A stretch of 64,000 bases of DNA from Trypanosoma brucei. Taxonomy: Eukaryota. Every line of letters begins with the position of its first letter. Position 1 is the stretch's first letter. The DNA lies in assembly GCA_000002445.1 (NCBI GenBank), contig CH464492.1, positions 64,001 to 128,000 of the forward strand, in the 5' to 3' direction. The notes below the pieces were generated by a model. The model was not told where the DNA came from, made no database searches, and saw only the letters and a list, made by a program, of their open reading frames with translations. The translations under genes and the position numbers were made by a program. Positions 1 to 64,000 of this stretch are shown one piece after another.

Positions 1-60
1 ATATTATAATATTAATAAAAATAATGATAATAATAATGATGATGATAATGAAACCGGCCG
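1..60 (+). repeat. 70-bp repeat fragment, TAA/TGA-rich tail (ataatgataataataatgatgatgataatg)
   Basis: Matches the (TRR)n-rich portion of the T. brucei VSG-upstream 70-bp repeat. The window starts inside it. Confidence 0.4.
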
Positions 61-849
61 CTTGGGTTTGTAATCACAGAAAACAAGGAAAACGTGTAAT
101 AAATTTTAAACAGTGCAGTGCAACTAGCGTATTCGAATCCCATAAAAATGAATAGATGGAAAATATGAAGAATACAAAGAGTAGCGGAATTTAAACAGTG
201 AGAGAGTGGAGGTACGCCTGAAGCTAACTACATAAAAATGTAGATACGTACTCAAAGATGAGATAACAACACTGAGCATACGTCTTTTAGCAACTAGATT
301 AAAACAATGTTAAACATTGCCTATGTAAAAACCCCAGAGACTCAACAAATTTTTTCTTTTTGTCTAACATGATTTTTTTTGTAGCCCTCTCAAATTCATA
401 GGTAGAGTAAAACATAAATATTTCTGTATTGACAACTCTACTATTACATTTCATGAGTTTGCACTCGGTATCTCTTCAATATAACGAAGTAGATAACACA
501 ACAAATATAACAGAGAATGTTCTTAAGAAACGAAGAGTGTGTGCGGTTGAAGTTTAAACTCATGCAACACAAGGATGGTATTGACTCATATTGATTGCCA
601 AACTAAGTAATGTTGAAATTATTACAATTGGGCTGGGATGTTTGTATAGTCATGTTAAAAGGCCTTTGTGGGGTTATGGAATTTTTAAAAAGTCAGAATG
701 CAAGTAATGAGGATATTGTAATTCATTTGGATGGGTCTGATGTTATTGTTTGTGATTTAAAAAATATGAGAGTGCTGTGGAAAAAGCGATGAGGGGGAAA
801 ATTCGGCGCATAAATCTCAACGGCAGAGTTGAGACCACAACCAGAACAA

Positions 850-2290
850 AATTGACAAAAGCAGCTAGATATTAATATCTGAAAGTGGATGCACCCCGGA
901 ACAAAAAGGCAAACTCAATAGGAAGCTTCCATCAATAGTTTCTACAGCTGTGCGCTTAGCCCATATTTTTCGAAAACAGACAATCGATAAGCCTCCTACT
1001 AACAAGGAAGCAGCGACCAAGCCTACAGCCACAGCAAACGAAGCTCAAAGTAATTTTATAGCTTTAATCGAAGGGGAACGGCAGTCAATAAGGAGGAAAT
1101 CACTAGTGGCGCAAAATTCGCCATGTTAGGTTACACTTTCGACCTAGACAGAGTCCTCGGCAACATATCGCCTATAGGAGACTTCCACGTAACAAAATAG
1201 TCACTAGTAGAACTAAACCACAAAACGTTTTAAACGACAATAAAATCTTACCATTTGAACAAAATTAAGAGATTTCACAGGCAGGGAAAGGTTAATGGTA
1301 AAAAAAGTTTCTCAATATGGGTAAAAGCACTTAAAGAGGCAACCGGCAAGACGACTAAATACAACAGCCTATACTGCAGACAAGCTATCGACTTAGACTT
1401 TAACGCAAAAAGTATGCCTATATCCAGACTTAACAACCAATCTGCGTTTATTGTCCTTCACTACGACAGTTAGCGCAGCAAATAGAAACCAAGCTTACAA
1501 AAGTCATCCAAAATGAGGAAGCAATTTTGGGCCGGTAAAATTGCATTTCACAAAAAAAAACGACATCAGTACCATCGAGTAGAGCAACCTTATGCCTATA
1601 CCGTGCGACAAAACAAACAAGTAGCGAAGATCTAGAAGATTCCTTTATCTGCATTTGCGGGGCAAGCACGGAGTGGTGTTAAAGTAAAGCGCCTTATCGA
1701 GGGCCACCGTCCACCAGAACGGAGTAGCACAGTATCCCACTACACAAGCAGTATCGGCCCAAGACATCACATAATAGGCAGATAACGCAGAACAAAAACA
1801 AGTGACACCGCAAGAATTAGCGTCAGCAACAAGTCATCTTCATAGCCGTCAGACCGTAGCTGGACGCAAACTAAACCGGACGTACAACAGCAAACTGCCG
1901 TCTCGAAAAGTTCTCACTGAAATTGTTTTCCTCAGACAAGCAACTAATATATCACCATTTAAGTAGGTCTCTACCCGTTTAAGATGTTGACTATGTCGCG
2001 CTCACAGCCGAAAGTGGCACAGGCTAAGCGGTAGGAGACGAAGCCACACATGAGCGGGCCAAGCGCACCAATGAGACTTAAAAGCGCATACCGCCGAGCT
2101 GAGTGGCACCATAACCTGGACGTTGGTTCGTAAAATGTTTAGCTTTTTCTCTTAATCACAGCAGAAATGGACATGTAAGCTGCAGCGGGCTCAACTGCAA
2201 CAGACGCAACAGCCAAGCCACTCAAAACCCCTGCATTCAACACAACTACCAATGCACAAGCAGCCCCCTCTATGCGAATACAAAATTGTA
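850..2290 (+). pseudogene. VSG N-terminal-domain pseudogene fragment
   Basis: Around 1620-1680 it translates to DSFICICGASTEWC followed by a stop, which is the conserved VSG N-domain (I/L)C(V/I)C motif. The region has VSG-like GC content. There is no continuous ORF, signal peptide or C-terminal domain. Confidence 0.3.
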
Positions 2291-2299
2291 GAAAACCAC

Positions 2300-3917
2300 T
2301 AGAAAACCAAGCTTACAGCGATGAAGTAGGGCACTGCGATCGCGCTGGTGGCGGTTCTGACACATCTGCAACACGGTAAAGCAACAGTCGACAAACAAAT
2401 AGTACACACGTACTTGAAGGAGCTGTGCGAAATCGGCGCAGATGGCGAAAAACTCGGTAGCAGAGCACAACATACACTAAAGGCGCCTGCACAAGCGGCT
2501 AGCCAGGAACTACGAGGGCTACTACAGACAATGGTTTTTCTAGAAAGCGGCAACACCACACTCTCTGGGCCAGCGACGCAAACCACGCTCGACTACACGG
2601 CCCGATCCTTGTCAAAACATCTAGCATACTACGATTCGCAAGAGGCCAGCCAAGAACTGACTTCCGTACTAGACGGCGGTCGGCTGCAAGGCGCAATACG
2701 GGAGTTTGTAACGACTGCTGCGGCCGTATCAGGCAGCAACAAAAGCTGCCTGCAAGACAGCGACACAGCCAGTAACGGTGTGCAAGGCGTAGCAGCGCTC
2801 GAGAAGCAAGAACCGTTGTGCAAAATAAACCCAGCGGCAACCAACACCGGCGACCAGACTTCGTAGCCCTCAGACCCAACGGCTTTGCAAGCTACCTCGC
2901 AAATGCCGTGGACCACGCAACGTTGGCAACAGGCAGCGGCAACCAATGTGACATGAATTCCGACGCTGCAAACCACAAGTGGCTCAACGACGGCACTGGC
3001 GTGGACATTAGCAGGAACAACCCAACAGTGGCGGCGGGCTTGATCCAGATCACAGCAACTAACGGGCTTGCAGGAGAAGGCGGTAAGAAGTCAGTAAATG
3101 GCGGAAAAGCGCCTCTAGTTGCCGCGGTGCTAAGGCATGTGCAGCGGACCACAAGCCCGTTGCAAACCGCAACGCAGACCACGGTAGCCGACGCAGCACA
3201 GCGAGACGACTACAAAAACGCAGCAGGGAGATATTTGTTCGGCCTTGAAAGCTCAGACTGTAAAAGAGACAGCGAACTTCCGACCGCGACCAAGACAAGC
3301 TACAATGCAAGCGATCGACCGGACAAACTGCTTCTTCAAGACATAAACGACATGCCCATCACAGGCATACTAAAGAAAAGTCCCAACTTGAAGAAACTTG
3401 GTAATGACACTGACATAAACCAACTGTTGGAGCCGTGCTTCTACTCGGAGTTGAAGAAACAGAAACTAGCGAATACCGAGAAAAAACTTCAAGAAGCAGC
3501 AGCCAAGACGAGTACAAAATCAGCAGAAGAAAAGGAGAAGGAGTGCAATACCAAAGGCAACGACAAGCAAGAAGAGTGTAAAAAACTAGCTAAAGATGGG
3601 TGCGTTTTTAACAAAGACGGCAAAGATGGTGAAAAGTGCACGTTAACGAAAGAAGCCACACAAAAAGCGGCAGAGCAAGAAAACCAAGAAACAGGAGGGA
3701 ATGATGGGAAACTGTTTGCTCTACACACCAGGATCAGACATCTTGTGAAAAAGAGAATGAAGGACTGCCAGCTTCTGCCCCTCGTAAATGTGGTTGGATA
3801 ACTTTTACAGACAACGAGGGTAAAATTCCCAGACCTGACTGCCTTCCTTCCAGTTTTCTCGTCAATAAGAAATTGGCTCTCATAGCAGCTGCTTTTATGA
3901 GTTTTGTGTTATTTTAG
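2300..3917 (+). pseudogene. VSG pseudogene with multiple frameshifts
   Basis: ORF 2348-2866 gives N-domain sequence (...KELCEIGADGE...). ORF 2818-3801 gives a C-terminal Cys-rich domain (KECNTKGNDKQEECKKLAKDGCVFNKDGKDGEKCTL...QETGGNDG). In a third frame, 3850-3917 encodes the GPI signal SSFLVNKKLALIAAAFMSFVLF*. The 3'UTR 16-mer tgatatattttacaac is at 4007-4022. Confidence 0.8.
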
Positions 3918-4006
3918 CATTCTAAGGATTTTTGCTCAATTTTATGAAATTTATAAAAATTATGAAATTTAATATTTTGAGAGTATTTTATTAAATTGTT
4001 AAACTT

Positions 4007-4022
4007 TGATATATTTTACAAC
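4007..4022 (+). promoter_or_regulatory. VSG 3'UTR conserved 16-mer (variant TGATATATTTTACAAC)
   Basis: One mismatch to TGATATATTTTAACAC, which is known to control VSG mRNA stability. It lies ~90 nt after the GPI-signal stop. Confidence 0.7.
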
Positions 4023-4159
4023 TTTTGTAAAAATTTGAAATTTCGGTATTGTTGTGGCCCACTGGTGTAAAGCAGTTAAGTGTTAGGGCATGAAAAATAA
4101 GCGATGTTCTAATTTTGTTTACTTTATGGATATTAGATAGTGTTAGAATGGTAATGTTT

Positions 4160-4205
4160 TTTATGAGAGTTATGAGTGTGTATATACGAATATTATAATT
4201 ATAGT
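4160..4205 (+). repeat. Single degenerate 70-bp repeat copy
   Basis: gagtgtgtatatacgaatattataattatagtga matches the 70-bp repeat core. It sits ~0.9 kb upstream of the VSG at 5103. Confidence 0.6.
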
Positions 4206-5102
4206 GACGCAGTCCGAGATGAAAATTGAAATAGAGGTAATTAAAATAATAGAAACGATTTTCTAGGAGTGAGTGAATGAATGCGACATTAGATGAGAGA
4301 GTATGAGTAATATTATTATTAAAGACAAGGCAGACGGAAAGAGAGATAGAGTATGAGCGGGTTACAGCACAAGCATTATAATATGCATAATCATACACAA
4401 GATGATGCAGGGAAAATGGGGGGCAGGCAAAATCCAGTTTCCAAGACAATGGCGTCGCTAGACCTAGTGCAAAGAAGTAGTGATACAAGACTGAAAAGAA
4501 AGTAAGAAAGTAGGGAATGCGGGACAACACAGAAGAGATAATGCATCAGGAGGAACAGGAGCCGCCGAGAGTGCCCCGAATTTCACTCACGAATAGATAG
4601 AAACATCGGCAGAGATAGGGCTGACTGTGTTTTTTATTGCATTAGTAAATCCAGATTTTAAGCGGCACCTCCATGTGGCAGCGGTTCGTAAAATAAATGT
4701 TAATTGTTGGCTCTGATGAAATAGTGGGGCAGCTTGTAGGGGGACTTTGTTGATTGATAGAATAACAGTGTTAGAGTATTATAAATGGCTACAAAATAAA
4801 GTTGGGGTTATGAAGGTCCCGTTGTTACAGAGGTTGCAACAGCACACAATGAGAAGGACTGCCCAACGGCCAGGCAGCCTCTCCGCAGAGCGGCCTTTGT
4901 GCTAACAGGAGGTGCACTCGTCAGCGGCTATCCAAAGACCTTTCATTTCTTCGCCAAGTGTGGGAGCTCTTTAACACTCAATGCTAACAGTAGCTGGCGG
5001 ATGCAGCAGCCCCATGCTCTCTTTTAACTTCATAGCACTCCCTAAGCACTGTTTATCAAAACGTCCCGCCGTGCCAACCTTCAGTGGTTCGACCAAGCTT
5101 AA

Positions 5103-6527
5103 ATGTCACGGCAATCAACGCAACGCGCTGTAGCAGCCGCACTGACGCTGCTTCTAGGCTCCGTAGAGGCGGCCCAAGATGCAAATGCAAAAGAACACAG
5201 CATACTGTGCAGGCTGCTGTCCGTGGCGGCAATAGAGCCAGAACCAAAAACATTGTCACCAGATGCAAGCGCGCTAGTAGCGACACTGGAGGAATTAAAC
5301 TTCTCAAACAGCGACGCCAACTGGACATCAAACTTCGATTTTGCCGCAATGACCGCCAAACCAGATGAATTGCCTCAAAAATTTAGGAAAGCACCGTATC
5401 CCCCAATGTGGACAACGATGTGGCCGAAATGGTACGCCGCAGGCAAACGGGCCGGCGAGGCTAAGGTCGGCACCGCTAGAAACAGCGATTACCCAGCCAT
5501 AAACGACGGGAGGCAAAAAAAACAGGCTCACAGTCAAATATCCGCGCTTCTTGACAGGGCGCTTTCATTGAAATCAAAGATAGACAACCTCAAAGGAGCG
5601 GACGGCACGTTCGGCATGACCACAGTAAGATCCCACCTTCAAGCAGCGGCCTACGGCAAGCCAGAGGCCAACAAGCCGACAACGCCAGACGGCATCCACG
5701 CACTGGCCAACTGGGACTCGGCATGCGGCAAATCAAACGTGGGCAAAAGCCTAGCAAGCGACATGATGTGCCTTTGCCACGGTACAGGTGTAACACCGCA
5801 AGACTGCGGGCTGACTGTAACGGCTGTCCAGTGGAACGCAGCCAAAACCATCGATGAGCCGTGGAATCCACTCAAAACATCTTGCCCATGCGGCAAACCA
5901 GGCGAACTGACAGACGCAGTAGTTGAAGCGGCAGTGACGGACTTTACAAGGGCCCTGAAGGAAACCTCCACCGGTGGCGAAAAAGTGCTACACTTCGGCG
6001 ATAACTCCGGCACAGGGTGCAATGGAGCAGACACCAAACTTTGCATAGATTACAGCGACTTCTTCAAAAAAGGAGGCGATAGCGGAGTAAGCAAGATAAA
6101 GTGGGCAGCCGAGCTTCGGCTGGCAGCAGGGCTAGCAAAGCAGACCGAAACCAGGCTGCAGCAAGCGCAGACACTGGCCCTGCTTGTAGAAGCACTCAGC
6201 GAGGAAGCAAAAAGCGTTTATACAGCTGCCGCCCAAAACAGGTTAGTGCCACCAGCTGAAGCGGAACACCAAGCGGATGCCAGCAGGCACCGTGATCAGA
6301 CGCAGGGCATTACCGGCGAAAAAAAGCAAGAAATTACATGCCAGGAGGAAAATAACAAGGATAAAAGCAACAGCAAGGCCGGATGCAAATATAATGACAA
6401 AGATAGAAAATGCGAGGAAGATCCTGCAAAAGCTACAGCAACAGCAGCACCAAACACAAACAGCACAGGAGACAATTCTTTTCTCATTAACAAGGCCCCT
6501 CTTTGGCTTGCATTTTTGCTTCTATAA
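5103..6527 (+). CDS. VSG: Variant surface glycoprotein, apparently intact (474 aa)
   Basis: The ORF is uninterrupted. The N-terminus has a signal peptide (MSRQSTQRAVAAALTLLLGSVEA). The N-domain Cys pattern is present (MMCLCHG). A Cys-rich C-domain follows. The C-terminus is GDNSFLINKAPLWLAFLLL*. The canonical 16-mer sits at 6550-6565. Confidence 0.92.
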   Translation: MSRQSTQRAVAAALTLLLGSVEAAQDANAKEHSILCRLLSVAAIEPEPKTLSPDASALVATLEELNFSNSDANWTSNFDFAAMTAKPDELPQKFRKAPYPPMWTTMWPKWYAAGKRAGEAKVGTARNSDYPAINDGRQKKQAHSQISALLDRALSLKSKIDNLKGADGTFGMTTVRSHLQAAAYGKPEANKPTTPDGIHALANWDSACGKSNVGKSLASDMMCLCHGTGVTPQDCGLTVTAVQWNAAKTIDEPWNPLKTSCPCGKPGELTDAVVEAAVTDFTRALKETSTGGEKVLHFGDNSGTGCNGADTKLCIDYSDFFKKGGDSGVSKIKWAAELRLAAGLAKQTETRLQQAQTLALLVEALSEEAKSVYTAAAQNRLVPPAEAEHQADASRHRDQTQGITGEKKQEITCQEENNKDKSNSKAGCKYNDKDRKCEEDPAKATATAAPNTNSTGDNSFLINKAPLWLAFLLL

Positions 6528-6549
6528 AACTTTTAGGATTTTTGCTGTT

Positions 6550-6565
6550 TGATATATTTTAACAC
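6550..6565 (+). promoter_or_regulatory. VSG 3'UTR 16-mer TGATATATTTTAACAC (exact)
   Basis: Exact match, 23 nt after the stop codon. Confidence 0.85.
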
Positions 6566-6684
6566 CTAAATTCACCGAAAAAATTGAACTGTATTTGTAA
6601 AAAATTCTGAGTCTGTAAAAATTTTTGCTTTTCTGATACCTAAAATTTTTTTCCTTTTCCCGTTGAATTTTTTTATTTTGTGCA

Positions 6685-6795
6685 GGTAGGTGGGTGATTA
6701 GTTAGGTTAGTTAGGGAGGGTTTCCCTACTTAGGCTTAGGATTAGGATTAGGCTTAGGGTTAGGATTAGGATTAGGGTTATTCGGTTAGGGTTAA
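6685..6795 (+). repeat. Degenerate telomere-type hexamer tract, G-strand (TTAGGG/TTAGGA/TTAGGC)n
   Basis: ttagggagggtttccctacttaggcttaggattaggattaggcttagggttaggattaggattagggttattcggttagggtta. A G-rich block gtaggtgggtg precedes it. It is the reverse complement of the right-hand block at 7969-8192. Confidence 0.8.
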
Positions 6796-6850
6796 TTTTC
6801 CTCTCTTCCTGCTAATTAATTTTCTCATTCCAGTTTTTCTAGTCTTTTAG

Positions 6851-6866
6851 TGATGCAGCGGCTCCA
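6851..6866 (-). other. Conserved VSG-3'-flank motif GGAGCCGCTGCATCAC (reverse-complement copy)
   Basis: tgatgcagcggctcc at 6851-6866 is the exact reverse complement of ggagccgctgcatcac at 7743-7758. A one-mismatch copy is at 44216-44231. A second degenerate copy, tgatgcagcagc, is at 6907-6918. Confidence 0.7.
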
Positions 6867-6969
6867 TTTTTTTTACACCACTTTGCTGTTTTTATTTTTT
6901 TAAAAGTGATGCAGCAGCTTTTTTGTTATGCGAACCCTAACCCTCAACACCTTAACCCGAACCCGAAAC

Positions 6970-7740
6970 TTAGGCGCTCGTGTGGCTAAAAAAAATGTGT
7001 GTCGCAAAAAAAAGTGGGGGGTTGCAAAAAAAAAGAAGTTAAAGAAAAAAATGCAAAATCTAACCCGGAGTTCGAAATTTAAAAATCTCAAAACTCTCAA
7101 AAACTTTAAAATCTAAAAATCTAAAAAACGATAATTTAAAAAAATAAAGATTTAAAAAGAACCGAAAAAATCCAAACAGAAAAAAGGAAAAAAGCGAAAA
7201 AAAATAAAGCAAAAAGATGAATTAAAAAAATATGAGCTAAAAAAGCCGAAATAAAAAAATAATGCCGCGACAGGGAACAAAAAAATCAAAAATAACAAAT
7301 TAAAATTCAAAAATTCGGAAAATTTTAAAAAAAATGAAAAAATTTTTTAAAAAACCAAAAACCTCGCAAAATCCGAAAACTAAAAAAAAGGATTAGAAAA
7401 AATTTTTTAAATCTAAAAACATTGAAAACAAAAAAACTGCGGTGACAAAAAAAACGAAAAACCAAGAAGGCAAAAAAGAGTCACTGGTGGGGTGCAAAAA
7501 ATATATAAATTCAAATTTAAAAAGTCGCAAAATTTAAAAAATAAAATCATGCAAAAAAAAGAAGGGTAAAAAAGGGTTGCTGAAAGACGCGCTAAAAAAA
7601 ATTCGCGCACTCCCAAAAAACGTAAAAATGTAAAAAAAAATGCAATGTCGCGACGGGGATCAAAATATTTTTATAAATTTAAAGATTGGATATGCGTGCG
7701 CGGGGGAGTGGGGGGGAGGAGGGTTAGGGTCCGCATAATA
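6970..7740 (+). repeat. A-rich low-complexity core between the inverted telomere-type tracts
   Basis: About 770 bp that is overwhelmingly A-rich on the + strand (aaaaatctaaaaatctaaaaaacgataatttaaaaaaataaag...). It ends in a G-rich block gcgcgggggagtgggggggaggagggttaggg at 7698-7732. The lysine-rich ORFs listed here are artefacts of poly-A. Confidence 0.7.
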
Positions 7741-7968
7741 AAGGAGCCGCTGCATCACTAAAAAAATACAAATTTTTAAAAATCGAAAAACTCAAGAAAA
7801 AAAACAAAAATTAAAAAAGGTTTAAAAAACTTTAAAAAAACTTTAAAAAATTTAAAAAAACGCTGGCGCAAAGAAAAAAGAGCCTGTGCATTACTGTGGA
7901 GCCAAAAACAAAATTATTGGAGCAATTAAGGACGCAGCTGCGGGGTAAAAAAGAAAAAGGAAAAAAGT

Positions 7969-8192
7969 AACCCTAACCGAATAACCCTAACCCTAACCCT
8001 AACCCTAACCCGCTAACCCGAAACACCCTAACCCTAACCCGCTAACCCGAAACACCCTAACCCTAACCCGCTAACCCGAAACACCCTAACCCTAACCCGC
8101 TAACCCGAAACACCCTAACCCTAAGCCTAAGCCTACCTAACCCCCCTCCACCTACCTAACTACCCCCCCCCCATTCCTACCTAGGTACCTAC
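7969..8192 (+). repeat. Telomere-type C-strand tract (CCCTAA)n with four tandem 29-bp telomere-derived repeats and a C-rich tail
   Basis: Perfect ccctaa hexamers at 7984-8010. Then caccctaaccctaacccgctaacccgaaa occurs four times (29-bp period, ~8016-8130). Then cctaagcctaagcctacctaacccccctccacctacc. This resembles the 29-bp telomere-adjacent repeats described at T. brucei chromosome ends. Confidence 0.8.
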
Positions 8193-8311
8193 AAAAACTC
8201 TAAAAAAACGGGAAAAGAAGGAAAAAAATTTTATTCGCCAGAAAAACAAATGTTTTTACAGAATCAAATATTTTTACAAACAATCAACAAAAAACACTCA
8301 GCTGATTTTAG

Positions 8312-8327
8312 GTGTTAAAATATATCA
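8312..8327 (-). promoter_or_regulatory. VSG 3'UTR 16-mer (exact, minus strand)
   Basis: The + strand reads gtgttaaaatatatca, the reverse complement of TGATATATTTTAACAC. It sits ~45 nt downstream of the minus-strand VSG stop at 8372. Confidence 0.85.
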
Positions 8328-8371
8328 GAAGTTTTCAAGTAGCAAGGAAAATTTTAAAAAGAGGGAGGGAA

Positions 8372-9928
8372 TTAAAAAAGCAAGGCCACAAATGCAGCAG
8401 AAACCACGCTGAGGGCGAATTGTTTGTTTACTAGAATAGAGGAATCACGGCAGTAAGGCTTTTCAAGTGTTCCTTTACCGTCCTCGTAAGTGATCCATCC
8501 GCAAACAGATTTTTTGCCAGGGGGAGCTGTTCCTTGCACGGCTTCGCATTTCTCCTTGCTTTCTATGCCAGTACATTTTGAAGTTTTCTCTCCTGTTCCT
8601 GTTGCTGGGTTTGTCTGCTCTGTAACTTTAGTTTCATCTGCTACGCACTTTCCATCTTTTTCTTCCCATTTGCAACCTTTTTCTTCACATGTCTCTTTTG
8701 GTTTGTGCTCCTTGCATTCTTCTTGTGCAACACTTGCTAATTTGTCGTTTGTTGGTTCACTGTCTTTTTTTGTGTTTGCTGAAAAACCAGCTTCATATAG
8801 GTGCCAAACACTTGGGTTCATTGTCGTTAGTGTGTTGATGGTGGCAGTAATGTCTGATTCGGTTGCTGCTGTTGGCGCTGCTTCGATTCCTTGTCGCACT
8901 TCTGTTTGCCAGCGGATCTCGCTGTTCCCTACCGTTTTTTGCCATGGTGCATAGTTGACGCAAATCTGTTTTGTTGTGCCGTCGCAGCCTGTTGCCGTCG
9001 CATCTGCCCAGCCGAGAATGTATTTGTTGTTTTGGGTTGGTGTTGTTTTGCTGTGAGTGTTTCCTCCAATTAGTGAGACGAGGCTGGTAAGCGCTGCCTG
9101 TAGAGCTGCTGCTGTGACTTTCGTTGGTGTTTGTGGGCACTCCGCCATCAAAGTATCCCAGCTTGTGTGTATTGTGCTATGCGGTGTGCGAAAGTTGTTT
9201 TGGTTTGTCGTTGTTCCGTGGGCAGCTGTTGCGCAGTTCTACATTCCCGTTTGTCCGTCGACACAAAGACAGACTAAGTCGTTAATTAACGTTTTGCCGA
9301 CATTGGTTGTTTGTTCGCTGCTGAATGGCACCGAGCCGCAGCTTGTTTCCCTTGTGTTTGAGCCGGTTCCGCCGAAAATGCTGGCGACGTTTCCCGCCGC
9401 AAAGAGGGTTGCTCTTGGTGTTAGTTCAGGAGGCTTTTCGTCTTTGCCACACACTGCTTTGAAAAGGTGTTTGTTTGCCGTGGCCGTGGCCGCTTCGACG
9501 GTTTTGATCTTGCTTTTCAGCGCCGATATCACCTCCGCTGCCGCCTGGGCCGTTTCATTTATTTGCTTCGCTGTGGCGATTCCTGCCGCAGTTTTTGGCA
9601 GCGCCTTGTATTCTTTGTTAAGTCCTTCTGTGCCTTCCTTTTCTCGTCTTTCTACCTCTGTTTTGTTGTCGTAAGCGATTATCTCCGCTCTCTGTATGTC
9701 GTTTTTTAGCTGCGTTACTTGCTCTGCAACTTTTATCTCTGTGCTGTCGAAGCCCTTAGAGGCCAGCCGAATTAAGTTACAGAGCGCTCCAAACTCTTGT
9801 GCGTTTTCAGCTTCTTGGTCAACGGTTGCGTCGACAATGGTCGCTGCGCGGAACATTATTGTGGCCGCTGTTGCCGCTAGGTACATGAGCGTGGTCATCT
9901 CTGTTGCTCTTTCTTTTTGAATGGACAT
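8372..9928 (-). pseudogene. VSG pseudogene; a frameshift splits the N- and C-terminal halves
   Basis: ORF 9239-9928 encodes a signal peptide and N-domain (MSIQKERATEMTTLMYLAATAATIMF...LVCLCVDG). ORF 8372-9151 encodes the C-domain and GPI signal (…CRDSSILVNKQFALSVVSAAFVALLF*). An 88-bp gap with a frame change separates them. Confidence 0.8.
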
Positions 9929-10079
9929 GTACAGAAGGTTGCCTGTTGATCAGAAAGAAGGGGGTGCACCAAAATTTTGTGCCCCGTGGTCGTTTAGTGG
10001 TTTGTCATCAATGCTGTTTGCTTTCTGGGTTCAACAGCGAACGTTGAGCTGCTTTGTTGAAGGTTTTTAGGCAAAAAAG

Positions 10080-10155
10080 AGGGTGTTGTGAGTGTGTGTA
10101 TACGAATATTATAATAAGAGCAGTAATGATAGTAGTAATAATGATGATGATGGGA
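10080..10155 (+). repeat. 70-bp repeat, one good copy
   Basis: gggtgttgtgagtgtgtgtatacgaatattataataagagcagtaatgatagtagtaataatgatgatgatgg is a near-consensus 70-bp repeat. It lies ~1.7 kb upstream of the + strand VSG starting near 11800. Confidence 0.85.
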
Positions 10156-11793
10156 AAGTGCTTTGAACATGTACGTGCTAATACTATAATAAGAGGCGTG
10201 GTAAAATTAAATGAGAGGACAGAACAGACCAATTTAAAACAGTGCCGACTGTGCTATGGTGGCACCTGTATGAGTGGAACAGTGATCAATTGACCAAAAG
10301 CACTGCGAATATTATTAAAGAAATTAAAAAAAGGAGGTGGAATGTGCGCAGCTTCAAGCACAAAGAAGATGATATACATAATCAAATACCAGAAAGCAGA
10401 CAGTGTGAAATAGAGATGTAGCCAGGTTCAAAGACCAAATGAATTCACTCCAGCACGAACAGACAACACGTACCAAAAAAGGCATGTAATTGGACCGCCA
10501 CTGACATTATTAAATAGCGGTACGAAAATGTATTATATACAAACAGAATACTAAAAAGAATGAACAGAAACTCAATACATTGACACAAGCTGATAATGAA
10601 TGTACAACTTGCACAGAAGTGACTTTGTCAACCAAAGTAATAAAACCCCACAAGCGGAGCTGAAACAGAAAGCCGACGATTGTGGCCAATAAAATACTAA
10701 GTCCACGAACCAGCATAAACTTTCTGCAACATAGCACTATCCATCGCAATATAATAATACAAAATAAAAGTACAAACCCAAATGAAACCGTTATGTCTTC
10801 AAAATGGAGAACGCAAACAGGGACTTTTAATACCCCTTACACACAAGCGAATTACATACATTATTTGATGGATATAACCTTTCGTTGTTTTGTACAAGAA
10901 AGCATGTAAAGATTGAAACTTAAGTTTAAAAAATTGATTCAATAGATCAGCAATGATGTTTCATACAAAACTACAACTGAATCTATCTTATCACACAGAT
11001 ATCTGTAAAAAAGAACCATTTCTAAAAACTGTTTGTCGCCAAACAGATTTACGTATCGGTGAATTTCAAAAGCAGTAACAAAAAGAAAATACAATAAAGG
11101 AAACTACAGCAATTAGAACACTAACTTCAAGTACGCAATATACAAAAGTAGGCATATCAAGAAACAAAACGCAAACATAGAAAAAGTAAAATTGCAAAAA
11201 AAGAAAGCAACATTGGTTTATAAACCGCACATTAACCACGAGAGAACTTCCAAGCTGTTTCAAGTCATCGCAAAATAGACAAAACAGAAAGCAGTAAGCT
11301 GTGGCAAATCTGAAAAGAAAAGTAGGCAAACAAACGGCTGTGTTTCACACAAAAGTGCCTTAAGATTATAGCTCAACCTGAAACAAACATTGTTTATAAC
11401 GCCATGGATGTATAAAACTGACACAATGCTCGCACATAGAAGCATTATATCCAAAAGCAACATCCAACGTAGCGCGAACAGCCTTCTTTCACACTCAGAA
11501 ACTCCCCACCAGTGACGCCGCAATAAGCTGTGCAACTCACCGATTTGTAACAAAGACCGTGCTATCGCCCTCAACTCACAGGGTGACACACCTTGCCAGA
11601 CAGCGGCGGTAATGTGCTCAAGAAAAAAGAGCAAACAGTCAGAAACCAATGTGTGTTCACCAGCAGAGATCGGTAATGATTTCTACCATATCTGCACAGA
11701 TGCTCCGGAAAGAAAGTCCAGTTTCTAGCCTTCATTTCACTATTTTCTGAAACAAAAAGTATAAGCAAGAGATGACAAAAAAAAAAAAAAAAG

Positions 11794-13320
11794 CAAGCCT
11801 GGCACCGTATACTCGCAGCGGTAACTCTAACCGCTTTCACGCAAGCGAACAACCAAGCGACGGATAACAGTGCCCTGTATCATGCCTTGTGCGAAACTGT
11901 AAACCTGGCACGCGGGACGGCAAACCTGAGACAAGCGTTAAAATCGGCAACATCAGCGTACGACGAGTTAATAGAACTCAATACGTCAGCAGCTCCTAGC
12001 GAATGGCAAAAAATGCTGCAGGACCACAAGACCTCGAACTCAGCAGACGACATAGCTAAATCAGCAGGAGTACCAAAAGAGCACCTAAATAAACACTGGA
12101 CGACGAACTGGGAAAAGTGGAAAACAGCGGCCGACAAGCTGAAATCACCAAGCAGCACACCGGAAAAAGTTAAAAACAACGCGCTAACAAACCTCAAGGG
12201 ACCGGCCAAAGATCTAGCGACAGCAGCAATAAAGCAAGCATCGGCGACCGCAGCGAATATACTGGAAAAAATGGAAACCAAGAAGCAAACAGCGACCAAG
12301 TACACAGCTGAAACTGCACAAGAGCAGATAAGGCAACTAGTTTTCGGGGCAGGGAGCACTGGACAGACGTACGACAACACCAAAGTTTTTAAAACCTCAA
12401 GCAACACGCGGCAAACAGACTGCACAGACAACGCAATAACTGTAGCGGCAACTATAGTATGTGTCTGCGCCAAAGACAACACAGGGGCGCTGGCCACGCC
12501 TTGCTTCAGAGGCCAACTAAATACGCAGGCATGGAACAGCGGAGTCAGCGCACCGAGCCCAACACTATGGAACGAATTAATCGGGCACTGCCCTGAAGAA
12601 AAAACCTCGGTCATAACGGCGACGAATTTACAAACGCTGGCGCGGCGACTAAGAGCAATGGTCAAAATAATTTCAGGAGACGGCTACCTAGGCACGTTAC
12701 ACAGTGGAACAAGCTGCATCGGCACCCAAGCCACCGCAATCTGCACCAAATACACCGGCTATACCGCCAGCGCGGCGTCGCACGCAGGCAAAATCCTGTG
12801 GCTGGACGGCCTGGAAAGAATAGCAGCCGACCTTGCAGACCAAGAAACCGCAATAGCAAACAGTAACACAATGGTCGAACAAATCAGCAGGCTCCGCGAC
12901 GAAGCATACACAATAGCAGAGGCGTACAAGCTCGTATCCATACAACAAGCAGCAACAGCTGGCAGTCCGATGCCACAAAGCAGCGACAACCAAGAGTGCA
13001 CGACACACAAAAACAGCAAAACCACATGTGAAAATACAGGTAAATGCAAATGGGAAGGAAAAAATGAAACAGAAGGAACATACAAACCTAAAGAGGGAGA
13101 AGGAGAGACAAATGCAGGAACAGGGGAGTCAACTTCAAAATGCACCGGCCTCGATACCGAAGATAAATGCGAGGTTGTCCAAGTAAAGACTCATACAGGC
13201 AAAAAATATGTTTGTGGTTGGATAGAAGAAAAATCAAGAGGTACCAGTTTTCTTGTAAATAAGAAATTACGTCTTATTACTACTGCTTTTATGAGTTTGG
13301 AATCATTCTACGTTTTTTAA
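11794..13320 (+). pseudogene. VSG: VSG with a complete body and GPI signal but no in-frame ATG; an A16 tract lies at the 5' end
   Basis: The reported ORF 11887-13320 starts at a TTG. The same frame continues upstream as …LAAVTLTAFTQANNQATDNSALYHALCETVNLARG (a signal-peptide-like stretch plus the start of the N-domain) back to an A16 homopolymer at 11777-11793. The N-domain has the TIVCVCAKDN motif. The C-domain ends …YVCGWIEEKSRGTSFLVNKKLRLITTAFMSLESFYVF*. A 16-mer variant caatatattttaacac is at 13330-13345. Confidence 0.75.
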
Positions 13321-13329
13321 TTTACTGTT

Positions 13330-13345
13330 CAATATATTTTAACAC
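13330..13345 (+). promoter_or_regulatory. VSG 3'UTR 16-mer variant (CAATATATTTTAACAC)
   Basis: Fourteen of 16 positions match the consensus, immediately after the stop codon. Confidence 0.65.
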
Positions 13346-13519
13346 TTGTTGAAACAAATGTGAAAAATATTGAAACTATCTAAATTTTGAAATTTCATAT
13401 GACAGTGGCTTAGGAGTGCAAAGTAAGAGGATTATAGGGTATGAAAAATTTGTGAAATTATAATTTGTTTATTTCCTATATGTATATTATTCAGAGTTTT
13501 AATAGTGATATTAGTATTA

Positions 13520-13575
13520 ATAATAATAAGAAAGTGTTGTGAATGTGCATATACCAAAATCATAATAAGAAGAGT
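13520..13575 (+). repeat. Degenerate 70-bp repeat copy
   Basis: gaaagtgttgtgaatgtgcatataccaaaatcataataagaagagtga, preceded by (ATT/TAA)n. It is ~1.5 kb upstream of the VSG pseudogene at 15067. Confidence 0.55.
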
Positions 13576-15066
13576 GACGAAGATGGTGTAAAAATATAAA
13601 ATAGTTGCGATGGAAGCAATGTAAAGGATGTAAGAGGACTAGTTAGGTTAGTGAGTAGAATAGTGAGAAGAAGAGAAACACTATCACTAAGGAAGGGACA
13701 TAAAGAAAGTGGGAGGGATAAGGATATGGAATATACGCAGATTCAAACGCGAATGAGACCATGAACAGCATCGAACAGCTGCAGACGGCGAATGTGACAA
13801 TTAGAGATAAACAGAGTCGCGTTTAGACGCCAAATGCAGTCTACACAACTAATACAAAGGAGTAAAAGTGGAAGGCGAATAAACATACCACGATCAATAT
13901 GCTCTTAAGAACTATTTTAACAACGTATTATTTTAGCTTAAGGAACTATCATGGGTACACAAAAACTTAAAATAAAGAATTCAAATAATAAAAGAAATAC
14001 AATTAGTTTAAAAGTGCATCTGCTAACAACACTGACGAAACCGATGAAGAAAAGAAAAAAATAAAATGAAGAATGCAACAAACCGTGCACAATTTGCAAA
14101 AATTAGTATAAATGTAGCCTGTCAGGAGACAAGAGGAATATTACATCGAAAAACAAAAATGTAAACTCCAATAAAGAAGTTAAAGAAGAAGAGGATAGCG
14201 TATGAACAGTAAGCTTAAGTGGCCATTTTAAGGATAAAAATTGTAAAATATACTATATCGGAGAAAAAAATGCCGTTCCATATTTATGCGAACGCCAATT
14301 AGAGATTACAACTTGAATAGCATACCCAGATGGTTATAGGTAATATGACTTATGAGTGTAAAATTGAATTTATTTTATTAGAGATAATCCCGAACATTAC
14401 GATTGTTTCTCATACTCTTTTTATATTATAGCACCTTTTAGTACAGTTAACTTTAAAGAAAAACAATCGCAGTAAGAAAGTCAGAAACGAATGATACAAA
14501 TGGAAGACACACGGGCATTGTAGTTCCATATGGAAGATGTTTCTTGAAAAACAGCAGTGATGAATCTTCCTCAATACACAGAATGTTGTGGTGCAAACCA
14601 AAGAATCAAACAGATAGAATATCATACTGAATTAGCTACGCCACTAGAACCCGCGATTGAAAAGGACATTAAAATAAGATGCTGTGACCATCTAAAAGAC
14701 TATAAGAAAAGCCGCATCTCATCCAAAAATAAATTGATACAGAAGAGGAGATGGCTATGACTGTTTTTTCATTGTGATGGGAGTCCCTGCCGACATGAAA
14801 CAACAGAAAGAATTTACTCATAGAGTGTGAAGCGTTATTTACTTTAACAAAAGGCTGGAACAACAACGGGTGTGGCTTGTTAGATAAATAGTAAATGTAA
14901 ATTGAAAACATTTAAACGAATATAAAAAAGAATTTAAAATGAAAATAAGGAAGCCCTCAAACAGCGGATATATTACCATTTCACGTTATACCTAAGCATA
15001 AAGAGAAAAAGAGATGTATCAAAGAAAATTTTTCAACTCAGTAACCTACCAAACTGATCCATTCTG

Positions 15067-16520
15067 ATGTTAATAACAGCCTGGAGGCAGGCAGCCAAGG
15101 AAGCACCCACGAAAATGAGGAACATCTTGCACCACCCTGGAGTTATAAAACTTCTAACGGTACTGGCAACGGCGCATGTGCAAGCCAAAACCAACGACAA
15201 AGGGGCGGCGGCTGTAGACGATTCGTGCAAGGAGTTAACACATGACAAAGCACTAAAATCACACATACAGAAGCAGACTGCTAATGCAAGAGCTGACTTT
15301 GAGAAGCTGCACAGACAGCACCTGGCGTGGCAAACGGCAGAAACAGCAGAACAAAACGCCGAAAGAAGATGCTTGTTCATGGCACTTGCAGCTAAGGCAG
15401 AGGAGATGGAAGAAAAAGCACCGCTACACAGCAAAGGCCAAGATTTGACAATAAACGAAGCTGTAAGTCTCCTAGATCATCAACTTTGTGTACTTCAGGC
15501 CCTAACGGTAGCGGCCAAAGCAATGCCAGCAGAAGACACAGGGAAGCACTCAAAAACAAGCGACATGGCCGTAAACATCAAACTTAAATTAGCAACAGGA
15601 GTAACTTCGGTCTGCATCGTTGTAAATAATGTGAAAACGCTGTGGTCACCATTAGTGGAACACGAGTGGACGAAACTTTTTAAATTGAAAATAACGACGC
15701 CAGAATAATTTCTAAAAAAGTTCAACAAGTCGGCTGTAACGCTAAGCAGCCTAGGAAAATGCACACAACACGACAGAAACAACTTCAACTTCTCCAACTC
15801 TATTCAAAGGTGCGTTCAAACAAGCACAATGGCAAAAATAAGTTTTAAAGACTTACGAAAAACGACATCTTACACAGCCACCGGCGTGGACCTCAGGACA
15901 GGCGACAGGTACACAGGTGTTTGAATACAAGAAATAGCCAAAACCGTTGAAAACACGGCTTACGAGGCGAAGCTTGGATATTTCGTCTGTAGGGCACTAG
16001 ACACAATGAAAAATAAACCCGATAAGCTTGAAGACCTAAGCGGCAGCAACCTAAAAAGCGACGGCATAGTCAAGCTCACACTTAGAAACTGCCTTCCACA
16101 ATTCCAACATATAGCCGACACGACAGATAGCGAAAAGAGCAAACAAATTGAAGATTACATTGAACAGACGTTCCATAAAAACAGAAATGACTTCAAAACC
16201 AACTTCATGGATATCCTCAACAAGGATAGTCACACGAGCCGCAGTGAGAAAAGTTCGGCACAAAAATAAATAACAGGAATAAGTAACGCCCAGGAGCGGA
16301 CAGCAATCATAAGTCATGCCGAATGGATAAGGAACGCCAAAGTACTAGAAGCAGAAAAGAAGGTCGCAACCGCAGCAGCAGCTGATTCCAAAAAAACAGA
16401 AGAAAAGTGCCAAGATAAAGTGACCACAACAACAGGGACAGATAGTACAACAAACACCACAGTAAGCAATTCTTTTGTTATCAATAAAGCTCCTCTTTGG
16501 CTTGCATTTTTTCTTCTATG
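15067..16520 (+). pseudogene. Heavily degenerate VSG pseudogene
   Basis: ORF 15067-15708 gives N-domain-like sequence. ORF 16006-16269 covers the middle. Sequence 16440-16520 encodes …SNSFVINKAPLWLAFFLL*, a VSG GPI signal, in a different frame. There are several frame breaks. Confidence 0.6.
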
Positions 16521-16619
16521 ATTAAATTTTTGAAAAACGTTTTGCTCAATTTTGTGAAATTTTTGAAATTTTTCTAAAATATGATATTCTTTTCACAGTT
16601 TTTCTCATATCTCTACAAA

Positions 16620-19600
16620 TACTCGGTGGCGCCTGCCGCCTCATCGTGGTTCCAGGGTTTATTGCTCCATCCAGAAGGAAGCCAATCGCCCGCATTATAC
16701 CTGGTCCGACAGGATTTGGGAGGGCAACAGGTTTTTGGCGACCAGAGAAAGAGCAAGCAGCAGCATCAGCACTCTGGGCTGAAGAAATATATTAGACTGT
16801 TCTTCTGCACGTCAGAGCATACCCCGATTGGGATACGTAGGCTTATACTACTTAAGGGAGATGTAGAACAGAATCCCGGCCCCGTTATTCGTGGAGCCAA
16901 ATGGAATGCTGTGGCGTTACCTCATGTAAAACGACTTGACTTGGAGAGGCGGCTTCAAGAGGACCACGTTGTATTCTGTTTATTGTGGGAGATTTACTCG
17001 GCTTCAGCGGGATCACCGCGCTTAAAATAAGAGAATACCAGCATGTAGCGTTGGAGAGAATTATGCACGGGGTTGTGGTGTAAATTCTAGTGCGAGATGA
17101 AATGGAGTGGGGAAAGGGGACATATGAAAAAAGGAGTGCTAGAAAGAGTGACAGCAACGCTGAGATTTTTGGCTGATGTGAATTTGGCAGTCACTTCAGC
17201 TTATTTTCTTAGAAAATCAGTAGTTTTTAACACAGCGTTGGAACAATTAGCGATAGAAAGATGGCTTCTATTATAAGGGGCTGATGCCAACTCGCATCAT
17301 GTGTTGTGGGACCCACTATGGCCTCAAAACCTTCCCCAACTTTATACATGTGGAATAAAGCGCGTTGGAGTGACTTCCGAGCGGTCGGTAATAAGTTCAT
17401 TTTCAACAAGACTTAAAAGAAAAATAGAAAGTGCGGATGCGCTAAATGAAGCCATCGCGAGATGCAAAAGACAAGCAGCCAAGAAAAACATACCAAAAGG
17501 TAAGGGTGTAGCACCGTCGTTCTCGATAATAGAGTTGATGAAACTCTCCAAGAAAATACAAAAGTATCGTAATGAACGTAGGAGAGATGCGCTGATTAGA
17601 TAGTGAAGAAAAGTACTTGCGGACATGGCTCTTCAAAGATGGAAGGAAAATGTACTCAAGTTGGAGGCACAAAACCGCTCAGCTGGAATATCGTAAAGTC
17701 TATTTACGTCCAGCGTAGTTTTGCATCGCCAGTAATGGTAGTGGATGGACATTCATTGACTAAGCGCCAGCAGACACACAAACTAGAAAGGATGTACATG
17801 GAGCGTTTAACAAAGGCACTAAGAGCACCAGATATGCAAATTCCGACCGCCAGGAAAAGGACTTTCACACCAACTACAGAAGCCGAACTGGAAACTGCAG
17901 TAAAAGAGCTCTCCTCTGTAACTGCTTCGGAATACTACGAAATTCATTGCGAAGAATTCAGACAGCTTGGAACGATTGGTCAAAGAGCTGTTGAGACTAT
18001 TTAACTGCAGTGTGAAAAACAGTTAACTTCCAAAAAAATGGAAACCTTTTATGATTATTCCGCTGCTAAACCATAATAAACATGAGGCAAGCATGGCGTC
18101 ATTCAGACCAGTGACCCTCAAAAAATCCGTAACACATGGAGTAACAGTAGAAAAAAGCAGCGAAAGTATTCATAGATCATGATAGAGCTTTTGACTCTGT
18201 GGATAACGGATGTATAACCAAGGCATTACACGAAATTGGATTGGAGTCGCACCTGTTTGCCTGGATAGTGCAGCTTTTATAAAGTAAGGACTGCACGAGT
18301 AAGAGTCGACAACACGAAGTCAGAAAAAATACAGCTGACATGCGGCATCTTCCAAGGCTCAGTGCTAGTTTTACTTCTGCTTATTATAGAAGTAACATAC
18401 ACTCGCTAAGTTCAATAATGAAAATGATTCCAGAATTCGCACACGGATTCTACGCTGATGACCTTACAATAATATGTACACCCAATAACATCATCGAGAT
18501 ACAGAAACAGTACAGATAGGACTTAATTGCACAGAGAAGTTGTCAGCGTTGCACTTCATGGATATGTCAGTGATAAAGGGGAGTATACGCTATTTGTATC
18601 AAGGGACACAAACCGGATAAGGCTAAAAGTAGGGGGAAGCTTTAAAGGAAAATAGAACGCTAAAGCTACTGGGATTGACAATACAGCCACATAAAGGACG
18701 AAGTAAGCAAACATCCACACTTCCTATAAACAGCAGAAAACATGTGACTAATGAAGCTTAGGCCAGTTGACATCGCCCCTGTAGAGAAATAATAAGAGCA
18801 TTCTGTTTGGCTCTTGTTCAGGCAAAGTTTAGCTATAGTATAGTGTCATCGCGGTTTAATGCATCGCCATCGGATAGAGAAAAGCTGTAAAAACAGAATG
18901 CTAATGCTGCTAACATTGTGGCAAGCATACCGAAATCGGCAAACCGAACATATTCTCTTTTAGAGGCTTGTTTAAAGCCACTGAGCAACGAAGTGGCGTA
19001 CCGTAGAGTAACGGGGTACTACCTGAGATTGAAAGTCGGGGGCGCAAAGTATGCTGACGCGGAAGATAATATGTTCCAACAAGAACATCCAGTTCACATA
19101 AAAATGGTCAGGGTAAGTCATATATGCGGCGAAACAGATAAACCAGGAAAACCACAAGATGAGACCCTATTGCAAATTGCGAAGATAGTATATTTTAACA
19201 TCAAACCATCAGGAGTCTAAAAGCTAACGCAAAAGACAAAGTTAAGAAAGTACAAACAGTGAAACTGGTACAGTGTTTTAAAAACTATGACTATCAAGTG
19301 TGGTCAGATGGATCGGTAGTGTTAGATGCTTCCTCAGGGGCAAGCGCAATGATGTACTCAATCAATGGAAAGAGTGGGAAAGTACATCTGGGTTCTGTAT
19401 CGATGACCTGCAGCTATAGGGAGGATTGTGTAGCAACGGAGGCAGGTCTCAAATGGCTCGTAAAGATAATTAATGTCAACAAAATAACAATACAAAAGTA
19501 GCTATATTCACAGACTTATTGTCGCTCATAATGATACTTAAAACTGAATATGCGGTAGTAAAAGAAGCGACACTGAAACAAATACGGACACAAATTATTC

Positions 19601-20320
19601 ATATCGTGAAGCTACGAGTAGTGGGTAATTTTCATTTTGTGTTCTCACACTGCGGGGTCCCAAGAAATGAAGCAGTTGACAAAGAAGCAGAGAAAGACGA
19701 TAAAATGCTAAGGACATATCCAGCATGGATCACGGACATAGTCACATGTATAGAAAGGCAAATACATCGAGAAAGGGACAATGAATTCGAAGAGGTCCAA
19801 AAGTCACAAACAAATCGCAGTGCTCTACTCAACCATATTAAACCTACGCAGAAAATATCCAAAGTGGACAGGATGGGAAAATCATTACTAGCGCAATTTA
19901 GAATAGGTACATCGAAACAATTCGGATGGCTACATCATGTATTCACAAAAGAAAACAGTGCAAAATGAGTGTAGATAGCGTCGTCGTGACTATGTGGAAC
20001 TGGAGACAGCTGTGAATGGGAAAGCGAGAAGTACACAGAATGATAATACGGAAACACAGTCATCACAGGTAACGGTAAGACAAAATGAGCCCATAATATC
20101 CCCGTTGTGCAACGTTGTGGGTGCACGTCTTCAAGCCAGAGTAGTGCACCTTATGAAGATACACAGTTGGGAAAGAGAAAGAGCACTGACAATGATGAAG
20201 ATAGCAAAAATTGGCGGTGCAGGAATATAAAGGTAAATACGGTTGCCATGTTTGTAAAAGGGATTGTGAGGTAAGAGGTTTACTTGTGGAGCACATGGTC
20301 ACAGACACAGACGCACACAC
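16620..20320 (+). mobile_element. DIRE (degenerate ingi/L1Tc-related non-LTR retroelement), interrupted by many stops
   Basis: The 5' region is collinear with the ingi 5' end (…ggcgcctgccgcctcatcgtggttccagggt… versus ingi …ggcgatgccggccacctcaacgtggtgccagggt…). It has a 2A-like motif LLKGDVEQNPGP at 16857-16883. It has RT remnants (PDMQIPTARKR…, and GFYADDLTIICT at ~18440, a YxDD box). It has an RNase H remnant (WSDGSVVLDASSGASAMMYS…CSYREDCVATEAGL, 19259-19501), an ingi-like segment FVFSHCGVPRNEAVD, and a terminal zinc-finger-like stretch CHVCKRDCEVRGLLVEHM. Confidence 0.7.
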
Positions 20321-23300
20321 ACACACCCTCTACCGCAAACCTAACACGTAACTCCTTCAAACCGGGCCAGCTCATCAAGTGCGGCGACGTTTCTTCGCAG
20401 ACGCCGCGTTGGCTGGTAACAGCGCGCTCTACCTTCATACCGTGCATCTTCTTTTGATATAGGGTGAGGCCAGTTTTGCTAGCACACTGCCTTCCGCATG
20501 TCGGGTACACCAACATGGATGTGTTTGTATGCGGGGAATCAGTGGCACACGATTTCGTGCTTTTGCTGCATTTAAGCTCGATTCCCTCACCTTTGTGGAA
20601 AGCCTTACAGTGTCGGATGAGGGAGTCCCTGCAACTGAGCACTTTTTGGCACACACCACACTGCACCTCGCCTTTCCCCGGGACGTCAACGTTTCCCTCA
20701 CGGGCACGCTTACGAGGGATTTGCACCACCACCACGGTACCGTCCTCCGTCACTATGCTCTTATGTTTGAATTTCTTGTGTAGTGACAGGGAAGAGCGTG
20801 TACCAATGCTCGCCTCGCACAGGTCACATTGAAACGGCAGCTTCCGTGTATCCTGAGGGGCTGGCGCTGCTGGGGCTCTACCATCTCCTTGCAACGAGTC
20901 CTCGTTTTCTCGCCCCCTTTTCACGCGGCAACTACCGCTACCTATGCCATGTATTGTTCTAAGGTGGTGTAATAGTCGGCCTGGCACTGCGAATTTGGAG
21001 GCACAGATGGTACAATGAAGCACCTGCGGTCTCATCGGGACTCGTGTGCTCGATGGTAGAGGAACGATCGCTACCACTGGAGGGGGCTCCTGGGGGATGT
21101 CCACTGCGGGTGTTGCATCGCCGTATTTGATCCTCCGGAGGGCATCAGCTCGCACAAAGCCATGTTTGTTTACCATATGCGTTACAGCACTCGAGCGGCA
21201 TTGGTATGTGGCATCACATTCCGTATATTAGGTCGGTTCGGAGGTTCTCTGAAGAGTGCGTGTCGCAACAGTTGGGGATGTTTGTATTGTGGGTCCTATT
21301 GCTTCATGTTTCGGGTTACACCATCGGCACTGTGGAGGCACACTCGGGTTGATATTTCGCAACATCCATCCATAGTGTCTTGAAGAACCAACCCGAAAGC
21401 GTGCCAGTGCCGTTTCTTCTTTCCTCGTCAGTTCTTCATTATGTTTTGTTGGAAAGTGGTTGCCCGTGATACCAAACCTATGAGTGTTCTCATGGACTTC
21501 TTCCGACCTAAGCACTCGCTTCGCATAAGAAATGATGTCGGGGATCCATGTGTCTCGCAACTGTGGTAAATCAGCGGCCTTTTTGGCCATTCCATCGCAA
21601 ACCTCATTCCGTTTCACGCCACAATGGCCAAACACAAATTGCAGTCGAATACGCACCTTCCTTCTCTGAACTTGAAGCAGAAGCCTCCATAGTCGTCTCA
21701 GAATTGGGTCCGTTACGGCTAGGAGGCCTGTCTGCAGTGCTGTCAACATTGACAGCGAGTCAGAGAAGATGGAAAACCTGCTCGGTGTGCTTCTGTATGC
21801 CGGAAGCCATTTCAAGCAGCCGTTGCAGTCCTATCTCTAATGCTACGCATTCCACTCTGTAACTGCATGAGAGTTCCCTTGCTCCGGTCTTGGGTGCACA
21901 AATCAGCGTGTTGTTTCTATAGAGCAGGGCAGCTGCTCCGGACTTCTCACCGAGGGACACGGATCCATCAGTCCACAATTCGTAGTGCTCTCGTCGCGGT
22001 GGCTCCTTCCCCCTCCGTGCAAAATGTCGTGCAATCCACTTTTCGGAAGCCTCCCTTTTGACATCGTCAGGGTCATCAGCGCACACAGCCTTTATCTGCG
22101 TGTGAAATAGCGGTCGGCAGCTGTGGCGGAGCGTCGATGTCTCCAGTGGGTGCTCGCTCGGCTCCATGCGGAGGTGGGGGTAGGACCGTATGATGCGGGA
22201 ATGTAGGGCTCTGACTGGGTGTTTGCTGTGGTATACTTCCTCAGCACTGCGACGCAAATATCCATCTCGTGACTCACACATCAGCATGAATTTCATGATG
22301 CGCACAAGAGTGGTCGTCTTGAGTGGCAGGAGGTTTGCTTCCAGCAGAGAGTCCTCTTTGCGCGTCCCATGCGGTATGCCAGCTATGATTAGACTAGCCT
22401 TGTGTTGTGCTGCTGCAAGGAGGTCGCGACTTCGGTTCTAAGCGTCCCAGTACCATACCTCAATGCCATACATGGTGTGTGCCTGTACGAGTGCTAGATA
22501 AAAAGCTCTCAGTACTTGTCGTCTTGGCCCCCATGTAGAAGCTGAGATGGCTGCTATCTGCAGTAGTAGGAAGTCCATCTTGCGTCTCGTTTCGGCCGCA
22601 TGTGTTGCCATCCCTTGCAGACACTGGAATGTTACTCCAAGAAGCTTCAGTGTCCTGTCAGCTCCTATTCTTTCGCCGTCCAGTTGTAATGTAAGGGGGT
22701 GGCGCCCTATACACCCGAAGAGTGTGCACTTTGTTTTCGCTATATTGACAGACATGAAGTACTCTTGTGACCATTGTAACACCACGTTTAGACCGCATTG
22801 TAGCGTGTGGTTGATGACATCCCTCTCTGTGTGCCTCGCAAGTAGCGTTAGGTCGTCTGCAAAGAATCCGTGCTGCAGTAACGGCACTTCGACAAGGCGT
22901 TGGCTCAACGAGTTCATGACAATAATGAACATGATTGTGCCAAGGACAGTTCCTTGTGGCACTCCTCGCTCAAATGTTCTGCTGCTGGAAAGCTTCTCCT
23001 TGAATCTCACTCTGCCAGTTCAGTTACTCAGAAATGATACGAACCACTTCACAATGTGGGGTGATACCTTCATTCTGTGCATTTCCCTCGCAATTTTGTC
23101 GTGGTCCACTGTATCAAATGCCTTCTCGTAGTCGACGAATACAGCACCCGTACGATATTGGTGCGTGGGACGGCAGAGGGCAGCGCGGACGTGCAGGAGT
23201 TGTTCGAGCGTTGAGCATCCGGGGCGAAAGCCTGATTGCTGCGGCGTCAGCTGGGACTCAACAGTGTCTCTAAGTCTCGCGGCAATTATGCGCTCCATGA

Positions 23301-25049
23301 CTTTGCAGAGACAGCTCGTGAGCGTCACAGGCCTGTAAGAATCGAGGTCCTCCCACTTTTTTCCGGCCTTCAGGATGGGGATGATAACACCAGTCTTCCA
23401 TGCAGGCGGCACGACTCCCGTTCGTAGGCTCTCATTGAATAGCCTCAGAACAAAACTCAGCGCTGTTCTACCGAGATGTTGCAGTGCCTCGTTGTATAAG
23501 CAATCAGGTCCGGGTGCGGATCCACTCGGAAGCAGTTTGATCGATCTCCGTAGTTCAGCCATCGTGATGGGACTGAACTCACTCGCTATCGTCTTTATTG
23601 GTGCCGGTGGGTGTGAGTCGGGGTGCCTTCTTGCGCGGGACGAGTACAGTTTACTGAACCTCTCAGCTTGACGGTAGTCCGTGATGGCCGCGTTATCAAC
23701 AAGTACCGCCGGTGTGGTTAGTGGTCGTGGCGCATATACCTTCTTGACAATGTGCCAACTGCAGCGGTCTGACACCGCAAGTCTGGAGCATAGCGTGCTC
23801 CATCTCTTCTTTGTGGTACGGTCCAGAATCTGCTTACGCGTGGCTACCAACTTTTCCCTTCGGTGGGAGGGTCCGCATCCAGCGATCTCTTCATCGAGTT
23901 TCGCGAGCTCAGGTGTCCAATGTGGTGGCGTTGCTCTGCAGCCATAGAGCACGGAGACCTTCGTCGCAATGCGGATGGCGGAGCTCAATTTCTGTTCCAG
24001 GGTGTTGACGTTCTTCTCTCTACCAATTTTCCTGCAGAGCTCGTCAACCTTGAGACGGAAATTCCTCCAGTCAGCTTTTAGCCATGCGTACATGGGCTTT
24101 CGAAGCCGCGGGCAACTCAGTGCATCTGTGCCGTCTCCAACGATAACGTCGAAAAATATGTGATGGTGATCGCTATCGGGAGAATACAGCGATGTCCACG
24201 TGTACACTGTGCAATTCCTTGACAGTGTCACATCAGGGGTGGACTCCCCGTGGTGGCGTGCGTACCTGGTGCACTCACCAGTGTTGCAGACCAGAAACTG
24301 GTTGTCAATGCACCACTGTGTGAGGGTTTCACCCTTGGTATTTGGTGGGCTCGCGCGATCCCATGCCAACGCGTGTGCGTTAGCGTCTGCACCGATGAGC
24401 TGGGCACCGTCAGTCGTCAGAAGCGTATCTAGGTCAGTTGCCGTGAAGGTGTGTTTTGGTGGGATGTATGCCGACGTGACAGTCAGCGCCGTTCCACGTG
24501 CAAGGTGAATTGTTGCATGCACTTGTTCAATGCGACCAACAACGGTCATACCAGTCTCGACTAGCAGGTTCTCCATCACTAGTATTGATACACCACCTCC
24601 TTTGCAGTTACGAGCTATTCTGTGATGTCGGTAGCCAGCAACGCTAAAGCAAACCACCTCTCCAGGCGTCATCCTTGTCTCGCTCAACAGACAAAAGACA
24701 ATCCGCTCATCAACAAGGGTTTTGTGAAGTGCTAATCTCTTTCCTTGAGATAGCCAGGCGCAGTTCCACTGCATCCCGCGAAACAACTAGACGGGATTCT
24801 CTTCCACATCACCGGACAGCAGCATGTTAGTGCGTATGATACTGCTGATGACACGCTGGCACGTGGCCAGGGACCGACAAATGAAAAACGGTGTCCCAGC
24901 AAGACGCTGCTGATCCCTGTGCTGTATGATGCCGTAGCCGGAGCACAGCAGTGTTCCCCATGAAAGGAAAGCTGCTGGCTCTTCGCTTCCCCCGATGATA
25001 CGGGGTACTGGACCCTGGCAACACGTTGAGGTGGCCGGCATCTCCGGGG
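20320..25049 (-). mobile_element. ingi: ingi non-LTR retrotransposon, copy 1, 3'-truncated and interrupted
   Basis: The minus-strand ORFs 23020-24786 (2A-like motif, AP-endonuclease, RT N-terminus), 22438-23010 (RT with FADD), 21760-22305 and 21228-21815 (RNase H region) and 20280-21176 (C2H2 zinc fingers) are collinear with, and by eye almost identical to, the + strand copy at 33650-38910. The 5' end is at ~25049 (reverse complement of ccccggagatgccggcc). Similarity to copy 2 stops at ~20320 inside a (GT/CA)n run. About 0.58 kb of 3' sequence, including the poly(A), is therefore missing. Confidence 0.85.
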
Positions 25050-25243
25050 ACTACCATAGTACGTTACCCTTATAGGCGACTATTAAACATGTTCTGCTAA
25101 AATTTTATTTTTTATAGCTTTTAAAAATGTTACAATCCCTCAATGGCTTTACACAATTTTAAAATATAAGAATTATTAATAATTTTTTGATAAACGTTAT
25201 AAATTTAAGAAAAAATTCTTTGAAAGTTAAAATTCTTCAAAAC

Positions 25244-26961
25244 TCACAAAATAAGCTGCAGTAGAAGCAAATTTCTTTTTGCAATAAAACTGGAATAGCG
25301 GTATCTTTTTGAATCCTTGTCATATTCACATTCTTTACCCTTCCTCCATGCACAATTTTGCTTGTCACCTGTTTTGTCACTTTCACAATCAGGCTGATTT
25401 TTGTGCCTTGCACATCCAGATGTTGTTGCTCCCCCTTTTGTTGTTCCTCCTGTTCCTGCTGCTGTGTTTTCTTTTCCAGGTTTAGGCTTGCATTCCTTTT
25501 TAGTTTTCTCATATTCGCATCCGTTGTTTTTGCAATCTGTTTTATTTTTGTTGAACATAGCGCATTTATTATGTTCTTCTACTGTGGGTTCTTTGACTCC
25601 CCCTGCTGGTGTGTTGGCACCTTGCGGTGACATTTACATATCTGCCGCAAGCAAAAAAGCCTCCATTTGTGTAGCAATTGTTTCTGCTTTGGTTACCTCG
25701 GCTGCAGCTGCCTGTGCTTCGTTACTGATTTGTGCTAACTTTTTTTGAGCATCCTGGAGCGCTTTGATCCATGCTATATGCTGTCCAGGTTTGAGTAAAT
25801 CAGCGTAGTCTATGCAAATCCCTTTGTTTGCGGTCGTTAAGTCGGAGCCGCCTGCTTTATCGCACTTAGTTTGTGCTGTACCGGCCACATTGTACGCGCC
25901 GAATAAAGATCGGTGCTTTCCCGCCTGTGCGCTGCTGCATTTCCCAGTTCTGCCTGAGGAATCCAGTTAGTTCCCAGGTCGGCGTGAAACGTCGAAATTG
26001 CTGCGGCTATGTTTGCTGTTGTTAGTTCTGTCCCTGTTGTGTGTGTTGCCGAGTCGCATGCTTTTGTTAGAGTCTTAAAAGCCGCCGCTGCCGCCCCCTG
26101 ATTGCCGGCGCCGCCGCTGAAGTCGCCCGTCACCGGTTGGGCCGTCCCGCACGTGTTGTCTTGAGCTGAGTGTGAGATGACACACAGACAGACCAAGTCC
26201 GTGGCCAGTGCTGCTCCCGGTTTGCCGGCGTTGTTTGATGCTTTCGCACATGTCGCCGCTCTTGTGCTGCTGTCGTCCCACGGGAATTGAGTGGCTGGGA
26301 GCGCCGTAAGCAACGCGTTTGGGTCAGTGAGCGCGTTTATTGTCGGTGCCGCAGCTTTTCCGTATAGTGCTGTTAGCAGGTCTTTCCGCAGTTGCAGCCT
26401 GGTCTGTTTTATTGTAGTGTCTAATGAAGTTACGGCGCTATTGATTTCTTCCGCTTTGGTCGCCAGCTTGGTAAGTTTCGACCTGAGGATTTGTCTTTTG
26501 CCTTCACTGAGTGGGAGGCCGTACTCCGTGTTGAACGCCTTCAGTTTTGCGGAGTTGGTCTGCAGGTCGTTGTAGTCTTTGATCATGGTGTCGAGTAGTT
26601 TGTTGTCTATTCCGGCAAAAAGGTTTTTGACTGGACTGCTCTCTGCCTGCAATTTGGCTGCTGTTCCGTACTTTTCCTTTGCTTTTAGAGCCTCAGTCAT
26701 TTGGGGCTCTGCCGCCGTTAAATTGAGGTTGACAATCTTTGCTAGGATTGTCTTCATTCGCTCCTTGGCAGTTTCTTCTGTGGTAGCTGTGCCGATCGCC
26801 GCCATTTTTGGTTCAGGTGGAACTGCTGTCAAAAGTTTGTAAATTACACAGAGATCCCTGAACTCTTTGGCATTCTCTCCGGCGCTGTTTGCAGATCCCA
26901 CTGTGAAAATTGCGATGAGAACCAGCTTTATAAACAATTTCGCCAGTATTTGTGAGTGCAT
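25244..26961 (-). pseudogene. VSG pseudogene (three overlapping ORFs, two frame changes)
   Basis: ORF 25837-26961 has a signal peptide (MHSQILAKLFIKLVLIAIFTVGSANS) and an N-domain (DLVCLCVISHSAQDNTCG). ORF 25634-25888 continues it. ORF 25244-25633 has a Cys-rich C-domain ending YSSFIAKRNLLLLQLIL*. Confidence 0.75.
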
Positions 26962-28167
26962 TTTGCTGCTTGCATGAAAGAAAATTGTGGGAAGTTAAAA
27001 ATACACAACTTCTGCGTAACATATGAGGTGAAACGAATTGTTTCTAGCTTCAGTTTCTGTGATATTGAAGAGGTCTTAAAAACAGCACTCAGTTAAGCAA
27101 AATAATCTTCTATTTTTGAATCTAACCTACAGTATTCTATATCTATATCTAAGGAGTATATAATATATGTGTTGCAATAGCTTCTATCATATGGTAGTCT
27201 TCAGACCGTCTTTTGACTCAGAATGACCAGGTAACGTCGCTGCTTCTCTGAGAAACTGTCGAGCTTCTGCTTTTGTCCCACGCCATTGGTGACTGCATTA
27301 AGCCACCGTTTAACACACGGTAATTTGGGTCATGAAAGCTCTTTTTTGCTTCTCTCTTTGCTTATTCGTGATTCTAACAGCGGCTCTGCAATCACCATTA
27401 TATGTGTTACTTGTTCTTTAAATGGTGTTAGTTGTTTCCCCATGCAAAGAAAGGCGAGGATGGAGTGCGGCTCTTCATTCACTCTAATTCACAAAGATTC
27501 TCTATTTGTTTATGTATGCTCTATCTTAATAAGTTTTCACGTTTTTTAATTTTATCTCTCCCCGACAATTCATTAGTTGTCTTAGTTGTAAAATCTTTTT
27601 CCCTATAATATAATATTGTTTTCCGCAAATTTTAAGATTATTATTATATTTAATGCGAATATGAGTTCAAAATTACCCCACAGTTACCCAATTCCTCAGT
27701 CTCCCTCTTCTTTAATCGCAGACGTATATCAGGATTCACCAATAAATTAATAACCACAGTTTCCAACATCATTTTACAAGTGGTTTCTACTGATTTTAGT
27801 AAAAATGAGAGCGGAACCACTCCAACGTCACTTTCTCATGCTCTGTAGTGTCGCATCTTCTGTGTTTTTACTCTGTACTTTATTTCTTTTTTCTCTTTTG
27901 TTAATTCTGCAGACGATGTAACAACCATATTTGACATGTACAGTTAATGCTATCTCTCCCTCATTATTTTCTATATCAGCTCTTTGTATATGATGATTAC
28001 AAACTAACAAAGGCAGCATCGATACTCAGAACAATTTTCTTACTGACAAGAAAACTTGAAGAGCGGCATTTGTAAGATCATTTATCGGATCCATCGTTTT
28101 CTTTCGCCCTTTCATCCACAAACTTTGATTGTTTTACCTTCATTGTCCTTTCCACGACCAGGTTGGG

Positions 28168-29640
28168 TTAGAAATTTACTGCAATTAGTCTTCTCATCTT
28201 TTTTTCCTCTGCCTGTGGCATTTTGTAATCATTGTCCACTACGCACTTCTTTTTCTCCGTTTTCTGTAGCTTTTTTGCAGCCTTCTTAGCAAGCTTCTCC
28301 CATTTTCCCTTGCAATCATCTGATTTAGGAACATGCGGTGCTTTGCTCGGTATGGAATTTGCTGCTTCTAGTTCGGAAGCGAGTTTCCCTAATTCTTCTC
28401 GCTTTTGTAGATGATTCAGCAGAATGGTGCGCCTTGCGTCGTCGCTACTTACTGCCTCCTTCAGTGGTTTAGTTGTAGTTTTGTCACCTTCTATTCTTGT
28501 TGCCATTTGTGCTTTTATCTTTTCAACAATCTTCTCCTCAGATTTTGTGTCTGCATTATCTGCCGCCACTTTGCCCATTTCCTCGGCTGCCTTGCTTGCG
28601 GATTTTCCTGTTTTGTACGGTTCTTGAGTTATTAATACTGCTTCCAGAAGTTTCTGAGCAGCTTTTGATGCCACCACTGTTTTTATTACGTCCTCAGCGC
28701 TTTGTCCACAGCCTGTGTTTTCAAATGTTAGCAGGTCGGTTAAGGAGTTGAAAATTTTTTTCGATATGTTGTCGGCGTTCGCAAATTTGTAGTCCGCGGC
28801 ACCGCCGTTAGCTGAAATTACGGTTGAATCCTCGGTACCGACGGTTTTGTGTGGTTTCCGAGTGAGCATTTCCTGCATGACATATTTTCCGGTCGGCGTA
28901 TTTTCGTGGCAAATCGCTGACGATGTGTCCGCTGTTCCTGCGAGTAAGCCGCACTTAGTGCTGTGCGTTGCGGTTATTTTGGCTTGACCTGGTGTCAGTG
29001 TTGTGAACCCAGTGCTGTAAATGACCATCGTGTCTAGGCTGGCTATCGGTGCGAAGTCTGTTAGAAGCTCCGGTGGGCATTCTAGGTCTGTTATTGTCGT
29101 ATCCTTTGTTCTGCTGGCCGCGGTTGTTCCTAAGCAAAAGTTTGTCTGTGTGTTTTTTGTCGTCCGGGATATCTGTCTAAGGAATTCCGCCATTTCGGCT
29201 ATGCGCTTGGTCGTCTTGACACTGGGTGCTATCGCTCTGCTTTCCGCCTTAGGTAGCTCAGTAAGCTTGTTATTAGCGTTCTCGCCGTAGCCCCTGGTTC
29301 CTAACCTTATTGCCTTAAATACCGTCGAAGTGGTTAGTTCAGTTTCTGCTGCTGCGGCACTCTTCGCCATTGTCGCCGCTGCTGCTGCTGCTTTGACGTA
29401 TAGATACTTTTTTGCTGCCACAGCTGGTGTCCGCGCTAGCTGTGCTGCTACTTTGGACAAGCCTTTTATTTTGGTTTCGTCAATGGGCGTTTGGCTTGCG
29501 GGATAAGTTTTAGCAAAAGTACTGCGACGAGGGCCTTGGTAAACATCCTGTAGTTTTCTTTTTTAGAAAAATTTTCGTTGCGGTGATGGAAGCGGGTTTT
29601 TGTTCTAGCAGTTGCGTGTCTCCCTTAAAACAGAAATCTC
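28168..29640 (-). pseudogene. VSG-like gene fragment: N-domain present, no GPI signal or canonical 3'UTR
   Basis: ORF 28168-29460 (430 aa) contains N-domain-type motifs (LECPPELLTDFAPIASL…KCGLLAGTADTSSAICHENT…GCGQSAEDV). It ends …CKGKWEKLAKKAAKKLQKTEKKKCVVDNDYKMPQAEEKKMRRLIAVNF* with no hydrophobic tail. An upstream extension to ~29640 lies in another frame. No 16-mer follows it. Confidence 0.5.
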
Positions 29641-30879
29641 CTGCAGGAATGGCTGGTTGGCCGTTTCTGTTCAGCCGGGTCATGGTTGTCGTGATTTTTT
29701 ATAAATGCCAATAAAACTCTGCAACTCTTTTCTGCCCTGTTGCTGCATATCGTCATGTTGTAAGAGTTGTAGTACCTGTTCTCTACCTTGAAGGAAATTT
29801 CTGAAAACTCCACTCTTTGAAGGCGGTAAATTTGTTTGTTTAAATGCAAGTTGATTCCCACTATATCTAAGACAATTAATATTTATTTCCTTCGCTACTG
29901 TTTATCATATGTTACTTTTCAGATTTATGCTCGACTCAAAATAACAATGTATAGTTACTTTCATTCCACAATCCGATTCTTTTTCTCGCTTCTTATTTGC
30001 ATTTGCTGTGTCTGCATTTCGACAGTGCGCAAGACTTGTAAATTTGAATCCGAAAAGTGCTTTTTACTACCTTTTCTTTATTAACTCTTGATGTTATCCT
30101 TTCACCGCCGACAACTCTTGTATGAATTGTGCGTTCCTTAAACGGTTTTAGCGTCTGCCTAGTATACCAATACGTAATTGGAGAACTATCACCACTGGCT
30201 CTTTGCCCTTCGTATAATAACCCTCACAATTCATAAGTGTTCTATTTTAAGAAGCTTCTGCATTTCCATTCTTCTTTTGCTATCCATATGATTCCACCAT
30301 TATTCTTTGTTCCAAAACTTTTTCAGATAATATTGTATTTTTTTCCGCAAATGTTGGTTACTGTTAATATACATGATGAGAATAGTTCAACATTACTTAA
30401 TACTTACAAAATCCTTTCAATATGCTTCTGTTTCCACATAAAGGCTTTAGATTTGCCATTAGATTAAATATAACAGTTTCCAAAATTACCTCCGTAAGAG
30501 TATCTACACACTTTTGAGCAAAATAAATCCCATCATTGGCTCAGCCTGACGTATTATTTTCCCTTTTGCTATTGCCCATATCGTTGTTTCACCCCATTTT
30601 TAAATTTCCTTCTGTTTCAATCATTTCGGATAACGCAGCAACTCCACTTGACTTGTACACTGAATTCTGTCTTTCCATGTTTGTATCCTCCATCATATTA
30701 TCGTGTATGATGATGAAGCCACTCATAATCTTTGTGTTTAACACTGAGCATATTCTATCTCCCTCTTTCTCTTTATTTTTGCTATCCTCCAAGTTACTGG
30801 CACATTACCATCCCCATTTTTTTAAGTGATTCTATTTCAATGTCCATTGGCCGTGATAGCTACCCTTGCCACAATATTA

Positions 30880-30935
30880 GCATATACACACTCACAACAC
30901 TCTCCTATCGTTATCACTATAATTAATATTTTTTA
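30880..30935 (-). repeat. Degenerate 70-bp repeat copy, reverse orientation
   Basis: cacactcacaacactctcctatcgttatcactataat is the reverse complement of the 70-bp repeat core. Confidence 0.55.
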
Positions 30936-31269
30936 ATTGTAATATTAGTAGATAAACGCTGACAACACACTTCTATTATTATTCCCACTATTATTACAAC
31001 CCTAACCAATATGCATAAAATTAGAAAAATAAGATAAAAAATATTAGCACTCATTTTTAATAGCCTGTGACTCTACGAATTTTTACCCATAGTTCTAATT
31101 GTAATATATTTTACAAAAAAATTAAGATTTTTCAAATTTTCAAAGTTTTTACTAATTTGTAAATTTTTATCAAAAAGTGAAATATATCAAGTTATAGAAA
31201 ATTATATAAATATCATAAAATTAAGCAAAAAAATTCACTAGAGTTTTAAAATGAAATCTAACTCGTAAA

Positions 31270-32765
31270 TGCATAAACAATCAGAGCTATTTTCTTATTT
31301 ACAACAGAACTGGAATCTCTGCAATCTTCACCTTCCAATTTACAGCTTTTGACATTTTCACAAACGGCTTTCTCAGTGCCGTGTTTTGTACATCCAGTTT
31401 CTTCTGCTGGTCCCGTTCCTGATTGGGTTGCTTATTGTGCTGCTTTTGTATTCAATTTGCATCTTTTTCATCAGGTCCTTCCTATTTGCAGTGGCCTTTT
31501 TGTTTGCAGTCGCTTGCTTTCTGTATCTCCTCACACTCTTTGGCCTTGCTAGTTTGTTCTTCTTTGTTCGTTTTGGTTAATGATTCGGGTGGATTCTGCT
31601 GCGCCTGTTGTTTCTTTATTAGCTGAACTTGAGGTAGCATGCTGAACGCCAGAGTTTTCAGCTTTTGCAATTTTTTGTTGCCTGCCAGGATTTGTGCCCT
31701 TTTGGCTTCTCTGCTGTGAAGTAAGTTTGAAGCCTTGATTAGCTCTTTGCGCCACGGCATATTGTTTATCTTTTCTACATCGCTTTTGCTGGCCGTTTTG
31801 TACATTGCACACACGCCTTGGCCGGTGTTGCCGTTGCAGCCCGTGCCTGTGTAGCTGCCGATGAACATGTTTGTTGTTTTTGTTGTGAACTTTGCTTTTA
31901 GGGTTTTGATCGCTGCCGTTAACTCAGCGCTTGTGATTGGGTTGCTACTGGTTTGGCAGTGCTTTATGAGGTCTTCGCCTAAGTCTTTAAGGTTGTTTAG
32001 CGTGGCTTCGACTTGGTCGTCGGCCTGATTTGTTATGCAGAGGTCGGCTTCTCCTGAGTCTGCCCCTTTGCCGCATACGCAAAGGGCGATCGTAATTAGC
32101 GCTTCTGCTTTGGCAGATGTCCCTGACGTGCCGCACAGGGCTGTGTGGCTGGCTGCAGCGTTTTTTAGTTTGTTGTTGTCAAGCTTTGTCGCCGCGCTGT
32201 CCGGTTGGCCAAAAAGGCCTGTATTTAGGGCTTGTATGATGTTTGCTGGCGTATCCGGGGCTGCATCCTGTGTTAGGCTGTTAAGTTCGACATTTATTGC
32301 GGCTGCTTGTTCAGCAACGGGCTGTAGCAACTGCAGATAAAGTTGCTTGTCGGTGCCGCTTGCCCCTCCAAGGCCTGCCCGTTTTTCGATTGCTGCCGCT
32401 TTGTTTGGTTCCTCCAGCGCCTCCTCCGCTGCTATCCAGTCTGGCCAGCGCTCTTTTTGAATGGTGTCTTCCCCTTGTTTTGGCGTTGTATACTCCGGCC
32501 TGGGTTTGCCTTGCCCTGGCTTGGCGAATTTCTTGCGCCACTCCGCGTCACTTAAAGATGTATTTAGTTGTAGGATGTCTAGATAATCAGTCTTTGCCGT
32601 ATAGGTGTCGTCCGGTGTTTGTGATATTCTCGTCGGTGCAGTTAACAGTTCGCACAGGTTGTGAAAAAGATGTGCGTGCTCGCCGGTCGTTGGGCCGGTC
32701 GCGGTCCGGGATACTATGAGCAGCATCGCTAAATATGCTGTCGCTTGTTGGAGATAGCCTAGCAT
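31270..32765 (-). pseudogene. VSG pseudogene with a frameshifted C-terminus
   Basis: ORF 31482-32765 (427 aa) has a signal peptide (MLGYLQQATAYLAMLLIVSRTATG), an N-domain (ITIALCVCGKGADSGEADLC) and a C-domain (KECEEIQKASDCKQKGHCK). In another frame at ~31270-31420 the reverse complement encodes …CKLEGEDCRDSSSVVNKKIALIVYAFTS*, a degenerate GPI signal. Confidence 0.75.
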
Positions 32766-33609
32766 GCTTCACTTTGTTATGGTGCTTCTTTGATTTGAAG
32801 GCAGTTAGGTGGTAGAATTAGGGGATACAAGTTTTCTGCTGCTGCTGTTTTGCCTTAGTTATGCTCATTACCTACGCAATAATCCTGTATCATTGTTAGC
32901 ACATTTCCTTTATATCAGCCGTTAAATCGAATAAAAATTCTACAAACAATATGAGCTTCCATTTCATAAACTAAATTGTTAACATATACATTCGGTACAA
33001 GATAGGCAGCCACGGCCGCCGCCATCACCAGTGTTTTGCCTGTTCATTTTCGTGTAAAATGTGGTTCTATTTTAAGTCAAATAGAGTATTTTCGAGTGTT
33101 TAATCTTAAGGTTCTCTACGGTTAAGTTTCCTAGCCGCAGAGTCAAGTCGTGATTTATATATTTTTTACCCTTTATTTTGCGAATAATATTCTGATGTTC
33201 TAAAAGACGCTTCTTCCCATCTCTTTCTAAATATTCCCTTAATCAGGAACTTCAATGTTGTTGGTTCTTCCATATGTTCCACTGTCCGGCGAGGGTTGCT
33301 GTCACTTATTGCTTTCCTTTAAACTTACAGATCCAGAAAGATGTAACGGAGATGAAATGTCTATTAGAAATGTCTGCAACATTGGGTCCACATACTTTAT
33401 TAAGTAGGATCATTTCTACTAAATATACCATTTCAGCTATGTTTTCAAGCCAATTTGGGTTTCATATGGGAAAATAGAAAAACTTGCTTTCTATTTAATA
33501 TACTTCCAATTTTCATGAGTGTAGCTTCTAGTGAGTCTCATTATTTTCTTCACTATCTCTTCAGGATGTCACAGTTTTTTGTGCTTTTACTTTTTTGTTT
33601 TGATGTACT

Positions 33610-34479
33610 TTGGAGTTTAACGCTGCTGGAAACGATAAGCAGCATTGCTCCCTGGCGATGCCGGCCACCTCAACGTGGTGCCAGGGTCCAGTACCCCGTA
33701 TCATCGGGGGAAGCCAAGAGCCAGCAGCGTTCCTTTCATGGGGAACAATGCTGTGCTCCGGCTACGGCATCATACAGCACAGGGATCAGCAGCGTCTTGC
33801 TGGGACACCGTCTTTCATTTGTCGGTCCCTGGGCACGTGCCAGCGTGCCATCAGCAGTATCATCCGCACTAAGATGCTGCTGTCCGGTGATGTGGAAGAG
33901 AATCCCGGCCCGTCGTTGCGCGGGATGCAGTGGAACTGCGCCGGGCTATCTCAAGGAAAGAGATTAGCACTCCACAAAACCCTTGTTGATGAGCGGATCG
34001 CCTTTTGTCTGTTGAGCGAGACAAGGATGACGCCTGGAGAGGCGGCTTGCTTTAGCGTTGCTGGCTACCAACATCACGGAATAGCTCGTAACTGCAAAGG
34101 AGGTGGTGTATCAATACTAGTGAGGGAGGACCTACCAGTCGAGACCGGTATGGCCGTTATTGGTCGCATTGAACAAGTGCATGCAACAATTCACCTTGCA
34201 CGTGGAACGGCGCTGACTGTCACGTCGGCATACATCCCACCAAAACACACCTTCACGGCAACTGACCTAGATACGCTTCTGACGACTGACGGTGCCCAGC
34301 TCATCGGTGCAGACGCTAACGCACACGCGTTGGCATGGGATCGCGCGAGCCCACCAAATACCAAGGGTGAAACCCTCACACAGTGGTGCATTGACAACCA
34401 GTTTCTGGTCTGCAACACTGGTGAGTGCACCAGGTACGCGCGCCACCACGGGGAGTCCAGCCCTGATGTGACACTGTGA
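33610..34479 (+). CDS. ingi N-terminal segment: 2A-like peptide plus apurinic/apyrimidinic-like endonuclease domain (289 aa, ends at a premature stop)
   Basis: Contains LLSGDVEENPGP at 33886-33912, then QWNCAGLSQGKRLALHKTLVDERIAFCLLSETRMTPGE…, typical of the endonuclease N-terminus of L1Tc/ingi-type elements. Confidence 0.8.
   Translation: MEFNAAGNDKQHCSLAMPATSTWCQGPVPRIIGGSQEPAAFLSWGTMLCSGYGIIQHRDQQRLAGTPSFICRSLGTCQRAISSIIRTKMLLSGDVEENPGPSLRGMQWNCAGLSQGKRLALHKTLVDERIAFCLLSETRMTPGEAACFSVAGYQHHGIARNCKGGGVSILVREDLPVETGMAVIGRIEQVHATIHLARGTALTVTSAYIPPKHTFTATDLDTLLTTDGAQLIGADANAHALAWDRASPPNTKGETLTQWCIDNQFLVCNTGECTRYARHHGESSPDVTL
33635..33649 (+). repeat. Target-site duplication (left copy) of ingi copy 2: ATAAGCAGCATTGCT
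   Basis: The identical 15-mer recurs at 38911-38925, immediately after the element's poly(A). Confidence 0.8.
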
Positions 34480-34491
34480 AGGAATTGCACA

Positions 34492-35664
34492 GTGTACACG
34501 TGGACATCGCTGTATTCTCCCGATAGCGATCACCATCACATATTTTTCGACGTTATCGTTGGAGACGACACAGATGCACTGAGTTGCCCGCGGCTTCGAA
34601 AGCCCATGTACGCATGGCTAAAAGCTGACTGGAGGAATTTCCGTCTCAAGGTTGACGAGCTCTGCAGGAAAATTGGTAGAGAGAAGAACGTCAACACCAT
34701 GGAACAGAAATTGAGCTCCGCCATCCGCATTGCGACGAAGGTCTCCGTCCCCCGTGGTTGCAGAGCAACGCCACCACATTGGACACCTGAGCTCGCGAAA
34801 CTCGATGAAGAGATCGCTGGATGCGGACCCTCCCACCGAAGGGAAAAGTTGGTAGCCACGCGTAAGCAGATCCTGGACCGTACCACAAAGAAGAGATGGA
34901 GCACGCTATGCTCCAGACTTGCGGTGTCAGACCGCTGCAGTTGGCACATTGTCAAGAAGGTATATGCGCCACGACCACTAACCACACCGGCTGTACTTGT
35001 AGATAACGCGGCCATCACGGACTACCGTCAAGCTGAGAGGTTCAGTAAACTGTACTCGTCCCGCGCAAGAAGGCACCCCGACTCACACCCACCGGCACCA
35101 ATAAAGACGATAGCGAGTGAGTTCAGTCCCATCACGATGGCTGAACTACGGAGATCGATCAAACTGCTACCGAGTGGATCCGCAGCCGGACCTGATTGCT
35201 TATACAACGAGGCACTGCAACATCTCGGCAGAACAGCGCTGAATGTTGTTCTGAGGCTATTCAATGAGAGCCTACGAACGGGAGTCGTGCCGCCTGCATG
35301 GAAGACTGGTGTTATCATCCCCATCCTGAAGGCCGGAAAAAAGGCGGAGGACCTCGATTCTTACAGGCCTGTGACGCTCACGAGCTGTCTCTGCAAAGTC
35401 ATGGAGCGCATAATTGCCGCGAGACTTAGAGACACTGTTGAGTCCCAGCTGACGCCGCAGCAATCAGGCTTTCGCCCCGGATGCTCAACGCTCGAACAAC
35501 TCCTGCACGTCCGCGCTGCCCTCTGCCGTCCCACGCACCAATATCGTACGGGTGCTGTATTCGTTGACTACGAGAAGGCATTTGATACAGTAGACGACGA
35601 CAAAATTGCGAGGGAAATGCACAGAATGAAGGTATCACCCCACATTGTGAAGTGGTGCGTATGA
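34492..35664 (+). CDS. ingi middle segment (RT fingers/palm N-terminal part), 390 aa
   Basis: …LPSGSAAGPDCLYNEALQHLG…PILKAGKKAEDLDSYRPVTLTSCLCKVMERII…FRPGCSTLEQLL…AVFVDYEKAFDTVDDDKI…. Confidence 0.8.
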   Translation: MYTWTSLYSPDSDHHHIFFDVIVGDDTDALSCPRLRKPMYAWLKADWRNFRLKVDELCRKIGREKNVNTMEQKLSSAIRIATKVSVPRGCRATPPHWTPELAKLDEEIAGCGPSHRREKLVATRKQILDRTTKKRWSTLCSRLAVSDRCSWHIVKKVYAPRPLTTPAVLVDNAAITDYRQAERFSKLYSSRARRHPDSHPPAPIKTIASEFSPITMAELRRSIKLLPSGSAAGPDCLYNEALQHLGRTALNVVLRLFNESLRTGVVPPAWKTGVIIPILKAGKKAEDLDSYRPVTLTSCLCKVMERIIAARLRDTVESQLTPQQSGFRPGCSTLEQLLHVRAALCRPTHQYRTGAVFVDYEKAFDTVDDDKIAREMHRMKVSPHIVKWCV

Positions 35665-35688
35665 TTTCTGAGTAACCGAACTGGCAGA

Positions 35689-38637
35689 GTGAGATTCAAG
35701 GAGAAGCTTTCCAGAAGCAGAACATTTGAGCGAGGAGTGCCACAAGGAACTGTCCTTGGCCCAATCATGTTCATTATTGTCATGAACTCGTTGAGCCAAC
35801 GCCTTGCAGAGGTGCCGTTACTGCAGCACGGATTCTTTGCAGACGACCTAACGCTACTTGCGAGGCACACAGAGAGGGATGTCATCAACCACACACTACA
35901 ATGCGGTCTAAACGTGGTGTTACAGTGGTCAAAAGAGTACTTCATGTCTGTCAACGTAGCGAAAACAAAGTGCACACTCTTCGGGTGTATAGAGCGCCAC
36001 CCCCTTACATTACAACTGGACGGTGAAAGAATAGGAGCTGACAGGACACCGAAGCTTCTAGGAGTAACATTCCAGTGTCTGCAGGGGATGGCAACACATG
36101 CGGCCGAAACGAGACGCAAGATGGACTTCCGACTACTGCAGATAGCAGCCATCTCAGCTTCTACATGGGGGCCAAGACGACAAGTACTGAGAGCTTTTTA
36201 TCTAGCACTCGTACAGGCACACACCATGTATGGCATTGAGGTATGGTACTGGGACGCTTCGGAACGAAGTCGCGACCTCCTTGCATCAGCACAACACAAA
36301 GCCAGTCGCATCATAGCCGGCATACCGCATGGGACGCGCAAAGAGGACTCTCTGCTGGAAGCAAACCTCCTGCCACTCAAGACGACCACTCTTGTGCGCA
36401 GCATGAAATTCATGCTGATGTGTGAGTCACGAGGCGGATGTTTGCGGCGCAGTGCTGAAGAAGTATACCACAGCAAACACCCAGTCAGAGCCCTACATTC
36501 CCGTATCATGCGGTCCTACCCCCACCTCCGCATTGAGCCACGCGAAAACCCACTAGAGACATCGACGCTCCGCCACAGCTGCCGACCGATATTTCACACG
36601 CAGATAAAGGCTGTGTGCGCTGATGACCCTGACGATGTCAAAAGGGAGGCTTCCGAAAAGTGGATTGAACGACATTTTGCACGGAGGGGGAAGGAGCCAC
36701 CGCGGCGAGAGCACTACGAATTGTGGACTGATGGATCCGTGTCCCTCGGTGAGAAGTCCGGAGCAGCTGCCCTGCTCTATAGAAACAACACGCTGATTTG
36801 TGCACCTAAGACAGGAGCAGGGGAACTTTCATGCAGTTACAGAGCGGAATGCGTAGCATTAGAGATAGGACTGCAACGGCTGCTGAAATGGCTTCCGGCA
36901 TACAGAACCACACCGAGCAGGTTGTCCATCTTCTCTGACTCGCTGTCAATGTTAACAGCACTGCAGACAGGCCCCCTAGCCGTAACGGACCCAATTCTAA
37001 GACGACTATGGAGGCTTCTGCTTCAAGTTCAGAGAAGGAAGATACGTATCCGACTGCAATTTGTGTTTGGCCATTGTGGCGTGAAACGGAATGAGGTTTG
37101 CGATGACATGGCCAAAAAGGCCGCAGATTTACCACAGTTGCGAGACACATGGATCCCCGACATCATTGCTTATGCGAAGCGAGTGCTTAGGTCGGAAGAA
37201 GTCCATGAGAACACTCATAGGTTTGGTATCACGGGCAACCACTTTCCAACAAAACATAAGGAAGAACTGACGAGGGAAGAAGAAACGGCACTGGCACGCT
37301 TTCGGGTTGGGTCTTCAAGACACTATGGATGGATGTTGCGAAAGATTAACCCGAGTGTGCCTCCACAGTGCCGATGGTGCAACCCGCAACATGCAGAGAT
37401 AGGGCCAACAATACAAACAGCCCCAACTGTTGCGACACGCACTCTTCAAAGAACCTCCGAACCGACCAAATGTACGGAATGTGATGCCACATACCAATGC
37501 CGCTCGAGTGCTGTAACGCATATGGTAAACAAACATGGCTTTGTGCGAGCTGATGCCCTCCGGAGGATCAAATACGGCGATGCAACACCTGCAGTGGATA
37601 TCCCCCCGGAGCCCCCTCCAGTGGTGGCGATCGTTCCTCTACCATCGAGCACACGAGTTACGATGAGACCGCAGGTGCTTCATTGTACCATCTGTGCCTC
37701 CAAATTCGCAATGCCAGGCAGACTACTACACCACCTTAGAACAATACATGGCATAGGCAGCGGTAGTTGCCGCGTGAAAAGGGGGCGAGAGAACGAGGAC
37801 TCAGAGCAAGGAGATGGTAGAGCCCCAGCAGCGCCAGCCTCTCAGGATACACGGAAGCTGCCGTTTCAATGTGACCTGTGCGAGGCGAGCTTCGGTACAC
37901 GTTCTTCCCTGACACTACACAAGAAATTCAAACATAAAAGCATAGTGACGGAGGACGGTACCGTGGTGTTGGTGCAATTCCCTCGTAAGCGTGCCCGTGA
38001 GGGAAACGTTGACGTCCCGGGGAAGGGCGAGGTGCAGTGCGGTGTGTGCCAAAAAGTGCTCAGTTGCAGGGACTCCCTCATCCGACACTGTAAGGCTTTC
38101 CACAAAGGTGAGGGAGTCGAGCTTAAATGCAGCAAAAGCACAAAATTGTGTGCCACTGATTCCCCGCATACAAACACATCCATGTTGGTGTGCCCGACAT
38201 GCGGAAGGCAGTGTGCTAGCAAAACTGGCCTCACCCTACATCAAAAGAAGATGCACGGTATGAAGGTAGAGCGCGCTGTTACCAGCCAACGCGGCGACTG
38301 CGAAGAAACGTCGCTGCACTTGATGAGCTGTCCCGGTTTGAAGGAGTTACGTGTCAGATTTGCGGTAGAAGGTGAGTGTGTGCAGGATGTATGTTTCTCC
38401 AAAAGGCTGGCGCAGTTTCTCATTGCGGTTGAACGGAGCCGGCCGCAGGTGAAGTCCTCACCTAAGGTAACAGTCATACAACCCACTCTCCCTTCTGCAA
38501 CTTCCCCCCTTATTGCCGAGTGTGGAGCCAGCAGGAAAAGCACCGGACGCAGGAATAGTCCAGACACCCTCAGAGACAGAGGAGGTATGCAGTCAACAAG
38601 CAACAAAAACAGAAACAGAAAGAGGGGGAGAGAATAA
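35689..38637 (+). CDS. ingi polyprotein C-terminal segment (reverse transcriptase, RNase H, C2H2 zinc-finger domains), 982 aa
   Basis: Has the RT YxDD box (GFFADDLTLLA), an RNase H segment (ELWTDGSVSLGEKSGAAALLY…CSYRAECVALEIGLQ) and a Cys2His2 cluster (CTICASKFAMPGRLLHHLRTIHG; CDLCEASFGTRSSLTLHKKFKH). Confidence 0.85.
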   Translation: MRFKEKLSRSRTFERGVPQGTVLGPIMFIIVMNSLSQRLAEVPLLQHGFFADDLTLLARHTERDVINHTLQCGLNVVLQWSKEYFMSVNVAKTKCTLFGCIERHPLTLQLDGERIGADRTPKLLGVTFQCLQGMATHAAETRRKMDFRLLQIAAISASTWGPRRQVLRAFYLALVQAHTMYGIEVWYWDASERSRDLLASAQHKASRIIAGIPHGTRKEDSLLEANLLPLKTTTLVRSMKFMLMCESRGGCLRRSAEEVYHSKHPVRALHSRIMRSYPHLRIEPRENPLETSTLRHSCRPIFHTQIKAVCADDPDDVKREASEKWIERHFARRGKEPPRREHYELWTDGSVSLGEKSGAAALLYRNNTLICAPKTGAGELSCSYRAECVALEIGLQRLLKWLPAYRTTPSRLSIFSDSLSMLTALQTGPLAVTDPILRRLWRLLLQVQRRKIRIRLQFVFGHCGVKRNEVCDDMAKKAADLPQLRDTWIPDIIAYAKRVLRSEEVHENTHRFGITGNHFPTKHKEELTREEETALARFRVGSSRHYGWMLRKINPSVPPQCRWCNPQHAEIGPTIQTAPTVATRTLQRTSEPTKCTECDATYQCRSSAVTHMVNKHGFVRADALRRIKYGDATPAVDIPPEPPPVVAIVPLPSSTRVTMRPQVLHCTICASKFAMPGRLLHHLRTIHGIGSGSCRVKRGRENEDSEQGDGRAPAAPASQDTRKLPFQCDLCEASFGTRSSLTLHKKFKHKSIVTEDGTVVLVQFPRKRAREGNVDVPGKGEVQCGVCQKVLSCRDSLIRHCKAFHKGEGVELKCSKSTKLCATDSPHTNTSMLVCPTCGRQCASKTGLTLHQKKMHGMKVERAVTSQRGDCEETSLHLMSCPGLKELRVRFAVEGECVQDVCFSKRLAQFLIAVERSRPQVKSSPKVTVIQPTLPSATSPLIAECGASRKSTGRRNSPDTLRDRGGMQSTSNKNRNRKRGRE

Positions 38638-38910
38638 TAAACGAATAACAAAAAACAAAACAAAAGGATTGCTAATTGACATCTTTGGGAGAGTCCGGGG
38701 TGAGGGGGGCTTCTCGCCCCATCTACTGTATTCCGTTCAACTGCGGAGCTACAACAAAAATTATAGAGGGTGTGTTAGGATGAATAAAAAAGGGAGACTC
38801 TGCCACAGTCGCCAGACCGATAGCATCTCAGGGCTCTACGGTGATGGCTGATGGCCGCGCCAGTTGGGAGAAACTCTCACGAAGGCACGAAGAAAATTAA
38901 AAAAAAAAAA

Positions 38911-38925
38911 ATAAGCAGCATTGCT
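38911..38925 (+). repeat. Target-site duplication (right copy) ATAAGCAGCATTGCT
   Basis: Directly follows the ingi poly(A). Identical to 33635-33649. Confidence 0.8.
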
Positions 38926-39183
38926 TGAAGTAATCAGCAAGGAAAGGACTTTGTACACATTTCCCTATACTCCCTACAGTCACTCTATATTAAAAAGCCT
39001 TATTTTCTAAAATTTAAGTCACAGCATCGAGGAAATATCTACACACTTACCATTGCTTTCAGTAAAAGTTTAGAATGTTACTTTAACGTGTCACTGACTG
39101 AACATTGACTGAATTACAAGTCTTTCGTCAAAATTCCATTCCACTATTTCTATTGATTTAAGTGCTTCTTTTTCCCAGATCAT

Positions 39184-39610
39184 TTAGTCTTCACCACCCC
39201 TCTTATTATAAGGTTCGTATACACACTCACAACACTCTCCTGTTATTATCATCATTATTATTATTACTATCATTATTACTGCTCTTATTATAATATTCGT
39301 ATATACACTCTCACTCTCACAACACTCTCCTATTATTATTATTATTATTATTATTATTACTGCCCTTATTATAATATTCGTATATGCATACTCACAACAC
39401 TCTCCTATTATTATTATTATTATTACTGCTCTTATTATAATATTTGTATATACACACTCACAACACTCTCCTATTATTATTATTATTATTACGGATCTTA
39501 TTATAATATTCGTATATACACACTCACAACACTCTCCTATTATTATTATTATTATTACGGATCTTATTATAATATTCGTATATACACACACTCACAACAC
39601 TCTCCTATCA
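39184..39610 (-). repeat. Tandem array of ~6 70-bp repeats in reverse orientation, with long (ATT)n tracts
   Basis: Repeated units of cttattataatattcgtatatacacactcacaacactctcctattattattatt… This is the only multi-copy 70-bp array in the window. Confidence 0.9.
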
Positions 39611-39822
39611 TTATCGTTACATCACTATTTTAATGCTAACAAGTATCCATAAGTGACTTAAATAAACAAAATAAAGTAAATTAGAATAACACTAACTTGT
39701 CATACCATTATCCATACTGCTGTTGAACCACACGCTACATTAATACCAAATTGCAAACTTTAAATATTTTGAATTTTTTAGTTATCATGGTGTTCGCGAA
39801 TTTTTATATTTGCATTTAATAG

Positions 39823-39838
39823 TGTTAAAATATATTAA
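39823..39838 (-). promoter_or_regulatory. VSG 3'UTR 16-mer variant (TAATATATTTTAACAC, minus strand)
   Basis: The + strand reads gtgttaaaatatatta. It lies downstream of the GPI-signal remnant of the minus-strand VSG pseudogene. Confidence 0.65.
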
Positions 39839-39929
39839 ATCATAGTATATTTAGAAAATTATCTAAAAAAATTTCATAATTATTATAAAATTGAGCAAAA
39901 ATCCTTAGAGTTCTGGAATACTAAAATTC

Positions 39930-41447
39930 TACCTAAACTACAAATTGTGGTGAGAAAAGAGCAAATTTTCTATTTAAGAGAATGATTGAGTTTTTTAAAG
40001 CATTATTTTTTCTATTTTCAGCCAAGAGCCTTGGCGCAGTCTATTTCTAATTTCCTTTTACTTTTTTTGTAGCTGTTGTCTCTGCTTGCTCCATCTTCTG
40101 CTACCGCATTTAACTGCTCTGAAATTGGTTTTTATCTATTTCGCACTCCCCTTTCCCGCTTTCCCCACCTTTCCATATGCAGTTAGCATCAATACAAGCA
40201 GCTTTGTTGTTTTTGTGTGCGGTGAAAATGGCTTGTTATTTCTGTGGGTTTCCCGCGCCCTTTTGCTCTGTTTGGGCCTGTGCCTGCGACAGGGGTGGGA
40301 CCAGTTTGCCTATAACTGCCGCCTGGTAGACTGCTATTGCTTTTGCGTAAGTTGTTTCTATCGTTGCTGCGTAGAGGCTTTCTTGAGCTTGCTGCAGCGC
40401 TCTTTTTTCAATTGCTACTGCTGCTTGGCGCATCTTGTTGTACCACGGCTGTGTTTCGTGTGTCGTTGTTGATGACTTCTTGAAAAAGTTTGTGTACTCG
40501 ACGCAGGTGTTGCCGGCCGTCCCGGCGCATTCGCTCCCTGTGTTGCTGCTTTTGCCGATCCAGACGCTGTTGTCACTTGCTGCTCCTTGTTGTGTGAGGC
40601 TGCCGTGCCAAGCTTCCAGTGCAGCCGCTATTTCGTGGGGTGTGATGACGTTCTCAGTGTTTAGTGCGCACGAAGCTTTGAGGTCCGCCCATTTTGTTGT
40701 GATCGTCCCCTGATTGTCTATTTCCGCACCGGTAAACGCGCCGCTGCATTCTTTTGCTGCGCCCCCGCTGCCGCCGCGCATACAGAGAAAATCGCCACTG
40801 ATCGACTTTCGCTTGTCGTCGCCGTTGCAGTGGCTTGCCCAGTTGCTGCCCGTACCAAAGCTTGTTGATTGCGTGAGTGCATCTGCTGCCGCTCCGTCTT
40901 CGTATAGTGCTTCACGAAGCAGTTTTTGGATGTTGTTAGTCTCGTCGTTTGTTATAAAGTCCTTGGCTGCCTTCCACTTCTTGCTGATTTCGACTGCTTT
41001 CGCTGTTAACTCCAGGAGGCGATTGTGGGCTGCGAATTGCTGTCGAGCGTCTGCTATTGCTGGGAAGTCTTTGTCTTCCTGTGTTCCAATCTTTTTCTTC
41101 TCCGCCTCCTCTTTGTCTGTTCGCCACGCTCCCCAGGCTGCTGCTCCTCCGAGTGCGCCCGCCTCTTTTTTGCCTTCTGCCGAGAGCTTTTCGTATGCGT
41201 TGCTATTGTTCTTTGAGTTGAACAAAGCGTGCCATTCTTTTGGTGAAGTTGACATGTTGGCTGCTCTTAGTGTTGCTATGTGGGTTTCGATATTTGTTGT
41301 TACGGTCATGTCTGAAAGTTTGCCAGTGGCCGCTTGCAGTAGCCTACACATGGTCCGGTGTTCGCGGGCGTCTTCGTCTGCTGCTCCTTCAGCTGCCCGG
41401 CCCACTATTAGCAGGAAAAGAAGGTGGTTAAATTGTTCTTTCTTCAT
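39930..41447 (-). pseudogene. VSG pseudogene with a frameshifted C-terminus
   Basis: ORF 40236-41447 (403 aa) has a signal peptide and N-domain (MKKEQFNHLLFLLIVGRAAEG…GDFLCMRGGSGG). The downstream reverse complement encodes a C-domain (ACIDANCIWKGGESGKGECEIDKNQFQSS*) and, in a third frame, a GPI-signal remnant (NSIILLNRKFALFS). Confidence 0.75.
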
Positions 41448-43069
41448 ATCCTTTTTTTCTTGATCCTATGTGGAGAGTTAGAGCAAACACTTCCATTGCA
41501 CGAACTTGCAAGCAACTCGTGGTATTTGTGTTTCCGCGCTGTCAATGTTTCGGAAGTTTATAAGGCAACTTTTTTGCCAGAGTCTTTCTGGTGGCAGCTT
41601 TTGGCCTCCTTTGCTTTCGAAAGATGGTTTTTATACATGTGCGAGACGTCTTTCGCTGATTTCTTTTTGGTCAATTACCGCCTATTTCTACTTTATCGTG
41701 TTCCTCGGTTCCTAAATACCCTCTACGAAAATCTCTATTACTTTATAAAAATTTCCCCAAAGCAAAATCTCCCCCTTTCCCTCTTTTATTTCTATGTTTT
41801 TCTAATTTTCTTTTCTTATCTTTTTTAAATATCCCGTATTCGCCTCTGAGCTACTGCAGAAAAATACACTTTCTTGCTCAATCAGGGGGCTTTAGTCACT
41901 ATTTACCGATACAAAAGTTTTTTCAGTAACTGTGCTGTATATATCACCTATTTTCACGTAAAGATGTTTGTTTTATGTGATAAGGCTGCTGCTGATTGCC
42001 GGCTCATCGCGAATGCTAAGCAAATGCAGCTGCGAGTATACTCTCTAAATTCACCCCAACCACCGCTTCTTAGTTTCTACTGCATTTTCCAGTATATATT
42101 CTATTTTGTGCTTCGGGTTTGCACCAAGCAGCTGAAACACTCTTTATAAGTCTATTCTGTTTCAAACGCAATCTGTACGGCGCCGTCGCCTCCTTATATC
42201 TTTACAATTATTGCTTTTCTTTACTCTTAACGATGCATAGAGGTGTAAGAGGATGAAATGCTACTTGAAAATAGCTGCTTTTTTACTGATTTCCTTCTAC
42301 TAAGATAAATTCAAACTCACTCTTGTATGTACTCTTTTGTTTAGTGTAGTTAAGCTACCATGTAAGTTGTATTTTTCGTACCATTATCTGCTGCATTCCA
42401 TGAATCAATAGAATTATCGCTCGTATCTGGTAAATATTTCCATCCACTTGAGTTTAGCGTCTACTAAGGATCGCCGTTTCTACAGTATTTTTTTACTGCT
42501 CTTATTTCTGACTGTATTTTACTTTTGACGCGTTTTGTTTTGCTTAATGTAGATATTTATGAATTTCGTGTCAGGTTTCATGTGCTTTCGCAAGGTTTTG
42601 TGCAATTGTTAGCTTTTTGGTTTTCTATCACCGCCAGCTTGAGTAGTTAATTCTGTTACAAAACGTATTTTTAGACAAATTGCACGCTCTTTATAAGGTG
42701 TGATCTCTGCTCTTGATACCTTTTTTAAATAAAAGTTCTCTATCCGGAATTAATGCATTCTTTGAATTGGTCTTTAGAACATATTTTCCGTGGTACATTT
42801 AGTATACTTTCACATGTACTGCTTCTTTGTGCTAAATGTAGGAACAGAAATTGACCCTTTCAGTGAATTCTGTATCTCTATAATTATATCCCTTATTCTC
42901 TTCTTTTGTATAATGATGATCTTTGTCGCATTTGTGTTTGAAACTGCACATATTCCATGCCCTCTTCTTTGTCTTCTCTTCATTACCATCCCATTTCCTT
43001 ATTCTCATGGCACACCTTTCACTGTTTTGAGTACCCATATTTTGGATATTCACTTAACTTTAAGTTCTC

Positions 43070-43165
43070 TTATTGTAATTTTTGTATATACACACTTACA
43101 ACACTCTTCTGTTCTCATCATATCATTTTTATCATTATTGCTGTTATAACCCTAGCTAATATTCA
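43070..43165 (-). repeat. Degenerate 70-bp repeat copy, reverse orientation
   Basis: tttgtatatacacacttacaacactcttctgttctcatcatatcatttttatcattattgctg. It is ~1.6 kb upstream of the minus-strand VSG pseudogene ending at 41447. Confidence 0.6.
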
Positions 43166-43416
43166 TAAAATCATAAAGTGACACAGTTTTAAAATTTCAA
43201 AATAGCACTCATTTTCAGTGCCCTATGACCTTACTACTTTGCGCCCATAGGCCACTATCTCAGCAAAATTCTATATTTTCAAGTCTTTAAAAATTTTCAA
43301 ATTTTTCCACTTCATTAAAAAAATTATAATATATCAACTTCTAGAAACCTCTCTCAATATAGCAAATTTTCATAAATTTCATAAAATTAACAAAATATTA
43401 TAAAAGTTTTAGAATG

Positions 43417-43830
43417 CTAGAATGTTAAAAAACTCAAAAAAGCAGAAGTTATACTCAGAGAAAATTTCTGATTGGCGAGGAAAATACCGTTTCGGTACTT
43501 TTCTGTATCCTTATCGTCTTCGCCATCTTTACCCTTCCTAAATGCACAATTTTTCTTGTCTCCTGTTTTGTCCTTTTTACAATCAGGCTGATTATGGTGC
43601 CTTGCACATCCAGTTGTAGCTACTTCCCCTGCAATTCCATCTCCTTTTTCTAGCTCTGTGGTTTCCGTTCCTGCCTTAGGTTTGCACTTGTTACCATCTG
43701 TGCTGTTTCCGATATAAACGCAATGCTCGCTTGGGCATTCTACTGCAGTTGTGTTTTTTAGTTGCATTTATTATGTTCCTCTACTGTTGGCTTTCTGCTT
43801 AATTTTTGCGGTGGAGTTATGCCCGTGGTA
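43417..43830 (-). pseudogene. VSG C-terminal-domain fragment (3' donor fragment)
   Basis: ORF 43417-43767 gives …GCARHHNQPDCKKDKTGDKKNCAFRKGKDGEDDKDTEKYRNGIFLANQKFSLSITSAFLSFLTF*, a C-domain plus GPI signal. The overlapping ORF 43758-43970 adds …KPTVEEHNKC. Both match the C-terminus of the VSG at 25244-25633. There is no N-domain upstream. Confidence 0.7.
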
Positions 43831-44215
43831 ATTACGGGGCCCTGTATTAATATTTTTGAGGGCTGCCGCCGGATCTTTCGGGGCATGGGGTTGCGCCTGC
43901 ATTGCTCTGCCGACACTGCAGTTAACTGTTCACCGCCTCCCCTTGCTTTGGCTAAGTTGCTGTACCGCAAAATGACTTGTCCAGCCTGCTACATCGGCTG
44001 GTTTTAGCTGCCGAACTCCATATTCTTCCACTTCCAAATATTAAGATTTTTTCGTTAGCGCCCCTTGAAGAGCAAATCGTATGGCGGAGCGAAACTGCCA
44101 CAAGCCAGCGTTAAAAATAAATTTGAAGTCGCGCGCAGTAGAAAGTGCAGAGCTGAGATTCACCAAAGAAAAAAAGTAACAAGTCGAGACGACGGTGTGG
44201 GTGAACAAAAAAGAG

Positions 44216-44600
44216 CCGCTGCATCGCTAAGGAAATTTTTTAAAAACTAAAGTCGCGAAGCTTCACTGCTAGTAAAAAAATTATTAGTAAGAGGAGAAAT
44301 AAACATAACCGTAACCCGAATAACCCTCTCTAGCCTCCCTGTCTTTTTTCCTTCTTCCTACCTCCTACTTTCTTGTATTGGCGGAAAAAATAAACAACAA
44401 AAATTAAACTAAAGTTGAAAAATTAATGAAAATTGAAAAATCAAAACTCAAAAACCGATAAAATAAAATTAAAAAAACATAAAACCTTGATTCAAAAAAT
44501 TCTAACCCTAAAAAATTCAAAAAAAATGTGGAACAAAAAGAGAAATTTGACTCATGAAAAAAATTAACACGCACAGGAAGCTCAAAAAGATTAATAATAT
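44216..44600 (+). repeat. VSG 3'-flank module: GAGCCGCTGCATC motif, truncated telomere-type hexamers, C-rich block, A-rich tract
   Basis: agagccgctgcatcgcta at 44215-44232. aaccgtaacccgaataaccctctctagcctccc at 44299-44331 (compare aaccctaaccgaataaccctaaccc at 7969). A-rich low complexity at 44390-44600. It has the same order and orientation as 7743-8300 but lacks the long CCCTAA/29-bp block. Confidence 0.7.
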
Positions 44601-44618
44601 TTCCGGGTAACTTGCGTG

Positions 44619-46235
44619 TTAAAATATATCAGATAGCAAAATTCTTTTTAAAGGGAAGGGGAAAATTCTTTTAGAAAAGCAAAGCCATAAATGCAGCAGA
44701 AACCATGAGGGCGAAGTGTTGTTTAGGAGGAAACTAAAATCTTTGCAAGTTTCACCCTCCCATTTGTAGCCAGCAGCCTCTCCACAATCTTTCTCTCCTT
44801 TCCCCTTGCATTTCTCCTCTTTCTTTTCTTCCCCTTTGTTCTTCTCTGCTGCCACGCAATTTCCATCTTTGAATTCGCAGCCATCTTCTGTTTTGCACTT
44901 TTCTTTGTTGGTTATCGCTGCGCATTTTTTGCTTATTTCTTTTCTCACTTCAGGACTGCTTGATGCAGTTGCTGCCGTCCTTGAGGCTATGAGCTGTTTG
45001 CCCTGCAAAAATGTTAGCACCGTTGCAGCGCTGTCGGTACCTGCTGTTTCGAAGATCGTCTTGTCGAAGGTCGTTTCTCTTACTTTCAGATTGAGTGGCG
45101 TCTTGTCAATCGAATCTGTTATTCGTGCCGTGAACGCGGTTTGGTCGCTGCCGAGGTAAGCGTCTGTTAGAGCCTTTTTTGCCTGCTGCTCTGTTGGTGC
45201 TTTTCCACCTGGGGCTATCAGGTCCGTTAGTGCCTGCAGTAGTTTGTCGTCTGCTCTAACCGCTGCCCATGATATTCGGTGTATTGGTGTATAAGTGGGT
45301 TTTTTGAGCTGACGGATGTTGCAGAGCGCATTTCCTAGAGTATCCTTGTCGTATTCTGTGTATGGGGCCGTCGGGTTGATTTGCGTGCAGGTTTTGGTTT
45401 CCACATTTGTGAACAGATTGATATCAATGGTGCTGTAAGTTGTTGCCTTCTTTGTGAGCGCCGTTGCCATTGCGTTGTTGGCCGCTGTGTTAAAGTCGCT
45501 GCCCCTTTCGATGCAGCCGCCGTCCTGCATTGTTGAAGCAATGGAGCTGCTGGACAGCTTCCCTTTGCAATGTGTGGTGACTGTGTATGTCGTCGCCGGT
45601 TTGGTCACGTCGATGATCTTGATTTTGGTGTGGCTCTCGTGAGCTATGTCGTTTGTTTTTACCGCTTCTTTTTCTGTGTCTAGCGTGCAGGTGGCTGCTT
45701 CTAGCTTGAACGCGGCCGTGCTTGGGCACTTTACCATGCCTGTGACGCTTTCTAGCTGTGCAGCGGTTGATGGCGCTGTACTAGTTACTTTTGCTGATGT
45801 CGACTCTGTCCTGTGCAAGGTTAGCATAGCGGCTTCCTGCTGCTTTATGATCCGCACAGCATCATTGTAGCGCTTGGCAGCCGCTTCCGTTTCTCGGTTT
45901 AGTGTGTCAATGCCTGCTTCGGTCACTGCCGCCATTGCAAGGAATGCTATTTCTGTTTGCTTGTCTTGGCTGAACGCGGCTTTTATTCTGTAAGCCATTG
46001 CTGTCTTTATCGCGGTTGTCCGGATTTCTTTTGCAGAGGGTCGAGCTTGCTCTAGTTTGCTCGCCAGTTTATGCAGGTACTGGGCCGCTGAACAAGCAGT
46101 TTTTACTTGCTGGGTGGCCGTATCCTCGATGTCCGCGGCGCTTACAGGCAAGATACTGACAAGTGACATAACAAATGCGTGCCACAGGCTTTGTGACTTC
46201 ATTTTTCTATGCTGTTTTGCTTTGGCTAGACACAA
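44619..46235 (-). CDS. VSG: VSG; the ORF reads through the GPI-signal region into the 3'UTR 16-mer, so the C-terminus is probably frameshifted
   Basis: 538-aa ORF. The likely real start is the internal Met (MKSQSLWHAFVMSLVSILPVSAA, signal peptide). The N-domain is long. The C-domain is …CGEAAGYKWEGETCKDFSFLLNN and is followed by TSPSWFLLHLWLCFSKRIFPFPLKRILLSDIF* instead of a short hydrophobic tail. An exact 16-mer lies at 44616-44631 on the minus strand. Confidence 0.75.
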   Translation of the reverse strand: MCLAKAKQHRKMKSQSLWHAFVMSLVSILPVSAADIEDTATQQVKTACSAAQYLHKLASKLEQARPSAKEIRTTAIKTAMAYRIKAAFSQDKQTEIAFLAMAAVTEAGIDTLNRETEAAAKRYNDAVRIIKQQEAAMLTLHRTESTSAKVTSTAPSTAAQLESVTGMVKCPSTAAFKLEAATCTLDTEKEAVKTNDIAHESHTKIKIIDVTKPATTYTVTTHCKGKLSSSSIASTMQDGGCIERGSDFNTAANNAMATALTKKATTYSTIDINLFTNVETKTCTQINPTAPYTEYDKDTLGNALCNIRQLKKPTYTPIHRISWAAVRADDKLLQALTDLIAPGGKAPTEQQAKKALTDAYLGSDQTAFTARITDSIDKTPLNLKVRETTFDKTIFETAGTDSAATVLTFLQGKQLIASRTAATASSSPEVRKEISKKCAAITNKEKCKTEDGCEFKDGNCVAAEKNKGEEKKEEKCKGKGEKDCGEAAGYKWEGETCKDFSFLLNNTSPSWFLLHLWLCFSKRIFPFPLKRILLSDIF

Positions 46236-46989
46236 ACTGTGGTTTTGTTGCTTGGCTTGTGTCTGACTGCCTTATATGGTGTCGGTATATGAGGAAAACG
46301 GTAAATGCACACCTGTGTTTATTAAGTCTGTAGCCCTTTGTGTTTTGTGTTGTTTCCCAATTGTTTTAAGTTGCTTCGCTTCACAATATTGACCTCTATT
46401 TAAATCCTTTGCCTCCTTTTATTCATTATGTCAAAAAATTTCACACGGCACTATTTACCTTTATTGACATATTCTGCTGGTTGTAAAACCTGCAAGTACT
46501 TCACGGCCATTCTGCATTCACTTCACCACCTTCAGTGCTTATCGTCTGGCGCCACCATCAGATTAAGCACCAGCTCCGTAACCACCTCTGCCGCCGTACC
46601 AAAATATTTTCGAATAAAATATAGGGCAGAATCGGGTCCTTTTCATTAATAAGTTTCTTACGTCCTGTGCTTCTCAATTTTTTTCACACTGTCATTTTAT
46701 TCTGTATTTTTCCTTTTCTTCGCCTGCTGTCGCCTTTTCTGTTAATAAAGTACAGAACGCATTTATCCTGTACAGTGAACTCTGTTTGTTTATCATTTCC
46801 TTGTGCATAATAATGCTCACCTCTGTGTCTGTGCAGGAAAATGCGCATATTATATCTACTTTTCTATTTTCCTTCCTGAATTCCTTCAATCATAATATTC
46901 CACGTACTCTCCATCTTGCTCATTGTTTCTTATCACTCACTCACTCACTCTCATATAACCTTTGCTATCGTTTTAACTTCTCGTATTTT

Positions 46990-47130
46990 TCTCTTCCACT
47001 TAGTCATTATTATTATTACTGCTCTTATTATAATATTTGTATATGCACACTCACAACACCGTTTTATAAAAAAAATTGTTATTATTATCGTTATCATTAT
47101 TTTCCCTACACTCACTATTATGACCGTTAA
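46990..47130 (-). repeat. 70-bp repeats, ~1.5 copies, reverse orientation
   Basis: cattattattattactgctcttattataatatttgtatatgcacactcacaacacc… It is ~0.75 kb upstream of the VSG at 44619-46235. Confidence 0.75.
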
Positions 47131-47297
47131 TCAATCATAGTGTCCATAAAGTAAACTGAATAAGTCATATTATAATATCATTCATTTTTCATGTCCTTTC
47201 ACTCTGATACTTTATACTTATATGTTAGCATTGCGTACATTGTAAAAAGTTTCATAAATTTCATTATATTTAGAAAAAATTATTTTAATTATTTTAA

Positions 47298-48782
47298 TCA
47301 TAGTAGCAAAAATGCTGCCTTATTAATGACAAAAGAATTGCTTCCTGTGGTGTTTGTGGTTTTTCCATCTCCCTCATCTTTCTTGACTGTTTTTTCCTCA
47401 GGGTCTGGAAAGCATTTTGGTGTTTTGCTACCATCAAATTTGCATCCCGCGTTCTTGCAGATGTCTTGCTCTGTGTGCTCCTTGCAGTCTTCTTTAGAAG
47501 GAGCGTTTTTGGTGGTTTCTGGTTTAGATGAGCAAGATGTGGAGGACGCCACCGTCTTTTCTTCTTTTGCTGCGGCTTCCCCTTGCCAATAAACAAAAAT
47601 CTTTGGTGCAGCTCCGTCTTCTACTATTTTGAGGAGAGATTTTTCGACTTCTGTTGTTCCGTCTTGATATTTTACGTTGCTCTCTGTTAGCGGCGCCACG
47701 CATCTAGTCTTGTGGCCATCTTTGTTCATTCCTAATAATTTTTTGAGTGCTGTTTTTATGTCTTCTGCCTTTTGTATCGCGCCTTCTTTTGTGTACTTTC
47801 CTGTTGCAATTAAGTAACTGGTGTACAGAGTTGACCACTCCGCTTGCTGTGATAGAGTTTCCGGATTCCAATTATCTGGGTCAGTTGGTTCTGGTGGCGC
47901 TGCCACCAGAAATTCGCAGATGGCGTATGCTACTCTGTCGTTATCGCTTGCTGTTTTGGTCTCCGGTTGTTCCACTGTAGCACAGCCTTGTGTCCTGTCG
48001 TCTTTGGCGTACATGCTTGTCTGTTCTGCCGTTAGTCCTGAGTCAGCTGCCACAGATCCCAGGGTGACTTTCAAAGCATTGCTGCCTTCGCTGCCGCTGG
48101 CGTCGCATCGTGTGCCGCCTGTTGCTGTGTCTACGCTGGCCTGCGCCCCTTTTCCTTGCGCCGCCACCTGTGGCAGCCTCGGCGGTGTTGTCGACAGCTT
48201 TAGTAGCTTTATTTTTGTTGCGGCCTCCCAGTTGAACGCTGTTGATTCTACGCCTGTGTCTGTGGCCTTTCTCAGGTCGCAGGTGTCGCGTGTTGATCCT
48301 GATTGTGTTAGCGTGAATGTGCATTTCGCATTGTATGTCGCCTAGCCGGAGGCGTACGCTGCACCTCCTGCTGTTAGCGATGGGCTACAGTACAAAGCTT
48401 CTATATAGCCTATCCTTTCTGAAAGTATCCGCTGTGCCCTTTGGGAAGCTTCCTGTCGCCACTTGAGCTCTTCCGCGTGCTTTTTATGTTGTATCATAGC
48501 GTAAGCGCTGAGGGTGGTGTAAGCCGCTTTGAGCTGTTTGTCGGTCGTCTGAACCACCGCCAGTTGCCATGCTGTTGCATAGGTTTGTAGCTTGTGTATC
48601 AGGTTCCTCCCTGTTTCCGCCTGCTTTGCTATGTATTTTGAAACAGCCGCTAAGTATATAATCTCAGAACACCGGTTGTTGATCGTGTTGCTTGCTGCGT
48701 CGTCTTTGCCGCTGACATTAGTAACAGCTGCCGCGAGCAACAAGCAAGCAAGCACATATTTTCTTGATATCTCCATTTTCAC
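47298..48782 (-). pseudogene. VSG with a frame break between N- and C-terminal halves
   Basis: ORF 48342-48782 has a signal peptide (MKMEISRKYVLACLLLAAAVTNVSG). ORF 47298-48167 has the rest of the N-domain, a C-domain and …TTGSNSFVINKAAFLLL*. The 175-bp gap between them changes frame. Confidence 0.75.
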
Positions 48783-50699
48783 CGCTTCTACACAGTATTG
48801 AACTAGTTTATAGTTTCAAAGTTCGGTTTTCGTTTTTCTGCTTTGTTTTGGGGTGCAGGACGCCAACTATGTTGATTCTGTGCAAGGCGAAAAAATAGAA
48901 GAATGGAAAAACTATTGCCTCAGTGCAGCAGCCACTTTACTTCGTTGAGCTAGTTTGTAGGTTTTCTTTTTTAGTCCTTTTGCAAGCTCTATGATCGATT
49001 TATTCCGCCACAATTAACTGTTTTGCATGTCCCCCTTGTCGTCGTTCACCTCAATGCCTCTAAATACCTCTAGGGTAAATATCTCTGTTTTTTCTCAGAA
49101 GACAACCACTGTCTCCACTTGCGAGTTTTAGATTTTCATCATCATGTCTGTATGCACTAGTGTCGTTACTAACTGCACTGGTATTATTTACTGCTGTTGC
49201 GTATTGTTAGGTGTTTTCGCTGGAATTGGCAGCGGATCACACCGTCTGCTTTGCAACTTCTTTTACATAGCTGCCATCACACCTATCGGTAAGTTAGCGT
49301 GTTGTTTTCCTATTGGCATTATTGAAATCTTACCCATGTATGACAGTCTTCGCGCAGTTGTTACAGCTACCGCGAATGTAACTCTTTTAATACGACGATT
49401 TTTTAACAAGTGCAATCTAGCACCCGCTGTTAGTTCTATTCCTCTCCGCTACTTATTTCCTTTTTTCTAACTTAACGATAAAGAAAGCTGTAGGGTTCCA
49501 AATTACATACGGGAAACGGATGCCATTTTCTGTTTTCTTACTGCTTAATTCGATCCACTTGTACTTTTCTAACTCAACTCGTTTCTAACATGCCAAATCT
49601 GCCATTCATATTTGCGTTTTACATTTTACATGCTAATACAGAAAATAACTAAATGTTTTGTGTTCATACAATAACTTTTCCAATTCTGTTGCGTCTTAAA
49701 ACAACTAATTAACACTATTTCTACAGTGTCTTGTGATGTGATAAAGTTTTTTATACTTTTTATTAATTTCTTTGACGCATTCCTCTGCTTACTGCTTATC
49801 CTTCTAAAATTTAGGCGGTCGCAACACTTTCCGAAAGATTTAAAGCAATCATGAGCTAGTTGATTTACTTTTACTCATTCGTGCTTTTAACTCTGCAGTA
49901 CCAAAAACTCTTATACCAATTGTACGGTTTTTCAATGAATCTTTTTTTTGCTGTACAAGTAAAAAATTAGTGTAGCCTTGCCGCTAATTCTATATAATAG
50001 ATAAAGGTCCTCTAACTGTTTATTTGTGCGATACCTTAAGTAATATCCGCTTTATTCGTTTTTAAAGCATGGTAATACATTAGTAGTCGCAGTTTTAAAA
50101 TCAGAAAACCGATAATATTATATTGTTTCACATGAAGACCCAAAATTATTACTGCATCTGATGAGAAAACTTCTGTGTTACATTACAGTTACACAGTCCC
50201 TTCCCCATGTTTCTTCATCTTTTACTGCTTTTTCTTCGAAACAAAAATAAGAAATCACTATCAGATTAATAACCAGAAATGTAACCGTTAGTGCAGATGT
50301 AGCACCTATTCATTTTTTAGTAAAATACTGAGTATCATATCTTCCTTCTATTGTTTTTATTCCGTACGCTGTAATGCATATACTTCTGTTTCATTACATG
50401 CATTGTTTCCTTCTTTTCCACTTTCTGTCAGTGCCTCTGCCAATACCGTAGCATCTCCGTTTAGATTTCAAACTATGTTGTTTCTCTTCTTATTGTCCTT
50501 CATCACCTCCTTGCGTATGATTCCCATCTTCATTTTTGTGTTTCAAGCTGCACATATTCCATCTATGTCTACCTTTTTCTTTCTGAGTTACTCTTAACAA
50601 AATTATTCGTGCGCTCTCTTACTTACTCTTTGTCACTCACTTGAATTTCACCATTTAAAATATTTTGAGTGCTTCTGTTATTTTAGTGCATTCGGTCAT

Positions 50700-50770
50700 T
50701 ACCATTTTCATTATATTATTAGTACATATACATTCACAATGCTTTCCTACTACTAATTTTTCTGTTATAA
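50700..50770 (-). repeat. Degenerate 70-bp repeat copy, reverse orientation
   Basis: ttattagtacatatacattcacaatgctttcctactactaatttttctg. Confidence 0.5.
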
Positions 50771-50945
50771 CTCAAAATAATATTCATAAAATTGGAAAAA
50801 AATTATAATGACAGTCATCTTTAATACTATATCACATTCCTGATTTGCACCCCTATGCACTTTTCACGCACATTTTACTATATCTATATTTTCAAAATAA
50901 ATATTCATTATTTTTCAAAGGCTTGACAAAAAATATTAAAATATA

Positions 50946-52502
50946 TCAACTTTTAGTATATTTTTTAAAAACAGGAAATTTCATAAATTTAAACCAAAAT
51001 ATTTGAGAGTACTTTAAATATAATAGCAAAACTGCAAGCAAAAGAGGGGCCTTTTTAATGACAAAAGAATTGCTTCCTGTTGCGTTTGTAGTTTTTTCAT
51101 CGTTTTCTGATTTCACTCCCTCTTCAAGTTTACATTTTCCCTCTTTGAATTCGCACCCATCCTTACCGTTGCACCGAGTTTTATCAGCTATTCCATCACA
51201 TTCAGCCACCTTAGCATCATCTTTTGCATCTGTTTGGATGCCACTTGTTGGTTCCCGTTGTATCACCGTTAGACGCTGGTGCAGCAGCCGGGCCAGTACA
51301 GCATGCGTGTCGTCGTCTAACGTTAGTTTCTCGATTGCCTTCTGTTTTATATTATCGCCTTCACGGACCGGCACCGTTTTTGTTTTAATCAGCGGCTTGA
51401 ATTTGGCGTCGAAGCCGTGCGTTCCTTTGCCGTACGCTGTCCTGAGATATGTTTTTAAATCGCTGTTAGTTGCAATGTCGGATTCTTTGACTAAATTCGT
51501 GAATTTTTTGGTGCAACTGGCTACTGCTTCTTGAATTACTGCGTCTTCCGCAAGTGTGTCGCCGCTTAGTTCTGGCATTGTATGGCCTTCCGCCTTCGTC
51601 TCCAGAGCTTCGCAGATGGCGTCGGCTATTTTTTCCCCCCTTGTGGTGCCGGCACCCTTTTGCTTTGCATGGGCTGCGCAGACCTTTTTGCCGTTTTCTT
51701 CCTTGTATATTGGTGTAGTTTGTGTTGTCGCTATGCTGTATTGCGACGGCTTGTAGCTGGTTGATACCGTATCCCCATTTGCCCAGCTGCAGCCGGCCAT
51801 TGCCTGGCCGATTGTTTTGGTTCCACCGCCGCTGCTGGTGCAGCCGTTGCTGGCTACAGTAAACGTTAATTTGTCGACTTTCTTGAGTTTGTCCAAAGCG
51901 TTTAAGGCTGTTAATTTGAGCTGTGTTGCTTTTGCTGGGTCAGGTTGCTTGTTGGCTATGGTTCTGTCGGTGTCTGGCTGCGATATCGAGCAATCCGCCG
52001 AGTTGCTATGGGCTGTCTCCAGCTGCAGCATTGTCGTGCCGGCGCTGTTGGTGCCGTGGAGGGTTCCAGCCTTCACAGTGACTGCTAACTTACTGTTTTC
52101 GATCTCTGCGAGTAAAACACCTCGTTGCTCTTTGGAGTGCTCTAGTCCGCTCAGCAACGCGTTTGGTGGCTCCTCCGCTTGCTTTTGCCGAAGCTTCAGT
52201 ACCTGTTTTGCTTTGACGGCTAAGGCGTTTATTAGACATTGGTCTTCCGGGCTGTCTGCCGCCGCCGCTGCTATTTCGTATTTTGATGCTGTTAGCGCTG
52301 CTTCCTGCAGCCCTCGGTTTCTGTCTACGATCTTGCTGCGCAGGTGTTCTGCTATTTTCTTTAGATAAAACTCCTCGTCACAAAGTGTTCCTATTCCTGT
52401 CGCCGCCTCGTCGTTGGTGAGCTGTGCTATTGTGTACTGTATACTAGTAAAGAGCACTAATGTTAGTACGATCTGCTTGTTCGGAATTATTTTCTTTGCC
52501 AT
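50946..52502 (-). CDS. VSG: VSG with stop-codon loss: a 24-aa extension follows the GPI signal
   Basis: 518-aa ORF with a signal peptide (MAKKIIPNKQIVLTLVLFTSIQYTIAQ), an N-domain and a C-domain. It ends …TNATGSNSFVIKKAPLLLAVLLL-YLKYSQIFWFKFMKFPVFKKYTKS*. A TAT codon sits where sibling VSGs have TAA/TAG. Confidence 0.8.
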   Translation of the reverse strand: MAKKIIPNKQIVLTLVLFTSIQYTIAQLTNDEAATGIGTLCDEEFYLKKIAEHLRSKIVDRNRGLQEAALTASKYEIAAAAADSPEDQCLINALAVKAKQVLKLRQKQAEEPPNALLSGLEHSKEQRGVLLAEIENSKLAVTVKAGTLHGTNSAGTTMLQLETAHSNSADCSISQPDTDRTIANKQPDPAKATQLKLTALNALDKLKKVDKLTFTVASNGCTSSGGGTKTIGQAMAGCSWANGDTVSTSYKPSQYSIATTQTTPIYKEENGKKVCAAHAKQKGAGTTRGEKIADAICEALETKAEGHTMPELSGDTLAEDAVIQEAVASCTKKFTNLVKESDIATNSDLKTYLRTAYGKGTHGFDAKFKPLIKTKTVPVREGDNIKQKAIEKLTLDDDTHAVLARLLHQRLTVIQREPTSGIQTDAKDDAKVAECDGIADKTRCNGKDGCEFKEGKCKLEEGVKSENDEKTTNATGSNSFVIKKAPLLLAVLLLYLKYSQIFWFKFMKFPVFKKYTKS

Positions 52503-53339
52503 TTTGTGCCTGCTTAATTTCTTTAAAATGGGAAAAGGCGTTGGCTGCTGACTTCTTAGATTTTGCTTTTCTTTTGCTTGTCAGTGTTAATATCGATAAA
52601 GGCCGGTCTATATTTATTGAATATAGTATTCTCCTCTTTAAATCCAGTACTATACCACATTAAAATACTGAATACGTTTCTATGTCTAACACTTTGCGTT
52701 TTATAACGCCTAATTTGCATTACTTTGCAGTGATACCACGAGACATTGTCAATAACGATATAATGTTGGTTTTCCTTTTGTAGGCGGCTTCTGATTCTTT
52801 AGCACTCCTGTCGTGGTTTATTGTTGGTTCTTCTTGGCTCTTGTTCTGTAAAAGGTGTCCTCCCTGCAGTCACCTGTTCTGAATTTTCTTGATACGTGCT
52901 TTCACAGCTTGGTAACTGTGCATTCCTGTGCGAAGTTTGCGTTTGATGAAGAGTGTCAGTTCCTTAGGCTTACACTAATATTGTAGAGGCGATGTTTTAT
53001 TACTAACTCTCTCAACTTTATAAAAATCTTAGGATTGTTTAAATGCGAGCTCCTTTATTGTTTTGCCTCCATTTTTGTGTTGAGCTTTGGTTAAAAAATT
53101 TTCTATGTCACAAATCTCGCCTATTTCTGATAGAGAAATGTAACTCCATGACTGTCTAAGATTAATGCTGTGCCTTTGTTATTTAAACTTTCTCCTAATT
53201 CTGTAAAATGATGCCTGTGACCTCTATTTTTTTTTTGTCAAACCACGTCAATTTCACCCCTTACTCTTTTAATCTCTGTCTGAGCTACACACACACACAT
53301 ACTCCCATTATACCTTGATGTTTCTTTCCGTGCATTTTT

Positions 53340-53520
53340 TGCAGTTTCTATTTATCATTATTACTGCTCTTATTATATTATTCGTATATACACACTCACA
53401 ACACTTTCCTATTATTATTATCATTATTATCATTATTATTATTAATACTGATCTTATTATAATATTCGTATATACACACACTCACAACACTCTCCTATTG
53501 TTATTATTATCATTTTCATT
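53340..53520 (-). repeat. 70-bp repeats, ~2.5 copies, reverse orientation
   Basis: ctcttattatattattcgtatatacacactcacaacactttcctattattattatc… appears twice. It is ~0.85 kb upstream of the VSG at 52502. Confidence 0.85.
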
Positions 53521-53699
53521 TTATCCTAAATTCCTTATAATAGTCATTAAAAATAGATGACCAAAATTAGAATATCATTCATTTTTAATTTTCTGTTACT
53601 ATACTACCTTGCACACATAGGATACTATCATACATATTTAACTGAAATTATAAAATTTTCATTTTTTTATGCTTCTCAAAATAGAAAAATAGCAAAGTT

Positions 53700-55131
53700 T
53701 CATACAGATTTATCATAGAAGAAATGCAAGTAAAGGAGGGGTTGTAATTCAAACAGAATTTCTCGCTCTATTGTTTGTAGTTTTCCCATCATTCCTTCCA
53801 GTTTCTTGGCTTTCTTGTTCTGCTGCTTTTTTGCCTCCCCCTATTCAATTTTGCACTTCTTTTCTACACATTTTGCTTCAACCACTTTGCATGGTTGTTT
53901 GCATTTATCCCCTGTTCCTTTCGTTCAGAAAATTTCTTCTATCTCTTGTTTCTCTGGTTTGTTCGATTTTTCTGAAATTTCTTTGAATTTTTCTAAGTAT
54001 TCTACGTTTTTGATTGCCGCTGTTGTATACGCCGCTAAAATACTGGTTAGGACGCTGATGTCCTCTTCGGTCGAAATATTGTGCCCTGCAGGTGCATTTC
54101 CAACCTTCATGTCGGTTTTAAAATTTGTTACTGTTTGCCAAACCGTTTTGTCCAGTGCATCTGCGCCTGTGTCGTAAAAAGTTTGAAGTCTCGCCGTCAA
54201 ATCAGGTATGGGTTTACTTGGGTCTAATCCTTGACTGATTTGGAAAGCTTTGACGAATGCTTCGTCGCGCGCTAGTGTCGCGAGGTCGGGGTTTTTATAT
54301 GTGACAAGAACTTCAGGTCTGTCTTTGTTGTGTTTCCATGCTTCTGCCAGCACGTATTTTCCGTCTGAGGGTTGTGAGTTTTCTAAGTTACTCATTTGGA
54401 CGTGTTGTACCGCGCCGGCTGCTGTTTGCAGGAGGCCACCGCCTAGGTGGCGTGTTCCTTCCGGCTGGTTGGTTTCCAGCAAGCCTTCATCGTTGTTATA
54501 GGTAAAGGGGCGGTAGTTATCTTCGTTGCTTGCTGCAGCTGAGGTTGCGCTGTCTTTGAAGTATGTCAGTCCATCGCGTAGCAGTACCGTTGCCGGGTTT
54601 ATAGTGTCCTCGGCCTCGAAGGTTAGCTCTTTGCACGTTGTGTGATCGGATTTTAAGGAGTCGAGGGATGTGTGCGAATTGCTGCTGTCGGCATTGGTGG
54701 GTGGGCACCCTTCGGTTCTGTTACTGATTGACGTCGTGGCTATCGTTATTAGCTCCCGGATGTGTTCCATCGCGAGAGCCGCTGACCTGATCCTTTTTCT
54801 ATCCTATTGCATTGTTTCTGTCTTGTTTTCGGCGTTGAGTTCGCTTACTTTTGCCTGTGGGTAGGCTATAACGGGTACGTAAAGCTTTCGGCGCCTGTTT
54901 TCTGGTAGCTTCGAAGAAGATTTGCGTTCTCAGAAGCTGCTTTTCCGCTTCCACTGCTTTTCGCCGTCTTTGACTTGCTGCTTGCGTCGTTTCATCGATC
55001 CGCTTCCTGAGTGGCGCATAGATATCGCACATAGACTTCCATACTTTGGGCGCTAGAGAGTGCAGGTTGGCAGCGCCTCCATAGGGCGCTACTAAACTTA
55101 GAGTTACCAGTACTAAAATAACGATTTTCAT
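53700..55131 (-). pseudogene. VSG pseudogene (atypical or B-type-like N-domain; frameshifted C-domain and GPI signal)
   Basis: ORF 54799-55131 has a signal peptide (MKIVILVLVTLSLVAPYGGAANL). ORF 53925-54770 is a long N-domain. Downstream, in other frames, are KAAEQESQETGRNDGKTTN and NSV*ITTPPLLAFLL*, remnants of the QETGGNDG-type C-domain and GPI signal. Confidence 0.6.
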
Positions 55132-57244
55132 TGTTTTCAGTTGGAACTTGCCCTCAGCTGTGCCAGTGCCTCTAAAAGTTTTATAAAAAATAAGACAAGC
55201 ATGCGGTTTGTTTTATGTAGAATATTTTGTGGTTTACAGAAGGGTCATAATTTTAGATATACCGCTTGCTGCACGTGATGGAGGATGTCCTACAAACTTT
55301 GTCGACTCATAGAAATGTTTTTTGTTCTGGCGATGGAGGAACCAAATGTGTAATATTCACAACTAATGCGTCACTTTCACATGGGCCTTAATTTTGTGGG
55401 TTGTTATTTTCCTGCACCACTTCCTACTTCAGCACGCTCCAGCACATGTGTTCTGTTTCAGTAGCCCTCCCTCCGCAGCTTTTGTTAACCGCTTCCGATC
55501 ACGTAGTGGAATTAAAGATGCTGTGCTTGAGGTGTCCACTGTCTTGGTCCGAGATGTAAAGAGATGCCTACTTGTGCAGTTTGCTTACCTGAAGTATGTT
55601 GAATGCCTGGTTTTTCTTTTGGTTTTCAGTTTTCCAAAATGCTTTCTGTTCGATAGCCTAAATCAAGTTAGACGGACATCAATTACGTAATTTGCTGGTA
55701 ACCAGTCTTGGTGATCCGCAGTTTTTCTCTACAAATCATTGAAAAGCTGCACTATCTGCCCGGTGATTTGTTGATCTTACGATTTCCTGTTTCTTACAAT
55801 CTGGAACTGATTCAATAGCGATATGCCGCAGTTTTTAAATTCAGGAGGTTCAATCATTTCTTTGGTGTGTTGTAATGTTCTAATTTTGTCCCCTCCCCTT
55901 TGCAGCCTTTTTCACCTTTGCATGTATTACACCTTTTCCGTTGCGTTCTAGCCAACAAACCTTGCTTTTTATTTTATTTTAGTTGGGTTTACCGCTGTTT
56001 AGTGGTCAACACATATAGGTGAGTGTGGTAGAAGCTGCTGTATTGCCGCTGTGAGTTATTCCATTACAGAGTCAAAAACAGTACAAGCTTCCTCTTGTTG
56101 TTTTTTCTGCGTTTCTAGTTGTAATGCATTCCCAGATTTCACATTTTGACCCATTTTTAATTCTCTTCTATGAAATGTTTAATCATTTCTCACTCTGCAT
56201 TATCTCAATATTTCCGTAAATTGTCAACGTCGCTCTGTCTATCTGAACTAACAGTTTTTATAGTTTTACATTTTTGAATTTGCTCAGGCATTTTGTTGGC
56301 AATCATATGGTGACTCTCTGAAGACATAACGCTTTATTCTGTCAGTATGCACAGTTTTTATTTTTTATTATTATCCGGGCTTTTTGAACATCTCTTGACC
56401 TCTTATTCTCCAATTTTGGTTTTATTTGAGAGTTTTCCCTGTATTTTCTTGATAAGCCCCATCAATGCCGCGTCGTTGTATACTCCTCCGTCAATTACTA
56501 GTGGCTAGACTGCTAAGATTTTTACCTACACCAATGTGGTAGTGGTGTTGTATCAACGGTGATTCTCGCAACTTCATATAAATAGGTCATGCTCTTCTAC
56601 AAGAGACAGTTTAGGTAGGTTAAGCGTTTTCATTTGATTTACTCACCGTGTGTATCCATTAGTAGCTTTCGTTTTAAAAGATTGTTGTCGACAGAAAAAA
56701 TATAATTTCACCCAAAAAATTTCGCCTCTTCTGCTCTAGATTGAGAGAAAAAGTCTTTGAAATGACCACACCCTTAGTCAATTCTTTCCTGTTGTTACTG
56801 CTTCTCACAGATAAATATTAGAATCAGAAATCAGATTAAAAACAACAGTTTTCACCATCTCTACAGCATAATATATCAATTTCTGCGAAAACTTAGGCGC
56901 ATTGTTTCTTCCTTATATATTATGTCTCTCTATACGGTGCTGTCATAGTAATTTTATTCCATTTTATTTCTTTTTTACCGGCTAGTGAAATTTTTTGCAA
57001 ATAACGCTGCTGGCACATTTATTCTGTACACTGGATACCTTCTCTCCACCATTTTCTCCTGTATCACTTCCTCGTCTGCAATAATTCTCATACTCTATTT
57101 CCATTTCTCTCTTTGTCTATTTGTGTGTCGCATAATACTATTCCTCGTTTTTTCCCACATACGGTCATATAGATTTCATCACATTGCACACTTGTCGGTT
57201 TTAAAGTGTCCCTACTCTCGACGAACGTTCAGTCTTCAACCACA

Positions 57245-57330
57245 TCCTTACCGTAATATTAGTATATACACATTCCTTTTATCTATTATTATTATTATCA
57301 TTATCATTGCTATTAAAATTATGACCCTAA
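57245..57330 (-). repeat. Degenerate 70-bp repeat copy, reverse orientation
   Basis: cgtaatattagtatatacacattccttttatctattattattattatcattatcattgc. Confidence 0.6.
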
Positions 57331-57384
57331 CAAATATCCATAAAATTTCCTATAATTGAGAAAACTTTATTAAAATTAAACCAA

Positions 57385-59075
57385 ACCCACAAAAGAAGCA
57401 GCCATTACAACCAATTTCTTATTTGCGAAGAAACATGAAACTTTGCACTTTTTTCTTCCAATTTGTAGCTATCTTTTCAGTCTTTTTGCTCTTTCCCTGC
57501 ACATTTCTCCTCTTTTTCTCCATCATTCCCTCCTGTTTCTTGGTTTGCTTCTTTTGTTACTTCTTGTTTGGCATTCTCACTCAAGGTGCACTTTTTGTCC
57601 TTCTTTCCATCCTCTTTAAATGTGCACCCCTGGCCCTTTAACTTATCACATGCATTTTTGTCGTCTCCTGCTGCATTGCATTCTTTTTCGGCTTTGGCTT
57701 GATCTCTTCTGGTCCCAGCGGAGTTGGCTTGTCTTTGGTCCGCGTTGTCCTTTTGTTTTGCTGTATCTTCCTCTTTTATGTGCCACGAGTTGGCCCCAAC
57801 TTTCAGCGTTTTTTGCTTTATATTCTTTATCCGTTTGTCAAGTTCCGCTGCTTCCGCCACTGCCTGTTCCTGCTCTTCTAATTCTTCCGCTAGCGTTTCC
57901 AGTTGCTTTAACCAAGTTATCTTTCCCAGTTTAACTACACCGTTGGCTGCCCAGTCATCGACTTTGACACACAAGCCGTCGTTGTTTTTGCCGCCGCAGC
58001 TGTTTCCTGTTTCTGAGGCTCCTAGTACCCCTGCGGCGGCCTTGACTTTAATTGCAGATTCTAGGTCCTCGAGTATTGCCTTGATGTAGTTTGCCGTCAA
58101 TTTCTTCGGCGTCGCCTTGTTACAGAATGTTAGTGGTTCTGTTACGTCGGTGGAGGCCGGCGGGCTTGCAACTGTCCATTGTGCTGTTGCTATTTTCACT
58201 GTTGTGCCGCAAGCTCGGTCTTCTTGGTTGCTGTCTGCCTTTGCGCATAGGCACGCTATGAGGCCGGCTACTGATTTTACTTTGATCGATGCCGAATTGC
58301 CTGTGCAGGCGGCACTGTAGCTTGTACCGCCGCCCTGGAAAGCATCATTCTGGTCGACAGTGGCCGCTTTCTTGTCTTTGTTGCCATAAACTATTATTTT
58401 TAGCGTCTTCCCTGGGCTAGTTTTGACTTTGCTTAGTTCAGCTGCCAGTTCTTCCCTTCGAGTTTTGATTTGGTACGCTTTCTCTGTGAGTTGGCGCACT
58501 TCTGTTGTTACGGCCTGCTTTTGCGCCGGTGTTAGCGTTGAGAGCTTCATATCGTCGATTATTTTCAGGTTCTCCTTCTTTAATATATCCTGTGCTGCTT
58601 TGTGCCAGTGCTTCCAGTACGGCTCCCACTTGTTTTCCTTATTTACCGTTTCGGGTTGTGTTTTGTGGACATCGTTGTCCGCAGCGTTTTTCACAAACAT
58701 CTGCAGCCACTCAGGCGCCGACAGTGACATATTTAGCCTCATTATGTCTTCAAGGTCAGCGTCGTTTGCGGTTTCTGCTGTTGCATGTGGCGGGGTGTTC
58801 TCTGCTAGGGCCACTAATCTGCAGAGCAAGTTGAATTCGTTGGCGTTGTCCCCCGGGTTGACGTTCGAACAACCGAGGTTGGTCGTGGTTATAAACAAGG
58901 CAACATAGAGGCCTTTTAGAGGTATACCAGATTTCTGCATCTCCGCTGCGCTGTTTGCCTGTCTATGTTCCTGTATATCGTTTTTTGCGTAGCTTTGTTG
59001 GCTTGACCCCTGTTCATGGTTTCGGATATCGGCACGATGGTAGAGAGTTGTGGATATAAAGAAAAAAAGGACCAC
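57385..59075 (-). pseudogene. VSG with a frameshifted GPI signal
   Basis: ORF 57477-59075 is 532 aa. The probable true start is the internal MQKSGIPLKGLYVALFITTT. The N-domain has LIACLCAKADSNQEDRACG. The C-domain has …CTLSENAKQEVTKEANQETGGNDGEKEEKCAGKEQKD*. In another frame, 57385-57445, the reverse complement encodes FFANKKLVVMAASFVGLV*, a GPI signal. Confidence 0.75.
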
Positions 59076-59774
59076 AAGGAAACTCCCAGGTATCTTGCCT
59101 TTTATGTGCGGAAGCTGACTTTAGAGGTTGTGAAGCAGGTGCTGCTTGCAGTTTAGCAGTATCGAACTGAAAATCTGTAGAGTTTGAGTTATATTCCTTT
59201 CCAAAATTCAAAAACATCTTTATGCCTCAACTATAAAATATCATGCACTACCCCGCCAATAACCCTTTGAAAATAAATAGATCACGTCCACATTGCAACA
59301 CAACGGCTTTTGGACTTAATATTTTCCGACGCGATCCGAAGCTACGTAAAAATACAACTGCCACTATCTTTTCTGTTGCGTATAACTACTTTTTTGTAAA
59401 ATACGGCGGTGTCTTAACTTCACCCTCCTGTAGTATTTTCTTTACTCGTCAGCTGCTCTAACAGACACACCGTCATTTCTTTCTCCACTTTCTTTCGTTA
59501 ATTTTGGCTTCCTGTCACAGTTTATGCGGGTCACTTAGTTGCTGCGTCTACGAAGTACACTTCGTTATGTTCCTCCTTCATTAACACTTTTATTATTTAC
59601 TTGTGTATAATGATACCTATCGTCGTATTTTTGTTTACGTATACGGGTATTATAGCTCCGTATCTTCTTTCTTTCTTACTTACTCACTCACTCACTTAAT
59701 CATTTCAACCGCAATACTGTTTTAGGTTTCTTCTATTGTGAGTGATCTGTCATTAAGAACTGCCACTGTTACAA

Positions 59775-59860
59775 TTATATCAATATACACCCAGTCACAA
59801 CACTCTCCTGTCATTATCATTATTATCATTTCTATTATTAGTGTAATTACAAATTATAAT
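59775..59860 (-). repeat. Degenerate 70-bp repeat copy, reverse orientation
   Basis: atatacacccagtcacaacactctcctgtcattatcattattatcatttctattattag. It is ~0.7 kb upstream of the VSG at 59075. Confidence 0.6.
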
Positions 59861-60162
59861 TATAATCCTAACTAATATTTATAGAGTAAATAATAAAAAT
59901 AGTAAATTGCACAAGAGCATTCATCTTTCTCACCGTATTACTTTACTAATTTTTACCTATAGGCCACTGTTATACACATTTTACTAACTTTCACATTTTC
60001 ATCACAAAGTGTTGAGATATAGCAAAATTTAGAGAATCTGTTAAAGTATAATATTTTCAAAAAAGTTATAATCCTACCAAATTCACAAAAGCAGAATCAA
60101 TTAGAGCAAATATCATATTTTATGAAGAAACTGAAATCTTTGCAAGTTTCGCCTTTCCATTT

Positions 60163-61578
60163 TCAGCCAAGAGCATTGGTGAATTCGCCTTCTAATTTCC
60201 CCTTGCATTTATCTGTTTTCGTTGCCACAGCTCCATCTGTAAACTGTTTTTTCTGCTCCTCTGGCTTAGCTTTGCACGCGCTTTCCCCCTTTTCCTCAGT
60301 TCCTTCCCATTTGCAACCATTCTCTTCGCATGTCTTTTTTGGTTTGTATTGTTTGCATTCGTCGCTTGTCTCGCTGTTTCCTGCCGGTGTCGGGGCACCG
60401 CCGGTGACTTGTATTGGTGGAGCGGCTGTTACAGTCTTCGCTGCGTCTATGGCTGCTTGCAGTTGAGTTTCGAGCAATGCAAGCTCCTTTTTTATTGCCC
60501 GTGCTCTCTGTGTTGCCTCGCGACTCTGCCTTAGCGCAGTCACTGTTTCTCCTACGGTTTTGACCCATGCCATGGAATCAAACAGTGTGCTTGTTCCGCG
60601 TTTGTCATTTGTATATTTTACGCAGAAACCTGTGTTTTGCGACGCTTGACATCCTGTTTGTCTGTACGCTCCGAGGTATGCGTGCGAGTCGTCTGTTTTG
60701 ATGGCGGCTTTTATTGATTGTAGGGTGCTGTCTAAAATTTCTTCAGGCTTTTCCGATGTCACTTTGTGTGTGCAGTGCTTTGCTAGGGTTGTCCATTGAG
60801 TTGCTGCGCCCGTTTGTCCGTCTGACCACTGGCTGAGTTCTGTCTGCGGGTTGACGCATACTGTTTTTAGGTTTGCTCCTCCGGCGCAGACACAGATGAT
60901 GGTGCCCGATATGGTTTCCGTTACCTTGTCGGCGGCTGTATTTTCGCAGCACGCCTGTGCGGTGTCTTTACCCGCCCCTTTGAAAACCTCCGCGCCGACC
61001 AATGGGCCTGCTGCTGTCCTGTCCGCTCCATACGCTGCAATCTTAAGGTTCTTCGCTGCGTTTTTGGCTGCGTCTGCTTGTTCGACGACCTTCAGCATTT
61101 TGAGTTCGCTCGCTAGTTCTGCGCTTTTAGATGCAATTACTCTGAGTTTCCTGGAAAGATAAAGTTTCTGGTGTTGCTCCAGCTGTAGCGCACCTCTGTT
61201 TTTTAGCTTTTGTTGTTGCTTGTCCGAGGCGTGAGCCTGAGCTGCTTTAAGCCACCTTGGCCACTGGGCCGACCAGGTTTTATGGCTCGAGAAGTTTGTT
61301 GGTACCGTTTGCTGCCAGTCGTCCTCACCTGTACCGCTCTTGAAGATACTTTGCCAGTCGGGTGTGCTGAAGGACATGTTTAGTTGCTGAATTTCGGCGT
61401 CTATTGCGTTTGTTTCTTCTGCTTCGCTGCCGATCTCTATTTTTGCTTCTGCTACTCCGATTAAGGTACAGAGTTGGTTGAACAGCTGTGCGTTTTCTCC
61501 GGCAGCTACGTTTCCTGTGCTCGACTGAGAAACGCAAGCGACCATCAGCAGTGCCATCACTGCTATGCTTTGTTGCAT
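60163..61578 (-). pseudogene. VSG with a truncated or frameshifted C-terminus (no hydrophobic GPI tail)
   Basis: 471-aa ORF with a signal peptide (MQQSIAVMALLMVACVSQSST), an N-domain (GTIICVCAGGANLKTVCV) and a C-domain (…CKQYKPKKTCEENGCKWEGTEEKGESACK…) ending …EGEFTNALG*. A neighbouring frame gives …GETCKDFSFFIKYDICSN*, which is a GPI-signal start without the hydrophobic stretch. Confidence 0.7.
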
Positions 61579-63294
61579 TGGTGCTTTTGGATGAAAGATG
61601 CTCTTGTGTCTCTTAAAAGTTTGAAATCCTTGCCTGTGCTGACTATATCAATGGCAGGTAGTGGGTGCGAAAGAGATATTTCCAAAAACGCTGTACGGCT
61701 TAGTTTCTAAGTTGAAAATTCACAATATGTTACAAATCGCCTCATTTTTCGCGTTTTATGGATTCTGTCGCTAGGGCGTCTTGTTTCCTCGGAGTTTTTT
61801 ACTGAGTCATATTACTCGTTTTGTTACTACCTTTTCTTCAATGTTCCCACAATCTATCCCAAATCACTGCCAACCAATTTACGTCCTTTTCCATTCTATA
61901 CTCTTCTGGTGTCGACCGTTTAGAGTATCTCGTTTTCAGTGGTCACACCCTTCTTTCTATTGAATTGCCATTTACAATCAACAGTTGATCAGCGTTATGC
62001 ATCTACACGGAAGCCCTGTTGCTATTTAAAGAGTTAATTCTACCCATTTTGTATAACATTGTACCATATATCCTCTAGTGGAGCCGCTAACTTTCGTCTA
62101 CTGTTGTGCTTCTGCGCAATTAAAACTTTGATATTGAAACTTATCACGATTCCTTCCTCTTCTAAACCCTCTTATTTATAGTGTTTGTTACTTCTTGTGT
62201 CTGACCACTTTTTCCGCAATTCTATCCTTGCAAATTTTTAAGGTGCCGCACATATTTCTGTAGTTGTATACTCAAATTTTATTGATTTTTATTTGATCCA
62301 TTTACTTGTGGCCTGGCGTCGGTACGCCATGCTTAAGTAGCAATATAACACCTCTATTTTGTGCGTGTACACGTTCTTTGTTTCGTTTAATTCAACAGCT
62401 GGTTTGATTTGGGCAGCTTGCGGCCGAGACTCGATATATCAGTTCCGATAACCAATATGTGTTTTGCTTTGCGGCATTTAGTTACTGAAGTACATTTTGG
62501 TAGACCCTTAACCTTTTGTGAATTGTACACTTTTTAAGTACTGTCAATTAATTTCTTGTTTCTCAGTATGGGATTCGCTGATAGTGACAAACAACGATTT
62601 ATGAATCATAAAGTTCGTCTAACGATTCATATATCTGTTATTTTAAGCAAAGTTAGCGTTTTTGCTCTCCCTTTGGTGGCCAGTTCAATAAATTAGTAGT
62701 CCAAGTTTTAAAATCATCTACCAAATAATTTTATATCTTTGTTTACAAATGTTGTCCATTATTGCTTGATATGACAAGAAAACGACTTCCACATTACCTC
62801 CCACATACCCAATCCCTTTCTCCTTCATCTTGTGATCCGTTTCTGTTATACACCATGTTCCTCCACAAATTAAAAGCCACAATAGTCATCATTTCTGCAG
62901 TAAAACCAATCCCTGTTTGTGTGAAATACTGGAATCATTATTAATCTATTCTCTTTCTGTACTATATAGATCTTTTCTGTGGCGGTCTGGTGTCGATTAT
63001 GTTGTTTCATTATGTTGGTAACATTTTTGTTTACTACATCTAGCGTGTTGTACAATGTAGTGACCCCATCTGGACTTCACTATCTGCTCTGTCTCAACCG
63101 AATTTCCTCCTCCTCTGCTGATATGAAGATGGTCATAGCCATGTTTATGTTTGAGTGTGAGCATATTTCATCTCATCTTCTGCGTGACTTGCTGCTTTTC
63201 CTTTAATAACATCGCCGTTAAACTCTTTAAGCACTCCCATTTTCTTACTTTCTCCAGTTGATTTAAGTGATTCAGTTTTATTATTGCATATTTT

Positions 63295-63370
63295 TTCACA
63301 ACTACTCTTTTTGATAATATTAGTATATACGCATTCAGAACACTCTTCTATCATTATCATTATTGGTCAT
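63295..63370 (-). repeat. Degenerate 70-bp repeat copy, reverse orientation
   Basis: ttgataatattagtatatacgcattcagaacactcttctatcattatcattattgg. It is ~1.7 kb upstream of the VSG at 61578. Confidence 0.55.
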
Positions 63371-63589
63371 ATAATCATTATAGCCCTGACTAATATCAGC
63401 AAAATAAACAAAAGACAGATTTAGAAGAGTTAATAATTGCATTTTTTTTCGTACTTTACCCCCTTACTACTTTGTACCCATTTTTCACCGTTCTACATTT
63501 TTTCATGCTTTTTAGTTTTTTTTAATATTTACACATTTTCATCAAAGGTTGTCAAAATGTATCAAATATTAGCAAATTTTGTAAATTTC

Positions 63590-64000
63590 ATAGACTTAAT
63601 AACTTTGAGAAATTTTTTTCAGAAAAATAATTATAGAAGAAAAATGCAAGCAAAAGAGGTTGTTTAACTACAATGTAATTGCTCCCTGTTGTATTTTTAG
63701 TGCCAGTTTTCCAAACTGCTGCTGCCACTTTAGTCTTGCACTTCCCGTCTTTGAATTCACACCCATATTTTATGTTACATTTAGTTTCGTCAGTTTCTCC
63801 CTTGCAATCTTTTGAATATTTGCCGCCAACTTCTACAGCTGCTTTGTTTTTATTTAGCGCCTGGGGCTCCTTGCGGTTCCATTTTACCTCACCATTACTT
63901 AGTGCTGCAATTGTTTCTTCACCTTCGGCGACGTCTTTTATATTCTTGGTCTCTGTGTCCCACGCTTTTAGGACTTCAGTTTGTTCCGTTTTTAGATTTT
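63590..64000 (-). pseudogene. Partial VSG, 3' end only (continues beyond the window); stop codon lost
   Basis: The reverse complement of 63640-63790 encodes …GCEFKDGKCKTKVAAAVWKTGTKNTTGSNYIVVKQPLLLAFFF-YNYFSEKNF…, a C-domain and GPI signal with TAT in place of a stop. A degenerate 16-mer is at ~63555-63570. Confidence 0.65.

What the first reader, a model, noticed from the sequence alone, without database searches (positions are those of the whole stretch)
20320..38910. Two near-identical ingi copies in inverted orientation bracket an 8.6-kb block carrying three VSG (pseudo)genes
ingi copy 1 (minus strand, 20320-25049) and copy 2 (plus strand, 33650-38910) share ~4.7 kb.

By eye their proteins are almost identical. 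For example GKKWEDLD versus GKKAEDLD, and SAPGPD versus SAAGPD.

Large inverted repeats at this spacing are a substrate for homologous recombination. Recombination would invert the intervening segment, 25050-33650, which holds the VSGs at 25244-26961, 28168-29640 and 31270-32765.

They are also a classic cause of assembly collapse or mis-orientation. The arrangement may explain the local switch from plus-strand VSGs on the left of the window to minus-strand VSGs on the right.
Basis: partly seen in the sequence, partly recalled or inferred. Interest (0 to 1): 0.55.

Follow-up and report, generated by a model that had tools for sequence, protein, structure and literature searches.

The report
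Two unrelated ingi insertions flanking VSGs
Two copies of the common trypanosome jumping gene "ingi" do sit head-to-head around three silent surface-antigen genes, but they are independent insertions no more alike than any two ingi copies, and the block between them shows no sign of having flipped, so this is ordinary.

Summary
Arms 20316-25049 (minus) and 33650-38382 (plus) align over 4,734 nt at 96.45% identity (168 mismatches, one 1-nt indel) around an 8.6-kb spacer. The spacer carries three minus-strand VSG pseudogenes.

The interpretation mostly fails.
- The two copies are not specially related. Copy 2 is closer to ingi copies on other chromosomes of T. b. equiperdum (97.9%, 97.4%) than to copy 1. 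The phylogeny is star-like and no disabling mutation is shared.
- Copy 2 is a young, full-length (5.26 kb) element. It has a poly(A) tail and an exact target-site duplication, one half inside the block and one half outside. So the block has not undergone a net inversion since copy 2 inserted, and the assembled orientation is right.
- Copy 1 is older and 3'-truncated.
- The block has the same orientation as the right-hand VSG array. The plus/minus switch lies at about 20.3 kb.

The pair remains a possible but mismatch-penalised recombination substrate. Novelty: already known kind. Interest is low.

The parts
20316..25049 (-). ingi copy 1. The 5' end is intact (79-nt signature at 25049-24971). 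The 3' end is truncated at 20316, lacking the last ~530 nt, the poly(A) tail and any target-site duplication. Four private stop codons plus one 1-nt frameshift. 101 private substitutions, so this is the older copy.
33650..38911 (+). ingi copy 2. Full length (5.26 kb) with the 79-nt 5' signature and a single reading frame broken only by two private TCA>TGA stops (34477, 35662). Domains: endonuclease, RT, RNase H, C2H2 fingers. A13 tail at 38899-38911. 28 private substitutions, so this is the younger copy.
33635..33649 (+). 5' half of the target-site duplication of copy 2 (ATAAGCAGCATTGCT; canonical 12 nt = AGCAGCATTGCT, 33638-33649). It lies inside the inter-ingi block.
   Evidence: only two exact occurrences in the window; 0 of 100 shuffles reach the observed count
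38911..38925 (+). 3' half of the target-site duplication of copy 2 (12-nt core 38914-38925). It lies outside the block.
25050..33649 (-). 8.6-kb spacer holding three minus-strand VSG pseudogene cassettes: 25247-26961 (B-type plus C-terminal domain, split ORF), 28171-29460 (A-type, ends out of frame) and 31461-32765 (B-type, C-terminus out of frame). 70-bp-type repeats at 30860-30993.
16613..20303 (+). It has a remnant of the 79-nt signature at its 5' end and at least 7 frame changes. It is collinear with T. vivax and T. congolense ingi-type proteins (37-65% aa) and only 22-45% identical to Tbingi. It is 3'-truncated inside a C2H2 finger.
20304..20316 (.). Tail-to-tail junction of the DIRE-like element (+) and ingi copy 1 (-) in a CA/GT-rich stretch. 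This is the actual convergent strand-switch point of the VSG arrays; AT skew flips here.
39195..39625 (-). 70-bp-type repeat array (66-nt period) belonging to the cassette of VSG 31461-32765. Copy 2 is inserted between this array and its VSG. Without the element the spacing would be about 1.15 kb, like the other cassettes in the window.

Best explanation
The window is a silent VSG array of Trypanosoma brucei. The two 'bracketing' repeats are two independent retrotranspositions of the abundant non-LTR retrotransposon ingi, and they landed in opposite orientations 8.6 kb apart.

Copy 1 is old. It lies 194 nt downstream of a minus-strand VSG, in the same orientation as that VSG. It later lost its 3' ~530 nt, poly(A) tail and 3' target-site duplication. 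This happened in a non-homologous, probably microhomology-mediated, joining event that fused it tail-to-tail to a much older degenerate ingi-related element on the plus strand.

Copy 2 is young. It inserted by target-primed reverse transcription into the spacer between a 70-bp repeat array and its VSG, creating a 12-nt (apparent 15-nt) target-site duplication that is still perfect.

Their 96.45% identity is the family-wide level, not evidence of local duplication or homogenisation. The block between them has not undergone a net inversion since copy 2 arrived. The plus-to-minus switch of VSG orientation is located at the DIRE/ingi-1 junction (~20.31 kb), not between the two ingi copies.

Shown: the repeat, its identity, the anatomy, the target-site duplication, the star phylogeny, the third element and the position of the switch.
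Inferred: the relative ages, microhomology-mediated joining as the cause of the truncations, and a reduced but non-zero potential for future ingi-ingi recombination.
For: - Repeat and identity.
- Domains.
- Tbingi identity: the 982-aa ORF is 95% identical to a 60-member T. b. equiperdum/gambiense cluster, while the next hits (T. vivax, T. congolense) are 36-40%.
- Pairwise identities in the shared 4.73 kb: c1-c2 96.45, c2-L002 97.89, c2-L004 97.38, c2-L001 96.45, c1-L002 96.13.
- Site patterns: private changes are c1 101, c2 28, others 40-88. Shared c1+c2 states number only 6 and are scattered, fewer than c1+L001 (11).
- All 6 stop codons and the frameshift are private to one copy.
- The low divergence in columns 501-2000 is common to all ingi pairs, so it is not a c1/c2 conversion tract.
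- The target-site duplication is exact, occurs only at the two boundaries of copy 2, and straddles the block edge. The 12-bp length is the ingi rule (PMC3820030).
- The missing 3' 530 nt of copy 1 is nowhere else in the window.
- VSG orientation map and AT skew.
- DIRE-like element and junction.
- ingi/DIRE clusters at strand-switch domains are a described feature of T. brucei chromosomes (PMC1868937).
- An unrelated tail-to-tail inverted ingi pair turned up by chance in one of four comparison loci (L002), so inverted pairs are not rare.
Against: - Only four comparison ingi copies, all from other subspecies, were available, so the 'family-level' baseline is a small sample.
- Copy 1's private substitutions are unevenly spread (15 rather than the expected 32 in columns 501-2000; post-hoc binomial p about 2e-4). 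This could hide an old conversion patch from some younger ingi, though not specifically from copy 2.
- The target-site duplication excludes an odd number of inversions since insertion, not an even number.
- The microhomology-joining origin of the tail-to-tail junction is inferred from CA/GT-rich sequence only.
- The strain, the chromosome and the population state of the locus are unknown.
Confidence: 0.85

Rival explanations
1. The inverted ingi pair is an active or polymorphic inversion switch. Homologous recombination between the arms flips the three-VSG block in some cells or isolates.
For: 4.7 kb of homology with nine perfect blocks of at least 100 nt, the longest 280 nt. This exceeds the ~100-bp minimal efficient processing segment of RAD51-dependent recombination in T. 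brucei (PMC1904282). ingi/RIME recombination is cited as a cause of rearrangements between T. b. brucei and T. b. gambiense (PMC2854126).
Against: - The target-site duplication of copy 2 is intact across the block edge.
- There is no chimeric substitution pattern and there are no shared-derived tracts.
- The 70-bp-repeat-to-VSG cassette is co-oriented across copy 2.
- 3.55% divergence should lower recombination strongly. Reported penalties on 450-bp substrates with mismatch repair active are 2.8-fold at 1% and about 33-fold at 5%.
- No data from other isolates could be obtained.
Confidence: 0.07
2. The arrangement is an assembly artefact: the block is mis-oriented, or the two ingi copies are collapsed or chimerised by the assembler.
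For: Large inverted repeats are a known assembly hazard. Subtelomeric VSG arrays are hard to assemble (PMC2854126).
Against: - 168 fixed differences plus an indel distinguish the copies along their whole length, and the window has no N bases.
- The two copies have different structures: one truncated, the other with poly(A) and a target-site duplication.
- The target-site halves match only in the assembled orientation.
- Each copy has a uniform age signature with no switch point.
Confidence: 0.03
3. The two copies are products of a local inverted duplication, or are kept alike by gene conversion with each other.
For: Identity is somewhat higher in columns 501-2000 (1.2-2.0% divergence) than elsewhere.
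Against: - The same low-divergence zone is seen in every ingi pair compared.
- Homology stops exactly at the element's 5' end, with unrelated flanks.
- Copy 2 has its own target-site duplication.
- c2 is closer to foreign copies than to c1, and there are only 6 scattered shared-derived sites.
- No disabling mutation is shared.
Confidence: 0.02
4. The pair functions as a hairpin locus. Read-through transcription across both arms yields long ingi double-stranded RNA that feeds the RNAi pathway silencing ingi. This is not exclusive of the best explanation.
For: ingi-derived siRNAs of both polarities make up about half of AGO1-bound small RNAs, and long inverted repeats are siRNA sources in T. brucei (PMC3447711; PMC4721609).
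Against: - The described siRNA-producing inverted repeats are 99-100% identical; this pair is 96.45% identical with an 8.6-kb loop.
- VSG arrays are largely transcriptionally silent, and VSG pseudogenes showed no siRNA accumulation.
- There are no expression data for this locus.
- Nothing in the sequence indicates selection for the arrangement.
Confidence: 0.08

Closest known systems
Tbingi (ingi/RIME family, ingi/L1Tc clade of non-LTR retrotransposons) of Trypanosoma brucei
   Same: 5.26-kb length. 79-nt 5' signature. One long frame encoding endonuclease, reverse transcriptase, RNase H and C2H2 fingers. Poly(A) tail. 12-nt target-site duplication. 95-98% nucleotide identity to other Tbingi copies. 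2A-like DVEENPGP motif near the N-terminus.
   Different: Both copies are dead: copy 2 has two in-frame stops; copy 1 has four stops, a frameshift and a 3' truncation without poly(A) or a target-site duplication.
DIRE (degenerate ingi/L1Tc-related elements) in strand-switch domains of T. brucei chromosomes (Obado et al. 2007, PMC1868937; Bringaud et al. 2007, PMC2323293)
   Same: The plus-strand element at 16613-20303 has a decayed 79-nt signature and heavily frameshifted ingi-type coding remnants. It sits, together with ingi copies, exactly where gene orientation switches.
   Different: Here the switch separates two silent VSG arrays rather than two polycistronic housekeeping clusters or a centromere. 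There is no AT-rich repeat array. The element is fused tail-to-tail to a truncated ingi.
Long inverted repeats that produce siRNAs in T. brucei (IR1-IR7, Tschudi et al. 2012, PMC3447711)
   Same: Kilobase-scale inverted arms separated by a few kb.
   Different: Those arms are 99-100% identical and are not retroposon copies. This pair is 96.45% identical, consists of independent insertions and has no expression evidence.
Repeat-mediated inversions between inverted transposable-element copies (for example Ty or IS elements; ingi/RIME-associated rearrangements noted between T. b. brucei and T. b. gambiense, PMC2854126)
   Same: The substrate geometry: inverted homologous elements flanking a unique segment.
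   Different: No footprint of an exchange is present. The target-site duplication is intact, there are no chimeric copies, and the cassette is co-oriented across the element.

Membership tests
Tbingi non-LTR retrotransposon | Conserved 79-nt signature at the 5' end | tested here: met
   Copy 2 starts CCCTGGCGATGCCGGCCACC... at 33650. Copy 1 matches the first 258 nt at 95.7% (25049-24792). Three T. b. equiperdum ingi copies start at the same base. The signature is the hallmark of the group according to PMC2323293.
Tbingi non-LTR retrotransposon | ~5.25 kb full-length element ending in poly(A) | tested here: met
   Copy 2 is 5,262 nt with an A13 tail. Copy 1 does not meet this: it is 4,734 nt, 3'-truncated and has no poly(A).
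Tbingi non-LTR retrotransposon | Single long ORF (~1,657 aa) with endonuclease, RT and RNase H domains | tested here: inconclusive
   The domains are present in the right order in both copies and collinear with an intact 1,656-aa T. b. equiperdum ingi ORF. The ORF is broken by 2 stops in copy 2 and by 4 stops plus a frameshift in copy 1. Both are members by descent but non-autonomous relics.
Tbingi non-LTR retrotransposon | 12-bp target-site duplication | tested here: met
   Copy 2: AGCAGCATTGCT at 33638-33649 and 38914-38925, with the match extending to 15 nt. The rule comes from PMC3820030. Copy 1: the 3' side has been lost, so it is not testable.
Tbingi non-LTR retrotransposon | High nucleotide identity to other genomic Tbingi copies | tested here: met
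   95.2-97.9% identity to three full-length T. b. equiperdum copies.
DIRE (degenerate ingi/L1Tc-related element) | Recognisable but decayed 79-nt signature plus degenerate ingi-type coding sequence | tested here: met
   Signature positions 11-38 match 16631-16658 at 86%. tblastn is collinear with P0008 aa 2-1266 across at least 8 segments in changing frames. There are no Pfam hits on the individual ORFs.
Invertible segment / repeat-mediated inversion | Footprint of exchange: reciprocal chimeric repeats, split target-site duplications, or both orientations observed | tested here: not met
   The target-site duplication is intact across the block edge. No chimeric substitution profile. No shared-derived tracts. 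Alternative orientation in other isolates was not testable.
siRNA-producing long inverted repeats of T. brucei | Essentially identical arms (99-100%) | tested here: not met
   96.45% here, against 99-100% in Table 3 of PMC3447711.
siRNA-producing long inverted repeats of T. brucei | Locus-specific small RNAs | not testable with these tools
   No small-RNA data were available.

The most novel reading that the evidence does not exclude
The head-to-head ingi pair is a population-level flip-flop, or a source of hairpin double-stranded RNA. Under this reading it reverses or silences a three-VSG block next to a retroelement-built convergent boundary between two VSG arrays, giving retroelement clusters a structural role in organising the silent antigen archive.
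Probability: 0.06. Interest if true: 0.45.

Novelty: already known. Interest (0 to 1): 0.15.

Why it matters
It matters mainly as a clean negative. An eye-catching 4.7-kb inverted repeat in an antigen-gene array turns out to be two unrelated insertions of a roughly 96-98%-conserved family. A simple internal test (target-site duplication straddling the block edge, plus private-substitution profiles) shows that no net inversion or mis-assembly has occurred.

The useful by-product is the correct placement of the VSG strand switch at a tail-to-tail junction of two 3'-truncated retroelements. This fits the known association of ingi and DIRE elements with strand-switch domains, and it points to non-homologous joining rather than ingi-ingi homologous recombination as the event that shaped this locus.

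Copy 2 also separates one VSG from its 70-bp repeats by 5.3 kb. That could affect how this pseudogene is used as a donor, but this is inference only.

Tried and rejected
- Exact-protein look-ups of three window VSG ORFs and of a 99% relative of the middle VSG, to fetch the locus from other isolates, returned nothing on record. The cross-isolate orientation test could not be run.
- A homologue search with VSG 31485-32765 gave only a context-free 100% entry and paralogues at 75% or less.
- Rfam at gathering thresholds over the whole window gave 0 hits, so there is no curated model hit for the ingi 5' ribozyme or promoter region.
- Pfam on the small ORFs of 16.6-20.3 kb gave nothing. The element was only recognised after a homologue search and tblastn.
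- The PDB sequence search for the middle VSG gave nothing useful.
- A search for a paralogous 'empty site' of copy 2, and for the lost 3' end or target-site half of copy 1 elsewhere in the window, found none.
- The idea that the low-divergence zone (columns 501-2000) is a c1/c2 gene-conversion tract was rejected, because all ingi pairs show it.
- Marcello & Barry 2007 (PMC1950903) is not held in the library.
Full report
**Observation.** A self-comparison of 18-41 kb finds one large inverted repeat, reported in two pieces split by an indel: 21815-25050 / 33649-36884 and 20316-21814 / 36884-38382. Aligned as one unit, it spans 4,735 columns with 168 mismatches (96 transitions, 72 transversions) and a single 1-nt indel, which is 96.45% identity. 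The longest perfect run is 280 nt, and nine runs are at least 100 nt. The outermost aligned base is a chance flank match.

**What the repeats are.** Pfam finds an endonuclease, RVT_1, RNase H and C2H2 zinc fingers in the ORF fragments of both copies. The 982-aa ORF of copy 2 is 95% identical to a 60-member cluster of T. b. equiperdum and T. b. gambiense 'reverse transcriptase' proteins. The next relatives, ingi-type elements of T. vivax and T. congolense, are only 36-40% identical. The surrounding ORFs are VSG_B, A-type VSG and VSG C-terminal domains, and one is 100% identical to a deposited T. brucei VSG. The window is therefore a T. brucei silent VSG array, and the repeats are Tbingi elements.

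**Anatomy of copy 2 (33650-38911).**
- It is full length at 5.26 kb. The literature gives 5.25 kb with a 4,971-nt ORF (PMC3447711).
- It carries the 79-nt 5' signature.
- One reading frame is interrupted only by two TCA>TGA stops.
- It has an A13 tail.
- It has an exact direct repeat, ATAAGCAGCATTGCT, at 33635-33649 and 38911-38925. This sequence occurs exactly only at these two places in the window.
- The canonical ingi target-site duplication is 12 bp (PMC3820030). The three extra matching bases border the A tail.

**Anatomy of copy 1 (25049-20316).**
- Its 5' end is intact.
- It stops abruptly in a GT-rich stretch ~530 nt short of the normal 3' end, with no poly(A) and no duplication.
- It carries four stops and one frameshift.
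- Target-primed reverse transcription starts at the 3' end, so a 3' truncation must be post-insertional. This step is inferred from the established mechanism.

**Are the two copies specially related?** Four independent ingi loci were fetched for comparison: three from T. b. equiperdum chromosomes or contigs and one partial copy from T. b. gambiense.

| Pair (shared 4.73 kb) | % identity |
|---|---|
| c1-c2 | 96.45 |
| c2-L002 | 97.89 |
| c2-L004 | 97.38 |
| c2-L001 | 96.45 |
| c1-L002 | 96.13 |

- Site patterns are star-like: 101 substitutions private to c1, 28 private to c2, and 40-88 private to each comparison copy.
- Only 6 scattered sites are shared by c1 and c2, fewer than c1+L001 (11) and similar to c2+L004 (7).
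- None of the six stops, nor the frameshift, is shared.
- The lower divergence in columns 501-2000 is seen in every pair, so it reflects family-wide constraint and not a c1/c2 conversion tract.
- The repeat homology ends exactly at the element's 5' end on both sides.

The copies are therefore independent insertions, one old and one young. 'Near-identical' is simply the family norm. One of the four comparison loci (L002) itself contains a second ingi in inverted orientation 1.65 kb away, so inverted ingi pairs are not unusual.

**Has the block inverted, or is it mis-oriented?** One half of copy 2's target-site duplication lies inside the block and the other half outside it. A crossover between the inverted copies, or an assembler switching between them, would separate the two halves. 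They are together, so the present orientation is the one in which copy 2 inserted, and only an even number of flips could hide. Three further observations agree.
- The 66-nt-period 70-bp-type repeats at 39195-39625 and the VSG at 31461-32765 are co-oriented on the minus strand. Without the element they would be ~1.15 kb apart, like the other cassettes in the window.
- Copy 2 is uniformly 'young' along its length. Copy 1 is 'old' at both ends, with no reciprocal switch.
- There are 168 diagnostic differences and no N bases, which argues against collapse.

**Where is the strand switch?** Mapping VSG-like segments by tblastn gives:
- Plus-strand VSGs at 2.8-3.9, 5.1-6.5, 11.8-13.3 and 15.2-16.5 kb, with one minus-strand exception at 8.4-9.9 kb.
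- Minus-strand VSGs from 25.2 kb to the end of the window, including all three in the block.

AT skew flips between 20.0-20.5 and 20.5-21.0 kb. Inverting the block would therefore only move the boundary, not create it.

**A third retroelement at the switch.** The 3.7 kb between the last plus-strand VSG and copy 1 looked empty: it is unique in the window and has no Pfam hits. A homologue search with its 149-aa ORF hit T. vivax retroelement proteins. tblastn then showed the whole of 16632-20303 to be collinear, across at least seven frame changes, with T. vivax and T. congolense ingi-type proteins (aa 2-1266 of P0008; 37-65% identity). Identity to Tbingi is only 22-45%. A decayed 79-nt signature marks its 5' end at ~16613-16621, directly after the VSG 3' UTR. 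This is a degenerate ingi-related element (DIRE-like) on the plus strand. Its last recognisable motif is a C2H2 finger (YKGKYGCHVCKRDCEVRGLLVEHMVT) ending at 20303. Reverse-complement ingi-1 homology begins at 20316, with a CA/GT-rich 12 nt in between.

The two elements share no DNA homology, and both are 3'-truncated at non-equivalent positions. The junction is therefore a non-homologous join, plausibly microhomology-mediated (inferred). It is not the product of ingi-ingi homologous recombination. Clusters of ingi and DIRE elements in strand-switch domains are a described feature of T. brucei chromosomes (PMC1868937).

**Recombination potential.** The pair is long enough, with perfect blocks above the ~100-bp minimal processing segment. 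However, T. brucei homologous recombination falls steeply with divergence: 2.8-fold at 1% and about 33-fold at 5% on 450-bp substrates with mismatch repair active (PMC1904282). At 3.55% the pair is a penalised, not a privileged, substrate. ingi/RIME recombination has been invoked for rearrangements between subspecies (PMC2854126), so a rare inversion in some lineage cannot be excluded. I could not retrieve the locus from other isolates.

**Other readings.** ingi siRNAs of both polarities are abundant, and long inverted repeats make siRNAs in T. brucei (PMC3447711; PMC4721609). Those repeats are 99-100% identical, VSG pseudogene regions showed no siRNA enrichment, and there are no expression data for this locus. 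A hairpin-dsRNA role is possible but unsupported.

**Verdict.** The repeat annotation is correct and the coordinates are good. The mechanistic story (inversion, explanation of the strand switch, mis-assembly) is not supported by the internal evidence. What is there is ordinary for a T. brucei VSG array: two dead ingi copies of different ages plus an older DIRE-like relic. The array's convergent switch sits at the DIRE/ingi-1 tail-to-tail junction. Novelty: already known kind. Interest is low.

Noticed in passing
It is closer to T. vivax and T. congolense ingi-type proteins than to Tbingi, and it is fused tail-to-tail to the truncated ingi copy 1 exactly at the VSG strand switch.
   Followed up: yes
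window 6690-6800 (+) and 7968-8183 (CCCTAA on +, i.e. TTAGGG on -): Two degenerate telomere-type repeat tracts face each other. Each lies ~150-200 nt downstream of the conserved 3' 16-mer of one of two convergent VSGs (5103-6527 + and ~8372-9928 -). They look like relics of telomere-proximal VSG copies, or of a telomere-to-telomere join, buried inside the array. The right-hand tract contains a perfect 29-nt unit repeated 4.4 times.
   Followed up: partly
window 33889-33912 (+); homologous site in copy 1 at ~24789 (-): A 2A-like 'DVEENPGP' motif lies near the N-terminus of the ingi ORF in copy 2. In copy 1 the final proline codon of this motif is a TAG stop.
   Followed up: no
window 33650-38911 relative to 39195-39625 and 31461-32765: ingi copy 2 sits between a 70-bp-type repeat array and its VSG, moving them from ~1.15 kb to ~6.4 kb apart. 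This might affect use of this pseudogene as a conversion donor (inference only).
   Followed up: no
L002 2993-8244 (+) and 9899-10971 (-) (T. b. equiperdum CM010672.1): An intact 1,656-aa-ORF ingi has a second ingi tail-to-tail in inverted orientation 1.65 kb downstream, running off the locus end. It is an unrelated example of an inverted ingi pair.
   Followed up: partly
ingi alignment columns 501-2000 (window 24549-23050 and 34150-35649): This 1.5-kb stretch (endonuclease to the start of RT) is 2-3 times less divergent than the rest in all ingi pairs. Copy 1 has a significant deficit of private substitutions there (15 against 32 expected; post-hoc test).
   Followed up: partly
window 25299-25492 and 43493-43686: A 194-nt direct repeat at 77% identity. 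It is the C-terminal-domain region of VSG 25247-26961 and an isolated VSG C-terminal fragment at ~43.5 kb.
   Followed up: no

What the first reader, a model, noticed from the sequence alone, without database searches (positions are those of the whole stretch)
33635..38925. Full-length ingi (5,261 bp) with a perfect 15-bp TSD, inserted in the co-transposed region between a 70-bp repeat array and its VSG
The element starts at ccctggcgatgccggcc (33650) and ends in A13 (38910). It is flanked by identical ATAAGCAGCATTGCT copies at 33635-33649 and 38911-38925. These are a target-site duplication and mark a clean, relatively recent retrotransposition.

The insertion site is informative:
- The only multi-copy 70-bp array in the window (39184-39610) is in reverse orientation. 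It must therefore belong to a minus-strand VSG to its left.
- Removing the ingi leaves ~1.15 kb between that array and the start of the VSG pseudogene at 32765. That is the normal size of a VSG co-transposed region.
- The ingi therefore split a VSG cassette from its 70-bp recombination handle. This could affect how that VSG is used as a gene-conversion donor.

The element is not autonomous. Two in-frame stops, near 34480 and 35665, break its single long ORF.
Basis: seen in the sequence. Interest (0 to 1): 0.6.

Follow-up and report, generated by a model that had tools for sequence, protein, structure and literature searches.

The report
Ingi retrotransposon inside a VSG cassette
This is an ordinary, well-preserved but coding-defective copy of the known Trypanosoma brucei ingi retrotransposon, inserted between a silent surface-antigen pseudogene and its upstream 70-bp repeats, an arrangement already described in this parasite.

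Summary
ATAAGCAGCATTGCT occurs exactly twice in the window (33635-33649, 38911-38925). It directly flanks a 5,261-bp element (33650-38910). The element starts at +1 of the trypanosomatid 77-79-bp retroposon signature and ends in an A-run (A12; A13 only if the first repeat base is counted).

[quoted passage not shown] Two TGA codons (34477, 35662) break the frame. It is 96.4% identical to a second, 3'-truncated ingi in the window.

It lies antisense in the 5' flank of a minus-strand B-type VSG. That VSG has an open N-terminal domain and a broken C-terminal domain. The element sits 869 bp upstream of the VSG ATG and about 260 bp from a six-unit 70-bp array. Removing it leaves 1,143 bp, within the 0.77-1.73 kb seen for other cassettes here.

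Corrections:
- The duplication is 14-15 bp, not the 12 bp reported as conserved for the ingi clade.
- A second two-unit 70-bp array exists at 53351-53525.
- The perfect repeat alone bounds the age only weakly. An outgroup test (3 versus 28 derived changes) supports relative youth better.
- An ingi between 70-bp repeats and VSG is already documented in an activatable Lister 427 expression site (BES2), so functional disruption is unproven.

Verdict: already known, low interest.

The parts
33635..33649 (+). Left copy of the target-site duplication ATAAGCAGCATTGCT
   Evidence: Identical to 38911-38925, and the only two copies in the window.
33650..38910 (+). Full-length ingi non-LTR retrotransposon (5,261 bp, GC 53.1% against 41.1% in its flanks)
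   Evidence: It is 96.4% identical over 4,733 bp to a second copy at 25049..20316.
33650..33729 (+). 5' 77-79-bp retroposon signature (Pr77 hallmark), starting at +1
   Evidence: 62 of 77 positions match the published L1Tc Pr77 oligonucleotide (PMC1874656). The alignment begins at the first base.
33658..38637 (+). Single long reading frame of 1,659 codons, interrupted by two TGA codons
33889..33912 (+). 2A-like peptide motif DVEENPGP (codons 78-85)
   Evidence: That this motif is typical of L1Tc/ingi is from my own knowledge.
33925..34476 (+). Apurinic/apyrimidinic-type endonuclease domain, cut near its C-terminal end by the first stop
   Evidence: Exo_endo_phos E=2.6e-6 and Exo_endo_phos_2 E=4e-10.
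34477..34479 (+). In-frame TGA (codon 274). The other ingi copy has TCA here; relatives have Cys or Ser
35344..36072 (+). Reverse transcriptase domain, split in two by the second stop
   Evidence: RVT_1 profile positions 5-101 lie before the stop and 110-205 after it.
35662..35664 (+). In-frame TGA (codon 669) inside the RT domain. The other copy has TCA here
36712..37125 (+). RNase H domain
   Evidence: PF00075, E=2.3e-9.
37864..38256 (+). C2H2 zinc-finger region
   Evidence: zf-C2H2_4 E=5.6e-7 and zf-C2H2 E=0.0048.
38899..38910 (+). 3' A-run (A12; A13 with the first base of the right repeat)
38911..38925 (+). Right copy of the target-site duplication
32766..33634 (-). VSG-proximal part of the upstream (co-transposed) region, 869 bp
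   Evidence: No paralogue in the window.
38926..39183 (-). Repeat-proximal part of the upstream region, 258 bp
39184..39614 (-). 70-bp repeat array of six units, oriented for a minus-strand VSG to its left
   Evidence: Every other VSG in the window has its 70-bp unit upstream in the same relative orientation.
31249..32765 (-). B-type VSG pseudogene. The N-terminal domain is open for 427 codons. The C-terminal domain is broken by TGG->TAG (CK*EG), a frameshift and a further stop
   Evidence: VSG_B, E=3.6e-53; 100% to T. brucei ARB50700.1, 72-75% to intact VSGs; tblastn.

Best explanation
A full-length Trypanosoma brucei ingi (L1Tc/ingi-clade non-LTR retrotransposon) inserted by target-primed reverse transcription into the 5' flank of a silent array VSG. 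The inferred steps are these. The ingi endonuclease nicked the bottom strand just left of ATAAGCAGCATTGCT (after ...GGAAACG). The freed 3' end primed cDNA synthesis on the poly(A) tail. The top strand was cut 14-15 bp further on, and fill-in produced the duplication. The copy is antisense to the VSG array and cannot encode its own machinery, because TGA stops truncate the endonuclease and split the reverse transcriptase. Either it acquired these stops after insertion, or a defective transcript was mobilised in trans by an intact ingi. It is one of several hundred ingi/RIME copies in this genome and has no demonstrated function. Its only local consequence is to lengthen the distance between the 70-bp repeats and the VSG from 1.14 to 6.4 kb. 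Shown here: boundaries, duplication, domains, stops, cassette geometry and relative preservation. Inferred: the nicking order, the time of inactivation, and any effect on recombination.
For: The perfect 15-bp direct repeat sits exactly at both ends and is unique in the window. The 5' end coincides with +1 of Pr77, at 62/77 identity to the L1Tc Pr77, and the 3' end is an A-run. The domain order is APE endonuclease, RT, RNase H, C2H2. The best protein relatives are T. vivax and T. congolense ingi-type reverse transcriptases at 40-43% identity. The element is 96.4% identical to another ingi in the window. Its GC is 53.1% against 41% in the flanks, matching published values of 52.3% for ingi and 41% for the genome (PMC2323293). 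The VSG_B domain and the 100% match to a T. brucei VSG place it in a VSG array. After excision the repeat-to-ATG distance is 1,143 bp, inside the 771-1,728 bp range of seven other cassettes in the window. Only 3 derived non-synonymous changes occur at outgroup-conserved sites, against 28 in the other copy, so little decay has occurred.
Against: The duplication is 14-15 bp, whereas the clade is reported to have a size-conserved 12-bp TSD (PMC3820030). I treat this as a length variant: in T. cruzi L1Tc, by my recollection of Bringaud 2006, 87% rather than 100% are 12 bp. I could not obtain the T. brucei length distribution. The 18-20 bp immediately upstream are not T-rich, although a T-rich upstream motif is reported (PMC2323293); a T-rich stretch lies 30-60 bp upstream. 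No empty site from another strain or paralogue could be retrieved.
Confidence: 0.93

Rival explanations
1. The copy was already defective when it moved. A transcript carrying the two TGA codons was reverse-transcribed and inserted in trans by the protein of an intact ingi, as happens for RIME. This is a sub-variant of the main explanation, not an alternative to retrotransposition.
For: Two nonsense codons accompany only 3 derived missense changes at conserved sites. That is a high stop-to-missense ratio compared with 4:28 in the other copy, but the numbers are too small to be significant. Trans-mobilisation of RIME, and possibly of degenerate elements, by ingi is the accepted model (PMC2323293, PMC1874656).
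Against: The other ingi in the window has TCA at both positions, so the stops are not fixed in the family. LINE proteins generally prefer their own RNA in cis (general knowledge). No further ingi copies were available to see whether the stops are shared.
Confidence: 0.3
2. The insertion functionally uncouples the VSG from its 70-bp recombination handle and so changes its use as a gene-conversion donor.
For: With the ingi present, the array-to-ATG distance is 6,419 bp, against 771-1,728 bp for the other cassettes. The N-terminal domain is open, so in principle it could be used with a 3' crossover upstream of the defects (inference).
Against: Lister 427 BES2 carries an ingi 3' of its 70-bp repeats and can still be activated (PMC2567434), so this geometry is tolerated. 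The gene is a pseudogene. Such genes contribute mainly by segmental conversion within the coding region, which does not need the 70-bp repeats (general knowledge of mosaic VSG formation). Nothing here measures recombination.
Confidence: 0.15
3. The arrangement is an assembly artefact or arose by recombination between dispersed ingi copies, not by a direct insertion at this site.
For: Ingi and RIME are known to mediate rearrangements and to confound assemblies (PMC2854126).
Against: Recombination or chimeric assembly would join unrelated flanks. Here both flanks carry the same unique 15-mer exactly at the element ends, and together they rebuild an upstream region of normal length.
Confidence: 0.02

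Closest known systems
Tbingi (ingi4 subclade of the L1Tc/ingi clade), the 5.25-kb autonomous non-LTR retrotransposon of T. brucei
   Same: Length (5,261 vs 5,250 bp). The 77-79-bp 5' signature from +1. A poly(A) 3' end. A single long frame with endonuclease, RT, RNase H and zinc fingers. GC of about 52-53%. A flanking direct repeat. Most genomic copies are likewise non-coding: by my recollection of Bringaud 2004, only about 7% are potentially functional.
   Different: The flanking repeat is 14-15 bp instead of the reported 12 bp. The frame is interrupted by two TGA codons.
Ingi element 3' of the 70-bp repeats in Lister 427 bloodstream expression site BES2 (VSG 427-9), Hertz-Fowler et al. 2008, PMC2567434
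   Same: [quoted passage not shown]
   Different: That case is a telomeric, activatable expression site with an intact VSG. This one is a silent array cassette with a VSG pseudogene. Orientation and exact position in BES2 were not compared.
Ingi presence/absence polymorphisms between T. b. brucei and T. b. gambiense (PMC2854126)
   Same: A discrete ingi insertion of about 5-7 kb, as a source of structural variation.
   Different: Those were scored in core chromosome regions. The polymorphism status of this subtelomeric copy is unknown.
L1Tc of T. cruzi
   Same: Same clade, shared Pr77 (62/77 identity here), the same domain order, a 2A-like N-terminal motif, and insertion by TPRT with a short TSD.
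   Different: A different species and subclade. Outside Pr77 there is low nucleotide similarity (PMC1874656).

Membership tests
Tbingi (L1Tc/ingi-clade non-LTR retrotransposon) | Conserved 77-79-bp signature at the extreme 5' end | tested here: met
   62/77 identical to the published L1Tc Pr77 oligonucleotide, aligned from base 1. Published ingi/L1Tc similarity is 76.6% (PMC1874656).
Tbingi (L1Tc/ingi-clade non-LTR retrotransposon) | Length of about 5.25 kb with a 3' adenosine-rich tail | tested here: met
   5,261 bp, ending in A12. The 5.25 kb figure is from PMC2323293.
Tbingi (L1Tc/ingi-clade non-LTR retrotransposon) | [quoted passage not shown] | tested here: met
   Pfam domains in this order; 1,659 codons in one frame. 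The frame is broken by two TGA codons, so the copy is a member but non-autonomous.
Tbingi (L1Tc/ingi-clade non-LTR retrotransposon) | Flanked by a short target-site duplication (modal and reportedly conserved length 12 bp) | tested here: met
   A perfect direct repeat is present. Its length is 14-15 bp, not 12 (PMC3820030), which is a deviation in size only.
Tbingi (L1Tc/ingi-clade non-LTR retrotransposon) | High nucleotide identity to other T. brucei ingi copies | tested here: met
   96.4% over 4,733 bp to the copy at 25049..20316. No external ingi reference sequence was available.
Tbingi (L1Tc/ingi-clade non-LTR retrotransposon) | Terminal ~250 bp at each end correspond to the two halves of RIME | not testable with these tools
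   There is no RIME copy in the window (one search found only the two ingi copies), and no RIME reference was retrievable.
Tbingi (L1Tc/ingi-clade non-LTR retrotransposon) | Conserved ~11-bp pattern (ingi4 signature) upstream of the TSD | not testable with these tools
   The consensus appears only in papers or figures that are not held. Both ingi copies here have AACG just before the presumptive TSD, but n=2.
Potentially autonomous (functional) ingi | Uninterrupted long ORF | tested here: not met
   TGA at codons 274 and 669. The second TGA splits RVT_1.
Silent-array VSG cassette (70-bp repeat / upstream region / VSG) | 70-bp repeat unit(s) upstream of the VSG in a fixed orientation, roughly 1-2 kb from the start codon | tested here: met
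   The orientation matches that of all other cassettes in the window. The distance is 1,143 bp after excision, against 771-1,728 bp elsewhere. About 1.5 kb is quoted in PMC4858185.
Silent-array VSG cassette (70-bp repeat / upstream region / VSG) | Intact VSG with N-terminal domain, C-terminal domain and GPI signal | tested here: not met
   The N-terminal VSG_B domain is intact. The C-terminal region has TGG->TAG, a frameshift and another stop. This makes it a pseudogene cassette.
Silent-array VSG cassette (70-bp repeat / upstream region / VSG) | Conserved 16-mer TGATATATTTTAACAC in the 3' UTR | tested here: not met
   No match with up to 2 mismatches downstream of this VSG. Only a degenerate TGATATATTTCAC is visible near 31190.

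The most novel reading that the evidence does not exclude
The copy belongs to a lineage of full-length but stop-containing ingi elements that are still mobilised in trans, with an atypical 15-bp stagger. Their landing close to 70-bp repeats, as in BES2, would reflect a target preference that repeatedly places ingi inside VSG cassettes and modulates which silent VSGs can be copied as whole cassettes.
Probability: 0.07. Interest if true: 0.4.

Novelty: already known. Interest (0 to 1): 0.1.

Why it matters
It matters little beyond annotation. It is a clean textbook example of target-primed reverse transcription in a trypanosome VSG array. It could serve as a presence/absence marker between strains. 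Because its VSG keeps an open N-terminal domain, it could also serve as a natural test of whether an extra 5.3 kb between the 70-bp repeats and a VSG changes donor use. The 14-15-bp duplication is a minor exception to the reported 12-bp rule.

Tried and rejected
Searches that gave nothing:
- Exact-protein look-ups for the VSG (427 aa), the neighbouring VSG (403 aa) and the 982-aa ingi ORF in the contig collection all returned nothing. No orthologous or empty site from another strain could be fetched.
- A metagenome scan with the first 40 bp of the element found nothing, so I ran no further search on the reconstructed empty site.
- BLAST of the reconstructed empty site against the window found no paralogous unoccupied site. 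Only the 70-bp units matched elsewhere.
- The protein search with the full ingi translation returned no T. brucei ingi proteins, only T. vivax and T. congolense relatives at 40-43% identity. I therefore could not test whether the two TGA codons are shared among T. brucei copies.
- Rfam at gathering thresholds found nothing in the window, including no HDV-like ribozyme family at the 5' end.
- The papers holding the ingi insertion-site consensus and the original ingi sequence are not held.

Explanations considered and rejected:
- A chance repeat (expected 0.02 copies per window).
- Misassembly or recombination (the flanks match each other).
- A 12-bp TSD plus a chance 3-bp match. This would need an ATA at the end of the poly(A) tail, which is less parsimonious.

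Full report
**Observation.** The sequence reads ...GCTGGAAACG ATAAGCAGCATTGCT CCCTGGCGATGCCGGCC... at 33625-33666, and ...AAAATT A12 ATAAGCAGCATTGCT TGAAGTAATC... at 38893-38935.
- The 15-mer occurs only at these two places, even when one mismatch is allowed. None of 100 dinucleotide-preserving shuffles gave two matches.
- The bases just outside the repeat differ on both sides, so the duplication is at most 15 bp.
- Its first base is an A that continues the A-run, so the true stagger is 14 or 15 bp. The tail up to 38910 is A12, not A13.
- The enclosed element is 5,261 bp.

**What the element is.**
- From ATG 33658 to TAA 38635 there is one frame of 1,659 codons. It is interrupted only by TGA at 34477-34479 (codon 274) and TGA at 35662-35664 (codon 669).
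- Pfam finds, in order, an AP-type endonuclease (Exo_endo_phos and Exo_endo_phos_2), RVT_1, RNase H and C2H2 zinc fingers. RVT_1 profile positions 5-101 lie before the second stop and 110-205 after it.
- A DVEENPGP 2A-like motif lies at codons 78-85.
- The first 77 bases match the published L1Tc Pr77 sequence at 62 of 77 positions, aligned from the very first base. The 5' end is therefore the complete +1 end shared by trypanosomatid retroposons (PMC1874656, PMC4035085).
- GC is 53.1% against 41.1% in the flanks. This matches published values of 52.3% for ingi and 41% for the T. brucei genome (PMC2323293).
- A second copy lies on the minus strand at 25049..20316. It is 96.4% identical over element positions 1-4733 and lacks the 3' end.
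- The nearest database proteins are ingi-type reverse transcriptases of T. vivax and T. congolense at 40-43% identity.
- The organism is T. brucei or a close relative. The adjacent VSG is 100% identical to GenBank ARB50700.1, and 70-bp repeats are restricted to the T. brucei group (PMC4858185).
- Together these features identify a full-length Tbingi.

**Context.** The window is a silent VSG array.
- The ORF 32765..31482 on the minus strand is a B-type VSG N-terminal domain (E=3.6e-53).
- Compared with intact relatives of 494-516 aa (72-75% identity), the conserved CKWEG has become CK*EG (TGG->TAG). The frame then shifts and another stop follows. No good 3'-UTR 16-mer is present. It is therefore a pseudogene with an open N-terminal domain.
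- The 70-bp array has six core units between 39202 and 39585.
- Its orientation matches that of the single or double units lying upstream of every other VSG in the window on either strand. It therefore belongs to the minus-strand VSG on its left.
- The VSG on its right (41447..40236) ends before the array, with its 16-mer at 39822-39837.
- The repeat-to-ATG distance is 6,419 bp with the ingi and 1,143 bp without it. Seven other cassettes here range from 771 to 1,728 bp, and about 1.5 kb is quoted in PMC4858185.
- The element lies 869 bp upstream of the ATG, about 260 bp from the array, and antisense to the VSG.

**Mechanism.** The complete 5' end, the A-tail and the exact flanking duplication are the signature of target-primed reverse transcription (PMC4035085, PMC3820030).
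- I infer a bottom-strand nick after ...GGAAACG, priming on the poly(A) tail, and a top-strand nick 14-15 bp downstream.
- The ingi clade is reported to have a size-conserved 12-bp TSD (PMC3820030; about 12 bp in PMC2323293), so this copy is a length variant.
- Reading it as a 12-bp TSD plus three chance matches would require the RNA tail to end in AUA, which is less parsimonious.
- The truncated second copy has AACG exactly 12 bp before its 5' end. This copy has AACG exactly 15 bp before its 5' end. That fits a conserved first-nick site with a variable second nick, but it rests on only two cases. I could not reach the published consensus.

**Age and coding status.** A perfect 2 x 15 bp repeat is a weak clock. 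It remains 74% likely at 1% divergence and 35% likely at 3.5%. [quoted passage not shown]
- At sites where the outgroups agree with one copy, this copy carries 3 derived changes and the other copy carries 28.
- This copy has 2 stops. The other has 4 stops and a frameshift.
- The flagged copy is therefore close to the functional ancestor and comparatively young.
- Both of its stops are TGA where the other copy has TCA.
- Whether they arose after insertion, or were carried by a transcript mobilised in trans, cannot be decided without more copies.
- Either way the copy is non-autonomous, like most genomic ingi. By my recollection of Bringaud et al. 2004, only about 7% are potentially functional.

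**Functional claim.**
- Lister 427 BES2 carries an 'ingi element 3' of 70-bp repeat' and can be activated in vitro (PMC2567434). An ingi in this position is therefore tolerated in a working expression site.
- The VSG here is a pseudogene. By general knowledge, such genes contribute mainly through segmental conversion inside the coding region.

**Comparison and novelty.**
- Ingi/RIME number in the hundreds per genome; there are 470 TALE target sites in the 427 assembly (PMC12975129).
- They are known in subtelomeric VSG regions and as strain polymorphisms (PMC2854126).
- An ingi between 70-bp repeats and a VSG has been described (PMC2567434).
- This is one more copy of a known element in a known kind of place. 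The only slightly unusual detail is the 14-15-bp duplication.

**What failed.** No T. brucei contigs could be retrieved for an empty-site test. No paralogous empty site exists in the window. No T. brucei ingi proteins were returned. Rfam gave no hits.

Noticed in passing
window 20316-25049 (minus strand): A second ingi copy covering element positions 1-4733, 96.4% identical to the flagged copy. It is 3'-truncated at a GT-rich stretch, so it was not produced by normal 5' truncation. It has 4 in-frame stops, a 1-bp insertion and 28 derived changes at conserved sites, and is much more decayed than the flagged copy.
   Followed up: partly
window 6550-8330: Two VSG 3' ends converge (16-mers at 6550-6565 on + and 8312-8327 on -). 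Between them lie head-to-head degenerate telomere repeats: TTAGGG-like at about 6690-6800 and CCCTAA-like at 7968-8143. The latter includes a perfect 29-bp higher-order unit repeated 4.4 times. An A-rich spacer of about 1.1 kb separates the two. It looks like a fossil fusion or capture of two telomeric VSG ends inside the array.
   Followed up: no
window 53351-53525: A two-unit 70-bp repeat array upstream of the minus-strand VSG starting at 52502. The array at 39184-39614 is therefore the largest, but not the only, multi-copy array in the window.
   Followed up: yes
window 33627-33634 and 25062-25069: Both ingi copies have AACG immediately 5' of the presumptive target-site duplication: 15 bp before the element in the flagged copy and 12 bp before it in the truncated copy. 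This may be part of the endonuclease recognition pattern.
   Followed up: partly
window 34477-34479 and 35662-35664: Both inactivating stops are TGA where the other copy has TCA. They are two of only seven G-versus-C differences among the 168 substitutions between the two copies.
   Followed up: partly
window 13500-20300: A stretch of about 7 kb between the plus-strand VSGs (5103-13320) and the minus-strand part of the array. It has no Pfam-recognisable ORFs, ends at the truncated ingi, and marks the strand switch of the array.
   Followed up: no
window 28168-29460, 44619-46235, 50946-52502 (minus strand): Long ORFs in VSG-like positions, each with an upstream 70-bp unit, that give no significant or only marginal Pfam hits. 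They are probably divergent A-type VSGs that the Pfam models miss.
   Followed up: partly

What the first reader, a model, noticed from the sequence alone, without database searches (positions are those of the whole stretch)
44190..44640. A recurring VSG 3'-flank module (motif GAGCCGCTGCATC, telomere-like hexamers, C-rich block, A-rich tract) also sits at an internal VSG
Downstream of the minus-strand VSG at 44619-46235, reading the + strand, the order is:
- agagccgctgcatcgcta (44215)
- aaccgtaacccgaataaccctctctagcctccc (44299)
- an A-rich low-complexity tract (44390-44600)
- the 16-mer

The same order is seen for the VSG at 8372:
- ggagccgctgcatcacta (7743)
- aaccctaaccgaataaccctaacc… (7969)
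- A-rich tract
- 16-mer

The 44-kb copy has lost the long CCCTAA/29-bp block and keeps only ~1.5 hexamers. A third, reverse-complement copy of the motif is at 6851.

This suggests a conserved element that accompanies some VSGs when they are copied. These VSGs may descend from telomere-proximal copies and have carried part of their telomere junction into an internal array.
Basis: seen in the sequence. Interest (0 to 1): 0.6.

Follow-up and report, generated by a model that had tools for sequence, protein, structure and literature searches.

The report
Telomere-type VSG downstream flank inside array
Three surface-antigen (VSG) genes inside a Trypanosoma brucei gene array are followed by DNA of the kind reported next to chromosome ends, which suggests these gene copies or their tails once sat beside a telomere; this is real but fits known trypanosome biology.

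Summary
The window is T. b. brucei TREU927 VSG array DNA. Three of about a dozen VSG 3' ends share one collinear module: a perfect 16-mer, a T-rich tract, a degenerate G-rich block, TTAGGG-like repeats ending in GGGTTATTCGG(G)TTA(G/C)GGTTA, a 66-90 nt spacer, then G(T/C)GATGCAGCGGCTC. These are VSG5103(+), VSG8372(-) and VSG44619(-). Both anchor motifs occur only in these flanks, always in the same order and orientation.

The two flanks at 6.5-8.3 kb are clearly homologous (86% identity, z=17.5). The 44-kb copy is diverged, has no perfect hexamer, and is alignable only as far as the motif (z=5.5-7.6).

New details:
- The two well-preserved flanks each carry two motif copies.
- They face each other tail-to-tail.
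- VSG8372 carries 4.4 perfect 29-bp telomere-derived repeats.
- Only these three VSGs have a perfect 16-mer.
- The 44-kb module abuts a VSG C-terminal remnant.

Best reading: these are relics of telomere-proximal-type VSG 3' flanks (Aline & Stuart 1989) relocated into the array. The three VSGs are unrelated, so the flank goes with a type of locus, not a VSG lineage. No telomeric T. brucei sequence was reachable, so the genome-wide test remains undone. Interest is modest.

The parts
44616..44631 (-). Perfect VSG 3'UTR 16-mer (TGATATATTTTAACAC) of VSG44619
   Evidence: 0 mismatches
44380..44615 (-). T-rich tract on the VSG sense strand (55% A on the + strand); contains TTAGGGTTAG at about 44500-44511
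44328..44379 (-). Degenerate purine/G-rich block on the sense strand (CT-rich on +), with CCTACCT-type words shared with the other two flanks
44307..44327 (-). Junction motif TAACCGTAACCCGAATAACCCT as read on the + strand; one indel and one mismatch from the 21-mer found in the other two flanks
44212..44229 (-). Single motif copy, AGAGCCGCTGCATCGCTA as read on the + strand; detectable homology to the other flanks ends here
43417..43767 (-). VSG C-terminal-domain remnant just beyond the module, followed by an array-type flank and a 70-bp repeat (43067-43141); marks the resident array slot
   Evidence: PF10659, E=2.8e-21
6550..6565 (+). Perfect 16-mer of VSG5103 (EAN78986.1)
6566..6722 (+). T-rich tract, then a degenerate G-rich block (from about 6679)
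6723..6794 (+). TTAGGG-like hexamers (TTAGGC/TTAGGA variants) ending in the junction GGGTTATTCGGTTAGGGTTA (21-mer at 6774-6794)
6849..6864 (+). Proximal motif copy, GTGATGCAGCGGCTCC in VSG sense
6905..6967 (+). Distal, degenerate motif copy GTGATGCAGCAGCTT, then TTTTGTTATGCGAACCCTAACCCTC and further C-strand telomere-like sequence in inverted orientation
   Evidence: (I23)
6968..7718 (.). A-rich spacer (55% A on +) of about 750 bp with GC islands, between the two facing modules; which flank it belongs to is unresolved (T-rich in VSG8372 sense)
7719..7758 (-). Distal motif copy of the VSG8372 flank (GGAGCCGCTGCATCAC on +) with its adjoining GAGGGTTAGGGTCCGCATAATAAA; inverted repeat of 6898-6945
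   Evidence: (I23)
7879..7893 (-). Proximal, degenerate motif copy (GAGCCTGTGCATTAC on +), 84 nt from the junction
7968..8124 (-). Junction 21-mer, CCCTAA hexamers and 4.4 perfect copies of a 29-bp telomere-derived repeat (7996-8124); with the adjoining block to 8190 this holds 13 perfect CCCTAA
8125..8311 (-). Degenerate C-rich block, then an A-rich tract (G-rich, then T-rich, in VSG sense)
8312..8327 (-). Perfect 16-mer of the VSG8372 pseudogene

Best explanation
The feature is a relic of a telomere-proximal-type VSG 3' flank sitting inside a chromosome-internal VSG array of T. b. brucei TREU927.

At telomere-proximal VSG loci, TTAGGG-like repeats follow the gene (Aline & Stuart 1989, as cited in PMC3708902). 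In these three window flanks the full order after the 16-mer is: a T-rich tract, increasingly telomere-like G-strand repeats (including 29-bp derivatives), a sharp conserved junction (GGGTTATTCGGTTAGGGTTA), and one or two copies of GTGATGCAGCGGCTC.

Shown here:
- Three array VSGs carry this structure.
- They have unrelated coding regions.
- They are the only VSGs in the window with a perfect 16-mer.
- The other VSGs have the ordinary array-type flank, which leads straight to the next 70-bp repeat.

Inferred:
- VSGs are swapped by gene conversion in front of a resident telomeric 3' end. Each such flank therefore marks a cassette whose 3' end came from a telomere-proximal site and was moved into the array by ectopic recombination or breakage and rejoining.
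- At 44 kb the imported segment ends non-homologously against the C-terminal remnant of the VSG that was there before. It has since lost its hexamer block. Its single motif copy is consistent with recombination between the two direct motif copies seen in the other flanks.
- At 6.5-8.3 kb two such ends face each other tail-to-tail. This is either a roughly 3.1-kb inverted insert carrying VSG8372 without any 70-bp repeat, or an old end-to-end joining.

In the array the module is probably passive. Its most plausible effect is about 300-600 bp of extra 3' homology to telomeric sites, plus an expression-competent 3'UTR.
For: Source and context:
- The source is TREU927.
- VSG identities are confirmed by Pfam.
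- 70-bp repeats and array-type flank families are present.

The module itself:
- It is collinear and statistically supported.
- The G-strand lies on the VSG sense strand in all three flanks.
- Telomere-word blocks occur only in these flanks.
- A perfect 29-bp repeat, 4.4 copies, is present.
- A perfect 16-mer is found at 3 of 3 module VSGs and 0 of 9 other 16-mer-like sites (my own Fisher exact calculation gives about 0.005).
- The 16-mer is essential for VSG mRNA stability and is conserved in functional transcripts (PMC5698767).

Relationship to the genes:
- The three VSG proteins are unrelated.
- The 44-kb module abuts a VSG CTD remnant with its own array-type flank and 70-bp repeat.
- VSG8372 has no upstream 70-bp repeat and lies inverted among +-strand VSGs.

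Literature:
- TTAGGG-like repeats 3' of telomere-proximal VSGs are described.
- The VSG-to-telomeric-repeat distance in expression sites is 200-1590 nt.

Control: 158.7 kb of T. b. equiperdum subtelomeric or ingi-adjacent DNA, with at least 6 VSGs, contains no motif, no junction and no telomere-like block.
Against: - No genuine telomeric T. brucei VSG flank could be retrieved. Homology of the motif and junction to real chromosome ends is inferred from architecture and literature, not shown.
- The content of Aline & Stuart 1989 is known here only through a citing sentence and my recollection.
- The 44-kb copy has no perfect hexamer. It rests on two anchor motifs plus weak collinearity.
- The motif lies distal to the hexamer block and is followed by an inverted CCCTAA stretch. 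A simple picture of a VSG followed directly by the telomere does not predict this.
- Direction of transfer (telomere to array, or array to telomere) cannot be read from one window.
- The equiperdum control is small and comes from another subspecies.
Confidence: 0.65

Rival explanations
1. An array-internal flank family. The module is one of several VSG downstream-flank types that spread by segmental duplication within arrays and has no telomeric history. Its hexamers would be an old, incidental simple repeat.
For: All three copies seen are internal. The motif lies beyond the hexamer block and is not itself telomere-like. No telomeric copy was observed.
Against: - Consistent G-strand orientation.
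- The 29-bp telomere-derived array.
- The distance from the VSG matches that in expression sites.
- Perfect 16-mers.
- The associated VSGs are unrelated, which argues against simple co-duplication.
- A published description of TTAGGG-like repeats 3' of telomere-proximal VSGs.
Confidence: 0.1
2. Independent in-situ additions. Breaks downstream of these VSGs were healed or patched by telomerase or by capture of telomeric DNA, creating interstitial telomeric sequences separately at each site.
For: Interstitial telomeric repeats inserted during double-strand-break repair are known in other eukaryotes (abstract of PMC7215372, listed). The three blocks differ greatly in length.
Against: - Both sides of the hexamer block are homologous between copies: the T-rich and G-rich proximal side, the identical 21-nt distal junction, the spacer and the motif. 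This points to common descent of the whole module, not separate additions.
- The perfect 29-bp array is better explained by local expansion within an inherited block.
Confidence: 0.08
3. Assembly artefact. Telomeric clone ends were mis-joined into the array, especially the tail-to-tail pair at 6.5-8.3 kb.
For: A head-to-head arrangement of two telomere-type ends around low-complexity DNA is the sort of place where assemblies fail.
Against: - The two flanks differ by many substitutions and indels (86% identity) and are not collapsed copies.
- The repeats are degenerate rather than a long pure telomere tract.
- The 44-kb copy is embedded in unique sequence on both sides.
- From my own knowledge, TREU927 chromosomes were assembled from ordered clones.
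Confidence: 0.05
4. An active cis-element. The module, or its roughly 170-bp interstitial telomere tract, works in the array as a binding platform for telomere proteins or base J, or as a fragile site or recombination hotspot. It would be retained by selection.
For: - 13 perfect CCCTAA in the 7968-8190 block, including a perfectly homogeneous 29-bp array.
- The 13-nt motif is conserved exactly in three otherwise diverged copies.
- T. congolense has conserved non-coding elements between the VSG and the telomere (PMC6152948).
Against: - The 44-kb copy has lost all perfect hexamers.
- Two of the three associated VSGs are pseudogenes.
- Motif copies at 6908 and 7880 are decaying.
- There is no match to any RNA family.
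- The motif strings do not appear in the searchable literature.
Confidence: 0.12

Closest known systems
[quoted passage not shown]
   Same: It lies directly after the VSG 3'UTR. TTAGGG-like repeats have the G-strand on the VSG sense strand. The structure is shared by VSGs with unrelated coding regions. The distance from the VSG is within the 200-1590 nt seen in expression sites.
   Different: Here the structure is internal to an array and does not run into a terminal telomere tract. Sequence identity to the published flanks could not be checked. I could not find the 13-nt motif or the 21-nt junction described anywhere.
29-bp telomere-derived subtelomeric repeats of T. brucei (Blackburn & Challoner 1984; Weiden et al. 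1991; recalled from my own knowledge, not retrievable here)
   Same: A 29-bp period, a unit made of CCCTAA variants, and a position adjacent to hexamer repeats.
   Different: Only 4.4 copies, at an interstitial site. Identity to the published unit was not verified.
Interstitial telomeric sequences between subtelomeric blocks in other eukaryotes (for example yeast X/Y' junctions or the human 2q13 fusion; my own knowledge)
   Same: Telomere repeats are retained internally between blocks of subtelomeric DNA. The 6.5-8.3 kb pair has G-strands pointing at each other, as at a head-to-head fusion.
   Different: About 1.2 kb of non-telomeric conserved and A-rich DNA separates the two blocks. The repeats are short and degenerate. 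No fusion junction can be defined.
T. congolense conserved non-coding elements CNE3/CNE4 between the VSG and the telomere (PMC6152948)
   Same: Conserved, oriented, non-coding elements downstream of VSGs, often next to pseudogenes.
   Different: A different species. No sequence relationship was tested. Those elements were described at true telomeres.

Membership tests
Telomere-proximal-type VSG 3' flank (Aline & Stuart 1989 organization) | Lies immediately downstream of a VSG 3'UTR, after the 16-mer | tested here: met
   The 16-mers at 6550, 8312 and 44616 directly precede the module.
Telomere-proximal-type VSG 3' flank (Aline & Stuart 1989 organization) | TTAGGG-like repeats with the G-strand on the VSG sense strand | tested here: met
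   Clear for VSG5103 (4 perfect hexamers plus variants) and VSG8372 (13 perfect). For VSG44619 only the junction-homologous GGGTTATTCGGGTTACGGTTA remains, with no perfect hexamer in the block.
Telomere-proximal-type VSG 3' flank (Aline & Stuart 1989 organization) | VSG-to-repeat distance in the range seen at expression sites (200-1590 nt) | tested here: met
   About 150-200 nt (VSG5103), 180-230 nt (VSG8372) and 340 nt (VSG44619) from stop codon to block, against PMC2567434. The lower values are at the edge of the range.
Telomere-proximal-type VSG 3' flank (Aline & Stuart 1989 organization) | Continues into a terminal (TTAGGG)n tract at a chromosome end | tested here: not met
   All three are followed by non-telomeric DNA and further VSGs within the window. 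They are therefore relics, not functioning chromosome ends.
Telomere-proximal-type VSG 3' flank (Aline & Stuart 1989 organization) | Sequence homology to flanks of bona fide telomeric VSGs (expression-site, metacyclic-site or minichromosome) | not testable with these tools
   No telomeric T. brucei DNA was reachable. TREU927 genes are not in the contig index. Collection scans gave only chance hits.
T. brucei 29-bp telomere-derived repeat | Tandem 29-bp unit built from CCCTAA variants | tested here: met
   Tandem Repeats Finder reports 7996-8124, period 29, 4.4 copies, 100% matches, unit ACCCTAACCCTAACCCGCTAACCCGAAAC.
T. brucei 29-bp telomere-derived repeat | Identity to the published unit | not testable with these tools
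   The original papers are not held, and a string search of the library found nothing.
Ordinary array-type VSG 3' flank | A 16-mer-like element, then about 150-250 nt of conserved array flank leading to the next 70-bp repeat | tested here: not met
   The three module VSGs lack repeat families D10, D16 and D17 after the 16-mer. Those families appear at 30988, 43138, 50759, 57313 and 59854 next to other VSG ends. For VSG44619 the next 70-bp repeat is 1475 nt away.
Break-repair interstitial telomeric sequence | Repeat insertion without homology of the flanking DNA between sites | tested here: not met
   The flanks on both sides of the block are homologous between copies.

The most novel reading that the evidence does not exclude
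The module is not a passive fossil but a conserved cis-element of telomere-proximal VSG loci, with GTGATGCAGCGGCTC as a protein-binding site next to a fixed junction. Its array copies pair a perfect 16-mer with, in one case, a roughly 170-bp interstitial telomere tract. They would either seed telomere-protein or base-J chromatin inside the array, or give those VSGs extended 3' homology that raises their rank in the activation hierarchy.
Probability: 0.12. Interest if true: 0.6.

Novelty: new member of a known kind. Interest (0 to 1): 0.3.

Why it matters
If the telomeric origin holds genome-wide, the two short anchor motifs would be a cheap marker for array VSGs whose 3' ends once sat in telomere-proximal sites. 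This could be used in three ways:
- to trace traffic between telomeres and the silent archive;
- to test whether such VSGs, which have a perfect 16-mer and extra 3' homology, are activated earlier in infection;
- to locate interstitial telomere tracts that might bind telomere proteins inside silent arrays.

As it stands, this is a well-documented example of known subtelomere biology rather than a new mechanism.

Tried and rejected
- **External trypanosome data.**
  - A protein search with VSG5103 found nothing.
  - A search with the VSG8372 ORF gave only 7 VSGs, one of them with a contig.
  - Exact-protein look-ups for TREU927 VSGs were not on record, although the proteins are in the collection.
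  - Via ingi reverse-transcriptase cluster members I fetched seven T. b. equiperdum loci. None holds the motif, the junction or telomere-like repeats. They serve only as a small negative control.
- **Collection scans.**
  - The combined motif-gap-junction pattern gave 0 hits in metagenomes.
  - The 21-mer gave one hit in an unrelated eukaryote with CCCTAAA-type repeats.
  - The 19-mer gave one chance hit inside a Bacteroidetes coding region.
- **Rfam.** No family matched either region, apart from one chance U4 match (E=0.99, 16 bits against a gathering score of 46).
- **Pfam on short ORFs at 43758-44250.** Nothing, so the roughly 400 bp between the motif and the CTD remnant stays unassigned.
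- **Homology beyond the motif.**
  - None for the 44-kb copy.
  - Only 24 nt between the other two flanks.
- **Segment-by-segment identity matrix across seven VSG ends.** Too noisy to use.
- **A-tract phasing.** Modest periodicity of about 8 and 10 nt in 6990-7700, not significant at 44 kb. Not used as evidence.
- **Literature.**
  - No paper in the library prints the motif, junction or 29-bp strings in a trypanosome context.
  - Aline & Stuart 1989 and Marcello & Barry 2007 are not held.
Full report
**What the window is.** Exact protein look-up identifies three window ORFs as annotated VSGs of Trypanosoma brucei brucei TREU927: EAN78986.1 (5103-6527, '+'), EAN78988.1 and EAN78990.1. They lie on a 286,308-bp record. 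Pfam confirms VSG N- and C-terminal domains. It also identifies two inverted ingi retrotransposons (inverted arms 20316-25050 and 33649-38382). 70-bp repeats and several conserved inter-VSG repeat families show that this is a silent VSG array.

**Check of the observation.**
- GAGCCGCTGCATC occurs exactly three times: 6852 '-', 7744 '+' and 44213 '+'. With up to 2 mismatches there are 6 hits against 0.95 expected, and no shuffle out of 100 reached that number.
It is identical at 7968 and, reverse-complemented, at 6774-6794. At 44307 it differs by one indel and one mismatch.
- The junction's 12-nt core, CCGAATAACCCT, occurs three times against 0.11 expected.
- Blocks of telomere words occur only in these flanks.

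**Anatomy, read on the VSG sense strand.** All three flanks run in this order:
1. a perfect 16-mer;
2. a T-rich tract;
3. a degenerate G-rich block with TAGGT/GGTAGG words;
4. TTAGGG-like repeats ending in GGGTTATTCGG(G)TTA(G/C)GGTTA;
5. a spacer of 66-90 nt;
6. G(T/C)GATGCAGCGGCTC followed by a T run.

Global alignments beat shuffles that preserve composition in 20-nt blocks:
- VSG5103 against VSG8372: 86% identity in aligned columns, z=17.5.
- VSG44619 against VSG5103: z=7.6.
- VSG44619 against VSG8372: z=5.5.

The module is therefore real and collinear, but the 44-kb copy is a diverged relic. Its block contains no perfect hexamer. Its homology to the others ends at the motif.

1. Each of the two well-preserved flanks has two motif copies.
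   - The proximal copies are 6852 (exact) and 7880 (GAGCCTGTGCATT).
   - The distal copies are 6908 (AAGCTGCTGCATC) and 7744 (exact).
   - In both flanks the distal copy is followed by TTTrTTATGCGrACCCTAACCCTC, a short C-strand telomere-like stretch in inverted orientation (I23, 49, 81).
   - The single 44-kb copy has the spacing of a proximal copy and a right-hand side resembling a distal copy. This is consistent with a deletion between the two direct copies (inference).
2. VSG5103 (+) and VSG8372 (-) are tail-to-tail, so their G-strands point at each other.
   - About 1.2 kb separates them, including a 750-bp tract that is 55% A.
   - VSG8372 has no 70-bp repeat of its own. It sits only about 146 nt from the +-oriented 70-bp repeat of the next VSG.
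   - A segment of roughly 3.1 kb is therefore inverted within a +-strand array.
3. The VSG8372 flank holds 4.4 perfectly identical copies of a 29-bp telomere-derived unit. The block 7968-8190 holds 13 perfect CCCTAA.
4. Only these three VSGs have a perfect 16-mer. Nine other 16-mer-like sites at VSG ends have 1-4 mismatches. My own Fisher exact calculation gives about 0.005. The 16-mer is essential for VSG mRNA stability and is conserved in functional transcripts (PMC5698767).
5. The other VSGs have an ordinary flank of about 150-250 nt of conserved sequence leading to the next 70-bp repeat.
   - For VSG44619 that distance is 1475 nt.
   - The extra DNA consists of the module, about 400 bp of unassigned sequence, and a VSG C-terminal-domain remnant at 43417-43767 (PF10659, E=2.8e-21).
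   - The remnant has its own array-type flank.
6. The three VSG coding regions are unrelated: about 25% amino-acid identity, or no significant hit at all.
7. VSG8372 and VSG44619 are pseudogenes.
   - VSG8372 is split into two ORFs.
   - VSG44619 has a frameshift in its GPI signal. Its canonical stop is at 44671-44673.

**Interpretation.** The architecture matches what is reported for telomere-proximal VSGs.
- In Lister 427 expression sites the VSG-to-telomeric-repeat distance is 200-1590 nt (PMC2567434). Here it is about 150-340 nt.
- From my own knowledge, 29-bp telomere-derived repeats are a classical T. brucei subtelomeric element (Blackburn & Challoner 1984; Weiden et al. 1991). I could not retrieve these papers.

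Several things fit best with cassettes whose 3' ends came from telomere-proximal loci and were later placed in the array:
- a shared flank behind unrelated VSGs;
- perfect 16-mers;
- a non-homologous junction against a resident VSG remnant.

At telomeres, gene conversion replaces the VSG in front of a resident 3' end (established knowledge). That explains why the flank is not tied to one VSG lineage.

Because the motif lies distal to the hexamer block, that block is an internal component of a subtelomeric structure rather than the stump of a terminal tract.

**Rivals.** Four alternatives were considered.
- *An array-only flank family* is disfavoured by orientation, the 29-bp repeats, spacing, the 16-mers and the literature.
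- *Independent break-repair insertions* are disfavoured because DNA on both sides of the hexamer block is homologous between copies.
- *Mis-assembly* is unlikely. The facing flanks differ by many indels, and the 44-kb copy is embedded in unique sequence.
- *An active cis-element* cannot be excluded. However, motif copies are decaying, the 44-kb hexamers are lost, and two of the three genes are pseudogenes.

No RNA family matches either region above chance.

**Limits.** The decisive genome-wide test could not be run.
- TREU927 genes are not in the contig index.
- Collection scans gave only chance hits.
- The seven T. b. equiperdum loci I could fetch total 158,678 bp and carry at least 6 VSGs. 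They contain no motif, no junction and no telomere-like block. This shows only that the motif is not a generic subtelomeric repeat.
- The motif strings are not printed in any trypanosome paper in the searchable library. That does not establish novelty.

**Verdict.** This is a real, recurrent module. It is best read as a telomere-proximal-type VSG 3' flank retained at three array VSGs. One tail-to-tail pair preserves a roughly 170-bp interstitial telomere tract. It is a new instance of a known kind of structure and of modest interest.

Noticed in passing
window 6550, 8312, 44616 versus 4007, 13330, 19186, 25156, 39822, 43321, 50933, 60009, 63549: A perfect VSG 16-mer is found only at the three VSGs with the telomere-type flank. 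All other 16-mer-like sites at VSG ends carry 1-4 mismatches.
   Followed up: partly
window 20316-25050 and 33649-38382: Two ingi retrotransposon copies in inverted orientation (96-97% identical over 4.7 kb) bracket an 8.6-kb segment containing minus-strand VSGs. This is a substrate for inversion.
   Followed up: no
window 6968-10070: VSG8372 and its 1.36-kb flank form an inverted segment of about 3.1 kb within a +-strand VSG run. It has no 70-bp repeat of its own and lies only about 146 nt from the neighbour's 70-bp repeat.
   Followed up: partly
window 7996-8124: The 4.4 copies of the 29-bp unit are 100% identical, whereas the surrounding hexamers are degenerate. This suggests recent local expansion or homogenisation.
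   Followed up: no
window 6990-7700: A 55% A tract with GC islands and weak periodicity of about 8 and 10 nt (p=0.006 for the 9.5-11.5 nt band). It recalls the bent AT-rich subtelomeric DNA reported for minichromosomes, which I cite from memory.
   Followed up: partly
window 44640-44700: VSG44619 has a frameshift inside its GPI-signal sequence. The canonical ...FALMVSAAFMALLF* frame ends at 44671-44673, so the long ORF to 44619 is read-through.
   Followed up: yes
window 43805-44190: About 400 bp of non-repetitive, GC-richer sequence lies between the motif and the VSG C-terminal remnant. It has no match elsewhere in the window and no Pfam hit, so its origin is unassigned: either a degenerate VSG N-terminal part or distal flank.
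   Followed up: partly
window 39198-39635: The longest 70-bp repeat array in the window: about six units of 66 nt with (ATT)n tracts, downstream of VSG40236.
   Followed up: no
L006 6472-7869 (T. b. equiperdum QSBY01000016.1): A leucine-rich-repeat gene lies next to a full-length ingi on a 126-kb unplaced contig. It may be ESAG8-like and part of an expression site. No telomere-like repeats were found within the 24 kb fetched.
   Followed up: no
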